From contig JAKALU010000003.1 in assembly GCA_021824065.1 (NCBI GenBank), forward strand, positions 5,553-69,552: a stretch of 64,000 nt of DNA. Reading direction: 5' to 3'. The translations under genes and the position numbers were made by a program. Source of the stretch: Nitrospirota bacterium (lineage in GTDB: Bacteria; Nitrospirota; Thermodesulfovibrionia; Thermodesulfovibrionales; UBA1546). Below are positions 1 through 64,000 of the stretch, piece after piece (positions within the stretch are counted from its first letter, which is position 1; each line of letters opens with the position of its first letter). The notes under the pieces were generated by a model. It did not search any database. It saw nothing but the letters and a program-made list of their open reading frames with translations, and had not been told where the DNA came from.

Positions 1-269
1 AACGTAAAACTCGTGGACTCTTCTTCTCTAACCGACTTATAAAAATCACAAGCCTCACAAGTTCTATACTTCTGCGCAAATGTTCCTTGAACCTGTCCAT
101 TGCAAAGTGTGCCTGCAACAATCCAGCATGCCCTCCCTCCATTTTCTCCATTATGAATGTCATTAAGCCTTTTCTCAGTGGAAGCAGGACATATTCCAAG
201 GTCACGAACATGCTCTCCACCTTCATGTCTTCCACAACTTTTAAATTCCCAGCAATTTTTCTTTTTCAT
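1..269 (-). CDS. Small Cys-rich protein with CWE..C / CW..C 8-Cys module (two-CW-like); 3' end runs off the window
   Basis: Absent from the ORF track because no stop lies inside the window. Reverse-strand ATG at 267-269, with GGAGG at 276-280 six nt upstream. Translation is MKKKNCWEFKSCGRHEGGEHVRDLGICPAS..RACWIVAGTLCNGQ..TCEACDFYKSV and stays open to position 1. The Cys pattern matches the C-terminus of the MerR protein at 8668-9096. Confidence 0.7.
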   Translation of the reverse strand, partial: MKKKNCWEFKSCGRHEGGEHVRDLGICPASTEKRLNDIHNGENGGRACWIVAGTLCNGQVQGTFAQKYRTCEACDFYKSVREEESTSFT

Positions 270-341
270 AACCTACCTCCTTATTTACTTTGCTCAAAAA
301 ATCCCCTTTTACAAAAATGTCCAAAGGACATTGCTATGAAC

Positions 342-2555
342 CTATACATGACAGTCAGTGCAGTTCACCGTACCACCCCATTTTGCAGTGCCGTTATTAT
401 GGCAGCTTATATTGCTGCAGGTCCCTCCTGTCGCATCAAATGAATAGGTGAATGATACGCCTGCACCTGCATCCACATTATATGTTTTGTTGACATGATA
501 TTCTTTGCTCGTGATAGTTGTACCATCATTTGTTGTCGAATAATGGCAATCGTCACATGTGAATGTGAATCCACCATGTGCGCCAGAATGTGCTAAGTGG
601 CTATTTGCCTTTGGTGAGCCATTACTGTAATCAGGTGGATTCCCATGACAAGCACTGCATGTCAATGCCCCGGAACCCCAGTTCGGTGAGGTATTATTAG
701 GTATTGTACCTGTTGACACTGATGTGCCGTTGCTGTGGCAGTATGTATTAGAACAATAGCTGTATCCATTCCCCGGTGTAAATGCCTGGTTATAGGATGC
801 GCTGCTATTGAAAGCAGAATCAAACACTATATCTATCTGATAATTGGCATGTTTTTCGTACTCGGTAGTTAAAGAAAAATCATGACAGGAAACACAGGTT
901 AATGAAAATGAAGTATTCCATGCATGACAAATAACACATTTAAAGGCATCACTGGTTGTAGTAAATTTATACGCAAGATGTGCTGAATGGCTTCCTGTTG
1001 TTATAAGATTACCGTGTCCGCCGGCATGGCAGGCATTACAGTTGCTTATTGTAGTGCCCCATTGCGGGGTCGCATAAACAGATGGTCCGCCTACACCGCC
1101 ATCAGGCTGCACATTTGAATGGCAGTAGACATTGTTACAGGTTCCGTATGCTTGAGGTGTTGTTCCATTTGAAGGCATTGTTGTTCCAGAAGAAATGCTG
1201 TAAGTGCCTCCAGAAATCCTCGGGTCAGTGTTATCAAAATTCCAGTCCACATACCCACTTACATGTTTGCTCTTATCACCTATTGCATAGGTTGGTCCTG
1301 AGCCGCTGACTATATTTTTATGACACAGTGTGCATTTAAAATAATAATAATCTATTACTGCATGTTTGCCGTGAGTCCCTGAATCTGGAGGAGATGTATT
1401 CGATGCCTCATGGCATGAACCACACGAAGCAGTTCCAGTGTTGAATGTCAAAGAAACATTTTTACCGCTGCCCGGATAGTTACCATGACAGTAAATATCT
1501 GAACATGTTCCATCGCTATAATTAAGTGTATATCCCTTGCCAGGGTCATCTACTGAATTTGTGCCCGGCGTATATGTCGCTGAACCCGAAGCAGGATCCT
1601 GCGTTGCCACACCTGCAAAAATTACCTCAACTGTATGCGGATTGCCTGATGTATTTATATGAGTGCCATAGTGACATACACCACAGCTGAATCCGTATGC
1701 AGAGGCTGTGGATTGAATTGTCGTAGAACCATAAACAGCATTGCCTGTGCCAAAATGTGTTGCATGTTTGCCTGTTGTTGGAGGCGTGTTGTGGCATACA
1801 TCACAACTTCCTTTGAACCCTTGCGTATGTGTATGGCACATAGTACAATTCGTTGCTGCATTATGTGAAGCGCCTGTGCCATCATTCTTATGATAGGCAG
1901 TGTTTGTATGGCATACCTCGCATATGCCATCATAGGTACCGTCGCCATCTGCAAAGGAATTAGCCCCCTGATCCCTGAAAAACCTTACATCCCTTGAATT
2001 AATATAGTCTTTTACCAGCTTCCCATAGACTATTGCAAATGTATTGCCTGCCTTTACATAACTGGTATTTATTGTCCCCTGAACTGTTAGGGTATCAGAG
2101 TTGTTTGATAGAATCCTGTAGTTATAATTAGGCTGGGATGTATTGCCTATTACAAGCATCCCCTGCCAGTCATTATCTGTCCAGCCTGCGCCTGTCCTGG
2201 TTATTGTATTGCCTGTGACTGATGTAGAGGTATTTGAATAAAGATAGCTACTACTTCCCCATCTCCTGCTCTGCCTCTGGTAATGCGGGTTATGGCATTC
2301 CCTGCACTCACGGCTCCAGTCTGCAACTCCATATATAACAAAGTTTGAGTGTGTCCTTTTGAAGCCGCTGTCAGTATGGCATGCCCAGCACAACCTGTTA
2401 AATGGGTATGCTGAGTCAGGGTTGCCAGGGTCAGTGCCCTGTGTATACCATGAAGGTGCACTGCCATATGTAAAATGACACGATGAGCATGAAACAGTAT
2501 TGCTTGTGTCATGCGGATTATCCGTAGTAGCATTAGCATTGCCTGTTAAGAGCAA
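342..2555 (-). CDS. Secreted multihaem c-type cytochrome with 19 haem-binding motifs (15 CxxCH + 4 Cx4CH), Geobacter-type CxxxxCH...CxxCH repeat architecture
   Basis: 737-aa ORF, Ser/Thr/Asn/Gly-rich. Motifs counted by eye: CSSCH, CWACH, CRECH, CEVCH, CTMCH, CDVCH, CGVCH, CSDIYCH, CGSCH, CTLCH, CNNVYCH, CNACH, CVICH, CVSCH, CSNTYCH, CSACH, CDDCH, CSNISCH, CTDCH. The in-frame upstream extension to 2597 encodes a signal peptide (see findings). Confidence 0.9.
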   Translation of the reverse strand: MLLTGNANATTDNPHDTSNTVSCSSCHFTYGSAPSWYTQGTDPGNPDSAYPFNRLCWACHTDSGFKRTHSNFVIYGVADWSRECRECHNPHYQRQSRRWGSSSYLYSNTSTSVTGNTITRTGAGWTDNDWQGMLVIGNTSQPNYNYRILSNNSDTLTVQGTINTSYVKAGNTFAIVYGKLVKDYINSRDVRFFRDQGANSFADGDGTYDGICEVCHTNTAYHKNDGTGASHNAATNCTMCHTHTQGFKGSCDVCHNTPPTTGKHATHFGTGNAVYGSTTIQSTASAYGFSCGVCHYGTHINTSGNPHTVEVIFAGVATQDPASGSATYTPGTNSVDDPGKGYTLNYSDGTCSDIYCHGNYPGSGKNVSLTFNTGTASCGSCHEASNTSPPDSGTHGKHAVIDYYYFKCTLCHKNIVSGSGPTYAIGDKSKHVSGYVDWNFDNTDPRISGGTYSISSGTTMPSNGTTPQAYGTCNNVYCHSNVQPDGGVGGPSVYATPQWGTTISNCNACHAGGHGNLITTGSHSAHLAYKFTTTSDAFKCVICHAWNTSFSLTCVSCHDFSLTTEYEKHANYQIDIVFDSAFNSSASYNQAFTPGNGYSYCSNTYCHSNGTSVSTGTIPNNTSPNWGSGALTCSACHGNPPDYSNGSPKANSHLAHSGAHGGFTFTCDDCHYSTTNDGTTITSKEYHVNKTYNVDAGAGVSFTYSFDATGGTCSNISCHNNGTAKWGGTVNCTDCHV

Positions 2556-2657
2556 AAGACAGATGATAAATGATAGAAAAATAATGCTGTTTCTTATTTT
2601 GCACCTCTTGAAATTTAGAAAGACTTTATAGGTTTATTTTTTTATAGATAAAGGAAG

Positions 2658-2713
2658 AATTCAATGGAATTTTAATTCACTAAATTGGCTGATTTTGTGA
2701 ATTAAACTTCACA
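2658..2713 (-). promoter_or_regulatory. Duplicated promoter cassette, copy 1: TGTGA-N8-TCACA palindrome (2696-2713) plus -10 TAAAAT (2669-2674, minus strand)
   Basis: About 56 bp, nearly identical to 3995-4050. Sits at the same distance (about 60-115 nt) upstream of the cytochrome start. Exactly 21 nt separate the palindrome from the -10 in both copies. Confidence 0.6.
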
Positions 2714-2876
2714 ACCTCTCACATGGGTAGTAAATGGCGGATTCCTTATAAGTCATCCGGTCTTCATCAGGTTTGTGTATAGGAATTCTGTCTGGCTTGG
2801 CCCGTTCCTGTTCCTACATCCACTTCAAACTTGCTGTCAGTAGCCTTTATAGTTGTGTATGATCTCGATCCATTTT

Positions 2877-3932
2877 TTAATCAAAATGCGTTGCAGTTTG
2901 AGACAAAAGATAGGTTCTTAGATTGGTTTTTTTACTATAGATACCAAGCTTCTTTCTTATGGTTTGTCTGTGAGATTTGACCGTCTCTAAAGATATGTTT
3001 AACATTTCTGCTATCTCCTTGCCCTGTTTCCCCTCCTTTATTAGATTGGCTATCTGGATTTCTCTTGGGGTAAACCCTAAATGTTTAGAAGATAACGTAA
3101 GTGAAAACGGAGAAGTAATCTCATTCAAATTTGATTCAAGAATATCCCAGTAAGCAAAGGCTTCTGCTCCTGATCTGCTCTTCTTCAGTTTTTCTACGTA
3201 GGGCAGTATCAGGTTTTTAACATTTAACAACACCACATCTTCGACTGCTCTCTTTTCATCCTCCACCTGGCCCAATAAAACCTTCAGGGCAGTATTGCTT
3301 TCCATGAGTTCTCTGGACTGAACCCGAAGCTTTTTCTCCGATTCCAAGAGTGCATCTTCCGCGAGCTTACGTTCTACAACACCCGCAAGCGTGTCGGCAA
3401 TCGAAATCAGGAATCCCTCCTCTATTTGATTTCTGGAATGCCCTTCTCTGATGTAGATGTTAATCACCCCGCGCGTCCTGCCTGCATACGTGATCGGGAC
3501 GCAATAGTGACCATGAGGGGTAATACCTCCAAATATAATCTCATGGCGGGCATCTAAACAATCAGCAAACTGCACCTCCTGAGTTGATGCCGCCTTCCCG
3601 CATAGACATTTACCAAATGGAACCCTTGCACATTCTATTCCTAATGGCTCGGGGATCCCGTTCTGTACCTTCATTATCAGGACATCTGGGTCGTTTTCAA
3701 CAAGGAATATGCAACCTTTTGATTCAAAGGTAAGCCACGAGATCGAAAGAATAAGGTCGAGTGCATATTTCAGGATTTTTTCGAGTGAATTATTTTCCAG
3801 AGAAAAGCGCAGGAGCGTATTTACCACGTTCTGGATATCGTAGTACCGCTGGATTTCTTCCAGTTCCAACTTGTGCTGGGTTACTGATTTTTCAAATCCG
3901 ATAATCTGCTGAGACATTTCTATATAATTCAT
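2877..3932 (-). CDS. GAF-domain / LuxR-type HTH transcriptional regulator
   Basis: 351 aa. The central GAF-like region contains GKCLCGKAAST. The C-terminal segment TPREIQIANLIKEGKQGKEIAEMLNISLETVKSHRQTIRKKLG is a classic LuxR/FixJ-type HTH. Confidence 0.85.
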   Translation of the reverse strand: MNYIEMSQQIIGFEKSVTQHKLELEEIQRYYDIQNVVNTLLRFSLENNSLEKILKYALDLILSISWLTFESKGCIFLVENDPDVLIMKVQNGIPEPLGIECARVPFGKCLCGKAASTQEVQFADCLDARHEIIFGGITPHGHYCVPITYAGRTRGVINIYIREGHSRNQIEEGFLISIADTLAGVVERKLAEDALLESEKKLRVQSRELMESNTALKVLLGQVEDEKRAVEDVVLLNVKNLILPYVEKLKKSRSGAEAFAYWDILESNLNEITSPFSLTLSSKHLGFTPREIQIANLIKEGKQGKEIAEMLNISLETVKSHRQTIRKKLGIYSKKTNLRTYLLSQTATHFD

Positions 3933-3994
3933 TTATGAGCCTTTTGTCTTTCCTTTATTATTTTTACAAGGAATAATAGGGAAACAATAAGAAT

Positions 3995-4050
3995 AATTCA
4001 ATGGAATTTTAGTTTACTTAATTAGTTAATCTTGTGAATTAAACTTCACA
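3995..4050 (-). promoter_or_regulatory. Duplicated promoter cassette, copy 2: TGTGA-N8-TCACA palindrome (4033-4050) plus -10 TAAAAT (4006-4011, minus strand)
   Basis: Same sequence and geometry as 2658-2713, located upstream of the GAF-LuxR gene. Confidence 0.6.
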
Positions 4051-4226
4051 GGATAGGCATTAATCAAGACAGGCCCCGCCCTTTTTAGCATCTACTGCGA
4101 TCCCAATTGCTACAAAGGCTGAGAGCATGTCAGTCAAATATTTTACAAGGTGATGTAAAATATCCTGTATTAACTCATTTAATAGAAGGTTAAACTATAA
4201 CAACCGGAGGAGAGGAGGGTAAATCT

Positions 4227-4424
4227 ATGGTCAGGATGATCACGCAGATACTGCTCGGATTAATGCTCCTGTTCGGGACAGCAACCATAACCCCTAAGGC
4301 CATTGCCTATTTAAGATTAAAACATACAGGGAGAGGCATTCTATATATATTCCTCAGCCTTATATGTGCTTTATTCTCTATTCTGGCTTTCCACTATGCG
4401 TATATGATACTTAAAGAACTATAA
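4227..4424 (+). CDS. Small two-helix membrane protein, hypothetical
   Basis: 65-aa ORF. A GGAGGAGAGGAGGG purine tract lies just upstream of the ATG. Two hydrophobic stretches are present. Confidence 0.45.
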   Translation: MVRMITQILLGLMLLFGTATITPKAIAYLRLKHTGRGILYIFLSLICALFSILAFHYAYMILKEL

Positions 4425-4449
4425 TCACCTGATTCAAAGGCGAGAACAA

Positions 4450-4740
4450 TCATTCAAAACAGTCCATGTTGCGCTGCTTGTTTATTTCAATATGCTTCTT
4501 CTCACACCAGACATATCCTAATTGAGGAGACTCTCCTGTCGGCTTTGTGATTCTTGCTCTTTTGCACTCAAAACAGTGCCCTGTCTTTCTGCTTTTTATT
4601 GGGGTGAAGCAGGGCATCTGCCGGTTCCTTGCCATCTGGATGCTGCGATGGTCACACCACACTGTCCCTGGCGAAGGACTCTGTCCTCCTGGCTTTGTGT
4701 CATGTCCATATTTACAGTCCTTGCAAGAGTTGTCCAACAC
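4450..4740 (-). CDS. Cys-rich protein made of two tandem CxxC...WC...CF modules, hypothetical
   Basis: 96 aa. CKDCKYGHDTKPGGQSPSPGTVWCDHRSIQMARNRQMPCF aligns with CFECKRARITKPTGESPQLGYVWCEKKHIEINKQRNMDCF. Confidence 0.5.
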   Translation of the reverse strand: MLDNSCKDCKYGHDTKPGGQSPSPGTVWCDHRSIQMARNRQMPCFTPIKSRKTGHCFECKRARITKPTGESPQLGYVWCEKKHIEINKQRNMDCFE

Positions 4741-4977
4741 TTTTAACCGTATCCCTTATAGATTAAACCCCTAAGTCTTTAACGGTTCTTATCATCCTGA
4801 GGTTATCAAACCTGCTTCTTTTTTTCAAATCTTAGATTGTTTCTTAAGAGTGACTTATCCCGGGGTTGTCCAGACATTAAAATGTCCACGGTATATTGAT
4901 TGATAGAAGAAAAAATATATCAGGCCTTTGTGAATTGTGCCTAAAATTAGTCTTCTGTGAATAAAACAAAGGGGGGA

Positions 4978-5063
4978 TGGTGCCGAAGGCGGGATTTGAA
5001 CCCGCACGGGTTACCCCACACGCCCCTCAAACGTGCGTGTCTACCAGGTTCCACCACTTCGGC
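4978..5063 (-). tRNA. tRNA-Leu (anticodon GAG), CCA encoded
   Basis: Folded by hand as an 86-nt cloverleaf. Acceptor stem GCCGAAG/CTTCGGC. T-arm GCGGG-TTCAAAT-CCCGC. Anticodon stem CACGT/GCGTG with loop TTGAGGG. Long variable arm TGGGGTAACCCGT, typical of a class II tRNA. Confidence 0.9.
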
Positions 5064-5137
5064 ATTTAAATATACTATTATAAAAATTGTTTAGTTTTCA
5101 AGAGCAGGTATGCTATCTATATTTGTAAGGCAGGATT

Positions 5138-5527
5138 TCACACCTCAAATGCATCCTCAATATGCTCGATCTCTTTTTTGTCATTATTCATGTGAATGCT
5201 CATAACATCGAACCTGACAGCACAGTCCTTTTTATGTTTTTTAAGGTATAGAAGCGCCAGATTCTTAAGCTTATGTCGTTTTTTTGAGTTAACCGCCTCA
5301 AACGGATAGCCAAAGGAATCAGTCGTACGTGTTTTAACTTCAACAAATACGAGTGTTTCTCCATCTTTTGCAACAACATCAATTTCACCAATAGGTGTTT
5401 TGTAATTTCTTGAGATGATTTTATAGCCTTTGTCTTTCAGGAAATTTACAGCAAGGTCTTCACCCTCACTGCCAATGAGCTTCATCTGCTTCAAGTCTCC
5501 CGAGGAGCTTTGGAATGCCCTCCACAT
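5138..5527 (-). CDS. yraN: YraN family (UPF0102) endonuclease-like protein
   Basis: GEDLAVNFLKDKGYKIISRNYKTPIGEIDVVAKDGETLVFVEVKTRT is the family signature. The start may instead be the ATG at 5485 (MKLIG...). Confidence 0.8.
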   Translation of the reverse strand: MWRAFQSSSGDLKQMKLIGSEGEDLAVNFLKDKGYKIISRNYKTPIGEIDVVAKDGETLVFVEVKTRTTDSFGYPFEAVNSKKRHKLKNLALLYLKKHKKDCAVRFDVMSIHMNNDKKEIEHIEDAFEV

Positions 5528-5897
5528 CTTTTATATCTTTCTGGCAGAGGATCTTTATAATCTCCCTGAATGCTGAAAATTCCTCCCACTGCCCGTTTAA
5601 GAGCCGGCACAGAGCCTTATTAAGACTTTCTCCCTTATCATCCCAGTCGAGAAGTAGTATTACCTTTTGAAAGTTCTCTGATATCTCTTCGCAGAACTCA
5701 TAGATGCCCTGACCATTATGCACTGTGAGTATCTCACCAACAAGCCCGAGCTTTCTGAGTGCAGCAGCATCTCTCTTGCCCTCAACTATAACAGGGATAT
5801 CCTTGTTTATTTCTTGCAGGGCATCAAAGACCTCCCTCAGTTTTAATGCCCTGTCTGTATTATTGGATAATTGACCGTTTCTCTGAGTATATATCAT
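5466..5897 (-). CDS. Small Toprim-domain protein
   Basis: The track ORF 5466-6176 is trimmed to the internal ATG at 5895-5897, because its N-terminal 93 aa run antisense into gmhA. IPVIVEGKRDAAALRKLG...LLLDWDDKGESL matches Toprim E...DxD. Confidence 0.65.
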   Translation of the reverse strand: MIYTQRNGQLSNNTDRALKLREVFDALQEINKDIPVIVEGKRDAAALRKLGLVGEILTVHNGQGIYEFCEEISENFQKVILLLDWDDKGESLNKALCRLLNGQWEEFSAFREIIKILCQKDIKDVEGIPKLLGRLEADEAHWQ

Positions 5898-6015
5898 CGT
5901 TGACACCTTTTTATATATTTTAACCCGGTGAAGATAAAAAAACCATAAATTTAATTGACATATAAAGTCTGTTTGGATTACTCTACTTATCAGAAATTGT
6001 GAGGCAAAAAGGGGT

Positions 6016-6600
6016 ATGAAGGACAAGATATTAAAGGCATTCGAAGAAAGCATAAGCGTCAAAGAGAAGTTTGTAAAAGACAACATTGATGCCATAGTTG
6101 AAGTCTCAAAGGTCATAGCAGATACATTTAATGACGAAAAGAAACTTATCCTTTTTGGCAATGGCGGAAGTGCCACAGATGCTTCTCATATAGCTGCTGA
6201 ATTTGTTAACAGGTTCAAAAAAGAGCGCCCGAGCCTCCCTGCGATTGCACTTAACACCGACATGGCAATCATTACAGCAATTGCTAATGATTATGACTAT
6301 TCAGAAGTCTTTGCAAAACAGCTTAAGGCTCTCGGAAAAGAAGGCGACATTGTCCTTGCAATCAGCACGAGTGGAAGTTCTGCTAATGTGCTGAAGGCAA
6401 TGGACGTAGCAAAGAAAAAGAAGATAAAGACAATTGCGTTCACAGGGGCCAAAGGCGAAAAGTTCGCATCGAAAGCTACATATGCATTCATTGTCCCGTC
6501 TGACAACACACCAAGAATTCAGGAGACCCACATAACGCTTGGCCACGTCCTCTGCCAGATGGTGGAGGAGATACTATTTGAGGCACCAAGAAAAAGATAG
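6016..6600 (+). CDS. gmhA: SIS-domain phosphoheptose isomerase (GmhA/DiaA family)
   Basis: 194 aa. Contains FGNGGSATDASHIAAEF and ISTSGSSANV motifs. Confidence 0.8.
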   Translation: MKDKILKAFEESISVKEKFVKDNIDAIVEVSKVIADTFNDEKKLILFGNGGSATDASHIAAEFVNRFKKERPSLPAIALNTDMAIITAIANDYDYSEVFAKQLKALGKEGDIVLAISTSGSSANVLKAMDVAKKKKIKTIAFTGAKGEKFASKATYAFIVPSDNTPRIQETHITLGHVLCQMVEEILFEAPRKR

Positions 6601-7186
6601 ATCGAAAATTATACTCGGCATTGACCCGGGAAGTATCGCCTGTGGCTTTGGAGTTATTAGCGCTGAAATACCAAAGAGCGGTCTCCTTGGCGACTCGCCC
6701 CCGCACACAGACGGGTTCGCTGAGAAGAATGAGGCGAGAAGAGCGGAAGGTCTCAAAGCCAGGACTTGTGCACTAAATCCTGCCTATATCGCTTCAGGGA
6801 GAATTGTGTTGTCTTCCCGTCGCCCACTGAATACAAGGTTGAAGGAACTTTATGACGCCTTAACAGATATCATAAAAGAATATTCTCCTGATGAGGTTGC
6901 CGTTGAAAAGATTTTCTTTGCAAAGAGTGTTAAGGCAGCTTTAACCCTTGGACAGGCAAGGGGTGCGGTACTGCTTGCAGCAGCGTCATGCGGGCTCCCT
7001 GTTTATGAGTACAGCGCTCTCTCTGTGAAGAAGGCAATTGTAGGCTATGGCAGGGCAGAGAAACATCAGGTCCAGGGAATGGTTTCAAAAATGTTGAATT
7101 TAAAATCCAAATTATCAAAGGACAGTGCCGATGCGCTTGCCATTGCACTCTGCCATACAAATACGCTAAGACTCGGTAAATTATAA
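6539..7186 (+). CDS. ruvC: Crossover junction endodeoxyribonuclease RuvC (start uncertain; carries an insertion of about 40 aa)
   Basis: ILGIDPGS...GFGVI and the C-terminal DSADALAIALCH are RuvC signatures. The conserved N-terminus begins near 6608, where only ATT or ATA codons are available. The TTG at 6539 would overlap gmhA by 62 nt. Confidence 0.85.
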   Translation: MATSSARWWRRYYLRHQEKDRSKIILGIDPGSIACGFGVISAEIPKSGLLGDSPPHTDGFAEKNEARRAEGLKARTCALNPAYIASGRIVLSSRRPLNTRLKELYDALTDIIKEYSPDEVAVEKIFFAKSVKAALTLGQARGAVLLAAASCGLPVYEYSALSVKKAIVGYGRAEKHQVQGMVSKMLNLKSKLSKDSADALAIALCHTNTLRLGKL

Positions 7187-7190
7187 ATCT

Positions 7191-8564
7191 ATGTTGCCGG
7201 GTTATACCATAAGCAAGATTATTGATGCCCTGCCTGACATAAAAATATCAACAGAGTCTGAGGACTTAGTTTGTTATGGGTTTGATGCATCAGGTCTTGA
7301 GGATCGCCCTTCAGCAGTTATCTGGCCAAAAAATACAGAAGAAATCGTTAAGGTAATGCAATATGTTTATCAGAATAAAATCCCTGTCACTCCGAGAGGC
7401 GCCGGCACAGGTATGACAGGAGGTTCAATTCCGTTGAATGGGGCTATTGTGTTGAGCCTTGAAAAAATGAACAGATTGATAGAACTTGACACTAATAATC
7501 TCAATGTTGTTGTGGAACCCGGAATAATAAACGGCAGACTGCAACGCGAGCTTGAATACCTTGGGTTCTTTTATCCGCCTGACCCGGCAAGCATGAACTT
7601 CTGCACCATCGGGGGGAATATTGCAGAAAATGCTGGCGGACCGAGGGCGTTGAAATATGGTGTCACTAAGGATTACGTGATGGAGATAGAGGCGGTGCTG
7701 CCTAATGGTAAGGTAATCACTACAGGAGTAAAAACCTCAAAAGGCGTAGTTGGTTATGATCTCACGAGGTTGCTTACAGGTTCGGAAGGAACACTTGCTG
7801 TAATAACTAAGGCAAGGTTAAAGATACTGCCGTTGCCTGAGGAGGTTATTACATTGCTTGCGATATTTGATGACCTTGAGGCATCCGGCACGGCTGTTTC
7901 AAAGATAATCGCATCCGGAATAATACCACGAACCCTTGAACTCATGGATGCCGAGACAATTGCGGCAGTTGAAAACTTCAAGCCTGTTGGCATTCCGAGA
8001 GAGGTTGAGGCACTCCTTCTCATTGAACTCGATGGCCATCCTTCAGCTATAACAAAACAGGCAGAAAAGATAGCAGAGATCTGCGGTTCGCTCAAAGCAG
8101 ATGTAAAAATGGCAGAGGATGCTGCTGCAAGGAATAAGCTCTGGGAGGCAAGGCGCTCAGTATCGTCTGCGCTCTACCACCTGACCCCTACAAAAATAAA
8201 CGAGGACATTGTTGTGCCGAGGGATAAGATTTCAGATATGTTAAGCGGACTGAGAAAGCTCTCAGAGAAAAGCGGCATTAAGATAGTAAATTTTGGGCAT
8301 GCAGGAGACGGCAACATCCATGTGAACATTATGGTTGATAAAAATGATGTGGAGAAATACCAAATGGCAAAGACTATGGTAAAAGATATATTCGAGATGA
8401 CCCTTAATCTTGGAGGCACCATCTCAGGAGAGCATGGCATAGGGATTACAAAGGCTCCGTATATTAACATGGAGATAAAAACAAATGAGTTCGACCTGAT
8501 GAAAAGGATAAAAAAGCTTTTTGATCCGAAGAATATCCTTAATCCAGGGAAGATTTTCAGATAA
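7191..8564 (+). CDS. glcD: FAD-linked oxidase, glycolate oxidase subunit GlcD-like
   Basis: 457 aa. PCMH-type FAD-binding N-terminal half (PRGAGTGMTGG). C-terminal GHAGDGNIH...GEHGIG. Confidence 0.8.
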   Translation: MLPGYTISKIIDALPDIKISTESEDLVCYGFDASGLEDRPSAVIWPKNTEEIVKVMQYVYQNKIPVTPRGAGTGMTGGSIPLNGAIVLSLEKMNRLIELDTNNLNVVVEPGIINGRLQRELEYLGFFYPPDPASMNFCTIGGNIAENAGGPRALKYGVTKDYVMEIEAVLPNGKVITTGVKTSKGVVGYDLTRLLTGSEGTLAVITKARLKILPLPEEVITLLAIFDDLEASGTAVSKIIASGIIPRTLELMDAETIAAVENFKPVGIPREVEALLLIELDGHPSAITKQAEKIAEICGSLKADVKMAEDAAARNKLWEARRSVSSALYHLTPTKINEDIVVPRDKISDMLSGLRKLSEKSGIKIVNFGHAGDGNIHVNIMVDKNDVEKYQMAKTMVKDIFEMTLNLGGTISGEHGIGITKAPYINMEIKTNEFDLMKRIKKLFDPKNILNPGKIFR

Positions 8565-8667
8565 GGTGCACAAAATAAATCCCTTGCATTTTTAATTCAA
8601 AATATGTTTAATAATCAGAGTTAATAAATATCTTAACTATATGTTATAATTCAGGAGAAAGAACCAC

Positions 8668-9096
8668 ATGAAAAAAGAACTCACAGAACAAGAAAAAAAA
8701 GACATGCCATTATATCCAATCGGCATAGTAGCCGAATTAATAGGCACAACAGACCAGACCTTAAGACTTTATGAAAAACACGGTTTGATAAAACCCGCCC
8801 GGAGAAACAAGAACAGGTTTTACTCTGAAAATGATATTAAGTGGCTGAGATGTTTGAGAGACCTCATCCATAACAGGAAAATAAGTATCGAAGGCATTAA
8901 AAAACTCCTCGAATATGCGCCTTGCTGGGAGATAACAGCGTGTTCAGAAGAGAGGAGAAACAAGTGTTCTGCTTTTATAGACAAGACAAAGCCCTGCTGG
9001 GAACTCAACAGGATGATATGCAACAGAGAGAACGGCAAAATCTGTGAAGACTGTGTTGTCTATATATCAAGGAAGCTCAAGACAAAGTCTGCCTAA
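8668..9096 (+). CDS. MerR-family HTH regulator fused to an 8-Cys CWE..C/CW..C module
   Basis: N-terminal YPIGIVAELIGTTDQTLRLYEKHGLIKPARR is a MerR HTH. The C-terminus is PCWEITACSEERRNKCSAF..KPCWELNRMICNRENGKICEDCVVY. Confidence 0.8.
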   Translation: MKKELTEQEKKDMPLYPIGIVAELIGTTDQTLRLYEKHGLIKPARRNKNRFYSENDIKWLRCLRDLIHNRKISIEGIKKLLEYAPCWEITACSEERRNKCSAFIDKTKPCWELNRMICNRENGKICEDCVVYISRKLKTKSA

Positions 9097-10487
9097 AATT
9101 CAGACATAACAGCTTTTAGTTTATCCTCAACCAATTTTTTTATAGCACCGAGAGAGTCTTTATCCTTAGCCTCAAACCTCATAACAAGTGCAGGCTGGGT
9201 ATTTGAGGCCCTTATAAGTCCCCATCCGTCTTTAAAGTTTATCCTTATGCCGTCTATATCAATGAGAGGATAGTCTTTAAAGACCTCCCTTGCCCTCTCA
9301 ACGATCTTGAATTTTATCTCATCAGGGCATTCGAATCTTATCTCAGGCGTTGAAACACCCTCAGGCACATCTCTGAGGAGTCTTTTTATTGAATATGGCT
9401 CACCATTTTTTGAGAGTATCTCAAGTAGCCTGAGACTCGCATAAATGGCATCATCGTATCCGAAATATCTATCTGAAAAGAAGATGTGCCCGCTCATCTC
9501 CCCTGCAAGCAAGGCACCTGTTTCTTTCATTTTGCTTTTTATCAGCGAGTGGCCTGTTTTCCACATAATAGGATTCCCGCCAAGCCTTTTTATCTCGTCA
9601 TACATTATTTGAGAACACTTGACCTCACCCACAAAAGTCACAGGCTCTTCTCCCCGGCCTTTCATCTCCGGTTTTTTAGTTTCAAGTATATCCTTTGCAA
9701 AGATTATCATCAGCCTGTCTCCCCAGACCACGTCGCCATCTTCATCAACAATACCTATTCTGTCAGCATCCCCGTCATAGCCTATCCCAAGATGTGCCTT
9801 CTCGGCCTCCACCTTCTTGATGAGGTCTTTCAGGTTTTCAAGCACTACAGGGTCAGGGTGATGATTAGGAAAATTCCCGTCCGGTTCACAATATAGCTCT
9901 ACCACATCACATCCAAGACTTTTAATCAGTTGCGGTGCAACAATACCGCCTGTGCCATTCCCAGCATCAATCACAACCTTTATATTATCGAGCCTCTTGA
10001 AAGCGCCTTTTATATAACCTATATAATCAGGGATTATCCCGTGCTTTTCCAGATGGCCGGCGCCCTTTATGTTGTCCCCTCGCTCTATAATCTTTCTTAT
10101 CTCCTGAATCTCATCCCCGTAAAGGGTCTCTTTGCCAACGCTCAATTTCAGGCCGTTAAACTCAGGGGGATTGTGGCTGCCTGTTATCATTACACCACCA
10201 TCAACAGACAGTGTAAACAGAGAAAAATACTGAAGTGGCGTAGGGCAGACTCCAATGTCAACAACATCAACGCCGCTTGATAAAAGTCCTCTTGAAAGAG
10301 ATTCAAGAACAAAAGGCGAACTCAATCTCACATCCATCCCGATGCTGACTTTCAGGGAATCTTTTTTTAATCTCTCTCTGAGGTAAAAGGCAAATGCCTT
10401 TCCAATGGCCTCGACCGCTTCACGTGTAAGGTCTTTACCCCATACGCCCCTTATGTCATATTGTCTGAATATCTTGGACTCTATCAT
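9093..10487 (-). CDS. Phosphomannomutase/phosphoglucomutase
   Basis: 464 aa. Active-site loop TGSHNPPEFNGLK, metal loop GYDGDADR, and GEMSGH. Confidence 0.9.
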   Translation of the reverse strand: MIESKIFRQYDIRGVWGKDLTREAVEAIGKAFAFYLRERLKKDSLKVSIGMDVRLSSPFVLESLSRGLLSSGVDVVDIGVCPTPLQYFSLFTLSVDGGVMITGSHNPPEFNGLKLSVGKETLYGDEIQEIRKIIERGDNIKGAGHLEKHGIIPDYIGYIKGAFKRLDNIKVVIDAGNGTGGIVAPQLIKSLGCDVVELYCEPDGNFPNHHPDPVVLENLKDLIKKVEAEKAHLGIGYDGDADRIGIVDEDGDVVWGDRLMIIFAKDILETKKPEMKGRGEEPVTFVGEVKCSQIMYDEIKRLGGNPIMWKTGHSLIKSKMKETGALLAGEMSGHIFFSDRYFGYDDAIYASLRLLEILSKNGEPYSIKRLLRDVPEGVSTPEIRFECPDEIKFKIVERAREVFKDYPLIDIDGIRINFKDGWGLIRASNTQPALVMRFEAKDKDSLGAIKKLVEDKLKAVMSEF

Positions 10488-10502
10488 TTCCCCACCTTTT
10501 AA

Positions 10503-10820
10503 CTACTTTTTCTCGAATTTTATCGTTTTGGGATCGAAAGCAGGATCTATAAGATATGCCTCCCTGAAATATTTTGCAGATTCCTCCATATTTTTAATCT
10601 TATAACATGCATATCCCAAAAGATAGTATGATCGGGCATCCGGTTTCTGAGAGACATATTCTTTAAGATATTTTACAGCAGTCGTGAAGTCTTTTTTTGC
10701 ATATGCCTCAATTGCTTTATCATAAGGACTCCCCTGTGCTAAGGCAAATGAAACCATAAAAATAACAGCAATAATACCGAGAACAAACCTTGCCCCCCAC
10801 TTATTACTTCTTGCTTTCAT
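10503..10820 (-). CDS. Small secreted TPR-like protein
   Basis: 105 aa with an N-terminal signal-like helix and one or two TPR-like repeats (YYLLGYACYKIKNMEESAKYFREAYLIDP). Confidence 0.5.
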   Translation of the reverse strand: MKARSNKWGARFVLGIIAVIFMVSFALAQGSPYDKAIEAYAKKDFTTAVKYLKEYVSQKPDARSYYLLGYACYKIKNMEESAKYFREAYLIDPAFDPKTIKFEKK

Positions 10821-10852
10821 AGTTCCCCTCCTTTACAGGCTAATACCATAGA

Positions 10853-13207
10853 CTAATCAAAGTCTAAATTTGATGTATCTCTTCTTTCCTGTGCGCCTGA
10901 GGCTGGTTGGACAGCGGAAAACTTCGTAGGCTGTGTGCCATCTTTAAAATATTCTTTTAATGCGCCTGTTGTTTCTTCCTTTACTAAAAGCCCTGTCGCC
11001 GGGTCTATTAGATAGCTCACTATGCCTTCCGGTACAGAGAAATTAAGAGACCCTCCGCTACTCAATGCAGACCTCATAAAATTAAGCCATATTGGTGATG
11101 CTGCTCTCGCACCTGTTTCCTGAGAACCAAGGGGTTTCATATCATCAAATCCAACCCATACACATGCGGTGAGGCCTGTTGTGTATCCAACAAACCATGC
11201 ATCTCTGTAATCATTCGTTGTACCGGTCTTGCCAGCAGCAGGTGCGCCCAATGCCTTTATCCTCCAGCCGGTTCCATAGTTTATAACATCCTGCATCATA
11301 GATGTTATAAGGAATGCTGTCTGCTGGCTTATCGCCTGCTCGCCCTCCGGCTCGTTGCTCTCAAGAATCCTCCCCTTTGAATCAGTGATATATTTAACTG
11401 CTACATGTTTCATCCTGATACCGCCATTAGCAAATACACTATACCCCATGACAAGATCGAGGGGCGTTACACTTATACTACCGAGAGCTATGCTCAAATT
11501 ATACGGCATATCCCCTTCAAGTCCAATGTTCCTTGAGAATTCAATAACCTTAGCAACTCCTATTGCATCCAGAAGCTTTACTGTAACAACATTCCTTGAA
11601 TATGCAAGCGCATCCCGCAGCCTTGTTGGGCCATAATGTTTGTGATCATAGTTTTCCGGGGTCCATTCACCCTTTGGTCCGCCTTTATATGTGGCAGGCT
11701 CATCGTTTATTATGCTTGCAGGCGTAAAACCATTATCCATTGCAGCCGCATATATTATTGGTTTAAATGCAGAACCGGGCTGGCGTTTTGCATAAATTGC
11801 CCGGTTGAACTCGCTCTTTGTGTAATCATACCCTCCAACAAGTGCCCTTATAAATCCTGTGCTCTGCTCAATTGCAACAACAGCTCCTTCCACCTCTGGT
11901 TCCTGCTCGAGATAGAGGTTAACGTCTCTGCCCTTCACACTTTTAACCCGCACCTTAACTACATCGCCAGGCCTAAGGATCCTTGTAAGATTGAACCCCT
12001 TGATTGCACCGGTCTTCTTTGTTTTCGAATCTATGGCAATGCTTGCCCACTGGGCATCATCTATTGACAGCCTTCCAACAATTCCCCTTGTTTTAATAAA
12101 AGCATTCTTTTCACTCACTTTGAGCACAAGACCTGATGCTATTTCATCTCCGCCTGTTATAGCAGAATTATATACATCCTTGCTCTCCATCTCTTTCTTA
12201 ACATCTATATCTTTATGTTCTATGGGGCCTTTCCATCCCCTCCTCTTGTCGAGTTCTCTCAGCCCTTCTTGCAATGCCTTCTGTGCAGCAATCTGCATCT
12301 GTCTGTCGAGTGTTGTATAAACCTTCAGCCCGCCTTTATAGACAGTATCTTCGCCATATTTTTCTTCCACGTATTTTCTTACATACTCAATAAAATAGTT
12401 GTTTGCCTCCAGCCCCCTTCTCAGGCTCGACAGATATAGAGGCTGTTTTGCAGCTTTTTCCCTCTCTGATTTTTTTATGTATCCTTCTTCTTCCATCCTC
12501 AAAAGAACTGTTTCCTGCCTTTCCTTTGCCCTTGTGAGATTATTATAAGGGGAATAGGTTGAAGGAGCCTTTATAAGGGCAGCTATCATTGCTGCCTCTG
12601 GCAGTGTAATGTCTCTTACAGACTTCCCGAAATATACGCGCGATGCCATCTCAACACCATATGCGCCGTGCCCAAAATATATCTTGTTAAGATAAAGTTC
12701 TAATATTTCTTTTTTGGCAAGATTTTTTTCCATTTTTATTGCCAACGACGCCTCTCTGATTTTCCTTTTCAGGGTCTTCTCAGGTGTAAGAAACACAACC
12801 TTTGCAAGTTGCTGGGTTATTGTGCTTGCACCTTCTTTAAGCTCAACATGCACAATATCCTTCAGGAGCGCCCTGCCAATTGCAATATAATCTATTCCTT
12901 TGTGTTTCCAGAACCTCGAATCTTCGATTGCAATCACTGCATCTACAAGGTACTGTGGCATTTTATTCAAAGGCACAAAGATGCCTTTTTCTACCTTAAG
13001 TTCACCAATAAGCGTATCATCGTCTGCATATATCTTTGTGCCTGATGTTGGCTTATATTCCTTGAGTTCAGCTATAGAAGGGATTCCCTTTGCAATAGCA
13101 AGATAACCGCCAACTGACACGCCGGTTATTATTGAAAGGATTATAAGAAAAATAACAACTTTCGATCTCACTTTAAAATTATAACCTTGATGTGAAAGGC
13201 ATGTCAA
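10853..13207 (-). CDS. mrcA: Penicillin-binding protein 1A (bifunctional transglycosylase/transpeptidase)
   Basis: 784 aa. GT51 motifs EDSRFWKHKGID and ASTITQQL. Transpeptidase motifs SAFKP (SxxK), SRN and KTGTT. Confidence 0.93.
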   Translation of the reverse strand: MTCLSHQGYNFKVRSKVVIFLIILSIITGVSVGGYLAIAKGIPSIAELKEYKPTSGTKIYADDDTLIGELKVEKGIFVPLNKMPQYLVDAVIAIEDSRFWKHKGIDYIAIGRALLKDIVHVELKEGASTITQQLAKVVFLTPEKTLKRKIREASLAIKMEKNLAKKEILELYLNKIYFGHGAYGVEMASRVYFGKSVRDITLPEAAMIAALIKAPSTYSPYNNLTRAKERQETVLLRMEEEGYIKKSEREKAAKQPLYLSSLRRGLEANNYFIEYVRKYVEEKYGEDTVYKGGLKVYTTLDRQMQIAAQKALQEGLRELDKRRGWKGPIEHKDIDVKKEMESKDVYNSAITGGDEIASGLVLKVSEKNAFIKTRGIVGRLSIDDAQWASIAIDSKTKKTGAIKGFNLTRILRPGDVVKVRVKSVKGRDVNLYLEQEPEVEGAVVAIEQSTGFIRALVGGYDYTKSEFNRAIYAKRQPGSAFKPIIYAAAMDNGFTPASIINDEPATYKGGPKGEWTPENYDHKHYGPTRLRDALAYSRNVVTVKLLDAIGVAKVIEFSRNIGLEGDMPYNLSIALGSISVTPLDLVMGYSVFANGGIRMKHVAVKYITDSKGRILESNEPEGEQAISQQTAFLITSMMQDVINYGTGWRIKALGAPAAGKTGTTNDYRDAWFVGYTTGLTACVWVGFDDMKPLGSQETGARAASPIWLNFMRSALSSGGSLNFSVPEGIVSYLIDPATGLLVKEETTGALKEYFKDGTQPTKFSAVQPASGAQERRDTSNLDFD

Positions 13208-13220
13208 AGAGAGGGACTTA

Positions 13221-13353
13221 GAGTCTGTCTAAAAACTAATAAAAACACATAATCTGTCATGCTGAATTTATTTCAGCGTCTAATAAAATCAAGGTGTTAT
13301 GAGACCCTGAAACAAGTTCAGGGTGACATTTAGGGAGTTTTTAGACAGGCTCC
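13221..13353. repeat. MITE-like element: 17-bp TIR (GAGTCTGTCTAAAAACT / AGTTTTTAGACAGGCTC) enclosing a two-hairpin core GTCATGCTGAA...TTCAGGGTGAC (13256-13327)
   Basis: The TIRs match 16/17 by eye. The inner hairpins are GCTGAA-tttat-TTCAGC and ACCCTGAA-acaag-TTCAGGGT. The element lies between the divergent mrcA and polX genes. Confidence 0.6.
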
Positions 13354-13382
13354 TTAAGCTTTATTTTTGCTATACTTTACTT

Positions 13383-15107
13383 ATGAAGAATCAGGAGATA
13401 GCAGGCATCTTCAATGAGATTGCTGACCTCCTCGAGATTAAAGGGGAAAACCCCTTTCGCATCAGGGCATACCGCAGGGCTGCTCAGAACATTGAAGGTC
13501 TTGCAAAGGATGTTGCGGGGCTTTCAAAGGAGGAACTCCTCGAAATCCCCGGGATAGGCCATGACCTTGCTGATAAGATTCAGGAATATATAACAACAGG
13601 GAAGATTAAAAGTCACGAGGATCTTAAAAAAGAAGTTCCTGAAGGACTTGCAGCGCTTCTAACTGTTCCGAGTCTTGGACCTAAAACAGCAAAACTGCTT
13701 TATGAAAGGCTGAAGATTAAGGATATAGATGAACTTGAGCATCTTGCCAGAGAGCATAAACTGACCGGCCTTCCGGGGATAAAGGATAAGACAGAAGAAA
13801 ATATTTTGAGAGGCATTGAGATGATTAAAAGAGGCAAAGAAAGGCAGCCTCTCTCCAGGGTCTTGCCGATAGCCTCTGATATCGTTACCCACCTGAAAAA
13901 AAATACCCATGTGGAAAAGATAAATATTGCAGGGAGTCTGAGAAGGAGTAAGGATACTGTAAAGGATATCGATATCCTTGCAGCATCAACAAATCCACAT
14001 GATGTTATGAAGGCATTTGTCCATCTTCCGCATGTTAAAGAGGTATTAATGCAAGGCCCCACAAAGTCGAGCATTATTACTCATGAAGGTATTCAGGTTG
14101 ACCTGAGGGTTGTCGAGGATGAATCTTTTGGCGCTGCTCTCGCTTATTTTACAGGAAGCAAAGAGCATAACATTCGATTAAGAGAGATGGCTGTTAAAAA
14201 GGGGCTTAAGATAAATGAATACGGCATATTCAGGGAAAAGGACAACAAAAAACTTGGCGGGCAAGATGAGAATGATGTCTATAAAATACTCGGCCTGCCT
14301 TATATCCCGCCTGAATTAAGGGAAGATACAGGAGAGGTCGAGTCTGCTCTGAAAGGCTCTCTACCAAAATTAATCGAGTTAAAGGATATAAAAGGAGACC
14401 TGCATGTCCACAGCAAACAGAGCGATGGAAGCCATACCTTCGAAGAACTTATTAAAGCAGCAAGGGACAGGGGATATGAGTATATTGCGATTACAGACCA
14501 TTCAAAAGGGCTTGGTGTTGCAAGGGGTTTAAGTGAAGAAAGGGTTATGGGAGAAAAGAAAGAAATAGAAGCCATAAATAAAAAACTCAAGGGCTTTAAG
14601 CTCATTATGGGAATTGAGGTTGATATAAGGAGCGATGGCAGGATGGATTTCTCCGATGAAGTCCTTGAAAAAATGGATATTGTTGTTGCATCAATACATT
14701 CAGGTTTCAGGCAGAGCAAGGAGCAGATCACAAAACGGATTGTCTCTGCAATGAAGAATCCTTATGTCTCTATAATCGCGCATCCAACAGGAAGACTCAT
14801 TGGTGAAAGAGACCCCTATGAGATAGATATGGATTATATCCTTAAAATTGCAAAGGAAACAGAGACCGCCATGGAGATAAATGCATATCCTTTGAGGCTT
14901 GACCTGAATGATATTTATGCAAAAAAGGCAAAGGAACTCGGCATTAAGTTTGTCATAAGTACGGACACCCATGTAATAAGTCAGTTTGATTATATGTCTT
15001 ATGGTGTCTCTATAGCGAAAAGGGGATGGCTTGAGAAAGAGGATGTGCTGAATACTATGAGATATGATAATCTTATAAAAGTTTTGCAGAGGAAGAGGGG
15101 GAAATGA
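13383..15107 (+). CDS. polX: DNA polymerase/3'-5' exonuclease PolX (Pol beta-like domain + PHP domain)
   Basis: Start moved to the ATG at 13383 (MKNQEIAGIFNEIADLLEIKGENPFRIRAYRRAA), because the GTG at 13323 lies inside the repeat. HhH motifs are present. GSLRR..DTVKDIDIL is the nucleotidyltransferase motif. The C-terminal PHP domain has HVHS...ITDH. Confidence 0.9.
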   Translation: MKNQEIAGIFNEIADLLEIKGENPFRIRAYRRAAQNIEGLAKDVAGLSKEELLEIPGIGHDLADKIQEYITTGKIKSHEDLKKEVPEGLAALLTVPSLGPKTAKLLYERLKIKDIDELEHLAREHKLTGLPGIKDKTEENILRGIEMIKRGKERQPLSRVLPIASDIVTHLKKNTHVEKINIAGSLRRSKDTVKDIDILAASTNPHDVMKAFVHLPHVKEVLMQGPTKSSIITHEGIQVDLRVVEDESFGAALAYFTGSKEHNIRLREMAVKKGLKINEYGIFREKDNKKLGGQDENDVYKILGLPYIPPELREDTGEVESALKGSLPKLIELKDIKGDLHVHSKQSDGSHTFEELIKAARDRGYEYIAITDHSKGLGVARGLSEERVMGEKKEIEAINKKLKGFKLIMGIEVDIRSDGRMDFSDEVLEKMDIVVASIHSGFRQSKEQITKRIVSAMKNPYVSIIAHPTGRLIGERDPYEIDMDYILKIAKETETAMEINAYPLRLDLNDIYAKKAKELGIKFVISTDTHVISQFDYMSYGVSIAKRGWLEKEDVLNTMRYDNLIKVLQRKRGK

Positions 15108-15170
15108 ATATTATGGCCTGCTGTAAAAGCATATTAAGGATAATCCCCAAAATATGATATTATTAACGAT

Positions 15171-16493
15171 ATGAAAAAACTGGTATTTTTACTGGCTGTT
15201 ATTCTTATAATTCCCGTATCTGTCAATGCCGAAGTCAAGGAGTATAAGCTTGAAAATGGCTTGAAAGTCCTTATCATCGAAGACCATAAGGCGCCTATTG
15301 CCACTTTCCAGATATGGTATCGCGTAGGTTCAAGGAACGAACCAGTCGGCAAGAGCGGGTTGAGCCATCTTCTGGAGCATATGATGTTTAAAGGGACTCC
15401 TAAATCAGGTGCAAAGGCATTCTCAAAGATAGTCCAGAAAAACGGCGGGGTGGACAATGCATTCACAACAAGGGATTACACAATGTATTACCAGACACTC
15501 GCTTCAGACAGGATGGGCATATCAATAGAGCTTGAGGCAGACAGGATGCAAAATCTTACTTTAGACCCAAAAGAGGTTCTATCAGAAAGAAGTGTTGTTA
15601 TGGAAGAGCGGAGGATGAGGTACGAGGATGACCCGCAGAATTCCTTATACGAAGAAGTGCTGGCTGCTGCATTCGAGTCACATCCGTATCACTGGCCTGT
15701 TATAGGCTGGATGTCTGATATCGCTTCAATAGAAAGGAGTGACCTCTACAATCATTATAAGGCATACTATTCTCCTGACAACGCAGTCATTATTGTCTCA
15801 GGCGATATTAAGGCAGACGATATTATTAAAAAAATAAAGGCGTTGTTTGGAAGCATACCGGCTGTGCCTGACAGAAAACCAGTCACATCAAAGGAGAATG
15901 AGCAAAGAGGTGAACGGAGGGTAAGCCTTAAAAGAGAGGCGGAACTGCCTTATATTATTGCTTCCTATCATGCGCCGAGTTTTCCTGATGAGGACAGCTA
16001 TGCACTTGAAGTGCTGGGCACAATCCTTTCAGGAGGCAAAAGCGCAAGGCTTTATAAATCAATAGTCTATGAAAAAAAACTGGCACTTTATGCCTATGCT
16101 GATTACAGCGGACTTCACAAAGACCCTTATCTGTTTTCATTTGCAGCAACAGCAGCGCCAGGCAAAGACATCAAGGATGTAGAAAATTCGTTTTACGATG
16201 AGACAGAAAAGATAAAGAGCACGCCCCCTTCAGAACGTGAAGTCCAGAAGGCAAAAAATCAAATAGAGGCGTCTTTCATCATGGGACAAGATTCTATATA
16301 TTTTCAGGCAGAACTGGCAGGCATGTTCGAGATGATCGGGGGCTGGAAACTTAAAGAGCAATACCTTGAAGGCATAAGAAAGGTTAAACCAGAAGATGTG
16401 AGCCGGGTTGCAAAAAAATACCTCAATGAAGACAACAGGACAGTCGGGATACTAATTCCTACAAAAAAGCAGGGAGTGAGAAGTGAAAAGTAA
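15171..16493 (+). CDS. M16 family zinc peptidase (pitrilysin-like), catalytic subunit
   Basis: Signal peptide plus the inverted zinc motif HLLEH (HxxEH). Confidence 0.88.
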   Translation: MKKLVFLLAVILIIPVSVNAEVKEYKLENGLKVLIIEDHKAPIATFQIWYRVGSRNEPVGKSGLSHLLEHMMFKGTPKSGAKAFSKIVQKNGGVDNAFTTRDYTMYYQTLASDRMGISIELEADRMQNLTLDPKEVLSERSVVMEERRMRYEDDPQNSLYEEVLAAAFESHPYHWPVIGWMSDIASIERSDLYNHYKAYYSPDNAVIIVSGDIKADDIIKKIKALFGSIPAVPDRKPVTSKENEQRGERRVSLKREAELPYIIASYHAPSFPDEDSYALEVLGTILSGGKSARLYKSIVYEKKLALYAYADYSGLHKDPYLFSFAATAAPGKDIKDVENSFYDETEKIKSTPPSEREVQKAKNQIEASFIMGQDSIYFQAELAGMFEMIGGWKLKEQYLEGIRKVKPEDVSRVAKKYLNEDNRTVGILIPTKKQGVRSEK

Positions 16494-17874
16494 TCAGTCA
16501 GAAGCCGGAAGCCAGAAGTCAGAAAGAATCCAGAGACTATTTACTATTGACTTTAGACTTTTAACTTTGTTTTTGTTGGCTACTGTCTACTGTCTACTGA
16601 CTACTGATGTTTTTGCCCTTGATGTAAACAAAAAACTACTCAATAACGGACTTATTGTCCTGCATTCAGAAAAACACAACATTCCTATAGTTATGGTTAC
16701 TATGATTGTGAAGGCCAGCCCGCTGGATGAACCAAAGGAGAAAGCAGGGCTTGCAAACCTTGTTGCCGAACTCCTTGACGAAGGGACTAAAAACAGAAAG
16801 TCATCAGAGATAAGCGAGGAGATTGAATTTATTGGCGCCTCACTTGGTGCTTCCGCAGGGGGTGACTACACAACCATAACCCTGTCTGTTCTTAAAAAGG
16901 ATGTAGAAAAAGGTTTTGAACTCTTCTCTGACATAGTTTTAAACCCTGTATTTCCCCAGGAAGAACTGGACAGAAAAAGAGAGCTTATAAAAGGCTCTTT
17001 GAAACAGAGAGAAGAGGAGCCGTCTTTTCTTGCAGACCGTGCATTCAAAAAAGAGATTTTTGGAGAGCACCCTTATGGCAGACAGATAGAGGGGACAACA
17101 GAAACCCTTTCAGTAATAAACAGAGAAGACCTCATAAAATTTCACCAAAAATATTTTATTCCGAATAATGCAATACTCTCGGTTGTCGGAGACCTGACTC
17201 CTGATGAATTGAATTCATTGATTAAAAAATATCTCGGCTCGTGGAAAATTGCTGAAATGCCAGAAAAACAGATAAACCCTATGCCTGAAGAAAAAACAAA
17301 AAAGGTTATAAAAATAGAAAAAGACGTCACACAGGCGAATATAATCATCGGGCACCTCGGCATCAGCAGAGATAACCCGGACTACTACGCTGTTTCTGTT
17401 ATGAACTACATACTCGGAGGCGGGGGTTTTTCATCAAGGCTTATGCAAAGGATAAGGGATGACATGGGTCTTGCATACGATGTGCACAGTTTTTTTGCGC
17501 CGGGCAAAGAAAAAGGCGTATTTCAGGCAGGGGTTCAGACAAAGAATGAATCAGCAAATACAGCTATTACAGAGATAATAAAACAGATAGAAAGGATCAG
17601 AAAAGAGGAGGTATCGGATATAGAACTCGCCGATGCAAAGGCTTATCTCACAGGGAGTTTTCCAAGGAGGCTTGACACTAACAGAAAGATTGCAGACTTT
17701 CTTGCGACCATTGAATTCTATAACCTCGGGCTTGATTATGCAGAAAAATATCCCTCATATATAAATAGCGTGACAAAAGAGGATGTGTTAAGGGTTGCTA
17801 AAAAATACCTCGCCCCTGAAAACTTTGTTCTTGTTGTTGTGGCCAACCAGAAAAAGGCAGAATTGAAATATTAG
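16483..17874 (+). CDS. M16 family peptidase, non-catalytic (no HxxEH) partner subunit
   Basis: 463 aa with M16 fold signatures but no HxxEH motif. Overlaps the upstream gene by 11 nt. The N-terminus is encoded by heptamer arrays. Confidence 0.8.
   Translation: MKSNQSEAGSQKSERIQRLFTIDFRLLTLFLLATVYCLLTTDVFALDVNKKLLNNGLIVLHSEKHNIPIVMVTMIVKASPLDEPKEKAGLANLVAELLDEGTKNRKSSEISEEIEFIGASLGASAGGDYTTITLSVLKKDVEKGFELFSDIVLNPVFPQEELDRKRELIKGSLKQREEEPSFLADRAFKKEIFGEHPYGRQIEGTTETLSVINREDLIKFHQKYFIPNNAILSVVGDLTPDELNSLIKKYLGSWKIAEMPEKQINPMPEEKTKKVIKIEKDVTQANIIIGHLGISRDNPDYYAVSVMNYILGGGGFSSRLMQRIRDDMGLAYDVHSFFAPGKEKGVFQAGVQTKNESANTAITEIIKQIERIRKEEVSDIELADAKAYLTGSFPRRLDTNRKIADFLATIEFYNLGLDYAEKYPSYINSVTKEDVLRVAKKYLAPENFVLVVVANQKKAELKY
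16497..16607. repeat. Two 4x7-nt word arrays: GTCAGAA GCCGGAA GCCAGAA GTCAGAA (16497-16524) and CTACTGT CTACTGT CTACTGA CTACTGA (16580-16607)
   Basis: Read directly from the sequence. Both lie in the first 125 nt of the second M16 ORF. Confidence 0.85.
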
Positions 17875-17928
17875 AATTTTTCTCTCACCGGTGACCATGC
17901 ATCTACAAATTACAGGACTTATTACCTT

Positions 17929-18846
17929 TTATTTCTTCAGATATTTCATCTGGATATTTGCTTTAATAAGCATCTCTCCCTCGGCCCTTGCAGGCAGGAC
18001 TTTTTTAATTTCATAAAATATGCGCTCACCATCATTTGATTTTGCGCTTAATTTTCTGGCGTTTTTATCAAATGCAATAAGATAATTTTTCATGTCAGCA
18101 ATGTCCCTCTTGCTCGAAATCGGCCCATGCCCCGGGATAATAGTTGAAACATCCATCTTCATAATGTAAGCAAGGACTTTAACCCAGCTTTTTATGTCTC
18201 CGTCTGCAATGAATGGATGGTAACCGGTAAAAAGCACATCTCCTGAGAATAATATCTTTTTGTCAGGCAGATAAATGAGTATGCTTCCGGCTGTATGAGA
18301 GGGGCCGGGATAAATAAGCTCAATCTTCTGATCGCCTAAATCTATCTCCAATTTATCGCTGAACGACAGTTGGGGATAAGCGATTTTTGTCCCCTCCATA
18401 TCTTTTTCAGTAAGACCATAAACAGATGCATTTTTTAGCGTTGCCTCACCGTTTTTCTGCAGGCTTTTACTATCATTCGCCTGAGAAATGATTATTGCCC
18501 CGAGCTTTATGAATTCTGAATTGCCGAAAGTATGGTCGAGGTGATAGTGCGTGTTGATTACATATTTAATCGGCTTACCAGAAATCTTCCGAATATCACT
18601 TATGAACCTCTGCGCTTCTTTTGCAGATGTAAGCGTATCAACAACAACAATCCCATCTTTACCGATAATAATTCCGGCATTTGCGCCGAAGCTATTTTGA
18701 GGTGAAGAGCCTTTTATATCTGCATATGCGTAGACATTGTCTGCTATCTTTGTTAGACCACCGTCGGCAAACGCTTTATCGCTAAAAATTGAAAGACTTA
18801 TAAATACAAATACTAAAATTCCAAAACCAATTAGTCTCCTTATCAC
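17929..18846 (-). CDS. Secreted MBL-fold metallo-hydrolase
   Basis: 305 aa with a signal peptide and the HYHLDH (HxHxDH) motif. Confidence 0.85.
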   Translation of the reverse strand: MIRRLIGFGILVFVFISLSIFSDKAFADGGLTKIADNVYAYADIKGSSPQNSFGANAGIIIGKDGIVVVDTLTSAKEAQRFISDIRKISGKPIKYVINTHYHLDHTFGNSEFIKLGAIIISQANDSKSLQKNGEATLKNASVYGLTEKDMEGTKIAYPQLSFSDKLEIDLGDQKIELIYPGPSHTAGSILIYLPDKKILFSGDVLFTGYHPFIADGDIKSWVKVLAYIMKMDVSTIIPGHGPISSKRDIADMKNYLIAFDKNARKLSAKSNDGERIFYEIKKVLPARAEGEMLIKANIQMKYLKK

Positions 18847-18858
18847 ATTATCCTCCTT

Positions 18859-19119
18859 TTATTCCACAATCCATTCTTTAATCCATTTGCTCTCAAGAAG
18901 ATTTTGGGCAACAAATGGGTCGTTGTTCGCAATCCTTGTTGCCTCTTCGATGCTTTCCGCCTCGAAAGTAATTATCCCTCCAGACCCGTCGGCAAAAGGC
19001 CCGCCGAGATATTTGTTTAATTTTAGGTTATGCCAATACTCAATATGCAACGGCACAGCAGCCTTAATCTTCTCCGGTTCCCTCTTCATGAAATAAAAGA
19101 ACACAAACTGTTTTCCCAT
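18859..19119 (-). CDS. YciI-like family protein
   Basis: 86 aa. The pattern HIEYWH...GGPFADGSGGIITFEAESIEEA..IANNDPF is typical of YCII-related domains. Confidence 0.6.
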   Translation of the reverse strand: MGKQFVFFYFMKREPEKIKAAVPLHIEYWHNLKLNKYLGGPFADGSGGIITFEAESIEEATRIANNDPFVAQNLLESKWIKEWIVE

Positions 19120-19143
19120 ATTATCCTCCTGATGAAAATTCTC

Positions 19144-19380
19144 CTAAATCGCCCCTCTTGCTTTCAGTTCTTTTTCAATCTCTTTAATCTCCTCGTTATA
19201 TTTTTTGCATTCGTCTTCGAATTCGATTTGTATATTCTGCGCCTTCTCTGAGCCGATATGAACCGAGGTCTTTCCGAATGTGAATGAATGCATGTCCTCC
19301 AGATCGCACAGGTTGTCTTTGAGCCGTTTTAGCTCTGCTTTTAGTTCTTCTACCGTCAAATAATTTAGTCTGTTATCCAT
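19144..19380 (-). CDS. Hypothetical coiled-coil protein
   Basis: 78-aa charged, heptad-rich ORF in an operon-like run with its neighbours. Confidence 0.4.
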   Translation of the reverse strand: MDNRLNYLTVEELKAELKRLKDNLCDLEDMHSFTFGKTSVHIGSEKAQNIQIEFEDECKKYNEEIKEIEKELKARGAI

Positions 19381-19391
19381 CTCAAATATCC

Positions 19392-19835
19392 TTAGTATAA
19401 CTCTACAAACTCTTTCGGTGAAAAATTAGTTTTCATTGTCCAGATCGTTGCCATACCCTTTTTTATCCGGTAAACAGCTAAAGGTTCATATCCTGCCTGC
19501 TCTACCCATGGTTTTAAAAAATCACGTTTTTGAACAATCTCCTTTTTTAATTCAATATCTTCCACTGGTTCAACCTTGCCGCTCACCCTTATCTGAATAA
19601 GATTTTCGAAATTGCCATTATTAAAACACATCTCCACATTCGGATTTTCTGTCAACTGTCTGTGCAGGTCTTTCATCTTTCCTGTATGAAAGATTATGCC
19701 GTTCTCATCTGCACGATAGAGCAGTATGCCGCGCACATGGGGCTTATCTCCCTCAACGGTCGCCAGATGGAATGCAGGATTGGCATTCAGGAATTCAAAT
19801 ATTTCGCTTTTGTTCATTGTAAATTCTCCTTTCAA
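19392..19835 (-). CDS. Pyridoxamine 5'-phosphate oxidase-family FMN-binding protein
   Basis: 147 aa. AFHLATVEGDKPHVRGILLY...GIIFHTGK is typical of the PNPOx-like split barrel. The start may be MNKSE at 19815. Confidence 0.65.
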   Translation of the reverse strand: MKGEFTMNKSEIFEFLNANPAFHLATVEGDKPHVRGILLYRADENGIIFHTGKMKDLHRQLTENPNVEMCFNNGNFENLIQIRVSGKVEPVEDIELKKEIVQKRDFLKPWVEQAGYEPLAVYRIKKGMATIWTMKTNFSPKEFVELY

Positions 19836-19843
19836 GATTTCAT

Positions 19844-20614
19844 TTATTTTTCTCCAAACGCAAAGAGCCTTCTGAAGCTGAATTCGATACCCTTTTCAGT
19901 TCTGTAATTTTCAAAGCCCATTGCAAATGCATATTTAAAGCGCTCCTGCTTTTTCTCAGACAGGGGAGCAAGAAAGGGTCTCAAACCAGCAGACACTCCC
20001 CAGTCGAGCACATCATTTATGTTCTCAAACAAAAGCGTATAATCCCTGTAGAAGGAATTTATTTTTGTAAACCCAGCATTCTTAAGAAATCCCTCCATCT
20101 CTTCTTTCAAAGGGAATCTCCATGGCGATTCCATTTTTTTATATTTTGATTCCAGTCCGAGCGCAGATATCGCGCTGTGGATATTCTCCATCATTGCCCA
20201 GCAGAAGTCCTTTGCCGGAAGCTGGACAGCAATCCTTCCGTTTTTCCTTAGCGCTTTAAATGAACGCACAATCACGTCTTCCTGCTCTTTTACCCACTGA
20301 AGCGCAGAATTAGAATACACAATATCAAACTCGTCTTTGAAATCCATTTTCTGAGCAGGGGTCTGCATAAGCGATATATTACCAAATGATGTGGTTGTCT
20401 CCTTCGCTTTATTCACCATCTCAGGAGATGGGTCAATGCCCATGACCCTGCCATTATGCGCGAGGCGCGCAAGCTCGCACGTAAGCCATCCTGTGCCGCA
20501 GCCGATGTCGAGTATTGAATCGCTTGCTTTTACAGAAGCCATTTCAATAAGCTCCATCCCTGCATCTGTCTGCGGTGATTTTGCAGAATCGTAAATCTCA
20601 GCATCCCATCTCAT
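19844..20614 (-). CDS. Class I SAM-dependent methyltransferase (Tam-like)
   Basis: 256 aa. Motif I is ILDIGCGTGWLT. The N-terminal W.AEIYD resembles trans-aconitate methyltransferase. Confidence 0.75.
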   Translation of the reverse strand: MRWDAEIYDSAKSPQTDAGMELIEMASVKASDSILDIGCGTGWLTCELARLAHNGRVMGIDPSPEMVNKAKETTTSFGNISLMQTPAQKMDFKDEFDIVYSNSALQWVKEQEDVIVRSFKALRKNGRIAVQLPAKDFCWAMMENIHSAISALGLESKYKKMESPWRFPLKEEMEGFLKNAGFTKINSFYRDYTLLFENINDVLDWGVSAGLRPFLAPLSEKKQERFKYAFAMGFENYRTEKGIEFSFRRLFAFGEK

Positions 20615-20643
20615 AACACACCTCCAAAATAGATATTAAATTT

Positions 20644-20776
20644 AAAACAATGGGCATGGCATTTGAGCGGTTTTTTTGACCGCAATTCCTACAGAAAAAA
20701 ATAATAAGAGCGAGGCAAAACCTCGGAGGTCGCCGAGGCGACCGAGAATGAGCGAAAATGCTATACCCATTGTTTT
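20644..20776. repeat. MITE-like element, TIR family CAA(T)GGGYATGGYATT, copy A
   Basis: Left TIR AAAACAATGGGCATGGCATT (20644-20663) matches the reverse complement of the right TIR AATGCTATACCCATTGTTTT (20757-20776) at 18/20. The core shares CGCTCATTCTCGG and GAGG.TTTTGCCT with 29705-29864 in inverted orientation. Confidence 0.65.
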
Positions 20777-20790
20777 CATCTCCATGAACT

Positions 20791-20824
20791 AAAATAAAAA
20801 GGCCACGGGGTTTATTCCGTGGCC
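20791..20824 (-). terminator. Rho-independent terminator (minus strand)
   Basis: GGCCACGG-ggtttatt-CCGTGGCC hairpin (20801-20824). On the minus strand it is followed by TTTTTATTTT (20791-20800). Confidence 0.65.
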
Positions 20825-20943
20825 TTTGAAGTTTTTCTATGTTATCCGACTAACAGTTAATAGAATCCCCCTTCAGCCACGGCACCTATATGCCATGGAT
20901 TCCTAAGGACGGCCTTATTAATTGTCATCAGATTGTAAAACAT
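20791..20943 (-). ncRNA. Candidate sRNA of about 150 nt, or a leaderless micro-ORF transcript
   Basis: Bounded by a near-consensus promoter (20950-20978) and the terminator (20791-20824). An internal CCATGGCA/TGCCGTGG stem is nested in GAATCC/GGATTC. No family was recognised. Confidence 0.35.
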
Positions 20944-20949
20944 GCTTTA

Positions 20950-20978
20950 AATATACGACTTGATTAGATTTGTGTCAA
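20950..20978 (-). promoter_or_regulatory. Sigma-70-type promoter: TTGACA-N17-TATATT (minus strand)
   Basis: The reverse complement of 20973-20978 is TTGACA. A 17-nt spacer follows, and the reverse complement of 20950-20955 is TATATT. Confidence 0.55.
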
Positions 20979-21097
20979 GAAAAAATTGAAATTTATCATT
21001 GGTGGCAATTTTTATTGAAGAGCGGAGAGAAATCCGGGATATTAAACCTGATTTTGTCCCTCCGAACTTTCTTGTGCATTAACATTTCCATTATTTG

Positions 21098-21125
21098 TTG
21101 TAAATCTATACATATTTTGTATAAT
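21098..21125 (+). promoter_or_regulatory. Promoter for brnTA: TTGTAA-N16-(TG)TATAAT, only 8 nt before the ATG, implying a leaderless mRNA
   Basis: TTGTAA at 21098-21103, extended -10 tgTATAAT at 21118-21125, ATG at 21134. Confidence 0.5.
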
Positions 21126-21133
21126 ATAATCAT

Positions 21134-21406
21134 ATGCGATTTGAATGGGACGCGGCCAAAAACAGTGCGAACAGAGTAAAACACGGCATTGATTTTGAAA
21201 CTGCAAAGGGCTTATGGCGTGATGAAAACCGCATTGAAATACAAGCCCCCCATCCTGTGGAAAACAGGCAGATTATTATAGGCAGGATTAAGGAAAAATT
21301 ATGGACAGCAGTATATACGATGCGTGGCAGTAACATCCGTATTATATCTGTAAGACGTTCCAGAAAAAAGGAGGCAGAGTTATATGAAAAAGAAAACGCT
21401 GGCTAA
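21134..21406 (+). CDS. brnT: BrnT family toxin (DUF497)
   Basis: MRFEWDAAKNSANRVKHGIDFETA...IRIISVRRSRKKE is the BrnT signature. Overlaps the downstream antitoxin gene. Confidence 0.85.
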   Translation: MRFEWDAAKNSANRVKHGIDFETAKGLWRDENRIEIQAPHPVENRQIIIGRIKEKLWTAVYTMRGSNIRIISVRRSRKKEAELYEKENAG

Positions 21407-21650
21407 GAGCGCAAAAGAGTTCGACCGCCGTTTTAATGAAGGCGAAGATATCCATGACCTCATAGATATGTCAAAGGCCGTGGTGTTGCATCGCGGCAAG
21501 AAGGTGCGAATTACATTGGATATCTCCGAATCACTGGTCAGGGACATAGACAGCATACGTCAAAAAATAGGCGTAGACAGAGGCGCCTTGATAAAAGTAT
21601 GGCTTCATGAGCGCGTGAAACAGGAGACAGCATCAAACAAGTCAGCATAG
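21384..21650 (+). CDS. brnA: BrnA-type (CopG/RHH-like) antitoxin
   Basis: 88 aa. Overlaps brnT by 23 nt. The C-terminal RITLDISESLVRDID..KIGVDRGALIKVWLHERV is typical of BrnA. Confidence 0.8.
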   Translation: MKKKTLAKSAKEFDRRFNEGEDIHDLIDMSKAVVLHRGKKVRITLDISESLVRDIDSIRQKIGVDRGALIKVWLHERVKQETASNKSA

Positions 21651-21821
21651 GTTTTATCTTTCTGAACTCCACAAAGTGAAAGCGTTGAAGCGAGTGGAAC
21701 TATTTATGCGCGGGATATAGGAAGTATCCCTCGCCCCATACGCTGGGATTAGATTTGCGTCAAGGATTTTTAAAAACATGGGGGGTTGTCCCCCATGTGG
21801 TTTTTCCCCACAGGGTTTTTA

Positions 21822-22172
21822 TCATTGAATGTTGAAATGAGCACCAACATGACTCCGCAAGAAATAACCAAGCAGAACGATGACCATAGTCGTTACAATA
21901 CCAATGATCAGTGCGTATGCCATTCTTCGGATTGAAATTATCTTGTCTTTCTTATCGTTGTCTATTTTTTGACTTATTTTGTCGCTAAATAATTTTTCTC
22001 CAATGAATTCGCCAAGAATCATAGTAGGTAATCCAAAGATGAAAACAATGACCCACCCCGTTATGCTTTTTGGCCAAACGCCGCTGAGTAGCGCAAAAGG
22101 CACACCGATAAAAAGTGAGGCAGCAAGATACATGAAAAAGATTCTGATATAGTTTTGTTTTGTATTATTCAT
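21822..22172 (-). CDS. Hypothetical membrane protein (three or four TM helices)
   Basis: 116-aa hydrophobic ORF with no recognisable motif. Confidence 0.45.
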   Translation of the reverse strand: MNNTKQNYIRIFFMYLAASLFIGVPFALLSGVWPKSITGWVIVFIFGLPTMILGEFIGEKLFSDKISQKIDNDKKDKIISIRRMAYALIIGIVTTMVIVLLGYFLRSHVGAHFNIQ

Positions 22173-22281
22173 TTAGCATTTAACATTATTTTCTATGCCG
22201 CTTGTGTCTTTTTGTAAAAATTTTAGGGGAAATTGTAGATTACGTCAATAGAAATCTCCACCACCGCAGCAAAAGATCTCT

Positions 22282-22354
22282 CCATGTTATAATTCATTCA
22301 GGACTTCTGCATGGACACTATCGAAAAACTTAAAATCCTCTCTGAAGACTCGCG
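22282..22354 (+). repeat. Duplicated copy of the promoter and first 16 codons of the radical SAM gene (orphan copy)
   Basis: CCATGTTATAATTCATTCAGGACTTCTGCATGGACACTATCGAAAAACTTAAAATCCTCTCTGAAGACTCGCGG matches 24058-24129. By eye there are about 5 mismatches plus one 1-nt indel. Confidence 0.8.
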
Positions 22355-22366
22355 GAGAAAGATAGA

Positions 22367-22430
22367 AAGTCAGCAAGCACGAAAGAGCAGAAGTGCAAAA
22401 GTCAAAAGTGCAAAAGAGCGGAAGAGCGGA
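22367..22430. repeat. 8x8-nt word array (AAGTCAGC AAGCACGA AAGAGCAG AAGTGCAA AAGTCAAA AGTGCAAA AGAGCGGA AGAGCGGA)
   Basis: Read directly. Sits upstream of the 22512 gene. Confidence 0.8.
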
Positions 22431-22511
22431 TTCGCAACATATAAAGAACAGTGCTAAGATTATTTTATGTACCTCTGATGTCCGGGCTACACATAAGTAT
22501 CTGGAGAGTTC

Positions 22512-23048
22512 ATGAAGGGATGGAACATCCTTGCAACGGCGCAGCATAGACAGGAACGCTATTTATTCCGCTTCTTGAGTAACCTTGGGGAATTCAGGCA
22601 TTCCGGATATCGGGACGTCATCCTCGGACACGTTGCCGACGTACATGCATTTCTTGATGCACTTGAAGCCATTCGACGGGAAACTCCCGGGAAGCTCCGG
22701 TCACTCGGTCAGATCGTCCCCATAGAGAGGAACTTCCAATTTGAAGTGGCTGATTTCATGGACAAGGCAAAAGAGGCTGTTTCCCCTTTTATCAATCAAT
22801 TGGAGAACACCAGATTTTTTGTCAGAGTTGTGAGAAGGGGGCATAAGGGCGAGATTTCGAGTTTGGAAGCAGAAAAGGAACTCGATGCTTACATCCTAAA
22901 GTCTCTCGAAAGGGACAGAAAGCAGGCAACTGTCAATATCGAGGAGTTTGACAAGATGGTGATTATAGAGACCGTCGAAAATCTCGCGGGGGCCGGCCTC
23001 ATCACAAGGGAAATGAAGGGGAAATACTCCTTTATCAAGATAAAGTAA
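22512..23048 (+). CDS. Hypothetical protein, possibly THUMP-domain-like
   Basis: 178 aa. The pattern N-terminal WNILAT..., then FFVRVVRRGHKG, then MVIIETVENLAGAGLI resembles small THUMP proteins. Called from memory only. Confidence 0.4.
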   Translation: MKGWNILATAQHRQERYLFRFLSNLGEFRHSGYRDVILGHVADVHAFLDALEAIRRETPGKLRSLGQIVPIERNFQFEVADFMDKAKEAVSPFINQLENTRFFVRVVRRGHKGEISSLEAEKELDAYILKSLERDRKQATVNIEEFDKMVIIETVENLAGAGLITREMKGKYSFIKIK

Positions 23049-23094
23049 GTGGAAGCGTCAGAGCATCAAAGGGTCAGAGGGCAAGCGGAGTAGA
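23047..23094. repeat. 6x8-nt word array (AAGTGGAA GCGTCAGA GCATCAAA GGGTCAGA GGGCAAGC GGAGTAGA)
   Basis: Read directly. Starts at the stop codon of the 22512-23048 gene. Confidence 0.75.
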
Positions 23095-23147
23095 AATTTG
23101 ATAAAATTTGCGTTGCCCGTCTTATATTAATAAGGTAAGATGAAATC

Positions 23148-23843
23148 ATGAATAAGACAGAGCGGTTTGCATTCCTATTAGGTGTAATTGCGCTGTGTGC
23201 AGGGATTGTATCCATCATCCCGCTGCTTGCAGATGCAGGATCTGAGTCAGAGATAATAAAACTGCCTGCGCCCAGATATGATGGTGATACTTCAATCGAA
23301 GAGACCCTGCATAAAAGAAGGTCTATTAGAGATTACAAAGACGAGCCATTAACACTCGCTGAGGTCTCACAGCTTCTCTGGGCTGCACAGGGCATTACAG
23401 ATCCGAGAGGTCTCAGAGCCGCTCCTTCTGCAGGGGCACTATACCCCCTTGAACTTTACGTTGTTGCCGGAAATGTGAATGGCCTCTCAGATGGGATTTA
23501 TAAGTACAGGCCTCACAATCATGACCTGTTGAGGGTTGCAAAGGGCGACAGGAGAATTGAACTATGTGATGCAGCAATCGGCCAGCCCTGCGTCAGAAAT
23601 GCCCCTGTAATTATAGTCTTCTCCGCAGTATATGAAAGGACAACTATGAAATATGGAGGAAGGGGCATAAGGTATGTGCATATGGAAGCCGGTCATGCAG
23701 CCCAGAATATTTATCTCCAGGCAGTCTCTCTAAATCTCGGGGTGGTAGCTATAGGGGCTTTTAATGATAACGCGGTGAAAAGGGTTGTGAAGATGTCAGA
23801 TAAAGAACAGCCGCTCTGCATAATGCCTGCTGGCAGGAGATAG
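23148..23843 (+). CDS. SagB/ThcOx-type nitroreductase-family dehydrogenase with an N-terminal membrane anchor
   Basis: 231 aa. Contains RRSIRDY, LSQLLWAAQG, APSAGALYPLELY and GIYKYRPHNHDL. Confidence 0.8.
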   Translation: MNKTERFAFLLGVIALCAGIVSIIPLLADAGSESEIIKLPAPRYDGDTSIEETLHKRRSIRDYKDEPLTLAEVSQLLWAAQGITDPRGLRAAPSAGALYPLELYVVAGNVNGLSDGIYKYRPHNHDLLRVAKGDRRIELCDAAIGQPCVRNAPVIIVFSAVYERTTMKYGGRGIRYVHMEAGHAAQNIYLQAVSLNLGVVAIGAFNDNAVKRVVKMSDKEQPLCIMPAGRR

Positions 23844-24057
23844 AAACAGGCATCCTTATTTCAGGAGATAGAAACAGGCATCCTTATTTATTGTTCAATA
23901 GTGCATTCCTCAAGAGACTTGTCATATCTTATCATCTCGAATCTCGGCAGAACCCATTGAGGTGACTGTAAGCGAATATCTTGAGCGCATCCGTTCTCAG
24001 CAGGAATGCTGGCGGGCTGAACAAAGAGGCCGAGGACGTCCTATCAAATACCATCAC

Positions 24058-24129
24058 CCATGTTATAATCATTCAGGACTTCCAATGGACACTATCGAAA
24101 AACTCAAAATCCTCTCTGAAGACTCCCGG
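24058..24129 (+). repeat. Resident copy of the 72-bp segment duplicated at 22282-22354 (contains TATAAT and the true start of the radical SAM gene)
   Basis: See 22282-22354. Confidence 0.8.
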
Positions 24130-25206
24130 TATGACCTTGCGTGCGCATGCGGCACAAGCAAAGACGAACACAGGAAAAGAGGTCTTGAAGGCAAATGGCT
24201 TTATCCTGTAACACTTCCGAACGGAGGTTATTCCATACTCCTTAAGACCCTTCTTTCGAATGCCTGCTCAAATGACTGTGGATACTGCCCGCTCCGCTCA
24301 GGCACAGATGTAAGGAGGTGCACTCTCCAGCCTGAAGAGGTCGCAAACATCTTCATGGAATATCTGAGGAGGAAGAAGGTGTTCGGCCTTTTCTTAAGCT
24401 CAGGTGTCATCGGAAATCCTGATAATACAATGGACAGGATAAATGCAGTTGCCCGCATCCTGAGGTACAAGCATAACTACAGGGGCTATATTCATCTTAA
24501 AATCATTCCCGGAGCATCAGAGGCTGCAATCGAAGATTCCTTTTCAGTGGCATCAGCAGTTTCTCTTAATATCGAGACACCGGGAAAGGAGCGCTTTGAC
24601 CTTCTTTCAAGTAAAAAAGATTATATGAATGATATCATCAGGCCAATGAAGTTCATGTCAGGACTCAGGGAGCAGGGAGGTAGGGCGGAAAAGGTTAAAT
24701 GCACGACCCAGTTCATCGTCGGTGCATCTGATGAGACTGATTCAGAGATAATAGAATACATGTCCGGCATATACAATAAACTCAAATTCAATCGTGTATA
24801 TTTTTCAGCGTATCAGAAGGGGCTGGGGAATCCCGCTATACCTGGCGAAAAGATAAGCCCTCAAATTCCTGAGAGCATATTCATGCGCGAGCACCGTCTT
24901 TATCAGGTTGATTTTCTCATGAGAAGATACGGATTTAAAACAGGAGACATCATCCTTAACAGCAGTGGCAATTTAAGCATCGACAAAGACCCAAAGCAAC
25001 TCTGGGCAGATAATCATCCTGAATTTTATCCTGTGAGAATCAATAAGGCAGACAGAGAGACGCTCCTTCGCGTGCCGGGGATTGGGCCTGAGACAGCTTC
25101 AAGGATACTTAAGGCAAGGCGGGAGCATAGAATCACCCGTCTTGAGTATCTGGGAATAAGGGGCAAGAGACTGGAAAAGGTTAAGGGCTATGTGATTTTG
25201 GAGTAA
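24085..25206 (+). CDS. Putative DNA modification/repair radical SAM protein (with C-terminal HhH)
   Basis: Start moved to the ATG at 24085 (MDTIEKLKILSEDSRYDLACACG). Radical SAM CxxxCxxC motif CSNDCGYC. C-terminal LLRVPGIGPETASRILKAR is a helix-hairpin-helix. Confidence 0.8.
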   Translation: MDTIEKLKILSEDSRYDLACACGTSKDEHRKRGLEGKWLYPVTLPNGGYSILLKTLLSNACSNDCGYCPLRSGTDVRRCTLQPEEVANIFMEYLRRKKVFGLFLSSGVIGNPDNTMDRINAVARILRYKHNYRGYIHLKIIPGASEAAIEDSFSVASAVSLNIETPGKERFDLLSSKKDYMNDIIRPMKFMSGLREQGGRAEKVKCTTQFIVGASDETDSEIIEYMSGIYNKLKFNRVYFSAYQKGLGNPAIPGEKISPQIPESIFMREHRLYQVDFLMRRYGFKTGDIILNSSGNLSIDKDPKQLWADNHPEFYPVRINKADRETLLRVPGIGPETASRILKARREHRITRLEYLGIRGKRLEKVKGYVILE

Positions 25207-25481
25207 CGTTTCTCTAAAACTATACTTTTCAATTTCACAGGAAGTCTCTTTGAGCCTTCCTTGAGAGTAAGGCCTGATGCCCTGTCTTTAATCTTCATCA
25301 GAAAATCAAAAGCCTCATCAGGATTTGACTTTGACATTTCTCTAAGACACCACCCTATTGCCTTTCTTATAAAGAATTCCTTTTCTGAAACCATCTTTCC
25401 AGCGAATTTAAAAAAGAGCTTCTTGTTACCTTTGCCATTTCTGAAAAGAAGTATCTGTGATATCAATGATGCCCTCCTCAT
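25188..25481 (-). pseudogene. Truncated DNA alkylation repair (AlkD/AlkC-like HEAT repeat) gene fragment
   Basis: The 97 aa match only the C-terminal part of the family (FIRKAIGWCLREMSKSNPDEAFDFL). The family is normally about 220 aa, and no N-terminal half lies upstream. Confidence 0.5.
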
Positions 25482-25560
25482 CCAGAAATTTTCAGACCTG
25501 CTCCATCTCTTTCACCTCCTGCACCTTTCAAAAAAGAAAATTGTTTTATTTTAACACAAA

Positions 25561-26403
25561 TCATTTCCTGAGCAGTTGACAGACTGTCTTGAGGTTTCTG
25601 GGATCGTCAAGTTCTGTCTTCTTCGGAGTTTCAAGGATTAGAGGGATATGCGAAAATGCCTTATGCTTGATAAATTTTTTAAGTCCTCCCTCACCGATTT
25701 CCCCGAAACCGATATGCTCGTGCCTGTCCCTGTGCAGGTCAAAGGCATACTTAGAATCGTTCAAATGAATGAGTTTTAGCTTATCGCTGCCAATGTATTT
25801 TTCTATCTCATGAGAGAGCCTGTTTATACCTCTGGATCCCCTTATGTCGTAACCAGCCTGAAATGCATGACAGGTGTCTATGCATATCCCTGATATAAGA
25901 CCATCCAGACTATCCATAATCTCTGCAAGCTCTTTTATCTCTGATGTTATGTCCCCCCTTTCCCCTGCTGTGTTTTCGAGTAAAAGTCCTGCATCCCATC
26001 GGCTATTTCTAAATACTTCTCTTAATCCCTTTATTGCCCTTCCCCTCGCAGTCTTTTTATCATCGTTTGCGGCACTGCCTGTATGAAGTACCACAAAATC
26101 TGCCTCAATCACGCTTGCCCTGTTCATCTCTTCTATGAGAAGGGCAATAGATTTTTCCCTGAGGATTTCCGAAGGTGAGGCCATGTTTATGAGATAAGAT
26201 GTGTGTATGTAAACAGGTGCAATATCAAGCCTTCTTCTTGACTTTATAAATAATGCCCTGTCTTCTTTTGATATTTCTTTAAGTGCCCAGCCTCTTGGAT
26301 TGTGGGAAAATATCTGGACAGTTGAGCAGCCGAGTTCATGAGCCCTTTTAATGCTCATATGAAGTCCGCCGGCTATTGATGTGTGGACACCAACCCTCCG
26401 CAT
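25561..26403 (-). CDS. nfo: Deoxyribonuclease IV (endonuclease IV)
   Basis: 280 aa. Contains VHTSIAGG, IFSHNPRGW, VLHTGS, IDTCH and the HLNDS metal-ligand motif. Confidence 0.9.
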   Translation of the reverse strand: MRRVGVHTSIAGGLHMSIKRAHELGCSTVQIFSHNPRGWALKEISKEDRALFIKSRRRLDIAPVYIHTSYLINMASPSEILREKSIALLIEEMNRASVIEADFVVLHTGSAANDDKKTARGRAIKGLREVFRNSRWDAGLLLENTAGERGDITSEIKELAEIMDSLDGLISGICIDTCHAFQAGYDIRGSRGINRLSHEIEKYIGSDKLKLIHLNDSKYAFDLHRDRHEHIGFGEIGEGGLKKFIKHKAFSHIPLILETPKKTELDDPRNLKTVCQLLRK

Positions 26404-26438
26404 GGCAAACTTCCTCCAATATCCGTCACAGACTTCTT

Positions 26439-27410
26439 TTACCTCTCTAAACGACTTAGTGATTTATACAATCCTATTATAAGTTCAGATGTTCTTTCAT
26501 AATCAAGAGTCAATGCTGTATCCCCCAAGCCATGGTAATAGGGGTTTCTGTAAAATGCCGTATCTGTAACCATAAATGCAGGATAGCCGAATTTCCAGAA
26601 ACTGCGGTGGTCTGAGAAATCCACTCCAAGGACAAATGAAGCTGTGTTCAGGGATTCTACAGGCAATGAAGATACAGACTTAAAGGACCTCTTCACTTTT
26701 TTTGTGAATGCCCTTGAAGAGATGTTTCCCACAAATGATATAAAATTGCCTTTGTCAGGATAAAACCATCTGAACATTGGCAACGGATAATACTGACAGC
26801 CTTTGCTGTCGCAGAAATAGCCAAGCATTTCGAGGGAAATCATACCATAGACATTTATGCCCTCATCCTTAAGGCTTTTTGCATAGACATAGCTCCCCAT
26901 ATGTTCCGTTCTGAAGATAGGAGGCTCTTCAAGGCTGAAGGCGACAAAACATACTGTCATTTCAAATGGTCTTAAAGCAGCGAGCCTTGCCAGTTCAAGG
27001 AGGCCTGCAACTCCGCTTGCATTGTCGTCTGCACCGGGTGTCCCCATGACAGTGTCATAATGTGCGCCGATAACGAGTATCTCATCTTTAGTGGTTTTTG
27101 TGCCCTTAACCTCTCCGATTATGTTGAAGTATGTATTGCCTTGGTAAGTGAAGGGTTGCCTTTTTACATTGCAGCCGTACGAGCGGAATTTATCCTCTAT
27201 ATATTGAGCTGCCTTATTGAGTTTTCCGATGTCGAGATAACTCCTTTGACCTATGTCATGAGAAAGATATTTCACAGTAGAGATGAGATTCGACTTTATG
27301 TCGTCCATTTTTACATCCTCAAAAGCTGCCGAACCTAAAGATGCCAGAGTCAAAAATACCGCAAGGATACCCATTTCCTTAAGTATAATTAATAACCTTT
27401 TTAGACTCAA
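26439..27410 (-). CDS. Secreted M28 family aminopeptidase
   Basis: 323 aa with a signal peptide. Contains GAHYDT, DDNASGVA and SLEEPP (zinc ligands). Confidence 0.8.
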   Translation of the reverse strand: MSLKRLLIILKEMGILAVFLTLASLGSAAFEDVKMDDIKSNLISTVKYLSHDIGQRSYLDIGKLNKAAQYIEDKFRSYGCNVKRQPFTYQGNTYFNIIGEVKGTKTTKDEILVIGAHYDTVMGTPGADDNASGVAGLLELARLAALRPFEMTVCFVAFSLEEPPIFRTEHMGSYVYAKSLKDEGINVYGMISLEMLGYFCDSKGCQYYPLPMFRWFYPDKGNFISFVGNISSRAFTKKVKRSFKSVSSLPVESLNTASFVLGVDFSDHRSFWKFGYPAFMVTDTAFYRNPYYHGLGDTALTLDYERTSELIIGLYKSLSRLER

Positions 27411-27525
27411 GGAACAAATACACTGTTGAACGATACGGCACTTCCCCTTGTCAATCCATTTTCTATAAGGTTATAATGCTCTAATAGCAAAAATGTAAGG
27501 TTCATATAGGACTTTGGACTTTTTT

Positions 27526-27641
27526 GTCATTCCTGCGGAAGCAGGAATCCAGATGTCGTCCCCCGTATCAAGTATGGGGCAGGCTCTGCGAAAGCAGGGA
27601 ACTATGCAGAAGTAATAGATTCCCGTTTTAACGGGAATGAC
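27526..27641. repeat. Hairpin-cluster element GTCATTCC...GGGAATGAC (four stem-loops)
   Basis: Hairpins are ATTCCTGC-ggaa-GCAGGAAT, CCCCGTA-tcaag-TATGGGG, CTGC-gaaa-GCAG and ATTCCCGT-ttta-ACGGGAAT. The ends are inverted (GTCATTC / GAATGAC). Related to 31544-31647. Confidence 0.7.
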
Positions 27642-27702
27642 GTTAGAAAAACCTGTAGCAAGATTATCAATATTAAAGAGATACAGTTTTAAGGGAAATC
27701 TT

Positions 27703-28713
27703 ATGGCACTTAAGGATGTTATAGGTCAGGAAAAGGCAATTGGTATCCTGTTTGGCACACTCAGCCAGAACAGGACTCCATCGGCATATCTCTTTGCTGG
27801 TGAATCAGGCATAGGGAAAAAATTCACTGCAGTGAATTTAGCAAAGGCGCTGAATTGCCAAAAAGCAGCTCCCCAACCCCTAACCCCTAATTCCCGTGAT
27901 GCATGTGATGAATGCCCTTCTTGCAAAAAGATTGACGCTCAAACACATCCTGATCTTCTCATGCTGACTCCGGAAAAAGGAGAGATTCGTATTGAAGAGA
28001 TAAGGGCAATAGAAGAGGCGCTCTCATTCACGCCTTATGAAGGGAAAAGAAAAATTGTCATAGTTGATGATGCAGAGGCCATGAATGTATCTTCTGCAAA
28101 TGCATTTCTCAAGACTCTCGAAGAGCCTCCTCCTCAGAGCATAATAATCCTTATATCAGCAAGCCCTGACAGGCTGCCTGAGACCATCAGGTCAAGGTGC
28201 TCACGCATAAATTTCTCACCACTCTCTCCTGAGAAGTGCGAAGAAGTCATCAGAACAGCCATTAGTCAGCAGCCAGTAGTTAGCAGCCAGGATAAAGAAA
28301 GGCTGTCAACTGTTGCAAGGCTTTCCATGGGAAGGCCAGGTCTTGCAATCTCTAACGACCTCATTGAAGAAAGAGACTGGTTTATAAGGCTTTTCCGTGA
28401 AATGATCAGCGGCAGTAATAAAGAAGGATGGACAGATAAAGAGGAGATTGAAACATGGTTCAACATTGCCTTCACAATATTGAGAGATATTGCAGTGTTA
28501 AAGATAACCGCCCGCGGCGATATGCTGATAAATACAGACCTTAGAGACAAAATCTCTAATCTGAGCAAAACACTGGAGATAAAGGATATAATAGAAAGTT
28601 ATTTCAAGATTTCTTTTTTGAGAGGATATCTCGGATTTAATCTTAACAAATCCATTACATGGAACTATGTATCAACGATACTGCAAAAATCAAAATTCAA
28701 AATTCAAAATTAA
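27703..28713 (+). CDS. holB: DNA polymerase III subunit delta'
   Basis: Start moved to the ATG at 27703 (MALKDVIGQEKA), outside the repeat. Contains P-loop-like GESGIGK, zinc module CDECPSCKKI, and SRC (TIRSRCSRI). Confidence 0.85.
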   Translation: MALKDVIGQEKAIGILFGTLSQNRTPSAYLFAGESGIGKKFTAVNLAKALNCQKAAPQPLTPNSRDACDECPSCKKIDAQTHPDLLMLTPEKGEIRIEEIRAIEEALSFTPYEGKRKIVIVDDAEAMNVSSANAFLKTLEEPPPQSIIILISASPDRLPETIRSRCSRINFSPLSPEKCEEVIRTAISQQPVVSSQDKERLSTVARLSMGRPGLAISNDLIEERDWFIRLFREMISGSNKEGWTDKEEIETWFNIAFTILRDIAVLKITARGDMLINTDLRDKISNLSKTLEIKDIIESYFKISFLRGYLGFNLNKSITWNYVSTILQKSKFKIQN

Positions 28714-28756
28714 GGAGTCCCATAATCTTGATTTTTGCACTTTGCATTTTGAATTC
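28682..28756. repeat. Inverted pair of 7-nt word arrays (TGCAAAA ATCAAAA TTCAAAA TTCAAAA ... TTTTTGC ACTTTGC ATTTTGA) around a 20-nt loop
   Basis: Read directly. Spans the holB stop (28711-28713) and ends just before the RBS of the PSP1 gene. Confidence 0.8.
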
Positions 28757-28768
28757 GTGGAGGTTTAA

Positions 28769-29698
28769 ATGCCCGATGTTGTTGGGATAAGATTTAAAAG
28801 ATGCGGCAAAATATATGATTTCGAAGTTAATGGAACAGGGGCAGAATTTAAAAAAGGAGACTTTGTGGTTGTTGAGTCGGACCTCGGCCTGAGTATAGGC
28901 AGTGTAGTTACAGAAAGGCATTTAGTTGAAAATCCTGCTAAAGAACTCAGAAAGGTACTCAGGAAAGCAACAGACGAAGACCTCAAACAAAAGGGAGACA
29001 ACGAGAGTTTTGAAAAAGAAGCAGAGGATTACTGCCGTGAGAGGATAATGGCAAGAGGTCTTCCAATGAAACTCATCTCTACAGAAGCAACACTTGATAA
29101 AAAGCGGATTATCTTTTATTTCACAGCAGAGGGGAGAATAGATTTCAGAGAGATTGTAAAAGACCTTGCTGCCAAGTTTAAGACCCGGATAGAGATGAGA
29201 CAGATCGGTGTGAGAGACGAAGCTAAAATAATGGGTGGACTTGGCATGTGCGGCAGGGAGTTATGCTGTAAAACATTTCTGACGTCATTCGAGCCCATAT
29301 CCATTAAAATGGCAAAACAACAGGATCTGGTGTTGAACATGAGCAAGCTGTCAGGCATCTGCGGAAGGCTTATGTGCTGTTTGAGTTATGAATACTCAGA
29401 TGAGATATCCAATGAAATAAACGAAGTGCCATCAGGTGAAGATGCAAGCGTTATAACTGAAGATGTTATTTCTCAAGAAATTATTGAAGAAGCACCTCAA
29501 CCTGGAATCGAATCACAACAACCAGAAATTCCAATTTCCACACCCCGAAGCGAGGAGGTCATTCCTTCTGACACCACTCCGAATCCGGAAAACACTAAAG
29601 GAGAGAGCACTGAGCAGAAACAAGGGCACGGACACAAGAAGCGTAGAAAATGGCGCTGGAGAAAATTTCAGAAACACGGCAAGCCTGAGAACAAGTAA
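28769..29698 (+). CDS. PSP1 domain protein (YaaT/RicT-like)
   Basis: 309 aa. MPDVVGIRFKRCGKIYDF and CGRELCCKTFL..CGRLMCCL are PSP1 signatures. holB-yaaT synteny as in Bacillus. Long acidic then basic C-terminal tail. Confidence 0.8.
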   Translation: MPDVVGIRFKRCGKIYDFEVNGTGAEFKKGDFVVVESDLGLSIGSVVTERHLVENPAKELRKVLRKATDEDLKQKGDNESFEKEAEDYCRERIMARGLPMKLISTEATLDKKRIIFYFTAEGRIDFREIVKDLAAKFKTRIEMRQIGVRDEAKIMGGLGMCGRELCCKTFLTSFEPISIKMAKQQDLVLNMSKLSGICGRLMCCLSYEYSDEISNEINEVPSGEDASVITEDVISQEIIEEAPQPGIESQQPEIPISTPRSEEVIPSDTTPNPENTKGESTEQKQGHGHKKRRKWRWRKFQKHGKPENK

Positions 29699-29704
29699 AC
29701 GATG

Positions 29705-29864
29705 AGCAAGGGTATGGTATTATATCCTCGCTCATTCTCGGGCTGAAGCCCTGCGAGGGATTTTGCCTTACAGCCCCCCATGTCCCCCTTTGCAAAGGGG
29801 GATTAAGAGGGTTGTTGAATATCGACAAAATAAAACCGCTCAGATACAATACCATACCCTGTTG
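29705..29864. repeat. MITE-like element, TIR family CAA(T)GGGYATGGYATT, copy B (carries a nested C/G hairpin at 29774-29811)
   Basis: Left CAAGGGTATGGTATT (29707-29721) matches the reverse complement of right AATACCATACCCTGTTG (29848-29864). Core CTCGCTCATTCTCGG...GAGGGATTTTGCCTT is shared with 20644-20776. Confidence 0.65.
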
Positions 29865-29882
29865 AATAGGAAAGTCTGAACA

Positions 29883-31463
29883 ATGAAAAAAAAGTTTTAT
29901 GTTACAACACCGATTTATTACGTTAATGATGTCCCGCACATAGGTCACGCATATACAACTATAGCAGCGGATATCCTTGCACGGTATAACAGGTTAATAA
30001 ATAGAGACGTTTTTTCCCTCACAGGGACTGACGAACATGGACAGAAAGTCGAAAAAGCAGCACAGGGAAAAGGCAAAACACCGAAAGAACACGCAGACCT
30101 CATGGTAAAAAATTTCAAAAACCTATGGGAAAGGCTCAGCATATCAAACGATGCATTCATAAGAACGACAGATGATGAACATAAAATGGTGGTTCAGGAA
30201 CTCCTTCAGAAACTATATGACAATGGTGAAATCTTAAAGAGGACATACTCAGGCTGGTACTGTACACCGGATGAGAGATTCTGGACAGAAAAAGAGGTTG
30301 TAGAGGGAAAATGCCCTGACTGCGGAAGGCCTGTTGAGCATATCGAAGAAGATAATTATTTTTTCCTGATGTCTAAATATCAGGAAAGGCTTATTAAATA
30401 TATAGAGGATAATCCGTCATACATACTTCCTGAAACCCGCAGGAATGAGGTGCTCGGCTTTCTGAAAAATAACACACTCGGAGACCTCTGTATATCAAGA
30501 CCCAGACACAGGCTTTCATGGGGCATTCCACTTCCGTTTGATGAAAACTTTGTAACATATGTCTGGTTCGATGCACTTGTGAATTATTTTTCAGCTACTA
30601 AATATCTTGTGCCACCCTCCCATCCCCCCCTTAGTAAGGGGGGGCAAGGGGGGGGTGATGACTGGTGGCCTGCGGATCATCATCTTATAGGAAAGGACAT
30701 CCTTACAACCCATGCTGTTTACTGGTCAACAATGCTCATGGCATTGAAATTACCTCTGCCTAAAAATATCTTTGCGCATGGTTGGTGGACGATTGAGGGC
30801 AAAAAAATGTCAAAGTCTCTCGGGAATGTGGTAGACCCTTATGAGATAGTTGATAAATATGGCGTTGATGCATTCAGATATTTTCTTTTCAGGGAAGTGC
30901 CGTTTGGTCTGGACGGAGATTTTTCTGAACAGGCACTAATAAACCGTATAAACACAGACCTTGCGAATGATTTGGGGAATCTGCTGAGCAGGTTTCTTGC
31001 GATGGCTGTAAAATATTTTGAAGGAAAAATCGAGATGTCAAAATCGCTGGAAGAATTTAAAGTTTATTGTGTCAAATCTTTAGTGGGTGCAATGGATGAG
31101 CAGAACTGGTCGCATCTCCGCTTTAATCTGATTCTCGAGAATATCTGGAACATAGTTAGTGAGACGAATAATCTTATAGCAAGAGAAGAGCCATGGAAAC
31201 TTGCAAAGGATAATCAGGCCAGACTCAAAGATGTGATGTACAGCATATGGAACTCACTCAGAATAATAGCTTTTCTTGTGTATCCTTTCATGCCTTCTAC
31301 TGCAGAGAGGATGTGGAGACAGCTCGGTTTAAAATCTTTGACAGAAGAAGTGAGAGACGGTCTGCCCGGAATCTTTTCGTGGGATTGGAAGCCTGCTTAT
31401 GAGATAAAAGTCTCAAAGGGAGAGCACCTTTTTCCGAGGATTGAGACAAAAGAGGCAAAATAA
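29883..31463 (+). CDS. metG: Methionine--tRNA ligase (short form)
   Basis: 526 aa. HIGH motif PHIGHAYT, zinc knuckle CPDCGRPV, and KMSKS. Confidence 0.95.
   Translation: MKKKFYVTTPIYYVNDVPHIGHAYTTIAADILARYNRLINRDVFSLTGTDEHGQKVEKAAQGKGKTPKEHADLMVKNFKNLWERLSISNDAFIRTTDDEHKMVVQELLQKLYDNGEILKRTYSGWYCTPDERFWTEKEVVEGKCPDCGRPVEHIEEDNYFFLMSKYQERLIKYIEDNPSYILPETRRNEVLGFLKNNTLGDLCISRPRHRLSWGIPLPFDENFVTYVWFDALVNYFSATKYLVPPSHPPLSKGGQGGGDDWWPADHHLIGKDILTTHAVYWSTMLMALKLPLPKNIFAHGWWTIEGKKMSKSLGNVVDPYEIVDKYGVDAFRYFLFREVPFGLDGDFSEQALINRINTDLANDLGNLLSRFLAMAVKYFEGKIEMSKSLEEFKVYCVKSLVGAMDEQNWSHLRFNLILENIWNIVSETNNLIAREEPWKLAKDNQARLKDVMYSIWNSLRIIAFLVYPFMPSTAERMWRQLGLKSLTEEVRDGLPGIFSWDWKPAYEIKVSKGEHLFPRIETKEAK
30615..30655. 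repeat. Nested C-run/G-run hairpin element inside metG, translated in frame as PSHPPLSKGGQGGG
   Basis: The sequence is CCCTCCCATCCCCCCCTTAGTAAGGGGGGGCAAGGGGGGGG. The central part, CCCCCCC-ttagtaa-GGGGGGG, is a perfect hairpin. Confidence 0.75.
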
Positions 31464-31543
31464 AAGATGAGGCAGGCAGACATAATATTCTCGCTCATTT
31501 TGATAAATACAACTTCTGAAACGGAATCTTGTGCCTTTTTTCT

Positions 31544-31647
31544 GTCATTCCGCACTTGATGCGGAATCCAGTATTTAGCCTTTTAAATAATAAGGTCTGG
31601 ATTCCCGCTGGAGTTTATCCCGTACGCCGATACGGGGCGAGAATGAC
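31544..31647. repeat. Hairpin-cluster element GTCATTCC...GAGAATGAC (second copy)
   Basis: Contains ATTCCGCA-cttga-TGCGGAAT, CCGTA-cgccga-TACGG, and inverted ends GTCATTC / GAATGAC. A partial MITE-core fragment, ATATTCTCGCTCATTT, lies at 31485-31500. Confidence 0.65.
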
Positions 31648-31668
31648 AAATTAGTAATAGGAGAAAAC

Positions 31669-32982
31669 TTGAAAAAGGCTGATTATATAATTCGCGGCGA
31701 TTATGTCCTCCCGATGGATGAAGGCCTTCCCGTTATTAAAGATGGCGCAGTAGCTGTTAATGGAAAGACCATCATTGATGTAGGAAGTTTTAATGACATA
31801 TCAAAAAAATACACATCAAAAAATATTATCGGCGGGAAGAACAGGGCAGTATTGCCAGGACTCATCAACACACACACCCATGCAGCAATGGTTTATTTCA
31901 GGGGGATGGCAGATGACCTTCCATTAAAGGAGTGGCTTGAGGAGCACATATGGCCTGCTGAAAATAAATGGCTAAGTCCTGAATTTGTATCTGATGCAAC
32001 AGAGCTTGCATGTCTTGAGATGCTAAAGGCAGGCATTACAACATATAATGACATGTACTTCTTCGAGGATGCTTCGGGAAAGGCTGCAAAAAAAATCGGC
32101 ATTAGGGCAGTGCTTGGCGCCGGGATTGTTGAGTTTCCAACAGTATCAGGGCAGAACGCAGTTGATTACCTAAACAAGGCAGAAAGATTTATAAAAGATT
32201 GGAAGAAAGATGAATTGATTATCCCGAGCGTTGCACCTCATTCAGTTTATACATGCCAGCCCGAAACTCTTACTATGGCAAAAAAACTTGCTGATAAATA
32301 TGATGTGCCTATTCACATACATCTTTCTGAGACAGAGTGGGAGGTTGGAGAGGTAATGGGTAGATACCATAAAAGACCTGTTGAACACCTTGAAGCCATC
32401 GGGTTTTTAGATGAAAATGTCCTGGCAGTCCATTGTATATGGGTTGAGGATAACGAGATTGAGCTGCTTGCAAAAAGGAAGGTGGGTGTCTCTCACTGCA
32501 TGGAAAGCAACCTAAAACTTGCATCAGGATTTGCGCCTGTTGTCACAATGCTTATGAGCGGGATAAAGGTGACCTTTGGGACTGATGGTGCTGCAAGTAA
32601 CAACGACCTGAACATCTTAAGTGAAATTTCTACTACAGCAAAGGTACATAAGGCACTCTCAAATAACCCCACAGTTCTTGACGCAAAAACAGCTTTACTC
32701 ATGGCAACAAGATGGGGAGCAGAGGTTCTTGGTCTCGGGGAAATTACAGGAAGCCTTGAGAAAGGAAAGGCAGCAGACATCATAATCATGAACCTCGACA
32801 AACCTCATCTTATCCCCCTCTATGACATCTACTCGCATATCGTCTATTCTGCAAGGGCATCTGATGTCGAGACAGTCTTTGTTAATGGCAAACTTGCTGT
32901 GGACAATGGAGAACTGGTTACTGCATCTGAAAAAGAGATCCTTGATAAGGCAAGAAAATGGAGAGAGAAGATCAGGGGATAA
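31669..32982 (+). CDS. mtaD: Amidohydrolase, 5-methylthioadenosine/S-adenosylhomocysteine deaminase-like
   Basis: 437 aa with a TTG start. Contains PGLINTHTHAAM, HLSET and GTDGAASNN. Confidence 0.75.
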   Translation: MKKADYIIRGDYVLPMDEGLPVIKDGAVAVNGKTIIDVGSFNDISKKYTSKNIIGGKNRAVLPGLINTHTHAAMVYFRGMADDLPLKEWLEEHIWPAENKWLSPEFVSDATELACLEMLKAGITTYNDMYFFEDASGKAAKKIGIRAVLGAGIVEFPTVSGQNAVDYLNKAERFIKDWKKDELIIPSVAPHSVYTCQPETLTMAKKLADKYDVPIHIHLSETEWEVGEVMGRYHKRPVEHLEAIGFLDENVLAVHCIWVEDNEIELLAKRKVGVSHCMESNLKLASGFAPVVTMLMSGIKVTFGTDGAASNNDLNILSEISTTAKVHKALSNNPTVLDAKTALLMATRWGAEVLGLGEITGSLEKGKAADIIIMNLDKPHLIPLYDIYSHIVYSARASDVETVFVNGKLAVDNGELVTASEKEILDKARKWREKIRG

Positions 32983-33124
32983 ATCAAGTTTAAGATTTGT
33001 TTTTGCCCTATGGGATTTTTGAAATTGAAAACCAGGTCATGCAGTCAAAGGGGAGTCTATCCGAGCTTTTTACACCATGTTTCTTGAGCGAGTCGCCAAA
33101 AGGTATCAGGCACTCAGGAAAAGA

Positions 33125-35458
33125 TTATTTCAATTTCACAATCGTAACTCCTCTTCCTCCCTCGTTTAGTTCTCCGCTCCTGAATTCTCTTACGAGGGGA
33201 TGGCCTGAAAGGTGTTCATGCACTGCCTTAAGGAGGGCGCCGGTTCCGACGCCGTGCACAATAATCACTTCACCAATGTCTGCAAGGGCAGCATCATTGA
33301 GAAAAGGCTCAAGCCTTGAAAGCGCCTCATTAACACGGAGACCTATAAGCCCGAGGCGGGATGAGGCGGTTTTTTCAGGGCGCTCTTCTCTCAAAGATTC
33401 CAAAGGTGTTATGCCCTTTTTTACTGTAGCGTCTGAAAGGGGAATCTCTATGTCCATTCCGCGCACACTGATTTTAAGGCGCATATGTTTTCTGTTTATC
33501 CCTGTGACAGGCGCATCACAGCCGATTGAACGGACAAATACCAGATCCCCTTCCTTTATCTCATCAATAGAAATGGGAGGCTCTTTTTTAAATTCTTTTA
33601 ACTTTTCTGAAACTTCGTGGTGTGCCTTTTCGGTTTTTTTGAGGGCTTCGCGTTTTTTCTTCCGCGCCTCTTCAAGAAGCACATGCATCTGTTTCTTTGT
33701 GTTTCTTATAATCGACTCTGCCTCAATGTATGCCTTTTCTTCTGCCTCCCTCCCCTTCCTTTCAATTTCATTAAGTCTTTCTTTAAGGAGTCCTTCCTTT
33801 TGTTCGAAATCTTTCTTTTTATCCTCAAGTTCCCCGAGTTTCTGCTCGTATAAGTTCCTTTTTACCTTTAGGTCTGAAATAAGGTCATAGAGTTCTATGT
33901 TCATACTGCCGAAGAGTTCCTTTGCAGAAGAAATAATGTCTTCGGAAAGCCCGTATTTCTGAGCAATCTCAAGCGCATGGGACTGTCCGGGCTCTCCTGT
34001 CCTTAGTCTGTAAAGGGGATTAAGAGTTTCAGAGTCAAAATCCATTGATGCATTCACCATTCCCTCTGCCCTGTAAACAAAGCTCACAATATCCATTAGA
34101 TGGGTGGTGGCAAATATAAGCCCTCCTTTTTCCCTCAGATGTTTCAGCACCGAACATGCAATGGCAGAGCCCTGTGACGGCTCTGTACCTGTTCCGAGCT
34201 CGTCAAGGAGCACGACTGTGTTGGCTGAGCTTGTTCTTATGATATGGGAGATTTTTGAGATGTGAGCAGAGAATGTAGAGAGATTTTCTTCTATGGACTG
34301 CTCATCGCCTATATCAACAAGAAGCCTGCTGATAAAAGGGAAGGTTGAAGATGAATCCGCAGGAACAGGGATTCCGCACAAAGCCATGGTTAGCAGCAGC
34401 CCGACCGTCTTTATTGCAATTGTCTTTCCTCCGGCATTGGGTCCTGTAATCACCATTACAGTGTTTTCGCCTCCAAGCTCAAAGTCAAGAGGGACAACCT
34501 GTTTTATAGAACCGCTTATGCGCATAAGCTCAAGAATGGGATGACGCGCCCTGATGAGTTTTATGCAGAGGGAATCGCTTAATTGCGGGATCTCCATTTT
34601 TAATAAATCCGCAAATCCTGTAATGCTGTTCAGGAGGTCAAGATAAACAACTGTTTCATACTGGACTGACAACTCCGGGAGGATGTCCCTCATCATGCCT
34701 GATATCGCCTTCAGTATCCTTATCTCCTCTGTCTTTGCATCAGCAATGAGATTTTCAAGTTCATTTGCAGGTCCTATTATCTCAAGAGGCTCTATGAACG
34801 CTGTCTCGCCTGTCCTTGATATGTCATGTACAACTCCGGGCACCAGCCCCTTGGAATCCATCCTCACGGGGATCACCCATCTTCCTGCCCTTTGGCTTAT
34901 GAAGGTATCCTGAAGAAAAGTTACGACATGCCTGTCAGACATTTTTTCTTCGAGTTTCTTTCTTATATTCCGCTCCAGAGACCTTATCTGCGCCCTCACC
35001 TGAGATAGTAAAGGAGATGCGCTGTCGAGGATTTCTCCCTCGCTGTTAATGGATTTCCCGAGCGCCGAGAGTATTCCCGGGAAACCTGTCAATGAACCTG
35101 CAAGCTCTCTCAGATATGGAAGATCAACTCTTTCTCTTATCTGCTCTGATATCTCCGAAATCATCCTGAGGACAGAGACGAATGAGTAAAGCTCAAGGGG
35201 TTCGAGGATTGCACCTTCGGGTTTAAGCTTTCCCATAAAAGGTGCCATGTCATCGAAATGAGTGAGCCCGAGTTTGTCTCCTTCCTGATTCAGCCTGCGG
35301 ATTTCCCTTATAGCTGAGAATCTTTTTTCTATGTCTCCTTTTTTGTTCAAAGGGCGGAGATTCTGGATGGACTTTCCTGTTGCTTTGCTATGTGAGAACA
35401 TGGAGATTGACTCAAGAATCCTGTCGAATTCCAGGACATGCAAGGTGTTTTCTTTCAT
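33125..35458 (-). CDS. mutS2: Endonuclease MutS2 (MutS domain + C-terminal Smr)
   Basis: 777 aa. Walker A GPNAGGKT. C-terminal Smr domain (IIVHGVGTGALLKAVHEHL). Confidence 0.92.
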   Translation of the reverse strand: MKENTLHVLEFDRILESISMFSHSKATGKSIQNLRPLNKKGDIEKRFSAIREIRRLNQEGDKLGLTHFDDMAPFMGKLKPEGAILEPLELYSFVSVLRMISEISEQIRERVDLPYLRELAGSLTGFPGILSALGKSINSEGEILDSASPLLSQVRAQIRSLERNIRKKLEEKMSDRHVVTFLQDTFISQRAGRWVIPVRMDSKGLVPGVVHDISRTGETAFIEPLEIIGPANELENLIADAKTEEIRILKAISGMMRDILPELSVQYETVVYLDLLNSITGFADLLKMEIPQLSDSLCIKLIRARHPILELMRISGSIKQVVPLDFELGGENTVMVITGPNAGGKTIAIKTVGLLLTMALCGIPVPADSSSTFPFISRLLVDIGDEQSIEENLSTFSAHISKISHIIRTSSANTVVLLDELGTGTEPSQGSAIACSVLKHLREKGGLIFATTHLMDIVSFVYRAEGMVNASMDFDSETLNPLYRLRTGEPGQSHALEIAQKYGLSEDIISSAKELFGSMNIELYDLISDLKVKRNLYEQKLGELEDKKKDFEQKEGLLKERLNEIERKGREAEEKAYIEAESIIRNTKKQMHVLLEEARKKKREALKKTEKAHHEVSEKLKEFKKEPPISIDEIKEGDLVFVRSIGCDAPVTGINRKHMRLKISVRGMDIEIPLSDATVKKGITPLESLREERPEKTASSRLGLIGLRVNEALSRLEPFLNDAALADIGEVIIVHGVGTGALLKAVHEHLSGHPLVREFRSGELNEGGRGVTIVKLK

Positions 35459-35811
35459 GCTGAGTATTTCCCCTTTGCCCTTTTTCTTCTTTTTGCCTTC
35501 TGCTTTTTTATCTTCTCACTCTCAAGCTCTCGTCTGCCCATCCCTGACAATGACTCAATCCTCTCTACGAGTTCCCTTCTTGCAAGGAATCTGTTAATGG
35601 ACTGGCTTCTGTCCTTCATGCACTTTATCTCAATGTCTGTGGGAGTATGCCTGATGTAAACGCATGTTGCTGCCTTGTTCACCTTCTGGCCTCCCTTCCC
35701 CGAAGACCTGATGAACTTCTCCTCAATATCATCTTCCCTGATATTGAGTGCCTCAAACTTCTCCTTGAGCCACTTGTTCTTCTTTTCACTTACTGCAAAG
35801 GTTGGAATCAT
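35455..35811 (-). CDS. Peptide chain release factor-like (RF-1 domain, GGQ) protein
   Basis: 118 aa. GGQ motif in SSGKGGQKVNK and a basic C-terminal tail. Overlaps the mutS2 start by 4 nt. Confidence 0.75.
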   Translation of the reverse strand: MIPTFAVSEKKNKWLKEKFEALNIREDDIEEKFIRSSGKGGQKVNKAATCVYIRHTPTDIEIKCMKDRSQSINRFLARRELVERIESLSGMGRRELESEKIKKQKAKRRKRAKGKYSA

Positions 35812-35911
35812 GCCTGATATTTTACTCTAAGCCAGTGCTTTAGCTTTACCCGCCGCATTCTTTTTTTACCGGGTTCAACGGCAGATACTCCTGTGTCACA
35901 ACAGAGGTGTG

Positions 35912-36382
35912 TTAATGGAACTCGGGCAGAAGGCTCTTCAATCTCCAATGTTTAATGCCTTTTTCGGTTACATATTCCCATTTCTGAATGTCCAGCATGG
36001 TGCTCATTTTAAATGAAGAAAGGGAATAGTAGTCGATTTCGACCGTAACTTCAGCGCTGACACTTTCTTCATCGTAGCTTGTTCCCACAATGCGGTAGTC
36101 GAACATCTTAACACTTTTTGCTGCTTTTGCTCTTGCGCTGAATTCCTTAGCAATGCCCTCTGCAGCAAAAAGGCCAGCGGCGTTTAAGCTCTGCGCAGTC
36201 AAAAGTTTATTATAATTGTTGATGGTATCATCGAATTCCTTCCGGATAGACATCTTAGTCATGCAGGCGGTAAAAGTTGCAGCAATAAATAACACCATGA
36301 GAGCAGGTAAGATTTTATCTTTCTCAGCCATTTGTTTCAATAAAAAAATGCTCATTGAAATGAGCCCATTATATTTAGGCAT
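35912..36382 (-). CDS. Hypothetical membrane-anchored protein or lipoprotein
   Basis: The N-terminal hydrophobic segment ends in ...AATFTAC, a possible lipobox. No family was recognised. Confidence 0.45.
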   Translation of the reverse strand: MPKYNGLISMSIFLLKQMAEKDKILPALMVLFIAATFTACMTKMSIRKEFDDTINNYNKLLTAQSLNAAGLFAAEGIAKEFSARAKAAKSVKMFDYRIVGTSYDEESVSAEVTVEIDYYSLSSFKMSTMLDIQKWEYVTEKGIKHWRLKSLLPEFH

Positions 36383-36500
36383 GTAGAATTATAACAAATA
36401 GTCCTAAAAGTTCCATAGTCCGGTTCTATAGTTTTACTTTGGGCTATAGCTCTTTGGCACTTTCTGTCTCTGGTATCCGGAACTTCGTTCTGCCGAACCT

Positions 36501-36845
36501 CTACCATGGCACCTCGTCTTCGAAGTGGAAGAATTTGCCTGTGGGGCCTTCAGGAGGAAGTGTAGCAAGCCTAACAGCTGTCTTTGCTCCCTCCGCAACG
36601 CTCATCGGAGCCTGCTCTCCTCCCAAGTCTGTCTTCACCCAGCCCGGATGTGCTGAATTGACTTTGACTGAAGTGACTTTGAGGGCTGCTGCAAGATGTA
36701 TTGTAAACGCATTCACTGCTGTCTTTGATGCATCGTATGCAAAGGGTTTGAGAACCTTAATCCCCTGTTTTGCAAGCTGGCGACTTACCTCAAGCCCGAG
36801 ACCTTTGTCAGCACCTGTTACAAGTGCAATTCTTTTTTCTGACAT
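36501..36845 (-). pseudogene. Short-chain dehydrogenase/reductase with an in-frame internal deletion of about 120 aa
   Basis: The Rossmann start ALVTGADKGLG..GIKVL joins directly to the catalytic YDASKTAVNAF..NSAHPGWVKTD. At 114 aa it is far shorter than the roughly 240 aa typical of SDRs. Confidence 0.55.
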
Positions 36846-36851
36846 GATAAG

Positions 36852-37445
36852 TTACATCTCCCTTCTCCCCTCAAGCGCCTTGCTCAGTGTCACCTCATCT
36901 GCAAATTCGATGTCGCTTCCGATAGGAAGGCCGTAGGCAATCCGCGTGACCTTAACATTGAATGGTTTTAAGATATCTTTTATATACTGGGCTGTCATCT
37001 CTCCTTTTGTATTGGGATTAGTTGCAATGATTACCTCTGATACGCTGTCGAGCCTTACCCTTTCTACAAGTTCGGCTATCTTGAGTTTATCTGGTGTGAT
37101 CCCATCTATAGGCGAGATTGAACCTAAAAGGACATGATATAGGCCGTTAAAGGTCTTTGACCTTTCAACAACAAGGATATTGCTCGGTTCTTCAATAACG
37201 CAGAGTTTTGTCTTGTCCCTTGATTCATCTCTACAGATTTCGCATAGCTCTGTATCTGTTATGTTAAAACATCTGCTGCAGAACCTCGCCTTATCTTTCA
37301 CATCATTTATAGCCTTTGCAATATCTTTTGCGCTTTCCTCAGGCATTGTAAGTATGAAGAATGCAAGCCTTTGGGCAGTCTTTCTGCCTATGCCCGGAAG
37401 TTTTGTCAGTTCATGTATGAGATTTTCTATAATGCCCTGCGCCAT
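36852..37445 (-). CDS. recR: Recombination protein RecR
   Basis: 197 aa. HhH LPGIGRKTAQRLAF, zinc finger CSRCFNITDTELCEIC, and a Toprim domain. Confidence 0.95.
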   Translation of the reverse strand: MAQGIIENLIHELTKLPGIGRKTAQRLAFFILTMPEESAKDIAKAINDVKDKARFCSRCFNITDTELCEICRDESRDKTKLCVIEEPSNILVVERSKTFNGLYHVLLGSISPIDGITPDKLKIAELVERVRLDSVSEVIIATNPNTKGEMTAQYIKDILKPFNVKVTRIAYGLPIGSDIEFADEVTLSKALEGRREM

Positions 37446-37598
37446 ATCAGTTTTTAGTTGTCAGTATTCAGATATAAAAACAACAATTATTTAAATATCT
37501 TTTAGAATATAGTTTGTAATCTTTCATTGTCAACATAGGGTTGAACGCAGAAGGCATCTCCAGATGAAGATTGACTGACGATTGCCCGGATTTCATGC

Positions 37599-37653
37599 TT
37601 GACAGCAACGGTTAAATCTGTTATCGTAACACTAATTTTTAAAAAGTAACACT
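37599..37653 (+). promoter_or_regulatory. nikR promoter (TTGACA-N17-TATCGT) overlapped by two direct GTAACAC(T) boxes 20 nt apart
   Basis: TTGACA at 37599-37604, TATCGT at 37622-37627, GTAACACT at 37626-37633 and 37646-37653. ATG at 37658. Confidence 0.4.
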
Positions 37654-37657
37654 TAAA

Positions 37658-38074
37658 ATGGCGACAATACGATTTGGCATATCACTGGAAAACGCACTGC
37701 TTGAGGGGTTTGACAACCTTATCAAGAAAAAGGGCTATTCAAACCGGAGTGAGGCAATACGGGATCTTATCAGGGATAGCCTTGTGATGGAGGAATGGGA
37801 ATTCTCTGCCGCTGAGACTGTGGGGACCATCACAATCGTTTATTCACATGAAACCAGGGAACTGACAGATACGCTTACTGACCTTCAACATCATTATCAT
37901 AGTTCAATAATCTCAGCCATGCATATACACCTTGATGAACATAACTGCCTTGAGGTTATTGTAGTGAAAGGCAAGGCAAAGGATATAAAGGCTATAGCTG
38001 ACAGACTGATCGGCACAAAGGGTGTAAAACACGGGAAGCTCACTGTTACAACAACCGGCAAACGCCTGAAGTAA
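37658..38074 (+). CDS. nikR: Nickel-responsive regulator NikR
   Basis: 138 aa. N-terminal RHH ([16 protein letters not shown]) and C-terminal metal-binding domain (HH..HIHLD..CLEV). Confidence 0.9.
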
Positions 38075-38138
38075 ATTTTTTTGTATTATCAGTAGCACGA
38101 TTCTAAAATTAGTGGCATTACCAGAAAGGAGCAAATAT

Positions 38139-38927
38139 ATGAGATTTAAGGTTCGAAGGTTAAGAATCAAGGTTTTTTTGTTTTTCCTGCTATTCACTGT
38201 TCACTATTCACTTTTCACTGTTTCTTATGCGGCGCACCCGCTTATAACAGATGATACTGGCACACAGGGTAAAGGGAAATTTCAACTTGAATTAAATGGA
38301 GAGTATGGACGAGAAGATGAAGATGGAGTCACAACTAATACCACAGAGGCATCAACAATATTATCTTACGGGGTAATTAACAACGTGGATATCGTATTTG
38401 GTATACCATATCAATATGTAAGGGCAAAAGATTCGGGGGCTGCATTTACAGAGGATGGTGTCTCAGATGCATCGATTGAATTGAAGTGGCGGTTTTATGA
38501 GAGGAAAGGTCTAAGTCTTGCCTTGAAACCCGGTATTACCCTTCCGACAGGAGACGAAGAAAAGGGATTGGGAGCAGGACGTTCAACATATTCCCTGTTT
38601 TTTATTACTACAAAGGAAATCGAGCCGTGGGCATTCCATCTCAATCTCGGCTATATGAGAAATGATAACAAGGCCGATGAAAGAAAAAATCTGTGGCACG
38701 CATCTCTTGCCTCTACGGTTGAAGTTGTAAAAGACCTGGAAGTAGTCGTTAATATCGGAATCGAGAAAGATACGGAAAGGAACAGCAATATTGATCCTGC
38801 CTTTATTCTGGGTGGATTAATTTATTCTGTATCAGAAAATTTTGACATTGACTTTGGCATCAAGCATGAACTAACTAAGCCCGAGACTGACTATTCAGTT
38901 CTTGCGGGAATTACATGGAGGTTTTAA
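38139..38927 (+). CDS. Outer-membrane beta-barrel transporter-like protein (MetA-pathway/phenol-degradation-type family)
   Basis: Start moved to the ATG at 38139, preceded by AAAGGAG. Has a signal peptide, alternating beta-strand pattern and a C-terminal ...GITWRF. Confidence 0.6.
   Translation: MRFKVRRLRIKVFLFFLLFTVHYSLFTVSYAAHPLITDDTGTQGKGKFQLELNGEYGREDEDGVTTNTTEASTILSYGVINNVDIVFGIPYQYVRAKDSGAAFTEDGVSDASIELKWRFYERKGLSLALKPGITLPTGDEEKGLGAGRSTYSLFFITTKEIEPWAFHLNLGYMRNDNKADERKNLWHASLASTVEVVKDLEVVVNIGIEKDTERNSNIDPAFILGGLIYSVSENFDIDFGIKHELTKPETDYSVLAGITWRF
38193..38220. repeat. 4x7-nt word array TTCACTG TTCACTA TTCACTT TTCACTG
   Basis: Read directly. Encodes part of the OMP signal peptide (FTVHYSLFTVS). 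Confidence 0.85.
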
Positions 38928-39599
38928 ATGCACATACCTGACGGATATTTAGGTCCCTATACTTATGGCGGATTATGGGCAGCGATAGTGCCGATATGGA
39001 TTTATGCATCCAGGAAAGTAAAGGAAACATTAAAGGCATCTCAAATTTCGCTCCTTGCATTAAGCGCTGCATTCAGTTTCGTTATTATGATGTTTAATGT
39101 GCCGATACCGGGAGGCACAACAGGACATGCAACCGGCGCAACATTGATTGCGATTTTAATCGGCCCCTGGGCTGCTATAGTTGCTGTATCTATTGCGCTT
39201 ATTATCCAAGCACTTATCTTCGGGGATGGCGGTATAACAGCAATCGGCGCAAATTGTTTTAATATGGGTTTTGCAGAAGTGCTTATTGGTTACAGCATAT
39301 ATAAACTAATTGCAGGAGGATCAGATATAAAATCCATGAGGCGGATAGCAGGAGCAGGTGTAGGAGCGTATATTGGCATCAACTTTGCCGCATTCCTCAC
39401 TGCATTTGAACTCGGCATACAAACTGTTCTCCACGTTGGCACTGATGGAAGGCCGCTCTACAGTCCATTCCCTCTAACGGTTACTATTCCTGCTATAATG
39501 ATTGAACATATAGCGCTGTTCGGGGTTGTGGAAGCAGTAGTTACAGTTCTTGTAATAGGGTATTTGCGTAAATCACATCCTGATTTAATAAGGAGGTAA
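38928..39599 (+). CDS. cbiM: ECF-type Ni/Co transporter substrate-capture component CbiM/NikM
   Basis: The MHIPDGYL N-terminus is diagnostic. 223 aa, multi-TM. The start abuts the OMP stop. Confidence 0.9.
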   Translation: MHIPDGYLGPYTYGGLWAAIVPIWIYASRKVKETLKASQISLLALSAAFSFVIMMFNVPIPGGTTGHATGATLIAILIGPWAAIVAVSIALIIQALIFGDGGITAIGANCFNMGFAEVLIGYSIYKLIAGGSDIKSMRRIAGAGVGAYIGINFAAFLTAFELGIQTVLHVGTDGRPLYSPFPLTVTIPAIMIEHIALFGVVEAVVTVLVIGYLRKSHPDLIRR

Positions 39600-39601
39600 T
39601 T

Positions 39602-39943
39602 GTGAACATTTTAAACTATAAAAAACTCTGGATAGGAATTGGAATATTGATACTTCTTTCCCCGCTCGGCATAATTCTCCCTGAGATATTTAAGTCAGGT
39701 GGAGCATGGGGTGAATGGGGAGTTGATGAGATTGAAAAAATTGCAGGCTACGTCCCTAAGGGGTTAAAAAAATTATCAGAGCTTTGGAGGTCGCCGATTC
39801 CTGATTATTCATTTTCAGGATGGGAAGGATTTTTAAAAAGCTCAATTGCCTACATTATTTCGGGAATTATTGGTGTGGGTCTTGTTGTACTTGTGTCAAT
39901 ACTGATAGGTAGATTTCTTGCGAGGAAAAATGGCAATTCCTGA
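39602..39943 (+). CDS. CbiN/NikN-like small membrane component
   Basis: 113 aa with two TM helices flanking a soluble loop. GTG start after AAGGAGG. Its position between cbiM and cbiQ supports the call. Confidence 0.6.
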   Translation: MNILNYKKLWIGIGILILLSPLGIILPEIFKSGGAWGEWGVDEIEKIAGYVPKGLKKLSELWRSPIPDYSFSGWEGFLKSSIAYIISGIIGVGLVVLVSILIGRFLARKNGNS

Positions 39944-40859
39944 TTGGCTTAAGAGACAGTCGTCAATTGTCAGTCGTCAGTTGTCAGCAAAGAAAACAAA
40001 GGAGAGGTTTCTTGACAAGACGTTGGGGCATATTGTCTCTTTTACTGAAGACACGATGTTCAATGAGGTTACTTCTTCAAAAAATGGTTTTTTACAGGCC
40101 ATTGAACCGAGGCTGAAGGTGTTGACCATCATTTTTTTCATAATTTCATTAAGCCTTCAAAAAAGTTTGTATACTGTATCAGCGTTCTCTCTCATTTCAT
40201 TGGCACTGGCTTTGATATCAAGGATCCCCCTTCACCTTTTTATACAAAGAATTCTGCCTGCTTTTCTAATCACGCTTTTGATTGCAGCCCCTGCCACTTT
40301 GAACTTTATTGTAAAAGGTGAGCCGCTAATAAGGCTTTATACTTTTGAGAATTCATGGAGCATCGGCAGATTAATTATTCCGCAGGAAATCTCTATTACG
40401 AAACAGGGACTGTCAAGTGCAGCGACACTTCTTTTAAGGGTAACAGCGTCTGTCTCTCTGGTTTTTCTGATCACACTGACGACTTCACCGAACAGATTTA
40501 TCAAGGCAATCTCGTCTTTTATGCCTGGTGCATTTAAATCCATAATATCCATGAGCTACAGATACATATTTTTCCTGATAAAGAAGGTTGAGCAGTTTAT
40601 AATGGGCTTTACAGCAAGGAATATATCGTCAATGTCTCGCGGGGTTACAGGCCGCAGGTGGGTTGCATCAAGAATGGGTCTTTTGTTTTCAATCAGCCTT
40701 AAATTGAGCACCGAGCTTGAGCAGGCCATGGAATCCAGAGGATATAAAGAAGAGTTCAGAGTTGAGAGTTCAGAGTTGAGAGTTTCAAGGACTGATATTT
40801 TATGGGTGATCCTTAGCATAATGTTTATGGGGGTAATGCTTTGGAAGTCTTTAACGTAG
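39918..40859 (+). CDS. cbiQ: ECF transporter transmembrane (T) component CbiQ, with an N-terminal extension of about 60 aa
   Basis: 313 aa. AIEPRLKVL.. matches the CbiQ entry motif, and the protein is multi-TM. The start could be the ATG at 39930. Confidence 0.8.
   Translation: MRGKMAIPDWLKRQSSIVSRQLSAKKTKERFLDKTLGHIVSFTEDTMFNEVTSSKNGFLQAIEPRLKVLTIIFFIISLSLQKSLYTVSAFSLISLALALISRIPLHLFIQRILPAFLITLLIAAPATLNFIVKGEPLIRLYTFENSWSIGRLIIPQEISITKQGLSSAATLLLRVTASVSLVFLITLTTSPNRFIKAISSFMPGAFKSIISMSYRYIFFLIKKVEQFIMGFTARNISSMSRGVTGRRWVASRMGLLFSISLKLSTELEQAMESRGYKEEFRVESSELRVSRTDILWVILSIMFMGVMLWKSLT
39957..39991. repeat. 5x7-nt word array CAGTCGT CAATTGT CAGTCGT CAGTTGT CAGCAAA
   Basis: Read directly. 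Lies in the 5' extension of cbiQ. Confidence 0.85.
40752..40786. repeat. 5x7-nt word array GAGTTCA GAGTTGA GAGTTCA GAGTTGA GAGTTTC
   Basis: Read directly. Lies at the 3' end of cbiQ and encodes EFRVESSELRVS. Confidence 0.85.
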
Positions 40860-41923
40860 AAAAAATATCGTATACATATAAAAATGGCAAGACGGCTGTT
40901 GATGGGGTCTCATTCAGTGTTGCTAACGGCGAAAGCCTGACAATAATAGGCACTAACGGCTCTGGTAAATCAACGCTCCTTTATCTCCTTGATGGTCTTC
41001 TGATCCCGGAGTCTGGAAGCATGAGAATATTCGGTAAAGATGCAAGTAATGGATTTCTATCCGATTTCAGGCAGAGGATATCGCTCCTGTTCCAGAACCC
41101 GCATGCCCAGCTTTTTTTATTGAGTGTCTGGGATGAATTATGCTTCGGGCCGTCACAGCTTGAACTTGATAAAGCTGAAATACAGAAAAGAGCAGAGGAT
41201 ATACTTGGATTGTTCGGCATAGAACATCTGAGGGACAGGGGGCCATGGGATTTGAGTGGAGGAGAAATGAAGAAGGTTGCTCTTGGAACATGCCTCAGCA
41301 TCAACCCTGATGTACTTTTGCTTGATGAACCAACAACCGGACTTGACCCGAGAAGTCAGGTCGAAATTGTAGATTTAATAAATGAACTCAGGAAAGCAGG
41401 CAAGACGATAATTACTGCAACCCACGATCTTGGTATAATTGAAGATATCTCTGACAGGACAATTGTTCTTGGTGAAGACCACAGGATTTTGCTTCAAGGT
41501 AAGCCGTGGGTTGTAATGGCCGATACAGAAACTCTTCTTCAAGCCAATCTTATTCACAGGCATGTGCACAGGCACTGCTGGTATGTTCATGAGCACAGCC
41601 ATTCTGGAAGACATGAACATGAGCATATGGTTTTACATGATGTATTAACAAGTCCCCCCTCACCACCATCTACTGAAGGGAGGCATGGGGGGGTTAATGA
41701 GGAGGGTGTTTTAAAGATGACAGATTTAGAAAAACTCAAAAAGCTGCTGGAGCACTGGGCAGAGCATAATGAAGAGCATGTGAGCACATATCTTGAATGG
41801 GCAGAAAAGGCAGATGCATCAGGAGAAAAAGAATTGTATAAAATACTAAGAGAAATAGCTGAAAATACAAAGAAGATGGATGGGTTGTTTGAAAAGGCAA
41901 AGAAGATAATTGAAAGTAAATAA
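40841..41923 (+). CDS. cbiO: ECF transporter ATPase CbiO/NikO with a His-rich tail and a fused helical module of about 69 aa
   Basis: Walker A GTNGSGKST, signature LSGGEMKK, Walker B LLLDEP. Followed by HRHVHRHCWYVHEHSHSGRHEHEH, a C/G hairpin element, and MTDLEKLKKLLEHWAEHNEEH... Confidence 0.85.
   Translation: MEVFNVEKISYTYKNGKTAVDGVSFSVANGESLTIIGTNGSGKSTLLYLLDGLLIPESGSMRIFGKDASNGFLSDFRQRISLLFQNPHAQLFLLSVWDELCFGPSQLELDKAEIQKRAEDILGLFGIEHLRDRGPWDLSGGEMKKVALGTCLSINPDVLLLDEPTTGLDPRSQVEIVDLINELRKAGKTIITATHDLGIIEDISDRTIVLGEDHRILLQGKPWVVMADTETLLQANLIHRHVHRHCWYVHEHSHSGRHEHEHMVLHDVLTSPPSPPSTEGRHGGVNEEGVLKMTDLEKLKKLLEHWAEHNEEHVSTYLEWAEKADASGEKELYKILREIAENTKKMDGLFEKAKKIIESK
41654..41693. repeat. Nested C-run/G-run element inside the cbiO tail, translated as SPPSPPSTEGRHGG
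   Basis: The sequence is CCCCCCTCACCACCATCTACTGAAGGGAGGCATGGGGGGG. Confidence 0.65.
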
Positions 41924-41924
41924 G

Positions 41925-41983
41925 TGTCAGAGGGTCAAAGTGTCAAAGTCTCTGATACTCTGACGCTCTGATACTTTGATACT
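41925..41983. repeat. Inverted pair of 8-nt word arrays (TGTCAGAG GGTCAAAG TGTCAAAG | TCTCTGAT ACTCTGAC GCTCTGAT ACTTTGAT)
   Basis: Read directly. Starts 2 nt after the cbiO stop. The arms are imperfect reverse complements. Confidence 0.8.
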
Positions 41984-42551
41984 TGGGAGATTAATGGAAT
42001 ATAAACTGCCAGAGGGATTTGATAACAGGGAAGAGGCAATCGAATCAATCATAAAGAAAGAGATTGAGGCAGGCGAGTCTGAACTTGAAATCATCAAAAA
42101 GGGGATTGCGGAATTCCTTCTCAATAATAAAGGATATTCTAAAGAAGAGATTGAGAGAGATGTTGAATTTGATGTTGTTGTGGGGAACGAGAGAGCTAAA
42201 TCAAGGGCTGATTTTATCGTAAGAATCAGCGGTAAAAGGTTAATGATTGTGAAATGCTCTGTTGGCGCTCTTGTTTCAAGGGAAAGGCAGGCAATAGCAT
42301 GCGCGCGTGTAATGGATTCTTATCAGATTCCCTTTGCCATTGTGACAGACGGCAATCACGCAACAGTGCTCAACACGCTTACAGGTGAGGTAATTAGCGA
42401 GGGGCTTGAAAAGATTCCTTCAAAGGATGAGCTTAAGAAGATGATGGAGCAGATTGAATTCAAGGAGCTTCCTTCAAACAGGGCAGAAAAGGAAAAGCGA
42501 ATCCTCCTCGCATTTGATGCGATAAAGTGCTCGATAAATTATGGAGAGTGA
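41976..42551 (+). CDS. Type I restriction enzyme HsdR N-terminal-domain-like (PD-(D/E)xK-type) protein
   Basis: 191 aa. RADFIVRISGKRLMIVKC...PFAIVTDGNHATVLN resembles the HSDR_N_2 family. The likely start is the ATG at 41994. Confidence 0.6.
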   Translation: MILGRLMEYKLPEGFDNREEAIESIIKKEIEAGESELEIIKKGIAEFLLNNKGYSKEEIERDVEFDVVVGNERAKSRADFIVRISGKRLMIVKCSVGALVSRERQAIACARVMDSYQIPFAIVTDGNHATVLNTLTGEVISEGLEKIPSKDELKKMMEQIEFKELPSNRAEKEKRILLAFDAIKCSINYGE

Positions 42552-42558
42552 TTTGTTT

Positions 42559-42580
42559 ATATCCGAACAAGTTCGGATAT
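42559..42580. terminator. Perfect 10-bp inverted repeat ATATCCGAAC-aa-GTTCGGATAT between convergent genes
   Basis: Read directly. There is no clear T-run on either side, so terminator function is uncertain. Confidence 0.35.
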
Positions 42581-42600
42581 GCTCTCGGGATGAGATGTAA

Positions 42601-42966
42601 TCAGTTATGAGAATGTGTTTTGCGCAACTTGTTCCCGCAATTGAAACAGAAGTTCCCTCTTAGCCTGTGGATATTAGAAGTCTTGGGGTCAAAAATCTCT
42701 ATGAATTCTATCAACGATGTAAACTTGCAGCAGCAATCTTTATAATTGATTTGAGACTCGGAATCATGCTCCAGAGGCTTTCCACAATGCATGCAGAAAT
42801 TAACCTTCAGGGGCATCAAACCTGAACCAAATAATTCATACAGTTTGTTTTGTGCTTCTTCTTCGAAAGTTCCTCTTTTTATGACCTTACAACACCATGA
42901 ATCAGCGAACCCTTCAAGGTTTTCTAATTCATACCATAAAGCCCAGCTTTCTTTGTCTAACAACAT
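42601..42966 (-). CDS. Hypothetical protein with two CxxCG zinc-ribbon knuckles
   Basis: 121 aa containing CMHCGKPL and CFNCGNKL. A TTGACA-N17-TAATTA promoter-like sequence lies just upstream. Confidence 0.45.
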   Translation of the reverse strand: MLLDKESWALWYELENLEGFADSWCCKVIKRGTFEEEAQNKLYELFGSGLMPLKVNFCMHCGKPLEHDSESQINYKDCCCKFTSLIEFIEIFDPKTSNIHRLRGNFCFNCGNKLRKTHSHN

Positions 42967-43179
42967 ATGCTTTTTCTTTTATAATTACAGGAAATCATTT
43001 TGCTTGTCAATTATGTAACTATAAATAGCAAATAACCTAATCTTACTTTTATTAAACTTAGATTGACAAAAAGGATAGCTTAAAAGCATACAAGAAGCCT
43101 TTTTTTGCATCTTGACAGTGATTATATGATAATACTTCGTTCTTAGATTAGAAGAAGAGAAATTGATACATTGAAATTT

Positions 43180-44088
43180 TTACGGTGTTTCTGAGGCGAA
43201 AAGCCCTGTGCTCAGGTAGCGTTCTCCCCTGTCAGGTAAAATAACGACAACCTTCTTCCCTCTGCCGAGTTTTTTAGCGACTCTTAATGCTGCCCACATT
43301 GCTGCACCTGAGGATATGCCGCACAGAAGCCCTTCTTTCAAGGACAATTGTCTTGCTGTCTCTCCCGCATCAGAATCAGTAACCTGAGTTACTTCGTTGT
43401 AGATTTTTGTGTTCAAAACACCTGGATAAAAACCTGCTCCAATTCCTGCAATCTTATGAGGTCCTGGATTCCCGCCTGAAAGCACCGGGGATGCTGCCGG
43501 CTCTACTGCAACTATCCATACACCAGGGTTTTTACTCTTTAAAACCTCGCCAACGCCTGTTATTGTCCCTCCTGTCCCGACACCTGCTACAAAACCATCA
43601 GGAACAGAGCCGAGGTCTTCTATAACTTCTACTGCTGTTGTCTTTCTGTGTACCTCAGGGTTTGCTGGGTTTTCAAACTGTTGAGGCATGAAGTAATCAG
43701 GGTTCATCTTATATATCTCTTCTGCCTTTTCAACAGCTCCCATCATGCCTTTTTTGCCTTCTGTCAAAACAAGTTCCGCTCCATAGGCCTGAAGGAGTTG
43801 TCTCCTTTCCATTGACATGGTCTCTGACATGGTAAGAATCAATCTATACCCTTTTACCGCTGCGACCAGTGCAAGCCCTATCCCGGTATTCCCGCTTGTG
43901 GGCTCTATTATTATTCCGCCAGGCTTCAGCCTCCCGTCTTTCTCTGCTGTCTCTATCATCGAAAGGGCAATCCTGTCTTTTACAGAGCCTCCTATGTTAT
44001 AGCCCTCGAGTTTTGCCCAGACCTCTGCATCATTTATTGAGCAGAGACGATTGATCTTTACTAAAGGTGTGTTGCCAATCAGTGTCAA
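43180..44088 (-). CDS. cysK: Cysteine synthase A (O-acetylserine sulfhydrylase)
   Basis: 302 aa. Contains IGNTPLV, the PLP lysine region GGSVKDR, and [10 protein letters not shown]. Confidence 0.9.
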
Positions 44089-44095
44089 TATGTTT

Positions 44096-44995
44096 TTATT
44101 CAGTTTCAGGTTTGCCTCCCTTTATTATCAAATCAAAAAGGGTGTCTGCCATTTTAGTATTCATATCTTTTAATATCATGTATTCTTTTGTTGCAAGCTT
44201 TATTTCTCCAATATTTACATATGACGTCCCAATGCCGTAATGGGCATCTGCATGTTTAGGGTTTATTCGAATAGCCTCCTTAAATGAAATGATTGCTTCA
44301 TCAAAGCTGCCTGTTGCAAGCATAGCATATCCGAGACCATTATGGAAATCTGCACTGTCAGGCTCTATAGCTATTGCCTTCTTGAATTCTATAGCAGCCT
44401 CACGGGCATTGCCCATCTCCATCATTGCAATCCCCATCCACCCATGAAGTTCGGCATTGCCCATATCTTTTTTAAGGGCATCCCGGAGGATTTCTACAGC
44501 CTTATCATAATCGTGAGCCTTAATATACCCTCTCACCGTAGAAATTTTATCTTCAAAAAATTTTACCTGACTATCACCTTTTGGTGACTTTACATCAAGG
44601 GCAGGCAGATTAAGATTCTTCATAAAATCGAGTATCACCTTAACAGGCATTGCCTCAAACAAATCTCCTGCTGTTGATTGCCTGTAAACCATTCCAACAA
44701 CTTTGTTGTCAAAAAATACCGGGGTGCCTGGTAGGGGTTTCTCTTCAAACTCGACAAGCATATATACCGTATTATCACGGTTTTTTTTAATGCCGCTGAC
44801 TACACCCTGTATCTTTTTGATCGTCGTGCCTTCTGTTTTGAGTGTATAGATCTTATCGGCGATTGATGCTACATAGTCAGTGTTAAATTCAGGCGATTTT
44901 GTGTTTATGACATCCTGCGGGTAAGAATCCTTAAACCATGCCACCTGGGACAGAAAGAACATAAAGCAGATAATCGCAAACTTTCCGGTCTTCAT
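44096..44995 (-). CDS. Secreted TPR-repeat protein
   Basis: 299 aa with a signal peptide. The C-terminal half carries about four TPR units ([20 protein letters not shown]...). Confidence 0.65.
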
Positions 44996-45011
44996 AGCCG
45001 TCCTGCCGACT

Positions 45012-46868
45012 TCAGTCCGTAACCTCTAAAAGCTCTCTGCCTTCCCTTATCTGTTCGAAGGTAGTAATATCAATGCCTTTATCTTCGAAATATTCTTTTT
45101 CTACGATCTCGATGTAAAACCTATCAAGTCCGCTATTCTTAAGAAAGTCCTCTCTTAAATTTATATCTTTTTTCTCTACGATTATCGGCAGAAGATGATT
45201 GAGATAGAACGATTCTTTCCTGAGGTCTAAGAGCGCCTTCTCAAATAGCTTTTGAGGCACTTTCCTCGCAAAGCCCTCTTCAGCAAGTTCTCTCCCTATG
45301 TCCTCTCTTATCTCATCCCTCCCCTCTTTAGTATTAAGCCGGGGATAGAAACTGCGCATCCTTTCCTTGAGCGCACCATGCACATGATGATAGAGCCTTT
45401 CTTCATCTCTGATCATTTTCAGTTCAGCAACCACATCCCTCAGGGATGCATCTCCTGCAGAGACTTTTGTAATCCCTTTTGATATAGTATTAATCTTTTT
45501 CCTGCCATAGGCTGTTATATATTTGTTGCGAAGGAGCTCTTTTACAGCTATCTCATCAAAAAGTCCTCTGTCGAGTTTATCAAACTCCTTTTTATTGCCT
45601 ATAAGGCTCCTGAGAGAATCCTCTGTGAAATCCACATTCTCCATAAAAGCTATCTGACTCAGTAATGCCTGGACGTTATCGTACCTGTCAAAGTATGTGA
45701 CTATAGAGCTGAACTCTTCAAAGATACTGAAATCATTTGTTTCACGTGCAATCTCATCACATGCCTTGCCTGTATCGAGGAGTACCTGTTCAAAGCCCAT
45801 ATCACTATGAGAATGTGCCCTGTGTTTTGCCTTTACCAGCCTCACTATATCTTCATTTATTATGTGTTTCTTCAGAGACGGGTCTTTAAAAAAGAGGTTT
45901 TCGAGTATTGATCTGGCCTCCTTGAGATATTCAGGCTCTTTTATCTCCTGTAACTTTTTGCCTCTGAGCAGAAGTTCATCAAGCGTATCGAAAAGGACAA
46001 TCGGGATATTGTTCCTGATGCTCAGGGTTCTCAATCTCCTCAATCTCGCAACCTCTGAAAGTTCGAGGCTGTCTTTAGAGATACTGTTGAGAAGGATATC
46101 CCTGTATTCATCAACCACACGCCTGTTCTCAGGGTGTTTGTACATTATGTCAATCTTCATCCTCTCCTGCTGATAGTTGTCTATTTTATATCTTGCCACT
46201 ATGTCTTCAAGATAAAGTTCTTCCTGCGGTGTCAGCGCCCTTTCATTAGAATAAAATTTTTCAAATGCTCTGTAGAATTCTCCATTTTCCTTGTGGATTA
46301 TCTCAAATATGAATACCGTTGATTTTTGCTCATTCAATTCGCTTATAAAATCGTTCATCAGTTCTGTATCTTTACCTTCCCCAATAAATTCTGTCCTTTT
46401 CAGAAACTTCCCAACAGACCTTAATATCTGTTTCTGCCGTTTTTTGTATTCGCCCCTGAAATCTGAGGACACAAAGAAATAATAGTTCTTTACTGCATTG
46501 CCCTGGAGGAAAAGCCTGTAGAATAATTCGCTGCCTTCGGTATCGTTTGTAAATACAATACTCTCCTCCTCGTCGAGAAACGCACCAAACATGATCAGCC
46601 TGTTGGAAACCTCTCCTTTTATCATGTCCTTCAGCGGTTTTTCTACACCAAACATATATTCGCAGAAACTTCCGCCTGTGCCTTTATAATGGATGCCCTC
46701 TTTAGAGATGGTGAATTCATTCCCCTTTGAGAAAAATCTTATATGGAAAGCTGTTTCTTCATAGAAATATGTACTCTCAACACTGGCTCCACCTACAAGT
46801 GCAAAGAACTCAACTGGTCCGAGATTCCCATGAAGCCTGAGGTCCTTAATCATATAAAAATATAACAC
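45012..46868 (-). CDS. Large conserved hypothetical cytoplasmic protein
   Basis: 618-aa uninterrupted ORF with no motif I can name. The likely start is MIKDLRL at 46853. Confidence 0.55.
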   Translation of the reverse strand: MLYFYMIKDLRLHGNLGPVEFFALVGGASVESTYFYEETAFHIRFFSKGNEFTISKEGIHYKGTGGSFCEYMFGVEKPLKDMIKGEVSNRLIMFGAFLDEEESIVFTNDTEGSELFYRLFLQGNAVKNYYFFVSSDFRGEYKKRQKQILRSVGKFLKRTEFIGEGKDTELMNDFISELNEQKSTVFIFEIIHKENGEFYRAFEKFYSNERALTPQEELYLEDIVARYKIDNYQQERMKIDIMYKHPENRRVVDEYRDILLNSISKDSLELSEVARLRRLRTLSIRNNIPIVLFDTLDELLLRGKKLQEIKEPEYLKEARSILENLFFKDPSLKKHIINEDIVRLVKAKHRAHSHSDMGFEQVLLDTGKACDEIARETNDFSIFEEFSSIVTYFDRYDNVQALLSQIAFMENVDFTEDSLRSLIGNKKEFDKLDRGLFDEIAVKELLRNKYITAYGRKKINTISKGITKVSAGDASLRDVVAELKMIRDEERLYHHVHGALKERMRSFYPRLNTKEGRDEIREDIGRELAEEGFARKVPQKLFEKALLDLRKESFYLNHLLPIIVEKKDINLREDFLKNSGLDRFYIEIVEKEYFEDKGIDITTFEQIREGRELLEVTD

Positions 46869-46933
46869 ATGCCCGTTAAAATATTCTATTGCCCTTTATT
46901 GCCGAAAAGGGCCGTATTTGGTTATCATATCTT

Positions 46934-48901
46934 ATGAAGAAGAAATTTTTGCCCTCTCCCCTCGAAGGGGAGGGATGGGTGGGAGGGGCTATTTCCTGTG
47001 TTCTGCTTATAGCAGTGTCTTTTACCTTTTTAAGCATTGCAGCAGCACAGGGGACAGATGGGAAAGCCCTTCTTATTAAGGGTAAAAATGAGATGGATGA
47101 CGGCAGATATGCCGAGGCAATTGAGAGCCTCTCTGCAGCGTATGAGAAACTGCCGGTTATCAGAGATTATATACTTTTCTGGCTATCAAAGGCCTATCAA
47201 GAGTCGGGCAATATCACTGAATCAAATTCCAAGATAAAAGAACTGCTCAAAGGCTATCCTGACTCGCCCTTAAGGAAAAAGGCACGGGCAATGGAGATTA
47301 AAAACATTGTTGCCTCAAAGGACATGCCGCATGATTTAAAGACCTTTGAATCTTATATCAAAGACTATCCGGAAGACTACGAAATAAAGTTTTTATTTGC
47401 ACAGCTCCTCAAAAAGAAAGGAGAGGCAGAAAAGGCAAAAACAATATTTAAGGACATATACGTCAACAGCGCAGGGACACTTTCAAAAATAGCATATAAT
47501 GAATTGACACCCTCTGATATCGCCCTGCACGACCTTATTGAAAAGGCATCAAATCTCATAAATGTTATGGAATTTACAATGTCTGAATCTATACTCAGAG
47601 AGGCCCTGCTGAGAGATGACGGACAGCGCAAACTTGAGATTCTTAAGAAATTAGGGCATTCAATCTTCAAACAAAAAAGATATAAGGAATCAGCAGAGAC
47701 ATATGAAAAGGCGGGTGATTATTATTCGAGGGCAAAGGCACTTTATATGGCAGGAGAAAAGACTGCGTTTGGCACCGCCTTAAAAAAACTGGCTTTGATG
47801 GGAGACAGGAGGACAGGCTCGCTTTTGATTCTGGCTGCATCTGCCAAGCGGAGGAATGGCGAGATTGATGAGGCACTGAGTATTTATAGAAATATAAAGG
47901 CAAATTATCCCGCAGAGGCGGAGAATTCTTTATGGGGCATTGGCTGGACTTATTATCGCAGCGGTGACTATCAGAAAGCCCTTGACGTCTTTACAGACCT
48001 TTGCAGTGTTTACAACAGCTCAAAATATCTCTACTGGAAGGCGCAGTCATTGGAAGCGTTGGGCAAAGACTCAGACCATATTTACAGACAGCTTGCAGAG
48101 AGAGAGCAGGATTTTTACAGTGTACTTGCACAGATAAGAAAGGGGTCAAGGGGTCAAGGGGTCAAGAGTTCGGGGGTTGGGTTCTCAATTAATTCAGACT
48201 CAAAACTCAAGCCCTTTCAGTCCGAGAGAATTGACATCCTGATGGAACTCGGCATGAAAAAAGAGGCAGTTACAGAACTATCTGCCGTGGCCAGAAAGGC
48301 AACCAGCCCTGATGAGCTTGCTTCTGTTTCTCTGAAACTGCAGGAGGCCGGGGGATATACATTGGCAATAGCCCTATCATCAAAGCTGCCTTATAGAGAT
48401 GTGACGCACAGCATTTTATATCCGCTTGCCCATTGGCCCGTTGTCAAGGAAGTATCTGCCAGATATGAAGTTGACCCTTTTGTTGTTCTTTCTGTCATGA
48501 GAGAGGAAAGCCGCTTCGATCCCGGGGCTCGCTCCCATGCAGGGGCACTTGGGCTTATGCAGCTAATGCCACAGACAGCCTATTTAATAAACAGAAAGAT
48601 TAATCTGAATATAACTTCTCGGGAACAGATTCATGATATAAAGATAAATATAACCCTCGGCTCATATTACATAAACTCGCTGATAAAAGAGTTCGGCTCA
48701 TTACCAGCAGCAGTAGCAGCTTATAATGCAGGAGAAGACATTGTAAGGAAATGGCAGAAGGCAGGTAATTATAAGTCATTGGATGAATTCGTTGAGGATA
48801 TCCCTTATGACGAAACAAGAAATTTTGCCAAGCGTGTTATCACTACTTACTTTGAGTATCTCAAGTCTGCGGGTGGAAAAGAGATACCGCAAATCTTATA
48901 A
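46934..48901 (+). CDS. slt: Soluble lytic murein transglycosylase (Slt70-like)
   Basis: Start moved to the ATG at 46934 (MKKKF...). Superhelical TPR-like N-domain. C-terminal SLT catalytic motif ESRFDP...GLMQLMP...AYNAG. Confidence 0.85.
   Translation: MKKKFLPSPLEGEGWVGGAISCVLLIAVSFTFLSIAAAQGTDGKALLIKGKNEMDDGRYAEAIESLSAAYEKLPVIRDYILFWLSKAYQESGNITESNSKIKELLKGYPDSPLRKKARAMEIKNIVASKDMPHDLKTFESYIKDYPEDYEIKFLFAQLLKKKGEAEKAKTIFKDIYVNSAGTLSKIAYNELTPSDIALHDLIEKASNLINVMEFTMSESILREALLRDDGQRKLEILKKLGHSIFKQKRYKESAETYEKAGDYYSRAKALYMAGEKTAFGTALKKLALMGDRRTGSLLILAASAKRRNGEIDEALSIYRNIKANYPAEAENSLWGIGWTYYRSGDYQKALDVFTDLCSVYNSSKYLYWKAQSLEALGKDSDHIYRQLAEREQDFYSVLAQIRKGSRGQGVKSSGVGFSINSDSKLKPFQSERIDILMELGMKKEAVTELSAVARKATSPDELASVSLKLQEAGGYTLAIALSSKLPYRDVTHSILYPLAHWPVVKEVSARYEVDPFVVLSVMREESRFDPGARSHAGALGLMQLMPQTAYLINRKINLNITSREQIHDIKINITLGSYYINSLIKEFGSLPAAVAAYNAGEDIVRKWQKAGNYKSLDEFVEDIPYDETRNFAKRVITTYFEYLKSAGGKEIPQIL
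46952..46988. repeat. Nested C-run/G-run element in the slt 5' end, translated as PSPLEGEGWVGG
   Basis: The sequence is CCCTCTCCCCTCGAAGGGGAGGGATGGGTGGGAGGGG, with inner stem CTCCCCT-cga-AGGGGAG. Confidence 0.7.
48142..48181. repeat. 8-nt word array GGGGTCAA x3, then GAGTTCGG GGGTTGGG, inside slt
   Basis: Read directly. Translated as GSRGQGVKSSGVG. Confidence 0.85.
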
Positions 48902-48978
48902 TAGCAAAGACTTAAGAAATAGATATTGCGCTTTAAGGTTATAGAATTGGCAAGGCACTACATGTCATTAACATCCCC

Positions 48979-49007
48979 TTGCAATACACCACTACATCTG
49001 GTATCTT
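48979..49007 (+). promoter_or_regulatory. Promoter TTGCAA-N17-TATCTT placed 7 nt before the ATG at 49015, implying a leaderless mRNA
   Basis: TTGCAA at 48979-48984 and TATCTT at 49002-49007. Confidence 0.4.
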
Positions 49008-49014
49008 AAAAATC

Positions 49015-49332
49015 ATGAAAAAAAACAGAACACTTTTTGATGACAATCCTCCCGCACCAGCCTTTGACAAGAAAGCGGAGAAGGGGATTGATAAAAAGGA
49101 GGTCACGCCATTGGAGAGACTAAAAAATCTCGAGGATAAGATAGCAACCGCAATAGAGAAAGTAAAAACATTAAAAGAGGAAAAGACAGTCCTTGAACGT
49201 AGAATTAAGGAACTCGAGGCAACGCTTGATGCTAAAGACCATGAGATAGAGAGGCTGCAAACAGAAAAAACAGCGATAAAAAGTCAGGTTGAAGGCCTGC
49301 TTAATGAACTCGACACCTTAGAGGTTGTATAG
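49015..49332 (+). CDS. Coiled-coil protein, ZapB-like
   Basis: The internal ATG is preferred over the TTG at 48979, which coincides with the -35 box. Continuous heptad coiled coil. Immediately upstream of zapA, with its stop abutting the zapA start. Confidence 0.55.
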   Translation: MKKNRTLFDDNPPAPAFDKKAEKGIDKKEVTPLERLKNLEDKIATAIEKVKTLKEEKTVLERRIKELEATLDAKDHEIERLQTEKTAIKSQVEGLLNELDTLEVV

Positions 49333-49620
49333 ATGGGGAGTGTGGACGTCTATATCCTCGGACAGAAATATACTGTAAAGGGTGATGCGCCTGAGGAATA
49401 CATACAAAAAGTTGCTGCTTTTGTTGATACAAAGATAAAAGAGGTTCACAGTAATGCCCCTAACATCACTCCTTTGAAGGCATCTATCCTCGCAGCCCTG
49501 AACATCGCAGACGAACTTCATAAACTAAAAGCAGCCCAGCAGAGCCAGGAGGACATTGCAAAACATATCAGGCATATCGAAGAAAGGGCAAATGCCCTGA
49601 GCGGGTTGTTTGAGAAGTAG
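49333..49620 (+). CDS. zapA: Cell division protein ZapA
   Basis: 95 aa. VDVYILGQKYTVKGDAPEEYIQKVAAFVD...ILAALNIADEL matches the ZapA pattern. Confidence 0.8.
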   Translation: MGSVDVYILGQKYTVKGDAPEEYIQKVAAFVDTKIKEVHSNAPNITPLKASILAALNIADELHKLKAAQQSQEDIAKHIRHIEERANALSGLFEK

Positions 49621-49631
49621 AGGTTAAAACC

Positions 49632-50285
49632 TTACAGCTTAATCAAACCCTTTGCAATTGCAAATTTTATAAGCCCTGCGCGGCTGTGTATGTCAAGCTT
49701 CTCGGAAAGATTTGTCTGATGAGCGATAGCTGTTTTTGCGCTTATTCCGAGGATGTCTGCTATCTCCTTGTGTGTATGCCCTTCTGCTATCAGTTTTAAA
49801 ACCTGCTTCTCCCTATCTGTTAGAATCTCATAAGGGTCTTCCGTTGTTTTGCCCCTCTGGATGCCACGATATTCATCAATAACACTCGCTGCAATGGATG
49901 GATGTAAATATGCCTCTCCACCGGCAATGGCTTTAATTGCGGTTATGAGGTCTATTCCAACGGCCCTTTTAAGCATGTATCCGGACGCCCCTGCCTTGAG
50001 AAAGCGCTTTACGTACTCTTTGTCTTCGTATTGTGTTAGAACAAGCACCTTTGTATTAGGGTCGATTTTTTTAATCTCTACAAGTGCCTCCAAACCTCCG
50101 AGTTTTGGCATTGCTATATCCATAAGTACAACGTCGGGCTTGAATTTCTTGACCCCTTCTATGGCCTCTATCCCATCAGCAGCTTCTCCGACCACCTCTA
50201 TATCGGATGACATTTTAAGAAATGCTGCAATACCTTCTCTCACCAGCGCATGGTCGTCTGCGATCATCACTCTTATCTTAGACAT
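49632..50285 (-). CDS. NarL/LuxR-family response regulator
   Basis: Start set to MSKIRVMIADDH at 50285, 2 nt after the kinase stop. REC domain (DVVLMDIAMP) followed by a LuxR HTH (LTDREKQVLKLIAEGHTHKEIADILGIS). Confidence 0.9.
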   Translation of the reverse strand: MSKIRVMIADDHALVREGIAAFLKMSSDIEVVGEAADGIEAIEGVKKFKPDVVLMDIAMPKLGGLEALVEIKKIDPNTKVLVLTQYEDKEYVKRFLKAGASGYMLKRAVGIDLITAIKAIAGGEAYLHPSIAASVIDEYRGIQRGKTTEDPYEILTDREKQVLKLIAEGHTHKEIADILGISAKTAIAHQTNLSEKLDIHSRAGLIKFAIAKGLIKL

Positions 50286-52110
50286 TCCTATCTCCAAGGG
50301 GTTCAAAAGGGATCCATAGGTTGATTCTTGTTCCGCTGCCGGGCTCAGAACATATCTGCAACCGCCCGTCCAGAAGATTTGCCCTCTCTTTCATGCCTAA
50401 TATACCAAGCCCTCTCCCATCCTCGGTACGTTTTAAGGCAGATTGCACATCAAACCCTTCGCCGTCGTCTTCTATATTAACGGCTATAGAATCGCTGAGA
50501 TATTTTAATATAACAAAAACATTTTCTGCTGCTGCATGTTTTGAAATATTCATTATGGATTCCTGTATTATTCTGAAAAATGTTGTTTCAATACGATAGC
50601 TGAGTCTCTGCTCCTCAACGCCCAGGACATTGAAAAAATATGTTATGCCTTTCTCTCCCAGATGTTTGTCAAGCAGCCACCTGATGGACGCCTCAAGCCC
50701 GAGGTCATCTAATATTGCAGGCCTGAGATTCTGGATTATATTGTGTATTCCATCGAGTGTGGTAAGCACGATGTTTTTCATCTCCTCTATTTTATCTAAA
50801 GGAGGGCTTTCAAGATACATATTGCACATATTAATCTTCATCAAAAGGGCTGACAATGTCTGCATTGTTTCATCGTGCAGACCCCGGGCTATCCTTTTCC
50901 TTTCATCCTCCTGAGCGGATATAACCTTTTTCAAAAGGTTTTGTACCTTCTGCTGGCTTTCCCTTATCTGTTTTGTCCTCTCGATTACCCGCTGTTCAAG
51001 TTCAACATTATACCGTTGAAGCCTTTCAAGTGAATCAGCCAGCTTGACACGCATAACTTCAAAGCTGGAGCTCAACATCCCGATTTCGTCTATTCCGCCG
51101 AACTCAATTGACTTCGACATATCCCCTTTTGCGATCTTGTGGGTAGCTCTAATCAGTTCATGCACAGGCTTTACTATGCTTTTGCTCATCCCGATTGCAA
51201 TTATCAGCGCAATCCCTATCGAGCCTATGCTGAAGGCCAAAAAAGTCTTTTTAAGTTTTGTGGCTGGCGCAAAGACATCTTTTTCCGGCTGAATTATAGA
51301 CACCCCCCAGTGTGCCATCTTGAGCGGGGCAAACGCCAGTATGTCTGTTGAACGGATAGTGCTGCTCCCGGTCTGTTTTTCCTTGTCAGAATGGCACCTA
51401 TGGCAAGTCCTGATCTCGGATCTTTTCTGTGCTATTAGATTTCCCAGAAACCTGTTATGGTCACTGCCTGTAAAAATCCTTTGGGGATTGTTGGACGCTA
51501 TAACAATGCCATGGCTGTCAACTATTTCCAGATAAGTATTAGGTTCTGTAGGCACTGCCTTAATAGTCTGGCCAATCCTGAGATTGGTGGGATCAATCTC
51601 TCCGCCCACCACACCAACAGTATCACCATTTTTATTTTTTAGAGGCACCAGAGCATATATAACCTTCTTTTTCATCGGCTCTACAGTGTATATATCTGAT
51701 ATCACGGGTTTGCCATCCAGAATAATTCTGTTTATATAAGGAATGCTCACAAGGTTTACATAGTTTTCAAACCTGGAAGGATAGCTTAAAACTATATTCC
51801 CTGTTTTGTCCAGAAGAAAAATACCATCTGTGAATATCGAATACCGATAGGCTGTTTTCAACGCCTCCTTTTCAGTCTCCCAGTCGTTGTCGCTTAGATC
51901 TACCTTTCCTGAAAGGGAGATATCATAAAGCCGGGTGAGGCTTCTCTCTAAAAGAAGGTCAATGTTATTCGCTATTATGCTGGCTAATGTCAGCCTGTTT
52001 TTCAATGAGCGGTCTATGGTTTCATCAACTGTTAAGTAACCTATTATCCCCAGACCTGTGGAAATGATAATTACATTGAGAATTATTGCAATAATTATTT
52101 TTTTCTGCAT
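50278..52110 (-). CDS. Sensor histidine kinase: periplasmic Cache-like domain bearing a CxxCH motif, then HAMP, HisKA_3 and HATPase
   Basis: 610 aa. TM1 at the N-terminus and TM2 at FLAFSIGSIGIALIIAIGM. CHRCH at residues 236-240 (nt 51391-51405). H-box RIARGLHDETMQTL. G-boxes DDGEGF and GLGILGM. Confidence 0.88.
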   Translation of the reverse strand: MQKKIIIAIILNVIIISTGLGIIGYLTVDETIDRSLKNRLTLASIIANNIDLLLERSLTRLYDISLSGKVDLSDNDWETEKEALKTAYRYSIFTDGIFLLDKTGNIVLSYPSRFENYVNLVSIPYINRIILDGKPVISDIYTVEPMKKKVIYALVPLKNKNGDTVGVVGGEIDPTNLRIGQTIKAVPTEPNTYLEIVDSHGIVIASNNPQRIFTGSDHNRFLGNLIAQKRSEIRTCHRCHSDKEKQTGSSTIRSTDILAFAPLKMAHWGVSIIQPEKDVFAPATKLKKTFLAFSIGSIGIALIIAIGMSKSIVKPVHELIRATHKIAKGDMSKSIEFGGIDEIGMLSSSFEVMRVKLADSLERLQRYNVELEQRVIERTKQIRESQQKVQNLLKKVISAQEDERKRIARGLHDETMQTLSALLMKINMCNMYLESPPLDKIEEMKNIVLTTLDGIHNIIQNLRPAILDDLGLEASIRWLLDKHLGEKGITYFFNVLGVEEQRLSYRIETTFFRIIQESIMNISKHAAAENVFVILKYLSDSIAVNIEDDGEGFDVQSALKRTEDGRGLGILGMKERANLLDGRLQICSEPGSGTRINLWIPFEPLGDRNV

Positions 52111-52159
52111 TTAGGTTAAAAAATGCTTTTTTAACCATACCCCTTAACAGTATAATCTG

Positions 52160-52900
52160 TCAAGTTGCCACCTTATCTTTCGGTATGCCCTCACCTTCTG
52201 AACCCTCAAGAGATATATTAAAAAGTCTTTCATATTCCAGAGGGTGTTCATGTATCATGCGTTCTTTTGAGATTTTGCCAGTAAAGATTACTGTATCTAA
52301 CGGGAATACCTCAGGGCTGAGTATAGAGTTATATATATGCCATAAAGCAACAATGAGAAAGACAAGGAATGCCTGATTTGTATGCAAGATCTTGGCGGTC
52401 GGGATAACCTCTCCGGGAAGGAATCGGGTAACAAGCGTAGGGAACCAGAGTGCCATCCCTGTTACAACCATCAAAAGCCCGCTGATAAGAACACCCCAAT
52501 ATTCAAACTTCTGCTTATAGTCATAGCGGTCACATCTTGCAGGATGACTTTCTATGCCAATGTAATACTTGATATTATGTATGGCATCAAGAAAATCCTT
52601 TTTGTTTATAATCATCGACGTCTGCCATTTCTTGAAGACAACTCCTATAATCCCGGCTATAATATGCACTGCAATAACAATTGAAAGGGCTATCCCTGTG
52701 TATCGGTGAATCAATCTTACATTGTCAATGCCACCTAACTGGAAAATAAACCACTGGGAAAGGGCAAGCGAATAGAATTTCTGAGAAAGTCCAGTTACAC
52801 CCAATATCCCGAGGGTTATTATAGTCATCCAGTGTTCAATAATGCGGGTGGTACTAAATCTTCTAATCTTGTCTTCCTTAATTATATTATCGCCTTTCAT
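52160..52900 (-). CDS. Dihaem cytochrome b, FdnI/HydC/PhsC-type (Ni/Fe-hydrogenase b-type cytochrome family)
   Basis: Start set to the ATG at 52898-52900, preceded by GAGGAGGG. RFSTTRIIEHW is the entry motif. Four TM helices with conserved His (HRYTG, VHI, ILH, WHIY). Confidence 0.8.
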   Translation of the reverse strand: MKGDNIIKEDKIRRFSTTRIIEHWMTIITLGILGVTGLSQKFYSLALSQWFIFQLGGIDNVRLIHRYTGIALSIVIAVHIIAGIIGVVFKKWQTSMIINKKDFLDAIHNIKYYIGIESHPARCDRYDYKQKFEYWGVLISGLLMVVTGMALWFPTLVTRFLPGEVIPTAKILHTNQAFLVFLIVALWHIYNSILSPEVFPLDTVIFTGKISKERMIHEHPLEYERLFNISLEGSEGEGIPKDKVAT

Positions 52901-52911
52901 TTGACCCTCCT

Positions 52912-54366
52912 CTATCTGGTAACCGCATAGCGCCATATATGTAACAATATCTGCAGGATCAACCCAATCATCGCAAAGGGGATAAAAACCCTGTATATCA
53001 GGCTAACAATAAAAACCATCGGAGCCCTTGTCAGGCTTGGTTTATAATGAGAGAGCCATGCATCCTGAAAATTTTCAGTTGCACCCTCATGACATTTCTG
53101 GCATCTCTTTGCCAGGTTTGCCTTTATTATTGCTGCATCAGAGCCTATGACACTGCTTATATTATGGGTGCCGTGGCAATCAGTACAAACAGCTATCTGC
53201 CTTGCTGGTTTGTAAAGCGTCTCTTTCTGTTTTTTGTAAAATCCCAAGGTAACTCCGTGAAAGTCCGAAAGATAGGTTTTTACAACATCAGTAGAAAGTC
53301 CGTACTTCTCCATAATCTCTTTGTTAGCGTGGCAGTTTCCGCATATATCGGGCACCCTCTCGCGGTAATCAGACGTTCGAGGGTCTGTTATGTTGTGCGC
53401 AGTGTGGCAGTCTATACATATAGGGACATCCTGAATGTGCTCGCTGATAAGCGCCTTACCATGAATGCTTTTTGCATATATCTCATATATTTCGGGGTGA
53501 CACCTCTGACACTTCTTTACAACAAAATTCTTCTCCTTTCCCCCGGGGGGTATCGAGTGAGAGCCGTGGCAGTCAGTACAGACAGGAGCCTTCAAGTTAC
53601 CCTGACTGAGCATTGTATAATGGATGCTTTCCATAGTTTTAGTATATTTATCAAAATGGCATCGCCTGCAACTCTCTGCAGAGGCAATGGCATAATCCCT
53701 CTTGGTCCTGAAGTTTCTCTGAGGGTGTTCTTCAGAGGAAAAGCCATAATGGCAGTCCGAACAGGTAAGTTTATTATGTACAGAGGCATCTATCAATAAT
53801 GCATCCACTTTAAGTGCTAATGTTTCGCCATCTTTAAAAACCATGTTTAACTTATGCCCGTGACAGCTCAGACAGTACTGTTTTTCAGAGGCAAATATTT
53901 TTCCACCCGCTACAGGCATAATTGAATGAGAACCATGGCAGTCAGTGCAAACATGTGACTTGTTTTCACTCTCTTCCCCCAGTAAACTGGCATGTATAGG
54001 CTTTGCACTGATCTGTTGATCTGTATGGCAATGCTTACATACAAGAGAAGATCTTATTTTATATTGCTTTTTGCTCCTGAATTTTCTTGCAGGGTGTTTG
54101 TCCGAGGAAAACTCATCGTGACAATCAGAACATGTCAGAGAATTATGAACAGAGGCTTTGAATTTTTCAGCATCCACATAAGCTGTTACAGATTCGTTAT
54201 TCTCAAATTTTTTGACTATCCCCAATTGTGCATGACACCCTAAACATTTCTGCGCTTCTTCCGAGAGAGCGGTATCTGCCGCACTAACGCTGTCAATAGA
54301 TATTATAAAAACCCAAAAAAGAGACAACAGAAAAAGGATTATTCTCTCCCCGCTCTTCATAGACAC
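52912..54366 (-). CDS. Membrane-anchored 13-haem c-type cytochrome
   Basis: 484 aa with a signal peptide. 13 CxxCH motifs counted. Residues of about 40-165 and 170-300 form a tandem 4-haem duplication. C-terminal TM helix MVFIVSLIYRVFIPFAMIGLILQILL. Confidence 0.9.
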   Translation of the reverse strand: MSMKSGERIILFLLSLFWVFIISIDSVSAADTALSEEAQKCLGCHAQLGIVKKFENNESVTAYVDAEKFKASVHNSLTCSDCHDEFSSDKHPARKFRSKKQYKIRSSLVCKHCHTDQQISAKPIHASLLGEESENKSHVCTDCHGSHSIMPVAGGKIFASEKQYCLSCHGHKLNMVFKDGETLALKVDALLIDASVHNKLTCSDCHYGFSSEEHPQRNFRTKRDYAIASAESCRRCHFDKYTKTMESIHYTMLSQGNLKAPVCTDCHGSHSIPPGGKEKNFVVKKCQRCHPEIYEIYAKSIHGKALISEHIQDVPICIDCHTAHNITDPRTSDYRERVPDICGNCHANKEIMEKYGLSTDVVKTYLSDFHGVTLGFYKKQKETLYKPARQIAVCTDCHGTHNISSVIGSDAAIIKANLAKRCQKCHEGATENFQDAWLSHYKPSLTRAPMVFIVSLIYRVFIPFAMIGLILQILLHIWRYAVTR

Positions 54367-54409
54367 CTCCTTCTTGAAATTAAGGCACGTTGAGAGAAAG
54401 CGGGCAGAC

Positions 54410-54442
54410 GGGGGGATGTCATGCCGAAGCTGACATCCCCCT
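54410..54442 (-). other. Intra-operon perfect stem-loop GGGGGATGTCA-tgccgaagc-TGACATCCCCC
   Basis: An 11-bp perfect stem in the 103-nt gap between the nrfD-like and 13-haem cytochrome genes. No T-run follows. Confidence 0.6.
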
Positions 54443-54469
54443 CGCCTAAATTCTGAGAACCGGACATAT

Positions 54470-55708
54470 TCAATGTGACTCCTTATATTCCGGGTGTTCT
54501 CTTATAACAGGCATACGGTTCAAAATCCATCTGAAGATGAGAATGTGAATAGTGATTATGGATGCAACAATAGCAACCTCCTGCCATGGCGGAATAATAT
54601 GGTGGAGATGACCCGGCAGATTCCAGTTGAATGCTATTATTGAAACATTGATCCTGTTTACTATAATCCCTAAGACAGCATAAAAGGCTCCGAACCTGAC
54701 AAGGCCAGCACTATTGTTTTTAACACCATATGTCAAGACAATAGCAGGGAGGAGAACGAACCCCAGTATCTCAACAAGAAACCAGTTCCCATAAGGGGTG
54801 CTCAGTAAGTGCCAGTTGTCATCATGGGCTACGCCAACTAACTTCAATGCGAGATAGACAAACAAACCGACACATGTACCTTTTCCAAGGCCAACGGTCA
54901 GTCTGTCAAGGCTTTCGAGGAAATTGTGGTCAGTGGCGCTTCTCAGAAACCGGGCTGCAAGGGTGCTGATAACAATTACCATGGCAAGGGCAGCATATAT
55001 GCTTGAGCTGAGGAAAAACACCGGTATATACGAGGAAAACCAGAGGGGATGGAGTTTTCCTGGAACGAGCAGGAACATTGCGCCGAGGGCAGACTGATGG
55101 AGTGTTGAAAGGATTATCCCGGCAATGGTCATGCCAATAACTATCATTGTTGCCCATTTATAAACCCTTCTTGACTTAATCCATTCCAGTATTGCCTCGC
55201 TGAATTCAAGGAACTGGACTGTAAGATAAGTGGCAACATGCCATGCAACGAGAAAAAGAACCGAGGCTGTGCCGAAACCGATTATCATAGGGTAATATAT
55301 ACGCCATGGCCTTCCAAGGTCGGTTAAAAGGTAAATTACAGCAAACAGGTAGCCCAGGAATCCTGTAAGGACTCCAAGTCTCACAAGGGGTTTGTATCTT
55401 TTAAAACCAAATATGTAATAGGCTGTCCCCATTACAAATCCAGTGGCTGAAAGTGGGACGCCACCAAAGAGTCCCCAGCCGAGTAAGATTCCCCATGGAT
55501 ATTCATTTGAAGCATGAGTAGCTGAAGCAAGCCCAAATACAAAACGGATAGCAATAACAGGGATGCCGATGCTCAATATAATAGCTGCAACGATATTGAA
55601 AGGAGTAATGAGTCTTCTGCTGTATTCAGGCCATGACATCCCCATAAGCAGTTTGTCCATAAACCATGATCTAAAGTTATCTGTTCCAGTTAATGTCCCG
55701 TTACTCAT
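54470..55708 (-). CDS. NrfD/PsrC-family polytopic quinone-interacting membrane protein
   Basis: 412 aa with about 10 TM helices. ATGA start/stop overlap with the upstream FeS gene. Its position next to a Tat FeS subunit is typical of the family. Confidence 0.8.
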   Translation of the reverse strand: MSNGTLTGTDNFRSWFMDKLLMGMSWPEYSRRLITPFNIVAAIILSIGIPVIAIRFVFGLASATHASNEYPWGILLGWGLFGGVPLSATGFVMGTAYYIFGFKRYKPLVRLGVLTGFLGYLFAVIYLLTDLGRPWRIYYPMIIGFGTASVLFLVAWHVATYLTVQFLEFSEAILEWIKSRRVYKWATMIVIGMTIAGIILSTLHQSALGAMFLLVPGKLHPLWFSSYIPVFFLSSSIYAALAMVIVISTLAARFLRSATDHNFLESLDRLTVGLGKGTCVGLFVYLALKLVGVAHDDNWHLLSTPYGNWFLVEILGFVLLPAIVLTYGVKNNSAGLVRFGAFYAVLGIIVNRINVSIIAFNWNLPGHLHHIIPPWQEVAIVASIITIHILIFRWILNRMPVIREHPEYKESH

Positions 55709-56715
55709 TTTTTCTCCTCCTCTTTTTCATGTTTTTGCCCTTTTTCCTTCTCCAAGTCCTCCCTGTGCCGCAGGGCTGCATATACCATACCGAAAAGGGC
55801 TGGCCAGACAGTAAATACTACAGGGACTGCGCCAAGAAATCCCTTTGTTTCTTCAATAAGTGGCTTTTGGGGAAGATTTGTCGGAAAGTCGAGATTCTCA
55901 AAGGGGACTCCAGAGATGTACATCCAACCCGTCCCTCCGGCTTCGTGTTCTCCATAAATATGGTCGATATACCTGTCAGGGTTTTTCATTATCTTTTCTC
56001 TTGCGATCTTGATTAAATCACTCCTCTTGCCAAATGTTATAGTCCCCACGGGACAGGCCTCTGCACATGCAGGGATACCGCCTTTTTTAATCCTGTCATA
56101 ACACATTACACATTTTACAATCTTTGGTTCCAAAGCACTATCATAATCATAGGCCGGGGCATAAAAAGGACAGGCTATCATGCAGTATCGGCACCCAAAA
56201 CATTTTTCCGGGTCATAGAGAACAGCGCCTTCAGGAGTTTTTGTATATGCGTGTATTGGACACGCAGAGGCGCAGGCTGGTTCGTTACAGTGGTTGCATT
56301 GTATTTTCCGATAAACAGGCTTGCTCTCATCCTTTGGATTTTTATACTGATTAACCACAGTGTAAGCCTGTGCAGTGGGTCTCCTTTTTTCTTTAAAAAC
56401 AGAAACGTCGTCAAATGAAGTTTTTGGCTTTGGGAGGTTATTTGCCTCATTACATGCCTTTTCACAGCTGCGACACCCTACACATGCAGTTAAATCAGTC
56501 AGACAGCCATAACGATTTGGCCAACCAGAGAATTCCTTTGAAGCAGCTACATCCTTATAGCTGCCGATGAGAACAGTACCTCCAATTCCGGCTACTGTTC
56601 CTAAAAATTTCCTTCGGCTGATTCCTCTTGCGTCACCTTCTTGAGGCTTATCTTCAGCGCTTTCTTCTGATATGCATTCATTAGCCACCACTGGATTTTT
56701 TAGTGGTTTATCCAT
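55705..56715 (-). CDS. Tat-exported 4x[4Fe-4S] ferredoxin-type subunit with a C-terminal TM anchor (HybA/NrfC/HmcB-like)
   Basis: Twin-arginine signal SRRKFLGTVAGIGG. Four Cys clusters: CVGCRSCEKAC, CNHCNEPACASACP, CFGCRYCMIACP and CVMC...CAEACP. C-terminal helix GAVPVVFTVWPALFGMVYAAL. Confidence 0.88.
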   Translation of the reverse strand: MDKPLKNPVVANECISEESAEDKPQEGDARGISRRKFLGTVAGIGGTVLIGSYKDVAASKEFSGWPNRYGCLTDLTACVGCRSCEKACNEANNLPKPKTSFDDVSVFKEKRRPTAQAYTVVNQYKNPKDESKPVYRKIQCNHCNEPACASACPIHAYTKTPEGAVLYDPEKCFGCRYCMIACPFYAPAYDYDSALEPKIVKCVMCYDRIKKGGIPACAEACPVGTITFGKRSDLIKIAREKIMKNPDRYIDHIYGEHEAGGTGWMYISGVPFENLDFPTNLPQKPLIEETKGFLGAVPVVFTVWPALFGMVYAALRHREDLEKEKGQKHEKEEEKK

Positions 56716-56757
56716 AATCCCTCCTTTAAAACATATTCAGGTCAAACCTGTTAGAAG

Positions 56758-57228
56758 TTATTTGCTGGTTTTCATGCTTACTTTCTGTTCCTTCTTATCA
56801 TGGCACATCTCAGTACAGCCCTTTGGGTCTATACCGACATTGCCCATCCCCCTGTGGCACTGGAAACACTGGCTGTGGTATGCAGCCTTGAGCCCTGGCA
56901 TATTTGGGTTTGCAGGGTCAAAGTTACTGTGACAATTTTTACAGGCCATAAAGTTATTAACTACTGAACCCTTGAAGGTAGATGGACTAACAGCATGGCA
57001 ATCTTTGCATGGCAGCGCCCCACTATTGCCATGCTGGTGGTGGCACATCCCGCAGTTGCCTGCTATCGAGATATGTTTTGCATGGTTGAATATCACCGGC
57101 CCATATTTGTCTGACAAACTGTCCAGCTTAACAAGACTCGGAGTCTTTGCAGAATTTCCTGCATAAAGAGATGCAGCAAAGAAAATGCAGAGACTAATTA
57201 CAAAGACTAAGATTCCTATCTTCCTCAT
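56758..57228 (-). CDS. Periplasmic class III (c3/c7-type) cytochrome, 4 CxxCH + 1 CxxxCH
   Basis: Start set to the ATG at 57228, preceded by AAAGGAGG. Has a signal peptide. Motifs are CGMCH, CKDCH, CKNCH, CFQCH and CTEMCH. Confidence 0.85.
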   Translation of the reverse strand: MRKIGILVFVISLCIFFAASLYAGNSAKTPSLVKLDSLSDKYGPVIFNHAKHISIAGNCGMCHHQHGNSGALPCKDCHAVSPSTFKGSVVNNFMACKNCHSNFDPANPNMPGLKAAYHSQCFQCHRGMGNVGIDPKGCTEMCHDKKEQKVSMKTSK

Positions 57229-57402
57229 TATTATCTGACCTCCTTTATACATGACTTAAATAACATTACTCAGGACTATTCGAAAGGGCATTCTTAAAAT
57301 CGCCCCTCATGCTCCATTTGCGAGCCGGAGGCGAAGCAATCTCAAAATAAAGGGATTGCTTCGTCGCTATGATCTCCTCGCAATGGTTTCTTAAATAGAT
57401 CA

Positions 57403-57810
57403 TTATTTGTTTTCACCTTTTTCAATCTCGGTTTCTTCCTTCTTGCCCTTCTTTTTACCAGCTAAATATGCCTCTGTGGGTCTCCATCCAAAGGATGCGC
57501 TTCTGCCCGCCAGTGACAGAACGCTGTTGATAGCTACTGTGCTGAGCGCAAACATAAAACTGAAAGGCAGGGCAATCACATAGGCCAGCCCAATAAACGG
57601 GGCAGCCGCTACCTTACCCATAGTCCTGAGCGTATCCTTATATCCTGTTTTCTTAATAAACTCTAAATCTTCCTTGCCGGAGTGTATCAAGGTCTTGAAA
57701 GGCCTGTGTTTCAATACCTCCCAGTAAATGATGTATCCTGCGATTGCCGAGACGGCTATAATGTACTCCACCCCCTTAACATGGGTCATGAAATCAAAAA
57801 GAGTATTCAT
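57403..57810 (-). CDS. Small membrane protein, paralog 1, ending in SFGWRPTEAYLAGKKKGKK plus an acidic tail
   Basis: 135 aa with a GGAAGGAGG RBS and two or three hydrophobic helices. The C-terminal motif is shared with 57889-58236. Confidence 0.65.
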   Translation of the reverse strand: MNTLFDFMTHVKGVEYIIAVSAIAGYIIYWEVLKHRPFKTLIHSGKEDLEFIKKTGYKDTLRTMGKVAAAPFIGLAYVIALPFSFMFALSTVAINSVLSLAGRSASFGWRPTEAYLAGKKKGKKEETEIEKGENK

Positions 57811-57888
57811 CTTATTCCTCCTTCCTAATTGTTAAATTACTAACCTTTTTTGTAAACAAAGTTAACCTACCTTAAAATCTTATGCCGA

Positions 57889-58236
57889 CTATGATGAATC
57901 GGTTGTCTTATCATTTTTCTTCTTCCCTTTTCTCTTGCCAGCTAAATATGCCTCTGTAGGTCTCCAGCCAAAGGATGCGATATTCCACATGCCTTTGAAA
58001 ATCTTTTCTGCCAGCAGTGATATCATCATCGCTATCGCTATGAACGGCAGAAATATCACATACAGCAGTCCCAGAATCGGTCCCAACAGTAACATAACGC
58101 TGGGTGGAAACCTGGTATACGTTGAATTCTTATCTCCTGGAAGCACCCCCTCATTTGGGATATCTATCCTGCCTCCATTCGATAAATCCCAGTAAGTCCC
58201 CTTTCCTACCTTATGTCCTCCGCTGTATTTAAGCAT
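57889..58236 (-). CDS. Small membrane protein, paralog 2, ending in SFGWRPTEAYLAGKRKGKKK
   Basis: 115 aa with a GGAAGGAGG RBS. The N-terminal soluble part is GKGTYWDLSNGGRIDIPNEGVLPG, followed by a TM hairpin. Confidence 0.65.
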   Translation of the reverse strand: MLKYSGGHKVGKGTYWDLSNGGRIDIPNEGVLPGDKNSTYTRFPPSVMLLLGPILGLLYVIFLPFIAIAMMISLLAEKIFKGMWNIASFGWRPTEAYLAGKRKGKKKNDKTTDSS

Positions 58237-58363
58237 CTTTTTTCACCTCCTTCCTCATCCTTGTATTTATTTCCCTGTTCATCTTGATTACAAGATAGCA
58301 GATATTAAAGGCTAATATAATTGGAAGAAGTTCCTAATTTTTATAGGGATTTTGTCTTAAATT

Positions 58364-58380
58364 AGCAAAGATTTTCCCGA
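58364..58380 (-). promoter_or_regulatory. Weak sigma-54-like element cGGgaaaatctTTGCt (GG-N10-GC)
   Basis: The minus-strand reading of 58364-58380 satisfies GG-N10-GC with TTGCT at -12, but matches poorly at the other -24 positions. It lies about 130 nt upstream of the 58236 start. A sigma-54-dependent regulator gene lies 2 kb upstream. Confidence 0.25.
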
Positions 58381-58435
58381 CACAGGGGAAAGTCGGATAA
58401 GTGGGTAGATTAATAACAATTTATTTGCAACTAAT

Positions 58436-58483
58436 GAAGCTTCCTGCAGCAAGTTGGGGAATGCACTCGCTGTGCATTCTCAC
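58436..58483. repeat. REP-like element GAAGCTTCCTGCAGCAAGTTG-GGGAATGCACTCGCTGTGCATTCTCAC (contiguous copy)
   Basis: Contains the hairpin GAATGCAC-tcgct-GTGCATTC. Both halves recur at 59038-59147. Confidence 0.7.
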
Positions 58484-58488
58484 AAAGG

Positions 58489-59028
58489 TTAGCGAAGCAT
58501 ACTATCTGCGACCTTTATCAGATCAAATGGAGGTGATTTCATTACTACTGTTACCCTGTATTTCCCTTCATCCCATGAAATCCGGCTGCACGGCTCATCA
58601 TTCTTACAGAGACCAACCTCGAGTACTGCATTTCTGCCTTTTAAAGGGTAAGTGACTTTTTCTTTAACCTGTAATATCTTTATTTTCTTATCAGGGACAA
58701 AATTTGCACCGGCAGCAACCTGAGATATTATAAGGGCAATATCTCCCCTCTCTCTATGTTTGAACTCCATTACTACTGCAGTGAAAGGTTTATTCTGAGC
58801 CAGTATTTCCGATGGAGGCCATGTAAAGTTTTGAGGGAAATATGACGGAACATATATGTTTTTGATATTTAATCGTAATCTGACTTCTTCAACACTGCTG
58901 TATCTTCTTATGGCATCCTTCTGAATTGCCATTGGCAACCAGTTAAGAATCTTTAAAACTGCAATCAGGATTACAACTGTTATTGCAAAATAAAAAAAAC
59001 TGAAGAATTTCCTATGCACTGTTTTCAC
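58489..59028 (-). CDS. Membrane-anchored hypothetical protein (single N-terminal TM, beta-rich ectodomain)
   Basis: 179-aa ORF flanked on both sides by the REP-like element. No motif was recognised. Possibly an accessory partner of the upstream M56-like protease. Confidence 0.5.
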   Translation of the reverse strand: MKTVHRKFFSFFYFAITVVILIAVLKILNWLPMAIQKDAIRRYSSVEEVRLRLNIKNIYVPSYFPQNFTWPPSEILAQNKPFTAVVMEFKHRERGDIALIISQVAAGANFVPDKKIKILQVKEKVTYPLKGRNAVLEVGLCKNDEPCSRISWDEGKYRVTVVMKSPPFDLIKVADSMLR

Positions 59029-59037
59029 TCCTCATAT

Positions 59038-59147
59038 TGAAGCTCTCTGCAGCAAGCTGCAAGGCTTCGAGATGTAAAAAACTATTCCTTCTTTCATATC
59101 CGCTCACTAATCCAGCAGCGGGAATGCGCTCGCTGTGCCTTCTCATC
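59038..59147. repeat. REP-like element, split copy (GAAGCTCTCTGCAGCAAGCTG ... about 55 bp ... GGGAATGCGCTCGCTGTGCCTTCTCATC)
   Basis: Both halves match 58436-58483, separated here by an insert. Confidence 0.65.
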
Positions 59148-60138
59148 ATACAATAAAATAGTTTATTATTGTAATTACAATAAATGTGACTATAAACTTA
59201 AACCATCCGCCGTCTTTTTCATGTGCCAATCCCTGTTCAAGCTGCATAATTCTATTTTTTATGAGCATATTATGGCTATACTCTTCGAGTGCTGCTCCTA
59301 TTTTTGAGGGTTTTGTAATCTGAACCGGGGCGATGTCTTCATGTGTATAGTAAAGTTTTTTAAGGGTCTCAATCAGCGCATAAGGTTTCCCTGTTAAAGT
59401 TACTGCGATGTTGTCACATATCTGTTCATCTTCCTGGACAATCTTTCTAAATTCTACAAGGACTATCGGGTTAAAGAACATCGATATCCTTAAAAGAAAG
59501 AGCATTAAGATTAAAGGCTGCCTACTCCTTGTAATATGGGCAATTTCATGGGCCAGTGCTGCCTGTATCTGTTCTATATTAAGCATTTTTACAAGGCCGG
59601 TAGATAGGAAGATTGCAGTATTCTTACCGGTTGTAGAAAACAATATAAAATCATTGTCATCAATTATAAAGATATCAGGTTTTTCCACAGGTAAAGACTC
59701 CAATGCCTTGCTGACAATAGAATTATCATCAGGGGTTTCCCCCTCGGATGTAGATTCTTTTGATTCGATGGTATGCCTCAAGATAGGGATTATCTCCTGC
59801 AAAAAAGATATCAGGGTTGTGATAAATAAAATAATAATAAACAGCAGGCTTAATGGAAACTTCCCCCATAATTCCAGACTCAGCCACCTGTTAATATCAA
59901 AAAGCGCTTCCAGTCTGAAGTAGACTGACCCTCTCCCAGAATTTATCGTTTGATATACTGGGAATGAAAGAATCGGGGATATAATGACTATATAACGAAA
60001 TCTCTGCTTTATTAAAGGATTGTTAATCTTCCATGCCTGAATGGATCTGTCCACTATAATAGCAGCTATTAACGCGTGGCATATTGACTGGGCTATATAC
60101 ATGCCAATATAGGAGTTGAAAAAGTTTGAGATGCTCAT
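59146..60138 (-). CDS. M56 (BlaR1-like)/M48-type membrane zinc metalloprotease homolog
   Basis: 330 aa. N-terminal TM helices, the HExxH motif in ALAHEIAHITRSR followed by a TM segment, and a C-terminal TM helix. Confidence 0.65.
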   Translation of the reverse strand: MSISNFFNSYIGMYIAQSICHALIAAIIVDRSIQAWKINNPLIKQRFRYIVIISPILSFPVYQTINSGRGSVYFRLEALFDINRWLSLELWGKFPLSLLFIIILFITTLISFLQEIIPILRHTIESKESTSEGETPDDNSIVSKALESLPVEKPDIFIIDDNDFILFSTTGKNTAIFLSTGLVKMLNIEQIQAALAHEIAHITRSRQPLILMLFLLRISMFFNPIVLVEFRKIVQEDEQICDNIAVTLTGKPYALIETLKKLYYTHEDIAPVQITKPSKIGAALEEYSHNMLIKNRIMQLEQGLAHEKDGGWFKFIVTFIVITIINYFIV

Positions 60139-60226
60139 GGGTTATATCATAGCATATCAAAAAAGGGTGCATATCTTGACTTAGAGGTTATAAAGCGAGG
60201 CGACTTAATCCGGATAATACATTTGA

Positions 60227-61612
60227 TTAATGGTAAATTATCAGCCCGTATTTTTTCATCTTATTAAAAAGGCTCTTTCTGCTGATGCCGAGACGGGCTG
60301 CAGCATCCTTCCTCTTCCACCTCACCTCTGTTAAGGCATCTATTATCAGTTTCTTCTCCTCTTCTGATTTCACTGTCTCTATCCTGTCTTTTACCTTTAT
60401 CTCTCCATGCAATTTTCTACCTCTGCCTTCAGATATAAGTTCTGTTACTGTTTCACCTGTGATTAAGTCATTGTCTTCAAGGATTATCGCCCTTTGAATC
60501 AGATTCTCCATCTCTCTCACATTCCCGGGCCATTGGTAATTCAGAAAAAAACTTATTGCAGAGGCTGAAATGCCTTTAAATTTTTTCCCTATAGCCTTGC
60601 TATATTTTTTAAAAAAATAATCTGCCAGCAGCGGGATATCTTTTCCCCTCTCTCTGAGTGGCGGTACGTTAATCTCGAATACCTTTACCCTGTAAAAAAG
60701 ATCATCCCTGAACCTTCCCTCTGCAACAGCGGCATTGAGGTTCCTGTTCGTTGCAGATATCAACCTCAAATCAACTTTTATGGCTTTTGTACCTCCAAGC
60801 CGCTCTATCTCTTTATCCTGCAGCGCTCTTAAAAGCTTTGCCTGCAATCCCAGGGAAAGGTCTCCTATCTCATCGAGAAAAATACTGCCTCTTGACGCCC
60901 TCTCAAATTTACCTATATGCTGCCTTGTTGCGCCTGTAAAGGCACCTTTTTCATAACCAAACAGTTCTGATTCAAGCAGTGTCTCCGGAATTGCTGCACA
61001 GTTCACGCTTATGAATGGGTTGTCCCTCCTATCGCTGAGCTTATGTATGGCCTTTGCTATAAGCTCCTTGCCAGAGCCGCTCTCGCCGGTTATCAGAACC
61101 GTAACATCTGTTGCCGCAACCTTTTTCGAAAGTTCAAGCGCTCTCTTCATCTCATCACTCTCGGCTATTATCTCATCCTTAAGGGTTTTCTCAAGACTCT
61201 CTGTCTTAAGGGTCTCAAGCTCTCTCTGTAATTCATATCTTTCGATTGCCCTGTTTATAACTGTCCTTACGATTTCTATATCAACAGGTTTTGTGAAAAA
61301 GTCGTATGCCCCATATCTGATTGATCTCATTGCAAGCTCTTTTGAGCCGTATGCTGTTATCATTATCACAGGCATAGGATACCCTTCGGCCTTTATACGT
61401 TCAAGCACCTCGATGCCGCTCATACCGGGCATCTTTTCATCAAGGAGCACGAGGCTATAGCTATCATCTTTCAAAAAGCCAATGGCATCATGGCCCGTGG
61501 ATGCAATATCAAACTGAAAACCTTCTTTCCTCAGAAGTTCTCCAAGAAAGAACTGGATACTCGTGTCATCATCCACAATCAATATTTTATGCTCGTTTGT
61601 AGCAAATGCCAT
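60227..61612 (-). CDS. Sigma-54-dependent response regulator (NtrC family: REC + AAA+ + Fis-type HTH)
   Basis: 461 aa. REC (LVLLDEKMPGMSG), Walker A GESGSGKE, GAFTGA loop (EKGAFTGA), and C-terminal HTH AAARLGISRKSLFNKMKKYG. Confidence 0.92.
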   Translation of the reverse strand: MAFATNEHKILIVDDDTSIQFFLGELLRKEGFQFDIASTGHDAIGFLKDDSYSLVLLDEKMPGMSGIEVLERIKAEGYPMPVIMITAYGSKELAMRSIRYGAYDFFTKPVDIEIVRTVINRAIERYELQRELETLKTESLEKTLKDEIIAESDEMKRALELSKKVAATDVTVLITGESGSGKELIAKAIHKLSDRRDNPFISVNCAAIPETLLESELFGYEKGAFTGATRQHIGKFERASRGSIFLDEIGDLSLGLQAKLLRALQDKEIERLGGTKAIKVDLRLISATNRNLNAAVAEGRFRDDLFYRVKVFEINVPPLRERGKDIPLLADYFFKKYSKAIGKKFKGISASAISFFLNYQWPGNVREMENLIQRAIILEDNDLITGETVTELISEGRGRKLHGEIKVKDRIETVKSEEEKKLIIDALTEVRWKRKDAAARLGISRKSLFNKMKKYGLIIYH

Positions 61613-61700
61613 TATAGGACTCCTTTAACCTACACAATATTTTATCACAGATAAAGAAAGGGGAGTTGACAGAAAACAATATTTAGGCAATGATTTTATC

Positions 61701-62900
61701 ATGCAAAGTAACAGCAGCACAAAACCAACTTTCACAAGACCTGAAATAGAAAGGTTATACAACGGTACTTTCACAGATTGGAATAAGGTCCAGCTATTAT
61801 GGAAAGGCCAAGAATTGTTTAAAAGGATATTCGATTCTGTCTCTAAGGCAAAAAAGCTCGTCTGCCTTGAGTTTTATATATTCCGCAATGACGAGACAGG
61901 CAATGAGCTTGCAAAGCTATTGAAGAAAAAAGCACGTGAAGGAGTTTATGTATTTATCCTTTACGACCATTTTGGCTCTTTTGGTACACCGAGAAAGTTC
62001 TGGGCAGAACTAAAAAAAACTGGGATAAATGTCAGGGCATCACACCCCTTCAAATGGACAGCACCTTTTCGGTATGTTCACCGCGACCATAAAAAACTTA
62101 TCATTGTAGATGGCGAAAAGGTTTTCACGGGCGGACTGAACATCGCAAACGAATATAGAGGATATTACTTCAAAAGGCTTAAGAAACGTAAAGAGAGCTG
62201 GAGGGACACAGGGATAATGCTCGAAGGCTCAATAGCCCGGACACTTTTTGGTGAATTCAAGAAAAGCTGGGTGATCTGGGGCGGGGAGCCGATTATATAT
62301 GATGTAAACATGGGAAAATCGCAGGGAGAAATAGAGATTCCTTCCGCGCATAGCCTGCCTGTACTGCCTATATTCGCAAGTTCAGCAAGGGGCAGGAGAA
62401 GGATGCGAAGGCTTTTATATTACAGTATAAATCATGCAAAACATAGTATATTTCTCACAACTGCTTATTTCACGCCGAGCAGAAGGATGATTCATGCTCT
62501 ATCTGAGGCAGTCAAGAGAGGGGTGGATATAAGACTCCTTCTGCCCGGTAAAAGCGATGTATTGGCTGCACATTATGCAGGACGGGCATTGTTCACAAAA
62601 CTTTTGAAGGCAGGTATTGAGATACATAACTATAAGGGAGAGATACTACACGCAAAAACCGCAGTTTTTGACAGATGCTGGAGTATCATAGGTTCTGCTA
62701 ATCTCGATTTTCAGTCATTAAGATGGAATGATGAGGGAAATGTCGGAATACTTGATGAAGGATTCGGGCAACAGATGGCAGATGTTTTCAATGAAGATCT
62801 GAGGCATTCTGTAAAAATAGAATTAGACCAATGGGTGAAGCGGGATTTCTGTGAGAAGGTCAAAGAGAAGTTTTTTGCTTTGTTCAGGAGAAGGCTGTAG
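61701..62900 (+). CDS. Phospholipase D-family cardiolipin synthase (ClsB-like, no TM)
   Basis: 399 aa. Two HKD motifs: HKKLIIVDG...GGLN and HAKTAVFD...GSANLD. Confidence 0.85.
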   Translation: MQSNSSTKPTFTRPEIERLYNGTFTDWNKVQLLWKGQELFKRIFDSVSKAKKLVCLEFYIFRNDETGNELAKLLKKKAREGVYVFILYDHFGSFGTPRKFWAELKKTGINVRASHPFKWTAPFRYVHRDHKKLIIVDGEKVFTGGLNIANEYRGYYFKRLKKRKESWRDTGIMLEGSIARTLFGEFKKSWVIWGGEPIIYDVNMGKSQGEIEIPSAHSLPVLPIFASSARGRRRMRRLLYYSINHAKHSIFLTTAYFTPSRRMIHALSEAVKRGVDIRLLLPGKSDVLAAHYAGRALFTKLLKAGIEIHNYKGEILHAKTAVFDRCWSIIGSANLDFQSLRWNDEGNVGILDEGFGQQMADVFNEDLRHSVKIELDQWVKRDFCEKVKEKFFALFRRRL

Positions 62901-63008
62901 GTCTGGATTATAAGAGGAGTGTGTGGCGAGGGAGAGGACGGCGGTGCATATTGTGCCAACTGCTTTCTCTTTTGCATTTAGTAGCACTATATGCTAAAGT
63001 AGTTGCAT

Positions 63009-64000
63009 ATGGTACAGAAACGTTTTTGGCTGGATAAGGTAAAAAGGGGTTGGCAGCGACATTCTGTTCTCTGGCTTTCGGGAGTGCGGTGTGTTGGCAA
63101 GACATCCCTGTGCAAGAGCCTGACTGGAACAGAGTATTTTGACTGCGAGCTCCCCAGAGTGCGCCGGATGATAGAAGACCCCCAGTCTTTTCTGGATGAC
63201 CTGCGTGGCCGCACTATTGTGCTTGACGAAATCCACCGGCTGAATAATCCATCCGAAATTCTTAAGATTGCCGCGGATCACTATCCTGATATAAAAGTGC
63301 TTGCAACAGGGTCATCTACACTTGGAGCGTCAGCAAAATTTCGAGACACGCTGACAGGACGAAAATCCGAACTCTGGCTGACCCCCATGATTTCATCAGA
63401 CCTTGTGGACTTTAAACAGGAAGTCTTGAATCATCGTTTTCTCCGTGGCGGCTTGCCGCCATTCTTTCTGGCCAGGGATGTTCCGGAACAAGATTTCCAT
63501 GAATGGATGGAAGCTTACTGGGCTAAAGATATTCAGGAACTTTTCAGGCTTGAACGCCGAAGCTCATTTCTAAAATTCTTAGAACTCTTAATGGTCAGCA
63601 GCGGAGGGATTTTTGAGGCAACAAGATTCGCGCGTCCTTGTGAGGTCAGCCGGTCTACGATCTCCAACTATCTGGCTGTTCTCGATGCAACGTATGTCAT
63701 GCATGTTGTTCGGCCTTTCAGTTCCAACAGGCCAACAGAAATTATTGCCGCTCCCAAAGTATATGCATTCGATACAGGGTTTATGTGCTACTATCGCGGC
63801 TGGCATAAACTGAGACGCGACGATTTCGGTATCCTCTGGGAGCATTTTGTATTAAATGAACTACAGGCGCAAACGCAGTCCCGCAGGGTCGCGTACTGGC
63901 GTGACAAGCGTGGACACGAAGTGGATTTTATATTAGCAAACCGAAAATCTCCGCCAGTAGCAATAGAGTGCAAGTGGTCTGCGTCTGAATTCGACGCTGT
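63009..64000 (+). CDS. AAA-type ATPase with DUF4143-like C-terminal half (COG1373-type); 3' end runs off the window
   Basis: Absent from the ORF track. The ATG at 63009 opens a frame that stays open to 64000: MVQKRFWLDKV..LWLSGVRCVGKTSL (Walker A)..IVLDEIHRL (Walker B)..VYAFDTGF..HEVDFIL. Confidence 0.75.
   Translation, partial: MVQKRFWLDKVKRGWQRHSVLWLSGVRCVGKTSLCKSLTGTEYFDCELPRVRRMIEDPQSFLDDLRGRTIVLDEIHRLNNPSEILKIAADHYPDIKVLATGSSTLGASAKFRDTLTGRKSELWLTPMISSDLVDFKQEVLNHRFLRGGLPPFFLARDVPEQDFHEWMEAYWAKDIQELFRLERRSSFLKFLELLMVSSGGIFEATRFARPCEVSRSTISNYLAVLDATYVMHVVRPFSSNRPTEIIAAPKVYAFDTGFMCYYRGWHKLRRDDFGILWEHFVLNELQAQTQSRRVAYWRDKRGHEVDFILANRKSPPVAIECKWSASEFDA

Follow-up and report, generated by a model that had tools for sequence, protein, structure and literature searches.

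What are the short tandem repeats that recur at the gene borders of this Nitrospirota DNA, and do they serve the genes beside them? In the window, meaning the whole analysed stretch of 64,000 nucleotides, which comes from an uncultured member of the Thermodesulfovibrionia, the initial annotation had described arrays of degenerate 7- or 8-nt units, often in inverted pairs and often translated, and had offered protein binding, transcript boundaries or slippage-prone switching as their role.

Arrays of the window

A periodicity detector found 10 period-7 and 4 period-8 arrays in the window and none at periods 4-6 and 10-13, while 40 dinucleotide-preserving shuffles of the window gave about 0.25 arrays each for period 7 and period 8. 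All arrays annotated initially were recovered in place, and Tandem Repeats Finder called them with period 7 or 8; their strict period and degenerate units were borne out, as was their being something other than CRISPRs. The peptides quoted for them were right, SQSEAGSQKSE and GSRGQGVKSSG by in-frame reading and EFRVESSELRVS by alignment. Four further arrays were found, at 16536-16568, 28256-28290, 27871-27890 and 35467-35506, the last two being doubtful. The stretch 34892-47898, arrays included, was matched by five independent assemblies (three Logan, two ENA), four of them 100% identical to the window and the fifth different by 1 base in 2694, so the suspicion of an assembly artefact can be dropped. 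The window arrays are real, and comprise the following (R, C-poor arm; Y, G-poor arm).

16475-16524, plus strand: R arm of seven heptads, GTGAGAA ... GCCAGAA GTCAGAA, covering the stop codon (16491-16493) that ends the first M16 peptidase gene and the opening codons of the second, translated there as VKSNQSEAGSQKSE
16536-16568, minus strand: Y arm, ACTATTT ACTATTG ACTTTAG ACTTTTA ACTTT, five ACT cores at 7-nt spacing, partner of the preceding R arm across the spacer AGAATCCAGAG
16577-16607, minus strand: second Y arm, CTACTGT four times, coding for the hydrophobic stretch LLATVYCLLTT at the core of the M16 signal peptide
22356-22430, plus strand: octamer array of about nine units of NNNNRAAG type, e.g. 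AAAGTGCA, 82 nt 5' of the 22512 gene, within a 48-aa K/R/S-rich ORF (22311-22457)
23047-23094, plus strand: octamer array, GTCAGAGC ATCAAAGG GTCAGAGG and so on, beginning at the stop codon of the 22512-23048 gene
28256-28290, plus strand: heptad array, CAGCCAT TAGTCAG CAGCCAG TAGTTAG CAGCCAG, with a 14-nt super-unit, in the inter-domain linker of holB, peptide AISQQPVVSSQ
28684-28711, plus strand: A-rich arm, TCAAAAT four times, making up the final codons of holB and running to 2 nt short of the end of its stop codon
28734-28755, minus strand: T-rich partner arm, TTTGCAC TTTGCAT TTTGAAT, ending directly 5' of GGAGG, the ribosome-binding site of PSP1
38190-38222, minus strand: Y array, CTATTCA CTGTTCA ..., four ACT cores, coding for the signal-peptide hydrophobic core of an outer-membrane protein gene (38139-38927)
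39957-39987, plus strand: heptad array, CAGTCGT CAATTGT CAGTCGT CAGTTGT CAG, forming cbiQ codons 10-19 (QSSIVSRQLS), 14 nt past the upstream gene's stop
40751-40784, plus strand: heptad array, AGAGTTC/AGAGTTG five times, five GT cores, near the cbiQ C-terminus, peptide EFRVESSELRVS
41923-41949, plus strand: octamer R arm of a pair, GTGTCAGA GGGTCAAA GTGTCAAA, beginning at the cbiO stop codon
41950-41984, minus strand: Y arm of that pair, CTCTGATA CTCTGACG CTCTGATA CTTTGATA, ending about 3 nt 5' of the GGGAG that precedes the next gene
48140-48181, plus strand: octamer array, AAGGGGTC three times plus degenerate units, in the TPR-SLT inter-domain linker of a lytic transglycosylase (aa 418-431, KGSRGQGVKSSG)

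A gene boundary is no more than 100 nt away from eight of the 11 window loci, where 3.8 would be expected (P ~0.011), in agreement with the gene-border clustering first reported.

Lineage-wide anatomy and known relatives

A census of 1.31 Mb from 80 related genomes of the Thermodesulfovibrionia (Nitrospirota), about 20 kb per genome, yielded 226 period-7 arrays versus 4-37 at each of the other periods between 4 and 12. The class, proposed initially to be genome-wide, is thus even lineage-wide: the arrays pervade Thermodesulfovibrionia genomes as a short-repeat family, the 'heptad-array elements'. None occur at 27 of the 80 related loci, and L048 has 17 in 12 kb.

The arrays share the core AGT-N-A on the C-poor strand, with 4.76 bits versus 3.52 for random heptamers aligned likewise, and the core repeats every 7 nt, less often every 8 nt. 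The word (G/T)TCA(G/A)A(G/A), given initially for the whole class, stands as a favourite of the window genome; the lineage core is the more degenerate AGT-N-A. Unit sequences are highly diverse within a single genome. A GGACCGG-like array at 8-nt spacing was observed in one relative (L078). The modal arm has five cores, about 31-35 nt, in paired and unpaired arrays alike, and array lengths peak at 30-33 nt. Of the in-register GT-core runs, 89 had five cores, 9 had six, none had seven and 1 had eight, whereas shuffled sequence gave 47 GT-core runs of four and none longer. The architecture is a defined one, other than that of free slippage.

Arms mostly occur in convergent pairs; many arrays are single arms. 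Among 60 opposite-type pairs, the C-poor arm comes first in 58 and second in 2. On either strand the C-poor arm thus stands 5' and the G-poor arm 3', with a short A-rich spacer between. In independent IMG/VR contigs the polarity of AGT-core runs was 39 versus 0, while a GAT-core control gave 3 versus 2. The arms are not necessarily complementary, and coding pairs are often non-complementary; arm pairs can fold as an imperfect hairpin with about one mismatch per unit. The frequent inverted pairing and frequent translation noted at the outset both stood.

Two other groups of elements invite comparison. Rickettsia palindromic elements (RPE) are small palindromic repeats lying in frame in coding genes at permissive sites, where they are translated, and REP/BIME/REPIN are inverted pairs in intergenic gaps; RPE and REP each have one conserved consensus of 35-150 nt without internal 7-nt periodicity, and REPs depend on a RAYT transposase. 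As these elements are generally described, the present arrays resemble RPE in being in-frame, translated and at permissive sites, and REP/BIME in their intergenic inverted pairs, but differ from both in their internal 7-nt periodicity, and no RAYT gene was seen in the window.

The initial annotation knew of no description of such arrays, which fails in view of the STRRs (PMC2670836), the Geobacter metallireducens pairs (PMC2700814), TAACTGA (PMC4679880) and further heptamers (PMC4692102). STRRs of filamentous cyanobacteria are hairpin-forming heptamer tandem arrays between genes (PMC2670836); like the window arrays, they are built of 7-bp units in tandem, fall into several unit families within a genome, lie between co-transcribed genes, are hairpin-capable and are unexplained in function (PMC2670836; PMC4692102). 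Unlike STRRs, the present arrays occur in Nitrospirota and in their majority lie within ORFs and are translated; the five-core mode and strict convergent polarity were not found described in the STRR literature. Mazel et al. in 1990 reportedly gave STRR3 as CAACAGT and STRR2 as TTGGTCA; so written, the units contain the AGTCA and GTCA core.

In Geobacter metallireducens, arrays of hepta- or octanucleotides, each with four or five units and set in pairs, were described (Aklujkar et al. 2009; PMC2700814), and the genome also carries elements of four GGACCGG units. Shared with the present arrays are opposite-strand pairing at variable distance, positions between and within genes and occurrence by the dozens, and their class 3 unit, MTYCTGA, complements the window word TCAGRAK; however, each Geobacter class has a fixed consensus and was found by BLAST, whereas the present units vary from locus to locus (PMC2700814). 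MacGregor (2015; PMC4679880) described TAACTGA direct repeats in Beggiatoaceae and in some Cyanobacteria and Bacteroidetes; these are likewise heptamers, in 2-6 copies per set, near start codons, patchy in phylogeny and unexplained, and their complementary strand, cAGTTAt, fits the AGT-N-A core. Unlike the present arrays, they have one fixed unit with stop triplets, rarely lie in ORFs and are almost all direct and 5' of genes; one of 170 sets is inverted (PMC4679880). Rehm et al. (2015; PMC4692102) described GGGAATC repeats in Xanthomonas and GGGGAYT repeats in Nostoc, which are also heptameric, intergenic and in convergent opposite-strand pairs, and vary extensively in length and sequence between close relatives at conserved positions, but their units have G-quadruplex-forming G-runs, no AGT core and are essentially non-coding.

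Placement and turnover

On crude longest-ORF maps of the relatives, which make the coding and intergenic fractions approximate, about 60% of arrays lie within ORFs and are read through; intergenic arrays numbered 75 versus 31 expected, though the majority are within ORFs. Among 59 located pairs, 36 are coding, 19 lie between co-directional genes and 2 between convergent genes. The sites are intergenic gaps, linkers, signal peptides, termini and surface loops, and array-coded inserts occur in a metG loop, the holB linker and both cbiQ ends. Essential genes such as metG and holB are among the hosts, and neighbouring genes have no common functional theme. Of 141 coding arrays, 32 had stop-bearing units on the sense strand and 86 on the antisense strand; in ORFs, stop-giving units are avoided or individually mutated. 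Furthermore, array differences among relatives keep the reading frame. With most arrays lineage-wide in ORFs at permissive spots, border clustering is better explained by tolerance: the window shows its gene-border pattern because arrays persist only where sequence is unconstrained.

Comparison of relatives has shown that the surrounding genes change far more slowly than the arrays, which arise, copy between loci, homogenise and get replaced. The holB-PSP1 array of L047 begins from the host's own GGTAATG, related inserts occupy this junction in L012, L013, L022 and L027, and orthologous junctions are empty in many relatives; the 41950-41984 arm is absent in L313 and L314. In L048, a nearly identical 44-nt left half stands in three different genes including metG, in the same reading frame, and L025 has AGCAGTC arrays at at least four loci. 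All units of the cbiQ C-terminal array in L314 are AGATTT(C/G), with the same G-to-T relative to the window, a concerted change, and the cbiQ N-terminal array of L313 carries an identical change in both 14-nt copies. The latter position holds a different array in L314, and the holB linker segment is absent in more distant relatives, with other array-coded peptides there in L006 and L009. Between L023 and L025, which are 92% identical, about 12 shared sites differ in units, with 7-mer opposite 8-mer arrays, presence versus absence, and 18- and 21-nt indels; orthologous arrays of the window and L012 differ in unit number. In L313, at 65% protein identity, the cbiQ N-terminal array is still present, and the C-terminal heptad pattern recurs across the family.

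Origin and possible function

With evenly balanced confidence, the arrays are read here as STRR-like repeat DNA, self-propagating or repair-generated, with a five-unit set point and filtered by selection. Several observations stand against this reading. The diverse units within one genome fit a single mobile master copy poorly, a fixed five-unit length and conserved core are also expected of a functional binding site, and some arrays, such as the cbiQ N-terminal one in L313, are conserved over long distances. Moreover, no target-site duplications were found at filled-versus-empty sites between genomes, and no transposase or reverse transcriptase genes in the window.

A live but rather unlikely rival is that the arrays are binding sites of a multimeric nucleic-acid-binding protein that organises the nucleoid or regulates the flanked genes. 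Each arm, with its five evenly spaced AGT cores, would attract an oligomer, and a pair of convergent arms a double oligomer. The protein might be of the ribbon-helix-helix class (omega, MetJ or ParG type), whose members bind contiguous repeats of 7 or 8 bp, or it might be an RNA binder of ring shape such as HutP or TRAP. Many units in relatives are CATCACN, which resembles the omega-protein heptad WATCACW and was counted for binding. The conserved core, strict 7/8 spacing, five-unit mode and fixed orientation suit such sites, as does the survival of some arrays at 65% protein identity, and arrangement outweighs base pairing because the arms need not be complementary. The Geobacter metallireducens genome authors took the same architecture for global-regulator sites, putatively of IHF/HU type (PMC2700814). 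However, coding sequence, essential housekeeping genes included, holds about 60% of the arrays and 36 of the 59 pairs on the crude map, site turnover is near-complete between genomes 92% identical, and both the empty orthologous junctions and the lack of a theme among neighbours speak against such sites.

That the arrays are ordinary simple-sequence repeats, in which slippage favours 7-nt units without dedicated machinery and selection removes harmful ones, is improbable. Many bacteria are reported to have heptameric simple repeats in excess, for which Mrazek and co-workers raised polymerase slippage (PMC4679880, PMC4692102), and the whole-unit indels, the start of the L047 array from GGTAATG and the changed unit number in L012 agree with it. 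Yet slippage predicts a monotonic copy-number tail instead of a mode at five with almost nothing above, and predicts neither the AGT core, the 58:2 and 39:0 polarity nor near-identical copies at unlinked loci; the array-free related loci also count against it.

RNA structural elements, namely intercistronic hairpins for transcript stability, translation coupling or termination, are a most improbable account, though one proposed in the STRR literature (PMC2670836). When inverted pairs were folded, as suggested initially, region 41915-41995 gave a hairpin of -33.8 kcal/mol (z = -7.0, one mismatch per unit) and the L048 pair z = -6.0, far better than shuffles; several pairs end right before a ribosome-binding site (holB-PSP1; 3' of cbiO), and 19 lie between co-directional genes. 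But for region 28675-28765 a good fold was confined to the minus strand (z = -4.4; sense strand, z = -1.3), and the sense strand was the better folder in 14 coding pairs versus 22 for antisense, and in 11 versus 8 intergenic pairs. The terminator pattern fitted none of the arrays, and real terminators of the genome are situated elsewhere; no U-tract lies 3' of the arrays, and an Rfam search of them gave no match. Single arms and non-complementary coding pairs are common, strict polarity is not expected from hairpin folding alone, and only 2 of 59 pairs stand between convergent genes; the transcript-boundary role is unsupported.

Contingency loci, in which unit gain or loss would switch genes (phase variation), are hardly credible: repeats near start codons and in ORFs with a unit length not a multiple of three would suit them, but five assemblies reproduce the arrays, the hosts extend beyond surface or variable genes, the reading frame is kept among relatives, few arrays exceed five units, and switching is unlikely because a one-unit change would shift the frame in essential metG and holB.

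For self-propagating or repair-generated repeat DNA, a lineage-encoded, sequence-specific process would make or maintain five-unit arms in fixed orientation, and its activity may be nickase- or transposase-like, or an end-extending repair. Arrays in ORFs are simply translated, selection would keep arrays at unconstrained sites, and any influence on adjacent genes, for instance through hairpins between cistrons or added low-complexity peptide, would arise as a by-product; a regulatory role for the host has no support. In conclusion, the class is already described in kind and belongs with the long-known, unexplained heptamer repeats of cyanobacteria and Geobacter, and its arrays look more like tolerated self-propagating DNA than gene regulators.

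Arrays in the window and across the lineage

The eleven arrays reported by the initial annotation were all recovered, and Tandem Repeats Finder assigned them periods of 7 or 8 nt. In the window, a periodicity detector found ten period-7 and four period-8 arrays versus 0.25 expected for each from 40 dinucleotide-preserving shuffles of the window, and none with the same detector at periods 4-6 and 10-13, so that the signal is specific to 7 and 8 nt. The arrays run head to tail without spacers and are longer than chance, as is typical of long simple-sequence repeats (units of 5-11 nt) and of the short tandemly repeated repetitive sequences, or STRRs, of cyanobacteria (units of 7 nt). Eleven array loci lie within 32 kb of the window. 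Each array repeats a unit of its own, and no near-identical copies were found at unlinked window loci. The arrays and pairs referred to individually are as follows.

16536-16568, array overlooked in the initial annotation and found by the periodicity detector
22356-22430, octamer array
28256-28290, array likewise overlooked and so found, in the inter-domain linker of HolB
28675-28765, pair of arrays
41915-41995, inverted pair of arrays

Pfam annotation showed the window to be an ordinary chromosomal region, encoding two M16 peptidases, holB, PSP1, metG, mutS2, recR, nikR, cbiMNQO, a lytic transglycosylase, multihaem cytochromes and two-component regulators. The neighbours of the arrays share no common functional theme. 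The window lacks genes for a transposase, a reverse transcriptase or an HUH enzyme, and its PolX, RuvC, MutS2 and RecR were rejected as array machinery, being ordinary repair genes. All heptad (7-nt) and octad (8-nt) arrays are confined to 16.4-48.2 kb; the flanks at 1-16400 and 48200-64000, about half of the window, contain none even at a relaxed threshold except for a weak signal at 56097, and carry genes for cytochromes, NrfD-type proteins and regulators, many of which lie on the minus strand. Two further period-7 signals were excluded from the family. The run of three CCCTAAC units at 27871-27890 (CCCCAACCCCTAACCCCTAA) has no AGT core and represents no insertion in holB relative to homologs; this telomere-like run within the conserved N-terminal domain is probably a chance resemblance. 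The weak signal at 35467-35506 is also without an AGT core. A perfect 28-nt tandem duplication (two copies of CAGGAGATAGAAACAGGCATCCTTATTT) at 23834-23889, across the stop codon of the nitroreductase gene at 23148-23843, has a period unrelated to the heptads.

Five independent assemblies (three from Logan, two from ENA) match window 34892-47898 with the arrays included; four are 100% identical to the window and the fifth differs by one base in 2694. Hence they did not arise in assembly, and no hypervariability is visible in them. The other contigs that carry the window's cbiM are identical or one base apart.

Relatives were taken as the best 80 MetG matches in the genome collection, with loci totalling 1.31 Mb, and nearly all of them are labelled as Nitrospirota/Thermodesulfovibrionia MAGs. 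The top MetG match is 81% identical and the closest CbiQ relative shares 71% identity, which makes the organism of the window an undescribed species within Thermodesulfovibrionia. At periods 4 to 12 the detector returned 5, 4, 15, 226, 37, 24, 7, 7 and 18 arrays in the 80 loci. The suggestion of a genome-wide element class is thereby extended to the lineage, with 226 period-7 arrays in the 1.31 Mb of relatives, built from 115 distinct canonical units. The trait is patchy: 27 of the 80 loci lack arrays, and one (L048) holds 17 in 12 kb. L028 and L023 are array-rich as well; the locus of CP070788.1 has no array of period 7 or 8, and CP070632.1 has few. In the literature searched, no description of such repeats in Thermodesulfovibrio or Nitrospirota was found.

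Core, unit number and polarity

The 234 heptamer consensus units, aligned in every rotation and on both strands, gave N-T(0.86)-N-A(0.82)-C(0.83)-T(0.65)-N for the G-poor strand, or A-G-T-N-A when read on the C-poor strand, with 4.76 bits versus 3.52 for random heptamers handled identically. Most octamer units also start with AGT. The word first proposed, GTCARAR, stands as the core version preferred by the window genome, and the lineage-wide core is AGT-N-A. Array lengths have a mode of 30-33 nt. In-register runs of GT cores dropped from 82 with four cores and 89 with five to 9 with six, none with seven and a single run with eight, while shuffled sequence gave 47 four-core runs and none longer. 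The five-core mode was seen in paired and unpaired arrays alike, and also, with small numbers, in strictly intergenic ones, so that a typical arm, that is, one array, can be written (AGT-N4)x4-AGT.

Where arrays neighbour each other within 80 nt, the C-poor arm with AGT cores comes first and the G-poor arm with ACT cores second in 58 cases, and the reverse in two. In 48 of 70 neighbouring pairs, at least five of seven positions match the reverse complement of the partner, versus 12% of random array pairs; the remaining pairs are non-complementary and frequently lie in ORFs, where the complement of TCA is the stop TGA. The pairs fold as long hairpins with about one mismatch per unit. Folding bore out the inverted pairs that had been noticed by eye, with -33.8 kcal/mol and z = -7.0 for 41915-41995, and the hairpin at L048 10730-10815 has z = -6.0. 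The arrays are thus characterised by a strict period, a shared core, a five-unit mode and convergent polarity.

A universal flanking motif was sought and rejected. In the relatives, TAAAG and AAGAC are enriched about 4-fold 5' of C-poor arms, are present at only about 12% of arrays and mark a subfamily. In the window, (A/T)TAAAG(A/G) or ATAAGAAAG often abuts arrays (28290-28301, 40745-40751, 23040-23046, 48133-48140). CCCCC is 9-fold enriched beside heptad arrays.

The same plan was encountered in viral contigs. IMG/VR was scanned with (AGTNANN)4AGT, which matched at least 120 stretches, and with a GAT-core control, which matched at least 119; as lower bounds, these two counts are no measure of core preference. 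The contigs do provide an independent check of polarity. Among the matches listed, neighbouring AGT-core runs were convergent in 39 cases and divergent in none, versus 3 convergent and 2 divergent for the control. Contigs such as L130, L143, L134 and L120 follow one plan, in which five AGT cores are followed, across an A-rich spacer (AAAGGCAAAA or TAAGAGA...TCTTTAA), by five ACT cores. L143 (IMGVR_UViG_3300044824_000335) is a genuine phage with a head-tail connector gene identified by Pfam; its positions 675-2804 hold eight AGT-core heptad arms as convergent pairs between structural genes, and its element spacer is AAAGGCAAAA. AAAGGC recurs in the spacers of viral-contig elements. No homologs of the 365-aa ORF of L143 were found at E <= 1e-20.

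Arrays within genes and their turnover

In the relatives, for which coding and intergenic calls came from a crude longest-ORF map, 75 arrays are intergenic versus 31 expected; most arrays nevertheless lie within ORFs. Stop codons were analysed in 141 arrays well within long ORFs. On the sense strand, the consensus unit includes a stop triplet in 32 of the 141; on the antisense strand it does so in 86, and among intergenic arrays the share is 40-62%. Where a coding unit does bear a stop, the in-frame copy is individually mutated. Arrays that lie in genes are translated, with avoidance of stop codons. In L048, a 1493-aa ORF (1688-6169) stays open in frame across about eight arrays or pairs, in which a GTAATG/GTTATG alternation eliminates in-frame TAA. 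This ORF is the densest array case, its orthologous sites are occupied in L069, L028, L023 and L025, and its product may be guessed, from a skim of the translation, to be a BadF/BcrA-type activase-like ATPase.

The host sites are permissive positions. In MetG, array-coded peptide substitutes in frame in some 35 genomes for a loop ahead of the conserved WW; CbiQ carries array-coded segments at both ends across the family; G-poor arms encode L/F/T/V-rich peptide in the cores of signal peptides; and, besides the HolB linker, an array occupies the linker between the TPR and SLT domains of the lytic transglycosylase. The enrichment at gene borders reported for the window holds, with 8 of 11 loci within 100 nt of a gene boundary versus 3.8 expected (P ~0.011), and such permissiveness explains it as a tolerance filter.

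Two further observations concern coding sequence of the window. A 48-aa ORF at 22311-22457 (MDTIEKLKILSEDSRRKIESQQARKSRSAKVKSAKERKSGFATYKEQC) is largely encoded by the octamer array and could be either a spurious ORF from a stop-free repeat or a small basic protein. At 30612-30657, metG contains an in-frame palindrome of another kind, CCACCCTCCCATCCCCCCCTTAGTAAGGGGGGGCAAGGGGGGGG (PPSHPPLSKGGQGGG), with C-runs first and G-runs second, which is the polarity opposite to that of the heptad pairs. Similar C7...G7 palindromes occur in the same MetG loop of at least 10 relatives, including L008, L010, L014, L016, L024, L026, L038, L047 and L071.

Many arrays sit at orthologous positions that are occupied in part of the genomes and empty in the rest. 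At the holB-PSP1 junction, many genomes lack the insert, L025 reading ...GAGAAGGGTAATGGAGGTATAGATG; others have pairs with quite different units, one of them with octamers, and in L047 the C-poor arm starts from the host's own GGTAATG. Turnover was most directly seen between L023 and L025, two relatives with 92% identity over 18.6 kb, for which about 12 array sites were compared. Wholly different units face each other (for example AGTCAAG versus AGTCAGC), one 7-mer pair faces an 8-mer pair, three arrays differ by presence or absence, indels of 18 and 21 nt occur, and two arrays are unchanged or nearly so. Filled and empty sites at holB-PSP1 and between L023 and L025 revealed no clear target-site duplication, and some inserts replace host sequence. 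In the relative L313 (JACQXE010000062.1), a DDE transposase fragment at 227-622 lies directly upstream of cbiM, in the place taken in the window by nikR and the outer-membrane protein gene.

Units within an array also change together. Relative to the window, all units of the C-terminal cbiQ array of L314 share one G-to-T change, and both 14-nt copies of the N-terminal array of L313 carry the same change. Furthermore, arrays recur between loci of one genome: in L048, the 44-nt left half AAAGGCG(GTAATGG GTTATGG ...)GTTAAAGGA is near-identical in three genes, including metG, in the same reading frame, and AGCAGTC arrays stand at four or more loci of L025. Unit pairs matching at six or more of seven positions make up 16.6% of comparisons within a genome versus 6.1% between genomes. 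Turnover is thus rapid and concerted, with copying between loci.

Relation to known repeats and possible origin

Repeats of this kind had been thought undescribed, and this does not hold: STRRs, paired sites of Geobacter metallireducens and TAACTGA repeats are already published. STRRs, found in filamentous cyanobacteria, repeat a 7-bp unit in tandem and form intergenic hairpins, for example between hupS and hupL; their function is not known (PMC2670836). The arrays here share with STRRs the presence of many loci per genome and several unit families. STRRs in the strict sense belong to filamentous (heterocystous) cyanobacteria and have been described as predominantly non-coding, whereas the closest loci here are all Nitrospirota/Thermodesulfovibrionia MAGs and the arrays, on the crude gene map, lie mostly in ORFs, with inserts in metG, holB and cbiQ. 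In G. metallireducens, 24 site pairs with four GTTGCTYN octamers, eight pairs with five MTYCTGA heptamers, and 49 GGACCGG x4 elements within and between genes were reported (PMC2700814); MTYCTGA is the complement of the window's word. TAACTGA, whose complement contains AGTTA and so resembles the AGT-N-A core, is found close to start codons, 2-6 copies at a time, in Beggiatoaceae, cyanobacteria and Bacteroidetes (PMC4679880). Xanthomonas GGGAATC repeats also form convergent pairs (PMC4692102). Among long simple repeats, heptamers show the strongest over-representation in many bacteria, and slippage of the polymerase has been proposed to cause this (PMC4692102, PMC4679880). The finding is real, and the arrays are an additional member of this known and unexplained kind of heptamer repeat.

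As to their origin, we infer with about even confidence that the arrays are self-propagating or repair-generated DNA, produced by a sequence-specific process and filtered by selection, and not host regulators. The main rival holds that they are protein-binding sites, as the G. metallireducens sites were interpreted to be for global regulators (PMC2700814). This model stays alive through the defined geometry of the arrays, which, with 7- or 8-bp repeats adjoining one another in direct as well as inverted orientation, fits ribbon-helix-helix operators. The likeness is to omega, MetJ and ParG, ribbon-helix-helix proteins that bind contiguous repeats of 7 or 8 bp. NikR, the sole such protein encoded in the window, has a palindromic operator of its own. 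Nothing seen here positively supports a regulatory or RNA-structural role. Elsewhere in the window, a BrnT-family ribonuclease toxin gene at 21134-21406 is followed by an overlapping 88-aa ORF at 21384-21650 with no Pfam match, and 21134-21650 is plausibly a BrnT/BrnA toxin-antitoxin pair.

Plain slippage predicts none of the rules observed and fails on the five-unit ruler, the core and the polarity. A role as transcript boundaries, also suggested initially, found no support: an intrinsic terminator pattern scan of the window matched no array, genuine matches being present elsewhere (e.g. 20798-20827), and among 59 convergent pairs 2 lie between convergent genes, 19 between co-directional genes and 36 in ORFs. 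The more stable hairpin is the sense one in 14 cases and the antisense one in 22 within ORFs, and in 11 and 8 between genes, showing no bias; for the window pair 28675-28765, folding of the sense strand is poor (z = -1.3). Rfam matched tRNAs alone in the window and five array-rich loci, with no match to an array. The idea of contingency or phase-variation sequences is opposed, at the level of assemblies, by identical arrays in the five assemblies, which come from different samples. Contingency loci are also not supported by the hosts, which include metG, holB, cbiQ and M16 peptidase genes and are not confined to surface, restriction-modification or other dispensable, switchable genes.

Known mobile repeats resemble the arrays in part. 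Rickettsia palindromic elements insert in frame, and such translated palindromes were seen here in metG and the 1493-aa ORF of L048; those elements have one consensus of about 100-150 nt per family, whereas the arms here are 31-35 nt with variable units. REP/BIME elements occur as intergenic pairs and, in the REP/BIME-RAYT system, show a conserved imperfect palindrome of about 35 nt with GTAG and need a RAYT (Y1 transposase) gene; here no palindrome is conserved, the units vary, and no Y1 transposase lies within the window. MITE-like near-identical dispersed copies were seen in L048 (the three genes) and L025, but not in the window. CRISPRs were rightly set aside from the start, since the units are contiguous, 7-8 nt long and without spacers, versus CRISPR repeats of 23-50 nt with unique spacers.

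A wider proposal, which we consider unlikely, is that window arrays, cyanobacterial STRRs, TAACTGA repeats, the paired Geobacter sites and the arrays of unrelated phage contigs form one cross-phylum class, written and maintained by a dedicated, horizontally spreading machine. Three rules would define the class: AGT cores recurring at 7-8 nt, a ruler of five units, and a convergent polarity that is obligatory. The writer might be a nickase or transposase recognising the core; alternatively, it might be an end-healing polymerase that copies the terminal heptamer of a 3' end some four times over, on each side of a break.

In practical terms, essential proteins, MetG, HolB and CbiQ among them, gain low-complexity peptide from the arrays, which also inflate or shift predicted gene starts and can mislead signal-peptide, small-ORF and "intergenic hairpin" annotation in Nitrospirota MAGs. 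Heptamer tandem repeats have been noticed here and there among bacterial phyla over 35 years, with no agreed account of their origin or function, and this lineage, with hundreds of arrays, is an unusually clean data set. The AGT core, the five-unit set point and a polarity of 58:2 in the relatives and 39:0 among the unrelated viral matches listed must be explained by any mechanism; a cross-phylum machine, if true, would answer what makes bacterial heptamer repeats, a question open since 1990.

Follow-up and report, generated by a model that had tools for sequence, protein, structure and literature searches.

In-frame C/G-block repeats of the BoxC/PIT/TM kind in genes of a Nitrospirota bacterium and its relatives

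Introduction

Four short G/C-rich elements, one in an intergenic spacer and three in protein genes, lie within a 64,000-nucleotide stretch of a Nitrospirota genome (contig JAKALU010000003.1), referred to here as the window. They raise the question of which kind of repeat they represent, how they reached their sites, and whether the genes that contain them simply put up with them. The sequence-only reading had regarded them as a mobile hairpin family with one shared architecture, comparable to the Rickettsia palindromic elements (RPEs), whose insertions are tolerated.

Results

The intergenic copy (29774..29815, no strand assigned) is a class-A element composed of an outer C6, a spacer, a perfect 20-bp palindrome TCCCCCTTTGCAAAGGGGGA, which was present as had been described, a further spacer, and a weak outer G block. 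The predicted fold is a nested hairpin (-26.2 kcal/mol, z -3.7), and the element lies between the terminator-like hairpin of a PSP1 gene on one side and a promoter-like site (29822-29850) upstream of metG on the other. In the relative L001, the equivalent and otherwise conserved spacer holds 26 unrelated AT-rich bases versus the 48-bp element in the window.

The second element lies in metG (29883..31463, plus strand), which encodes a methionyl-tRNA synthetase (MetRS) of 526 aa without the C-terminal tRNA-binding domain. This class-A nested copy (30612..30657, no strand assigned) reads CCACCCTCCC-AT-C7-TTAGTAA-G7-CAA-G8 and folds as a nested hairpin (-37.1 kcal/mol, z -2.7). Each strand has two frames out of three without a stop codon, and the copy encodes, in the metG frame, PPSHPPLSKGGQGGG in the loop preceding WWPADHH. 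The proposal of an insert in the variable linker before WPADHH was thus confirmed, since the nearest relatives (77-84% identity) mostly carry a standard 12-residue loop of the VPGAEDARLGDF type, for which no hairpin is predicted (z about 0). The same segment in distant orthologs would have spoken for ancestry; the Aquifex MetRS (2CSX) has a gap opposite the insert, and the Thermus enzyme also lacks the segment.

The third element is a decayed class-A copy (41653..41693, no strand assigned) in which mutations have altered the inner arms but left the outer C6 and G7 intact. Its host (40841..41923, plus strand) encodes a CbiO-like ECF/ABC ATPase fused to a His-rich segment and a DUF8180 domain. 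The element had been placed in the tail of the protein; it lies instead in the linker that joins the ABC ATPase and its His-rich segment to the conserved C-terminal DUF8180 domain. It encodes SPPSPPSTEGRHGG, and its predicted fold is no better than that of shuffled sequence (z -0.2). Some orthologs have an intact copy at this junction. The orthologous copies in P0224, P0308, and P0223 have junctions in common, as well as spacers (aca aat CCCCCC tta CCCCCC ttt gct aaa GGGGGG cat GGGGGG att), and the element is missing from P0227, P0255, and the P0229-P0249 group.

The fourth element (46952..46989, plus strand) is a class-B, BoxC-like copy of three blocks, CCCTCTCCCC-TCGA-AGGGGAGGG-AT-GGGTGGGAGGGG, stop-free in all six frames and with a predicted fold no better than that of shuffled sequence (z -0.4). 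It is associated with slt (46934..48901, plus strand), which encodes a lytic transglycosylase with TPR and SLT domains. If translated, the element adds PSPLEGEGWVGG to the Slt signal peptide, after the MKKKF n-region and ahead of the hydrophobic core. The N-terminus of orthologs reads MKKKF|LLIAL... and lacks an insert, one closer relative has the insert as well, and the relative P0122 carries a four-block form with a nested hairpin. The proposed position at codons 7-19 agrees with the frame, which is open from ATG 46934, and the MKKKF N-terminus of the orthologs resembles this start. However, gene callers and databases use the alternative start GTG 46979, which would place the element in the 5' leader, so the slt copy may lie upstream of the true start.

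Taken together, all four elements were found where they had been proposed and three are nested hairpins, but the slt copy is of the C-G-G form, without the left outer C-run, and does not share the C/C/G/G architecture. All three genic copies are open in the frame of their host, as had been claimed. Alignment with orthologs that lack the segment yielded filled and empty sites for all four copies. By these comparisons, each copy is a secondary acquisition, as close orthologs, or the equivalent spacer, do not contain it.

To place the elements in a family, we used two models. R3 was built from 20 copies in relatives, with the window sequence excluded, and its top four matches in the 64 kb are the window copies. 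The scores were high for metG (52.9 bits, E 1.6e-15) and the intergenic copy (42.1 bits, E 8e-12), and weaker for cbiO (16.4 bits, E 0.004) and slt (11.5 bits, E 0.2). R2, a covariance model of 19 environmental copies of which none came from the window or E. coli, recovered the slt copy with 35.1 bits (E 1.4e-6) and the metG copy with 23.8 bits (E 6e-4). The slt copy is a member of a sister subfamily. In E. coli K-12, R2 recovered BoxC/TM_ECO copies 1 and 2 at their published coordinates (43.7 and 33.7 bits); since an environmental-only model also finds the E. coli repeats, the repeat class is one already known. The family is one of short (about 36-46 bp), dispersed G/C-rich repeats with C-C-G-G or C-G-G blocks. 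A search with Rfam families at the gathering threshold matched only one tRNA in the window.

The intrastrand triplex (ITxF) definition requires three consecutive blocks (C-rich, G-rich, G-rich) of 6-15 nt each, separated by loops of 1-6 nt. The blocks are present in the slt copy (CCCTCTCCCC / AGGGGAGGG / GGGTGGGAGGGG, loops of 4 and 2 nt), in the metG copy on both strands (C7 / G7 / G8, with a first loop of 7 nt, or 3 nt if TT/AA pair), and in the intergenic copy on the minus strand (C5 / G5 / G6), while the cbiO copy is decayed. The exact TM_ECO pattern, CCCTCNCCC N3-6 GGGNGAGGG N3 GGGNGAGGG, was matched by none of the four window copies when compared by eye. The slt copy has GGGGAGGG in place of GGGNGAGGG, one base short, and GGGTGGGAGGGG as the third block, whereas the blocks of the class-A copies are homopolymeric.

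Confinement to the window would have weakened the claim of a family, but members were found, in frame, in many other genes of relatives, and at least 120 metagenome contigs also contain the family. In-frame copies in relatives occur in GT9, GT4, HolB, FGAR-AT, and BPL_N genes and in the C-terminal linker of MetRS; those in metagenome contigs occur in genes for A2M, a Planctomycete PSCyt1/2-PSD1 protein, AcrB, GlnD, a sigma-54 activator, and GH116. Long ORFs hold 53 of the 54 intact copies in low-GC metagenome contigs, compared with 74% of random windows (P 1.3e-6). Passive tolerance of random insertion predicts mostly intergenic copies, and this distribution argues against it. In the relative L016, one subfamily is present in triplicate, at three loci within 21 kb, and the copies agree in their spacers (cag/attaca) and flanks, a pattern that speaks for copy-and-paste spread.

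Some sites are occupied repeatedly. In about half or more of the relatives, the MetRS and HolB loops are taken up either by these repeats or by tandem arrays of about four heptamers. Just 51 of 120 relatives retain the standard metG loop, some loops fall below the ancestral length, and the density of model matches in this loop is ~180x that of the rest of the loci. The loop of the holB zinc module contains an insert in about 40 of 51 relatives, the window included. Nested inserts were found in L017, P0122, and P0231. Heptamer arrays flank C/G hairpins at L029:19548, L011:123, and L016:8231, and do so too within the L020 and P0118 metG loops. Recurrent hot spots of this kind, shared with heptamer arrays in one loop of MetRS and one of HolB, appear to be new.

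We then compared orthologous copies at third codon positions, where identity was 85-100% in the elements versus 42-63% in the host genes. The values were 15/15 versus 0.47 for L005 and L011, 14/15 versus 0.47 for L033 and P0023, and 12/13 versus 0.63 for P0224 and P0308. In the window genes, CCC and GGG account for only 21-22% of Pro and Gly codons. The spacers that separate the blocks showed no covariation, and beyond the C/G blocks nothing supports a specific fold. This nucleotide-level conservation suggests that resident copies are more than tolerated junk. Such constraint would mean that the fold of the nucleic acid is important, either to the host or for keeping the element in place. Third-position conservation of this order exceeds what neutral DNA should show, and it appears to be a new observation for synonymous sites relative to host genes.

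Discussion

BoxC of E. coli, the PIT elements, and the TM_ECO intrastrand triplex motifs are the same repeats (Holder et al. 2015, PMC4666352, citing Bergler and Hoyne/Maher). In vitro, these TM repeats stall polymerase, and in the E. coli genome they are markers of hypervariable regions (PMC4666352). An intrastrand triplex is not known to form in vivo in E. coli. The elements described here resemble BoxC as short, dispersed, G/C-rich repeats with a C block, a G block, a second G block, and short loops, at sites hypervariable among relatives and with no transposon or phage link. They differ in several respects. The E. coli copies are always intergenic, whereas three of the four window copies, and most of those in related and metagenome sequences, are intragenic and in frame; this predominance appears to be new for BoxC-class repeats. 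Class-A copies form a symmetric four-block nested hairpin with homopolymer blocks, which does not match the strict TM_ECO pattern. Neither synonymous-site conservation nor repeated use of the same protein loops is reported for BoxC.

The comparison with RPEs holds for behaviour, that is, in-frame insertion into unrelated genes without disruption, but not for kinship, as the family is unrelated to them and of the BoxC/PIT/TM kind. RPEs are palindromic and lie in frame in unrelated genes, housekeeping genes included, at fold-compatible sites (reviewed in PMC10969869). They measure about 100-150 bp, are found in Rickettsia, lie in ORFs in about half of the cases, and have a family-specific conserved peptide, whereas the elements here measure 38-46 bp, occur in several phyla, and vary in internal reading phase between copies, orthologous ones included. 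Like REP/BIME sequences, they are highly repeated imperfect palindromes of 20-40 bp at gene ends, and the intergenic copy is REP-like in its position between terminator and promoter. Unlike REP/REPIN-RAYT systems, the family is not extragenic, the GTAG or CGTC tetranucleotide head of REP is absent from the window copies and the aligned seed sequences, and no RAYT (Y1 transposase) was found among the genes called in the window between 24.5 and 59 kb.

Elhai et al. reportedly described, in 2008, cyanobacterial small dispersed repeats embedded in tandem heptamers (SDR/STRR). Very small hairpin repeats alongside tandem heptamer arrays are also seen here, although the phylum and the sequences differ. 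Geobacter metallireducens has elements of four tandem heptanucleotides between and within genes (PMC2700814). Arrays of about four heptamers occur likewise in the window and at the same hot spots, but the likeness concerns these heptamer companions, not the C/G-block hairpin.

The best overall explanation, with a probability of about 0.7, is that the elements are dispersed repeats of the BoxC/PIT/TM class, secondarily copied, read through in genes, and conserved, which spread without a transposase of their own. In this Thermodesulfovibrionia lineage, repeats were copied into one intergenic spacer and into permissive gene stretches. Genic copies are read as peptides rich in Pro and Gly, since most frames lack a stop codon and copies persist only when in frame. 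The spread would likely be linked to template switching during replication or repair; alternatively, some trans-acting factor may act on hairpin- or triplex-prone DNA. Once resident, the structure of a copy may destabilise its site and lead to deletions, nested insertions at the hairpin tip, and replacement by other repeats, and so to hot spots.

The family is large, dispersed, and secondarily acquired, which agrees with the mobility first proposed; no hallmarks of transposition were found, and mobility is deduced from presence/absence patterns and multi-locus copies. It is improbable that the elements are non-autonomous transposable elements of the MITE or REP/REPIN type, moved by a transposase elsewhere, such as a hairpin-recognising Y1 enzyme of the RAYT or IS200/IS605 type. 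Such elements would explain dispersed hairpin repeats that differ in presence among relatives, bursts of a single subfamily inside one genome, and the frequent TTAC/GTAA loops. Against them, neither target-site duplications nor terminal inverted repeats were found when the filled intergenic site was compared with L001 and the metG loop with relatives, and resident sequence was replaced rather than simply interrupted. The copies also have no GTAG or CGTC head, the annotated neighbourhood (24.5-59 kb of the window) contains no transposase, and E. coli BoxC has no link to mobile elements. For carriage by phages, the pattern was present in only 1 of 2.9 million viral contigs. An origin in place, in which slippage and quasi-palindrome correction extended Pro and Gly codons into C- and G-runs and the copies are convergent and unrelated by copying, seems to us still harder to accept. 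A graded MetRS subclade series (none in L073, C5..G5 in L080, C5-C5-G4 in L071, the full form in L042) fits this origin, as do junctions that often fall at Ala-Pro (gcCCC) and Gly-Asp (GGtga) codon pairs and the different internal phase of L098 and L125 at one site, as compensating one-base slips predict. It does not explain why asymmetric spacers (AT / CNNA) and TTNNNAA loops are common to unrelated loci in contigs of 38-69% GC, nor the significant model scores, the identical composite copies at three L016 loci, and the empty slt and cbiO orthologs without Pro or Gly codons at the site.

That the peptides are ancestral Pro/Gly-rich linkers under protein-level selection is contradicted by the comparison of filled and empty sites and is very unlikely, even though they are flexible, linker-like, and found at the same sites in some relatives. 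One copy is intergenic, the palindromy is at the DNA level, third codon positions are conserved, the loop residues of orthologs vary with reading phase, and the nearest orthologs, Aquifex, and Thermus lack the segment. An assembly or sequencing artefact is the least credible account. Homopolymer runs of G/C are error-prone and the source is a metagenome-assembled genome, yet the intergenic and metG copies are identical in the same strain (at least 99.95% identity) in independent assemblies from five samples (ENA, Logan), and two further records contain an identical slt copy. Moreover, every genic copy is in frame, and decayed orthologous copies occur in genomes from other studies.

A more serious rival, which we nevertheless consider rather unlikely, is that the elements are selectively maintained cis-signals and not passengers. 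They would act on translation, through PP/GG codons and a hairpin in the mRNA that slow ribosomes at loops and domain boundaries, or as a DNA structural site, as is thought of REP/BIME and HIP1, located in genes because intergenic space is scarce. This is consistent with third-position conservation without codon preference for CCC or GGG, the ORF enrichment, the location of about 6 of 10 Pfam-mapped copies between domains, and the bias in phase (34/14/7 observed versus 24.5/23/7.5 expected) and orientation (22:8). However, the element is missing at the same site in close relatives, the site can hold unrelated heptamer arrays, decay has affected some copies (the window cbiO copy, L021), no hairpin is predicted for the standard MetRS loop, and the spacers do not covary. 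In E. coli, PIT elements showed no promoter, terminator, or other activity (PMC4666352).

For the preferred reading of secondarily copied BoxC-class repeats, the finding means that the class is here mostly translated, in essential genes, and conserved at synonymous sites, which opens a function, or a strong mechanism of persistence, to testing. The elements donate Pro/Gly-rich segments and mark loops repeatedly rebuilt across related species, and thus constitute a concrete source of indels in protein evolution. In metagenome-assembled genomes they also pose a practical risk to alignment, annotation, and the choice of start codons. To our knowledge, the E. coli BoxC/PIT/TM repeats have been known since the 1990s with no role assigned. 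More speculatively, BoxC-class repeats in these phyla might be a maintained, preferentially intragenic signal at protein loops or domain boundaries, acting as a programmed translational pause, folding punctuation, or a chromosomal structural site, with gains, losses, and replacements that would rapidly remodel the same surface loops of essential enzymes. If true, this would be the first function for a repeat class that has been without one for decades.

The four elements and their repeat class

The window (39-46% GC) originates from an uncultured Nitrospirota with a Thermodesulfovibrionales-like genome, and its methionyl-tRNA synthetase (MetRS, metG) shares 81% identity with the best relative in the genome collection. 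The coordinates that the sequence-only reading gave for four C-run/G-run elements proved correct when checked in the window; the elements, as delimited here, lie in intergenic DNA (29774-29815), metG (30612-30657), a cbiO-like ATPase gene (41653-41693), and the lytic transglycosylase gene slt (46952-46989). NCBI assembly GCA_027346725.1 contains the same strain, as do independent assemblies of five samples, and the intergenic and metG elements, the two spanned by those contigs, were identical in every independent assembly. The repeat model R3, trained on 20 copies from relatives and no window sequence, gave the four elements the highest scores in the 64-kb window (metG 52.9, intergenic 42.1, cbiO 16.4, and slt 11.5 bits). 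All four had been described as nested hairpins; the intergenic and metG elements were strong ones, whereas the cbiO and slt copies folded no better than shuffled sequence.

The elements were divided into two classes. Class A, laid out as C6-7, short spacer, C7, TTNNNAA, G7, short spacer, and G6-7, includes three window copies, those in metG and the intergenic DNA and the decayed one in cbiO. Class B comprises CCCCCACCCT, CCCTCCCCC, TCGA, GGGGGAGGG, and AGGGTGGGGG, with one of the four blocks frequently missing, and the slt copy is a class B element minus the left outer block. The R2 model, built from 19 class B copies, all environmental, recovered BoxC copies 1 and 2 of E. coli K-12 (43.7 and 33.7 bits), both at the positions given in the literature, as well as the slt (35.1 bits, E 1.4e-6) and metG (23.8 bits, E 6e-4) copies of the window. 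Therefore, the repeat class of the window elements is already known, as BoxC/PIT/TM. In E. coli, BoxC, PIT, and TM_ECO are the same repeat, with the pattern CCCTCNCCC N3-6 GGGNGAGGG N3 GGGNGAGGG; it is intergenic without exception, has no tie to mobile elements, marks hypervariable regions, and in vitro folds into a triplex when single-stranded (Holder et al. 2015, PMC4666352). Unlike these E. coli copies, those of Nitrospirota and other phyla are mostly intragenic and in frame. None of the four window copies matched the strict TM_ECO pattern, and a known RNA family was rejected, as the elements fit no Rfam family.

Insertion sites in the window

The metG element is predicted to give the peptide PPSHPPLSKGGQGGG and is inserted between VWFDALVNYFSATxYL and WWPADHH of MetRS. 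Among the 120 closest MetRS clusters, 51 keep a 12-residue standard loop at this site, 22 have C/G-block peptides, and 8 have a shorter loop, while 38 have long segments or segments derived from other repeats, mainly tandem heptamers (for example, GTTCACG, AATCTCA, CAGTCAG/AACTCTC, and TAATGGG/CTCATCA in relatives). About half of the window's clade (77-84% identity), including the two closest members, keep the standard loop, so the metG element arrived later. The insert was placed by alignment to Aquifex MetRS (2CSX), which has a gap opposite it, in place of the poor AlphaFold model, whose mean pLDDT of 66.5 overall makes the low confidence at residues 240-263 weak evidence. A conserved mRNA hairpin of the standard loop was rejected, since 34 standard loops were no more stable than shuffles and R2 found no match in the loop.

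Orthologs of cbiO and slt were taken from the protein database because the metG-locus synteny stops short of both. The element assigned by the sequence-only reading to a cbiO tail lies instead in the linker of a conserved two-domain protein. Element-bearing orthologs have common junctions and spacers, so a single, old insertion took place, which has since decayed in the window; other orthologs lack the element. The slt orthologs run directly from MKKKF into the hydrophobic core with no insert, and in one closer relative the element takes the four-block form and has an extra nested hairpin. Translation of the slt element is uncertain, as the databases place the slt start at GTG 46979.

At the intergenic site, both flanks align with the relative's locus L001, which has 26 unrelated bases versus the 48-bp element. 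The element is flanked by a terminator-like hairpin that follows the PSP1 gene (29726-29760) and a promoter-like site before metG (TCGACA-17-TACAAT, 29822-29850), both conserved with L001; between them lies the sole stretch that differs. The target-site duplications that the earlier reading had proposed to look for were absent at the intergenic site (against L001) and the metG site (against relatives). Orthologs or an equivalent spacer without the element were found for metG, cbiO, slt, and the intergenic site, indicating secondary acquisition and not ancestral sequence. Microhomology targeting to Pro/Gly codons suits the metG loop and was rejected because it fails at the empty slt and cbiO sites.

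Distribution across genomes and hot spots

The elements are not confined to the window. About 36 copies were found in 1.3 Mb of related loci, 12 of them in the metG loop, where model matches were ~180x as dense as elsewhere in the loci, and 6 in the linker that leads to the MetRS C-terminal tRNA-binding domain, all 6 in frame. Further in-frame hosts were GT9, GT4, HolB, FGAR-AT, and BPL_N genes. The strict nested pattern occurred in at least 120 metagenome contigs of 38 to 69% GC, frequently between domains of the host protein, with hosts including a Planctomycete-type PSCyt1/PSCyt2/PSD1 protein, alpha-2-macroglobulin, AcrB, GlnD, and GH116. The original observation is confirmed, and its interpretation as inserted repeats is supported in substance by orthologs without the element and copies beyond the window. 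Only one contig of the viral collection matched, and phage carriage was rejected, since this contig is the same as a metagenome match.

A third recurrent site of in-frame C/G-block elements in relatives is the linker that joins the MetRS core to the C-terminal domain (for example, loci L058:10563-10675, L013:11305, L011:3445, L066:11577, and L055:11618); in the window's clade, this domain is wholly absent. Several copies lie in apparent prepilin leader peptides (…LFTVHCS-PPHPPLTKGGRRGG-KDGFSLIEIV; L105:2173 and 2899, L126:5052, L159:865), immediately ahead of the cleavage motif G|F(T/S)LIE. After cleavage, a leader peptide is lost.

The second hot spot is the zinc-module loop of HolB (DNA polymerase III delta'), between NC and CxxCxxC, in the window (holB, 27619-28710) and in the holB genes of loci L001-L078. 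The window copy holds a CCCTAAC heptamer array, and ~40 of 51 relatives have inserts 15-50 residues long that consist of inverted heptamer arrays, at times with a central C/G hairpin. The same kinds of arrays stand alongside C/G hairpins in the metG and holB hot spots of relatives. The window itself has many tandem heptamer/octamer arrays of ~4 units within genes or at their ends, the genic ones in frame (16499-16524, 16580-16606, 27871-27890, 28256-28290, 28684-28711, 38190-38222, 39957-39987, 40751-40784, 41922-41983, and 48140-48166). Their peptides include PQPLTPNS in the HolB loop, LFTVHYSLFTV in an N-terminus that resembles a signal peptide, and KGSRGQGVKS in Slt. Directly upstream of holB, a MITE-like unit of ~115 bp (27526-27641) has terminal inverted hairpins, GTCATTCCTGCGGAAGCAGGAATC ... 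GATTCCCGTTTTAACGGGAATGAC, and two smaller hairpins within. A strong isolated hairpin at 54400-54450 (GGGGGGATGTCA…TGACATCCCCC, -29.4 kcal/mol, z -4.4) was not recognized as a family member by R1, R2, or R3, and a perfect 28-bp tandem duplication, CAGGAGATAGAAACAGGCATCCTTATTT x2, occupies 23834-23889.

Constraint and mode of spread

A serious rival explanation is that the elements are a selected cis-signal, either a translational pause or a DNA structural site. It is favored by their enrichment in open reading frames, as 53 of 54 intact copies on contigs below 50% GC lay in long open frames versus 74% of random windows drawn from the same contigs (P 1.3e-6), and by synonymous conservation, as third-codon-position identity reached 85-100% in orthologous copies with shared junctions versus 42-63% in the host genes. 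Neither CCC nor GGG is a preferred codon, and the copies have modest biases in phase and orientation. However, close relatives do without the element, and the spacers between blocks do not covary, with 35% complementary versus 39% in shuffles, on which covarying spacers were rejected. Concerted evolution within a genome was likewise rejected, because the spacers of the L009 copies all differ, as do those of L011. In the orthologous genes L098:5291 and L125:6906, which share an element site, the inner part reads PPLDKGG and PPLLRGG in different phases with the outer frame kept, which points to single-base slips in the C and G runs that offset one another.

The repeats are dispersed and were acquired secondarily; they are read through, occupy the same sites repeatedly, and are under nucleotide-level constraint. 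We infer that they spread without a transposase of their own, probably by template switching or through a trans-acting factor working on folded DNA. Structure-induced instability would then turn sites into hot spots, with inserts nested within others and loops shortened, which agrees with reports that TM sites of E. coli are unstable. For BoxC-class repeats, the intragenic, in-frame, hot-spot, and conserved behavior seen in Nitrospirota and other phyla is apparently new.

Follow-up and report, generated by a model that had tools for sequence, protein, structure and literature searches.

The kinase gene and its predicted haem motif

The window analysed here, a stretch of 64,000 nucleotides from a Nitrospirota bacterium, carries a sensor histidine kinase gene at the end of a cytochrome gene cluster. 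The kinase and its parts are encoded as follows.

50278..52110, minus strand: sensor histidine kinase gene, 610 aa (open reading frame and translation; Pfam domains)
52033..52101, minus strand: TM1, residues ~4-26, with the N-terminus MQKK cytoplasmic (Kyte-Doolittle window >1.6; flanking charges)
51301..51993, minus strand: periplasmic dCache_1 domain, residues 40-270 (PF02743, E 4.6e-17; AF2; Foldseek)
51391..51405, minus strand: CHRCH, residues 236-240, predicted haem-c attachment at C236 and C239 with H240 as proximal ligand (translation, conservation)
51181..51249, minus strand: TM2, residues ~288-310 (hydropathy)
51040..51189, minus strand: HAMP domain, residues 308-357 (PF00672, E 4.3e-12)
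50716..50904, minus strand: HisKA_3 dimerisation and phospho-acceptor domain, residues 403-465, with H-box His412 (PF07730, E 2.9e-10)
50302..50586, minus strand: HATPase_c catalytic domain, residues 509-603 (PF02518, E 1.1e-13)

Hydropathy and Pfam matches gave the order TM1, dCache_1, TM2, HAMP, HisKA_3 and HATPase_c. A reading from sequence only had proposed two TM helices around a periplasmic domain of about 250 aa, followed by HAMP, a HisKA_3-type H-box and an ATPase domain; the hydropathy peaks at residues 4-26 and 288-310 indeed bracket ~260 residues, and all three domains after TM2 were matched in Pfam, HisKA_3 with 41 bits (cut-off 24) and HATPase_c with 52 bits (cut-off 26.4). The periplasmic domain, described earlier as Cache-like, is a Cache domain and more exactly a true dCache_1, with a PF02743 match above the gathering score (62.8 bits against a cut-off of 45).

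Translation placed a single CHRCH at residues 236-240 (nt 51391-51405), as had been reported. CxxCH occurs only once in the kinase, and C236 and C239 are the sole cysteines between the TM helices. For the composition of this domain (2 Cys and 5 His in 261 aa) the chance of a CxxCH is ~1.5e-4 analytically, and in a simulation with the periplasmic-domain composition the motif arose in 21 of 200,000 sequences. Because CHRCH lies between the two TM helices and before a HAMP domain that must be cytoplasmic, the motif is periplasmic; a cytoplasmic location, which would have spoken against a haem sensor, was not what the topology gave. Covalent attachment of haem c to the kinase is quite probable, as a prediction from sequence.

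Position of the motif in the fold

The AlphaFold (AF2) model of the periplasmic domain was a canonical double Cache (pLDDT 84.5), and its secondary-structure order showed two PAS-like alpha/beta modules in tandem, carried on a long N-terminal helix and lying between the TM helices, with the distal module at ~78-184 and the membrane-proximal module at ~193-275. The top Foldseek matches were the ligand-binding domains of PctA, KinD and Mlp24 (probability 1.00). Structure modelling, proposed earlier as a check, thus returned a confident dCache. Within its membrane-proximal module, the motif spans the last part of strand 3 and the first part of the strand 3-4 loop; the loop residues that follow CHRCH were modelled at low confidence.

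Candidate axial ligands by sequence are H240 (proximal), H218 and H237. In the AF2 model the motif and H218 flank a pocket of the proximal module.

51457..51459, minus strand: H218 codon, candidate for the distal pocket; the residue opens the proximal-module helix that lies between strands 2 and 3

The H218 column contains His in 92% of the motif-bearing representatives, and also in 20 of 24 motif-free relatives; among 85 Nitrospirota loci it is H in 54, R in 23 and Y in 8. An obligatory role of H218 as sixth ligand was rejected, since the residue is R or Y in 31/85 orthologs and conserved in motif-free relatives. No conserved Met that could serve as a distal ligand was found among the aligned relatives.

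Conservation of the motif and alternative roles of CHxCH

CxxCH was kept in 84 of the 85 Nitrospirota loci, at 45-79% identity, and in 103 of 143 representatives with mutual identity <50%. The motif-bearing representatives span Nitrospirota, Chloroflexota/Dehalococcoidia and Tectomicrobia. The alignment suggested by the sequence-only reading therefore bore out the conservation of CxxCH, including in close homologs, where its absence would have counted against the proposal; the distal Met or His expected alongside it did not fare as well, with no Met conserved and H218 variable. H237 is near-invariant, so that CHxCH, with a conserved second-position His, is the form of the motif. Across phyla, no part of the periplasmic domain is better conserved than CHxCH. 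In the wide family the distal-module residues show poor conservation, and only within Nitrospirota are they conserved.

The same conservation bears on the reading of CHxCH as a thiol/disulfide switch or as a metal site (Zn, Cu or Fe) of two Cys and two His. All four residues are conserved, including H237, which is dispensable for haem attachment, and the representatives P0077 and P0114 retain CxxC with the final His missing. Against these points, the CxxCH spacing with its final His was found in 100% of 100 motif-bearing representatives, a stretch of five residues cannot give four ligands to one tetrahedral metal, and the gene neighbours are haem proteins rather than metal homeostasis genes. 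The site is also periplasmic, in organisms rich in c-type cytochromes, and cytochrome c maturation systems need little beyond CxxCH. We consider a thiol or metal site improbable.

Among 135 complete relatives, 9 had a decayed motif and retained the architecture; L005, the only one of these loci looked at more closely, still had cytochrome b as a neighbour and the operator described below. Since these relatives keep the architecture, haem cannot be the sole route of signal input. In a midpoint-rooted NJ tree, haem and non-haem members did not separate cleanly, and the nearest-neighbour result shows that the decayed motifs are secondary losses. Motif-free sister proteins also exist, with a loop of similar length.

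A further reading takes the kinase as an ordinary dCache_1 sensor of a small organic ligand in the distal module, the motif being a structural trait of certain lineages with no part in sensing and the gene order reflecting co-regulation only. Amino-acid and organic-acid sensors have this fold, the loop is equally long in the motif-free sisters, and some lineages retained the gene after motif loss. This account sits poorly with a motif that is the top-conserved element across phyla next to a variable distal module, and the cytochrome b fusion described below would be hard to account for; we regard it as very improbable. The distal Cache module could nevertheless bind a separate ligand of its own.

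The family comprises >100 clusters at 50% identity and so far is confined to poorly studied anaerobes, namely Thermodesulfovibrionales and related Nitrospirota, and Dehalococcoidia and other Chloroflexota. All 69 relatives scanned were histidine kinases, dCache_1 was matched in 65 of them, and Pfam found no MCP signalling domain in the kinase or in any of the 69. A second homolog search (word-indexed, with a diverse profile) returned the same Nitrospirota fragments only, with no named or cultured relatives and no chemoreceptor members.

Comparison with haem-c sensors and other Cache proteins

Experimental evidence for haem-c Cache sensors comes from the sCache_heme or Tll0287-like family (DUF3365, PF11845), with the members GSU0582, GSU0935, Tll0287 and a Pseudomonas azotoformans CHH receptor; a 2026 preprint describes this single-Cache haem family as the first Cache domain with a covalent cofactor, enriched in Nitrospirota and rare in Chloroflexota (PMC12889525). 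The kinase resembles these proteins in having an extracytoplasmic Cache fold, a single CXXCH and, as is often the case among them, a connection through TM and HAMP to a signalling output. In the model, its motif also appears to sit at the topological site used in that family, the connection of strands 3 and 4 in a PAS-like module; the loop there is poorly modelled. In contrast to the single-Cache family, the kinase carries its motif in the membrane-proximal half of a double Cache (PF02743), has a conserved His at the second motif position (CHxCH), and belongs to a family common in Chloroflexota. The short inserted helix of sCache_heme also differs from the kinase motif, which replaces residues of a loop that haem-free relatives have at equal length (21 versus 24 aa).

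Membership in PF11845 was rejected, with no match at E<=0.01 for the whole protein and none at E<=10 for the proximal module alone. The solved members 3B42, 3B47 and 5B82 were absent among 37 PDB profile matches at E<=10. Because no relation to PF11845 was detectable, the haem motif looks like a separate acquisition, as far as sequence comparison can tell. The Geobacter precedents invoked earlier for haem c in Cache-like domains do exist, but they belong to the single-Cache PF11845 family and have no detectable relation to the kinase. The origin proposed for sCache_heme, an inserted cytochrome fragment, was also rejected for the kinase: the loop is of about equal length in haem-free relatives, which substitution fits better. 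The motif region gave only a weak match to the dihaem cytochrome 2fw5 (E 0.64, not significant).

A second precedent is DcrA of Desulfovibrio vulgaris, a haem-c methyl-accepting chemotaxis protein for which oxygen or redox potential has been proposed as the signal (PMC2886117, PMC8396549). Compared by description, DcrA, from a sulfate reducer, shares a periplasmic haem-c motif in a transmembrane sensor; unlike this chemoreceptor, the kinase has a kinase output and no MCP signalling domain. The DcrA motif, CHHCH, also fits CHxCH, and its periplasmic domain is of single-module size.

The classical dCache_1 sensors PctA/B/C, Mlp24, Tlp3, KinD and DctB share the fold and Pfam family of the kinase and gave its closest structural matches (Foldseek E 4e-12 to 1e-10), along with matches in the PDB profile search. 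In contrast to the kinase as read here, their ligands are small organic molecules bound mostly in the distal module, they carry no cofactor, and none of them has a CxxCH in the proximal module.

Genes adjoining the kinase

The genes preceding the kinase on the same strand encode components of an electron-transfer module.

52160..52936, minus strand: FdnI/HydC-type cytochrome b, 258 aa (PF01292; formate dehydrogenase gamma-like)
52912..54366, minus strand: 13-haem cytochrome c, with a signal sequence at the N-terminus and a hydrophobic anchor at the C-terminus (13 CxxCH; Pfam cytochrome c7/c3)
54470..55708, minus strand: NrfD-family membrane subunit, HmcC-like (PF03916; NF045714 423.3 bits, below the 550 cut-off)
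55705..56715, minus strand: Tat-signal 4Fe-4S protein, HmcB-like (Fer4_11; NF045715 411.8 bits against a cut-off of 420)
56758..57252, minus strand: small tetrahaem c3-type cytochrome, 164 aa (4 CxxCH and one CxxxCH)
57403..58236, minus strand: a pair of small paralogous membrane proteins (135 and 115 aa) with the common C-terminal motif SFGWRPTEAYLAGK+KGKK
58489..60138, minus strand: conserved upstream pair, an M56 (BlaR1-like) peptidase at 59146-60138 and a 179-aa membrane protein at 58489-59028 (Pfam)

Cytochrome b ends at 52160, so the kinase starts after a gap of 49 nt, as stated in the earlier reading. Across the 85 loci, cytochrome b adjoins the kinase in all 85 and a multihaem cytochrome stands beside it in 80, and the NrfD-family subunit is limited to a long form of the operon (28/85 loci). 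The M56 peptidase was present in 55 and the 179-aa membrane protein in 62 of the 85. The tetrahaem cytochrome resembles the C-terminal part of HmcA and TmcA, and the paralogous small membrane proteins have a weakly HmcD-like N-terminus. A Dehalococcoidia member of the kinase family sits after NrfC, NrfD and cytochrome c. In another lineage (P0133/P0203), cytochrome b is fused to a CHECH-bearing dCache kinase; the fused cytochrome b is an ortholog of the one described here (42% identity, E 2e-67), and the fusion occurs on at least 10 contigs, among multihaem cytochromes. We infer that the host has a cytochrome c maturation system, because the 13-haem and 4-haem cytochromes are encoded in the same operon.

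The cluster is similar to the Desulfovibrio hmc operon, a transmembrane redox complex, in its HmcB-, HmcC- and HmcD-like subunits and c3-type haem domains. In the hmc operon the regulator genes rrf1/rrf2 lie downstream, at the 3′ end, and regulator genes occupy the 3′ end here as well. In contrast to hmc, the HmcB-like (411.8 bits vs 420) and HmcC-like (423.3 vs 550) proteins both score below the equivalog cut-offs, and the cluster has no 16-haem HmcA and no HmcE/F (an HmcF-like gene was not found in it), with 13-haem and 4-haem cytochromes and an FdnI-type cytochrome b instead. Unlike rrf1/rrf2, the regulator pair consists of a haem-motif kinase and a NarL-type regulator. The CbcL-type inner-membrane cytochromes of Geobacter join an FdnI/HydC-like dihaem b to a multihaem c domain. 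By description, the core of the present operon likewise pairs a C-terminally anchored multihaem cytochrome c with an FdnI-type cytochrome b; unlike in CbcL, the two are separate genes, always followed by the sensor kinase.

Regulator gene and putative operator

Three further features concern the regulation of the cluster.

49632..50285, minus strand: NarL/LuxR-type response regulator, REC and GerE helix-turn-helix (PF00072, PF00196)
52134..52163, minus strand: promoter-like TTGACA-18-TATGGT at the 49-nt gap upstream of the kinase (consensus match only)
58317..58340, minus strand: conserved dyad operator AAATTAGGAACTTCTTCCAATTAT, ~85 nt upstream of the first operon gene (PWM and comparative scans)

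The regulator gene follows the kinase in 82 of the 85 loci. A regulator start 2 nt after the kinase stop, as claimed in the sequence-only reading, had to be corrected: no start codon lies there, and the only sensible start is the ATG at 50285-50283, which gives MSKIRVMIADDH, has GGAG 7 nt upstream and overlaps the last codons and stop of the kinase by 8 nt (ATGTCTAA).

The operator had a PWM score of 32.2 and was unique in the window. Of 60 orthologous upstream regions, 56 scored >9, where the 95th percentile of the background was 6.6, and 79 of the 83 strong matches in 1.2 Mb fell within the gap upstream of the operon. The operator stays with the operon where the genes for the M56 peptidase and the 179-aa protein are elsewhere or absent. 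Outside Nitrospirota, it was not found in the Dehalococcoidia loci or the fusion loci. A simple pattern search of the whole window allowing 3 mismatches did no better than chance, so that the informative scans were those by PWM and by comparison of loci.

The proposed link of the kinase to the cytochrome genes was strengthened by near-invariant synteny, the cytochrome b::kinase fusion and the conserved dyad operator. The kinase and regulator likely control the adjacent operon, and we infer that the regulator binds the predicted operator. The M56 sensor-protease and a sigma-54 regulator, both encoded nearby, could control the operon as well.

Discussion

We lean towards the view that the kinase is a haem-based periplasmic sensor that responds to the redox or ligation state of its partner cytochromes and controls their operon. 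After export, the maturation system would link a single haem c to the two cysteines, C236 and C239, and H240 would serve as proximal ligand. This would put the haem site in the membrane-proximal module of the double Cache, near the membrane surface. The kinase haem would exchange electrons with the complex of 13-haem cytochrome and cytochrome b, and with the c3-type cytochrome where the operon has its long form, and this exchange would set the redox or ligation state of the haem. By analogy with Cache-HAMP kinases, this state may alter the shape of the proximal module and of the helix that runs into TM2, and HAMP may pass the change to the HisKA_3/HATPase core. Domain logic predicts that the kinase then phosphorylates the translationally coupled NarL-type regulator, which would bind the dyad operator before the cytochrome operon, including the kinase and regulator genes themselves. 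Expression of the electron-transfer module would thereby be matched to the redox status of the periplasm or the quinone pool.

The nature of the signal is the point at which a second reading must be weighed, that haem is attached but senses a diffusible molecule (NO, CO, O2, sulfide or nitrite) and that the cytochromes are only the regulated target. Haem-c single-Cache domains fused to signalling modules are selective NO sensors, and GSU0582/GSU0935 bind NO and CO (PMC12889525, PMC3460858). Position 218 varies between His, Arg and Tyr, typical hydrogen-bond donors of a distal pocket rather than a fixed axial ligand, and the sixth ligand is not conserved. However, the near-invariant cytochrome adjacency and the cytochrome b::kinase fusion point to physical coupling to an electron chain, and sensing of a diffusible ligand and of redox state are not mutually exclusive. 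We judge a diffusible ligand rather unlikely, and marginally favour redox state as the signal.

A stronger form of the redox sensor can be suggested tentatively: a hard-wired electron-sensing complex of three parts, with the kinase as its read-out subunit. The periplasmic antenna would be the 13-haem cytochrome, the link to the quinone pool would run through the dihaem cytochrome b, and the kinase haem c next to the membrane would form one electron path with both. The signal would then be electrons delivered through protein-protein contact rather than a diffusible ligand, and the cytochrome b::kinase fusion would be the single-polypeptide form of the device. H237 could ligate the haem of the partner protomer or a neighbouring haem.

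The kinase probably belongs to a large family of haem-based redox sensors that has not been described before. If haem attachment is confirmed, Cache domains would have acquired haem c a second time, apparently independently, and for the first time in the very common double-Cache architecture and in the membrane-proximal module, whose signalling role is poorly understood. Its constant partnership with a multihaem cytochrome and cytochrome b module, including the fusion, provides a concrete system in which to study how the redox state of periplasmic or extracellular electron-transfer chains is sensed by bacteria, and reading the kinase in this way predicts a regulator, an operator and a regulon that are open to direct test.

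Motif and gene arrangement of the kinase

The kinase ORF (50278-52110, minus strand, 610-aa product) encodes hydrophobic segments at residues 4-26 and 288-310, around which Pfam placed the following domains.

Pfam domains of the kinase
Residues 40-270, between the hydrophobic segments: dCache_1 (62.8 bits vs. a cut-off of 45)
C-terminal to the second hydrophobic segment: HAMP, HisKA_3, HATPase_c

The protein has one CxxCH, CHRCH, which spans residues 236-240 (nt 51391-51405). ORF translation and Pfam thus bear out the sequence-only reading, which had a single CHRCH between two TM segments, followed by HAMP, HisKA_3 and ATPase domains. The periplasmic stretch contains no cysteines besides the two of CHRCH, and its composition gives a chance of ~1.5e-4 for a CxxCH. 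The membrane-proximal Cache module would probably carry haem c bound through C236 and C239, H240 serving as its proximal ligand. Alternatively, the Cys and His residues of the motif may bind a metal without haem, or the motif may be a disulfide site. Haem attachment works without the second-position His of the motif (H237 here), which was 98% conserved and only in the presence of the motif.

The 49-nt spacing between the end of the cytochrome b gene and the kinase start was confirmed. The regulator had been placed 2 nt past the kinase stop; it actually starts at ATG 50285, within the last codons and stop of the kinase gene (ATGTCTAA), an overlap indicating that the two genes are translationally coupled. 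The 49-nt gap also holds a promoter-like TTGACA-18-TATGGT (52134-52163, minus strand; consensus match only), from which the kinase and regulator might also be transcribed separately.

Conservation and loss of the motif

Querying a word index with kinase residues 1-316 returned 52 relatives. Nearly all come from Nitrospirota, Thermodesulfovibrionales or Dissulfurispira assemblies, and every relative covering the site carried C-H-x-C-H, barring two with CRHG. Among 85 loci with kinase orthologs (80 Nitrospirota loci, one genome per species scanned, plus five further contigs), CxxCH was kept in 84 (CHxCH in 82, CYxCH in 2). Searched exhaustively with a profile, 1.84 billion cluster representatives yielded 3370 matches at E <=0.001, 216 of them at E <=1e-30. 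Among the matches listed, 143 representatives were new to the set and <50% identical to one another; 103 had CxxCH at the same alignment column, about ten ended before the site, nine had a decayed motif (CSHG, CRHG, CHHSF, CxxC without His, CxxxCH, etc.) and about 24 lacked it entirely. The conservation of CxxCH in homologs, on which the sequence-only reading had depended, therefore holds. By source names, the wider family includes Chloroflexota, Dehalococcoidia and Tectomicrobia, and its members carry no annotation beyond "cache domain-containing" or "GAF domain-containing" protein. Each of the 69 motif-bearing representatives that were scanned was a kinase (dCache_1-HAMP-(GAF)-HisKA_3 or HisKA-HATPase_c), with no chemoreceptors among them.

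The decayed-motif proteins had motif-bearing Nitrospirota members as their nearest neighbours, an indication that the motif was lost secondarily. A motif-loss subgroup of close relatives (P0014, at L005 3444-5039, P0030, P0059, P0062, P0068, P0069 and P0087; CRHG, CSHG, CHHSF and similar) retains the full kinase architecture, and at locus L005 cytochrome b still adjoins the kinase gene and the operator is still present. In P0020 (Logan contig, 1.9 kb) a Cache N-terminus is joined to cytochrome CxxCH repeats, and several kinase homologs on long contigs (loci L001 and L004) are broken into two or three ORFs; both cases appear to stem from frameshifts or misassembly and not to be biological.

Association with the cytochrome operon

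Features of the cytochrome operon and its upstream neighbourhood
Upstream of the kinase, same strand: FdnI-type cytochrome b
Upstream of the kinase, same strand: 13-haem cytochrome c, with signal sequence and C-terminal anchor
Upstream of the kinase, same strand: NrfD-family subunit, HmcC-like (423 bits, below cut-off)
Upstream of the kinase, same strand: Tat-signal FeS protein, HmcB-like (411.8 bits vs. a cut-off of 420)
Upstream of the kinase, same strand: tetrahaem c3-type cytochrome
57403-57810 and 57889-58236, minus strand: two paralogous small membrane proteins, 135 and 115 aa
58317-58340, minus strand: conserved, predicted 24-bp dyad operator AAATTAGGAACTTCTTCCAATTAT (PWM score 32.2, unique in the window)
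58489-60138, minus strand: M56 (BlaR1-like) zinc peptidase and 179-aa membrane protein (p179), just upstream of the operon

When the window's operon proteins were compared with the 85 loci by tblastn, cytochrome b adjoined the kinase in all 85. The multihaem cytochrome was found in 80 (contig ends truncate most of the other loci), the regulator in 82, p179 in 62 and M56 in 55. A short operon form has only the multihaem cytochrome and cytochrome b; the long form, to which the window belongs, adds c3, HmcB-like and HmcC-like genes (25-28 loci). The multihaem cytochrome, cytochrome b, kinase and regulator therefore constitute the invariant core. Dehalococcoidia contig L086 encodes motif-bearing dCache kinases at 8001-10799 and 13491-15857, one following NrfC-NrfD-cytochrome c, with CHSCH and a GerE-type regulator, the other with CHTCH and an OmpR-type regulator. 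In another Chloroflexota member the kinase is not adjacent to cytochromes.

A natural cytochrome b::kinase fusion was found in P0133 and its cluster mate P0203 (910 aa, on at least 10 contigs).

Fusion gene P0133/P0203
L088 8001-10733
L089 6640-9372
L090 5637-8369

The product comprises Ni_hydr_CYTB (residues 20-200), dCache_1 with CHECH, HAMP, HisKA_3 and HATPase_c, and its N-terminal part matches the window's FdnI-type cytochrome b (42% identity over 217 residues, E 2e-67). Multihaem cytochromes flank the fused gene, followed by a GerE-type regulator. The existence of this fusion is direct evidence for a physical partnership between cytochrome b and the kinase. The partner multihaem cytochrome and cytochrome b would probably set the redox or ligation state of the putative kinase haem by electron transfer, and this state would be relayed via TM2 and HAMP to the kinase core.

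Several other features of the region were recorded. The 13-haem cytochrome and cytochrome b genes overlap by 25 nt (52912-52936, minus strand) if cytochrome b starts at its first ATG, and the FeS and NrfD genes by 4 nt (55705-55708, minus strand), which suggests translational coupling. The 135-aa and 115-aa paralogs share a C-terminal motif, SFGWRPTEAYLAGK(K/R)KGKK, and the former has a weakly HmcD-like N-terminus; neither matched a Pfam family. No family match was obtained for p179, and no BlaI-type repressor was seen near the M56/p179 pair. Directly upstream of the M56 gene lies a sigma-54-dependent response regulator (REC, AAA+, Fis-type helix-turn-helix; 60227-61612, minus strand) with no cognate kinase beside it; this protein may additionally regulate the region. 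A 618-aa ORF (45012-46868, minus strand), between a TPR/SLT lytic transglycosylase gene (46889-48901, plus strand) and a TPR-like ORF, had no Pfam match at E <=0.01.

A predicted operator upstream of the operon

A k-mer enrichment analysis of the interval separating p179 from the first gene of the operon identified a dyad, AAATAGGAA-n-TTCTTCCAATTGT; the window's site lies about 85 nt upstream of that first gene. A PWM built from 12 sites scored >9 in 56 of 60 orthologous gaps, compared with a background 95th percentile of 6.6 (random 250-nt pieces of the same loci). When 1.2 Mb of related loci was scanned, 79 of 83 matches at >=16 fell in the p179-operon gap. The site remains with the cytochrome operon even where M56/p179 is displaced (L032) or absent (L005). 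A dimeric GerE-type regulator, which the end of the operon always encodes, is the obvious candidate for binding it and would act at this dyad once the kinase has signalled.

Structural model of the periplasmic domain

Residues 25-295 were modelled with AlphaFold2 on the basis of 20 aligned sequences (mean pLDDT 84.5, pTM 0.81). The model's best Foldseek matches in the PDB were the classical double-Cache ligand-binding domains of PctA, Mlp24, KinD, Tlp3 and DctB (probability 1.00, E about 4e-12 to 1e-10). In a rival explanation, the domain is an ordinary dCache that binds a ligand, and the motif has no sensory role.

Proximal module in the AlphaFold2 model
Residues 193-198: strand 1
Residues 202-206: strand 2
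Residues 219-228: helix
Residues 232-237: strand 3
Residues 238-254: loop (low confidence at 242-250)
Residues 255-262: strand 4
Residues 268-275: strand 5

In the model, C236 and H237 end strand 3, C239 and H240 begin the strand 3-4 loop, and H218 starts the helix that usually walls the pocket in PAS-like modules. H240 is invariant. The sequence-only reading had also proposed to check for a conserved distal Met or His ligand, which did not emerge: the relatives' alignment has no conserved Met or Lys in the periplasmic domain, and position 218 varies across the 85 loci (H 54, R 23, Y 8). Residue 218 is His in 92% of motif-bearing representatives and likewise in 20 of 24 motif-free relatives, and it tracks operon form (His in 35/42 short-form loci vs. 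7/28 long-form). We therefore read it as a pocket residue, not an obligatory axial ligand. The third motif residue co-varies with operon form alongside it: short-form loci mostly have His218 and CHRCH, and long-form loci mostly Arg or Tyr at 218 with CHVCH, CHQCH or CHSCH. Five long-form loci, the window among them, combine His218 with CHRCH.

Relation to known haem-c sensors

Covalent haem c is known in the extracytoplasmic sensors DcrA, GSU0582, GSU0935, Tll0287 and the sCache_heme family (PMC8396549, PMC3460858, PMC12889525, 10.64898/2026.05.25.727664). The kinase belongs fully to dCache_1 and to the HisKA_3/NarL-type systems. Membership of sCache_heme was rejected: PF11845 (Tll0287-like/DUF3365) matched neither the whole kinase in the Pfam scan nor the proximal module alone at E <=10, and its solved members 3B42, 3B47 and 5B82 were absent from a PDB-wide profile search at E <=10, whose matches were either haem-free double-Cache domains or weak and unrelated (for the most part phototropin and SNAP-25). 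Nor does it belong with DcrA-type receptors, its output being a kinase and not a chemoreceptor. In known haem-c single-Cache domains CXXCH lies in the strand 3-4 connection (PMC12889525). The kinase motif occupies the same topological site in the model, but within a double Cache and in its proximal half. Gas or small-ligand sensing, demonstrated for signalling-linked sCache_heme proteins (PMC12889525), is an alternative to electron-transfer input for the putative haem.

At the motif site, motif-free sisters have T-H-x-x-S-E-E-G where haem-type proteins have T-C-H-x-C-H. Their loop is nearly as long (median 21 vs. 24 residues), so the motif looks like a substitution inside an existing loop, and an inserted cytochrome fragment is disfavoured.

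A 2026 preprint presented sCache_heme as the first covalent-cofactor Cache domain (PMC12889525), and full-text searches of the library used found no report of a haem-bearing double Cache. The kinase family is probably a second, independent haem-c Cache family, with a predicted haem and a characteristic cytochrome partnership, for which the known haem-c Cache sensors are a close conceptual precedent.
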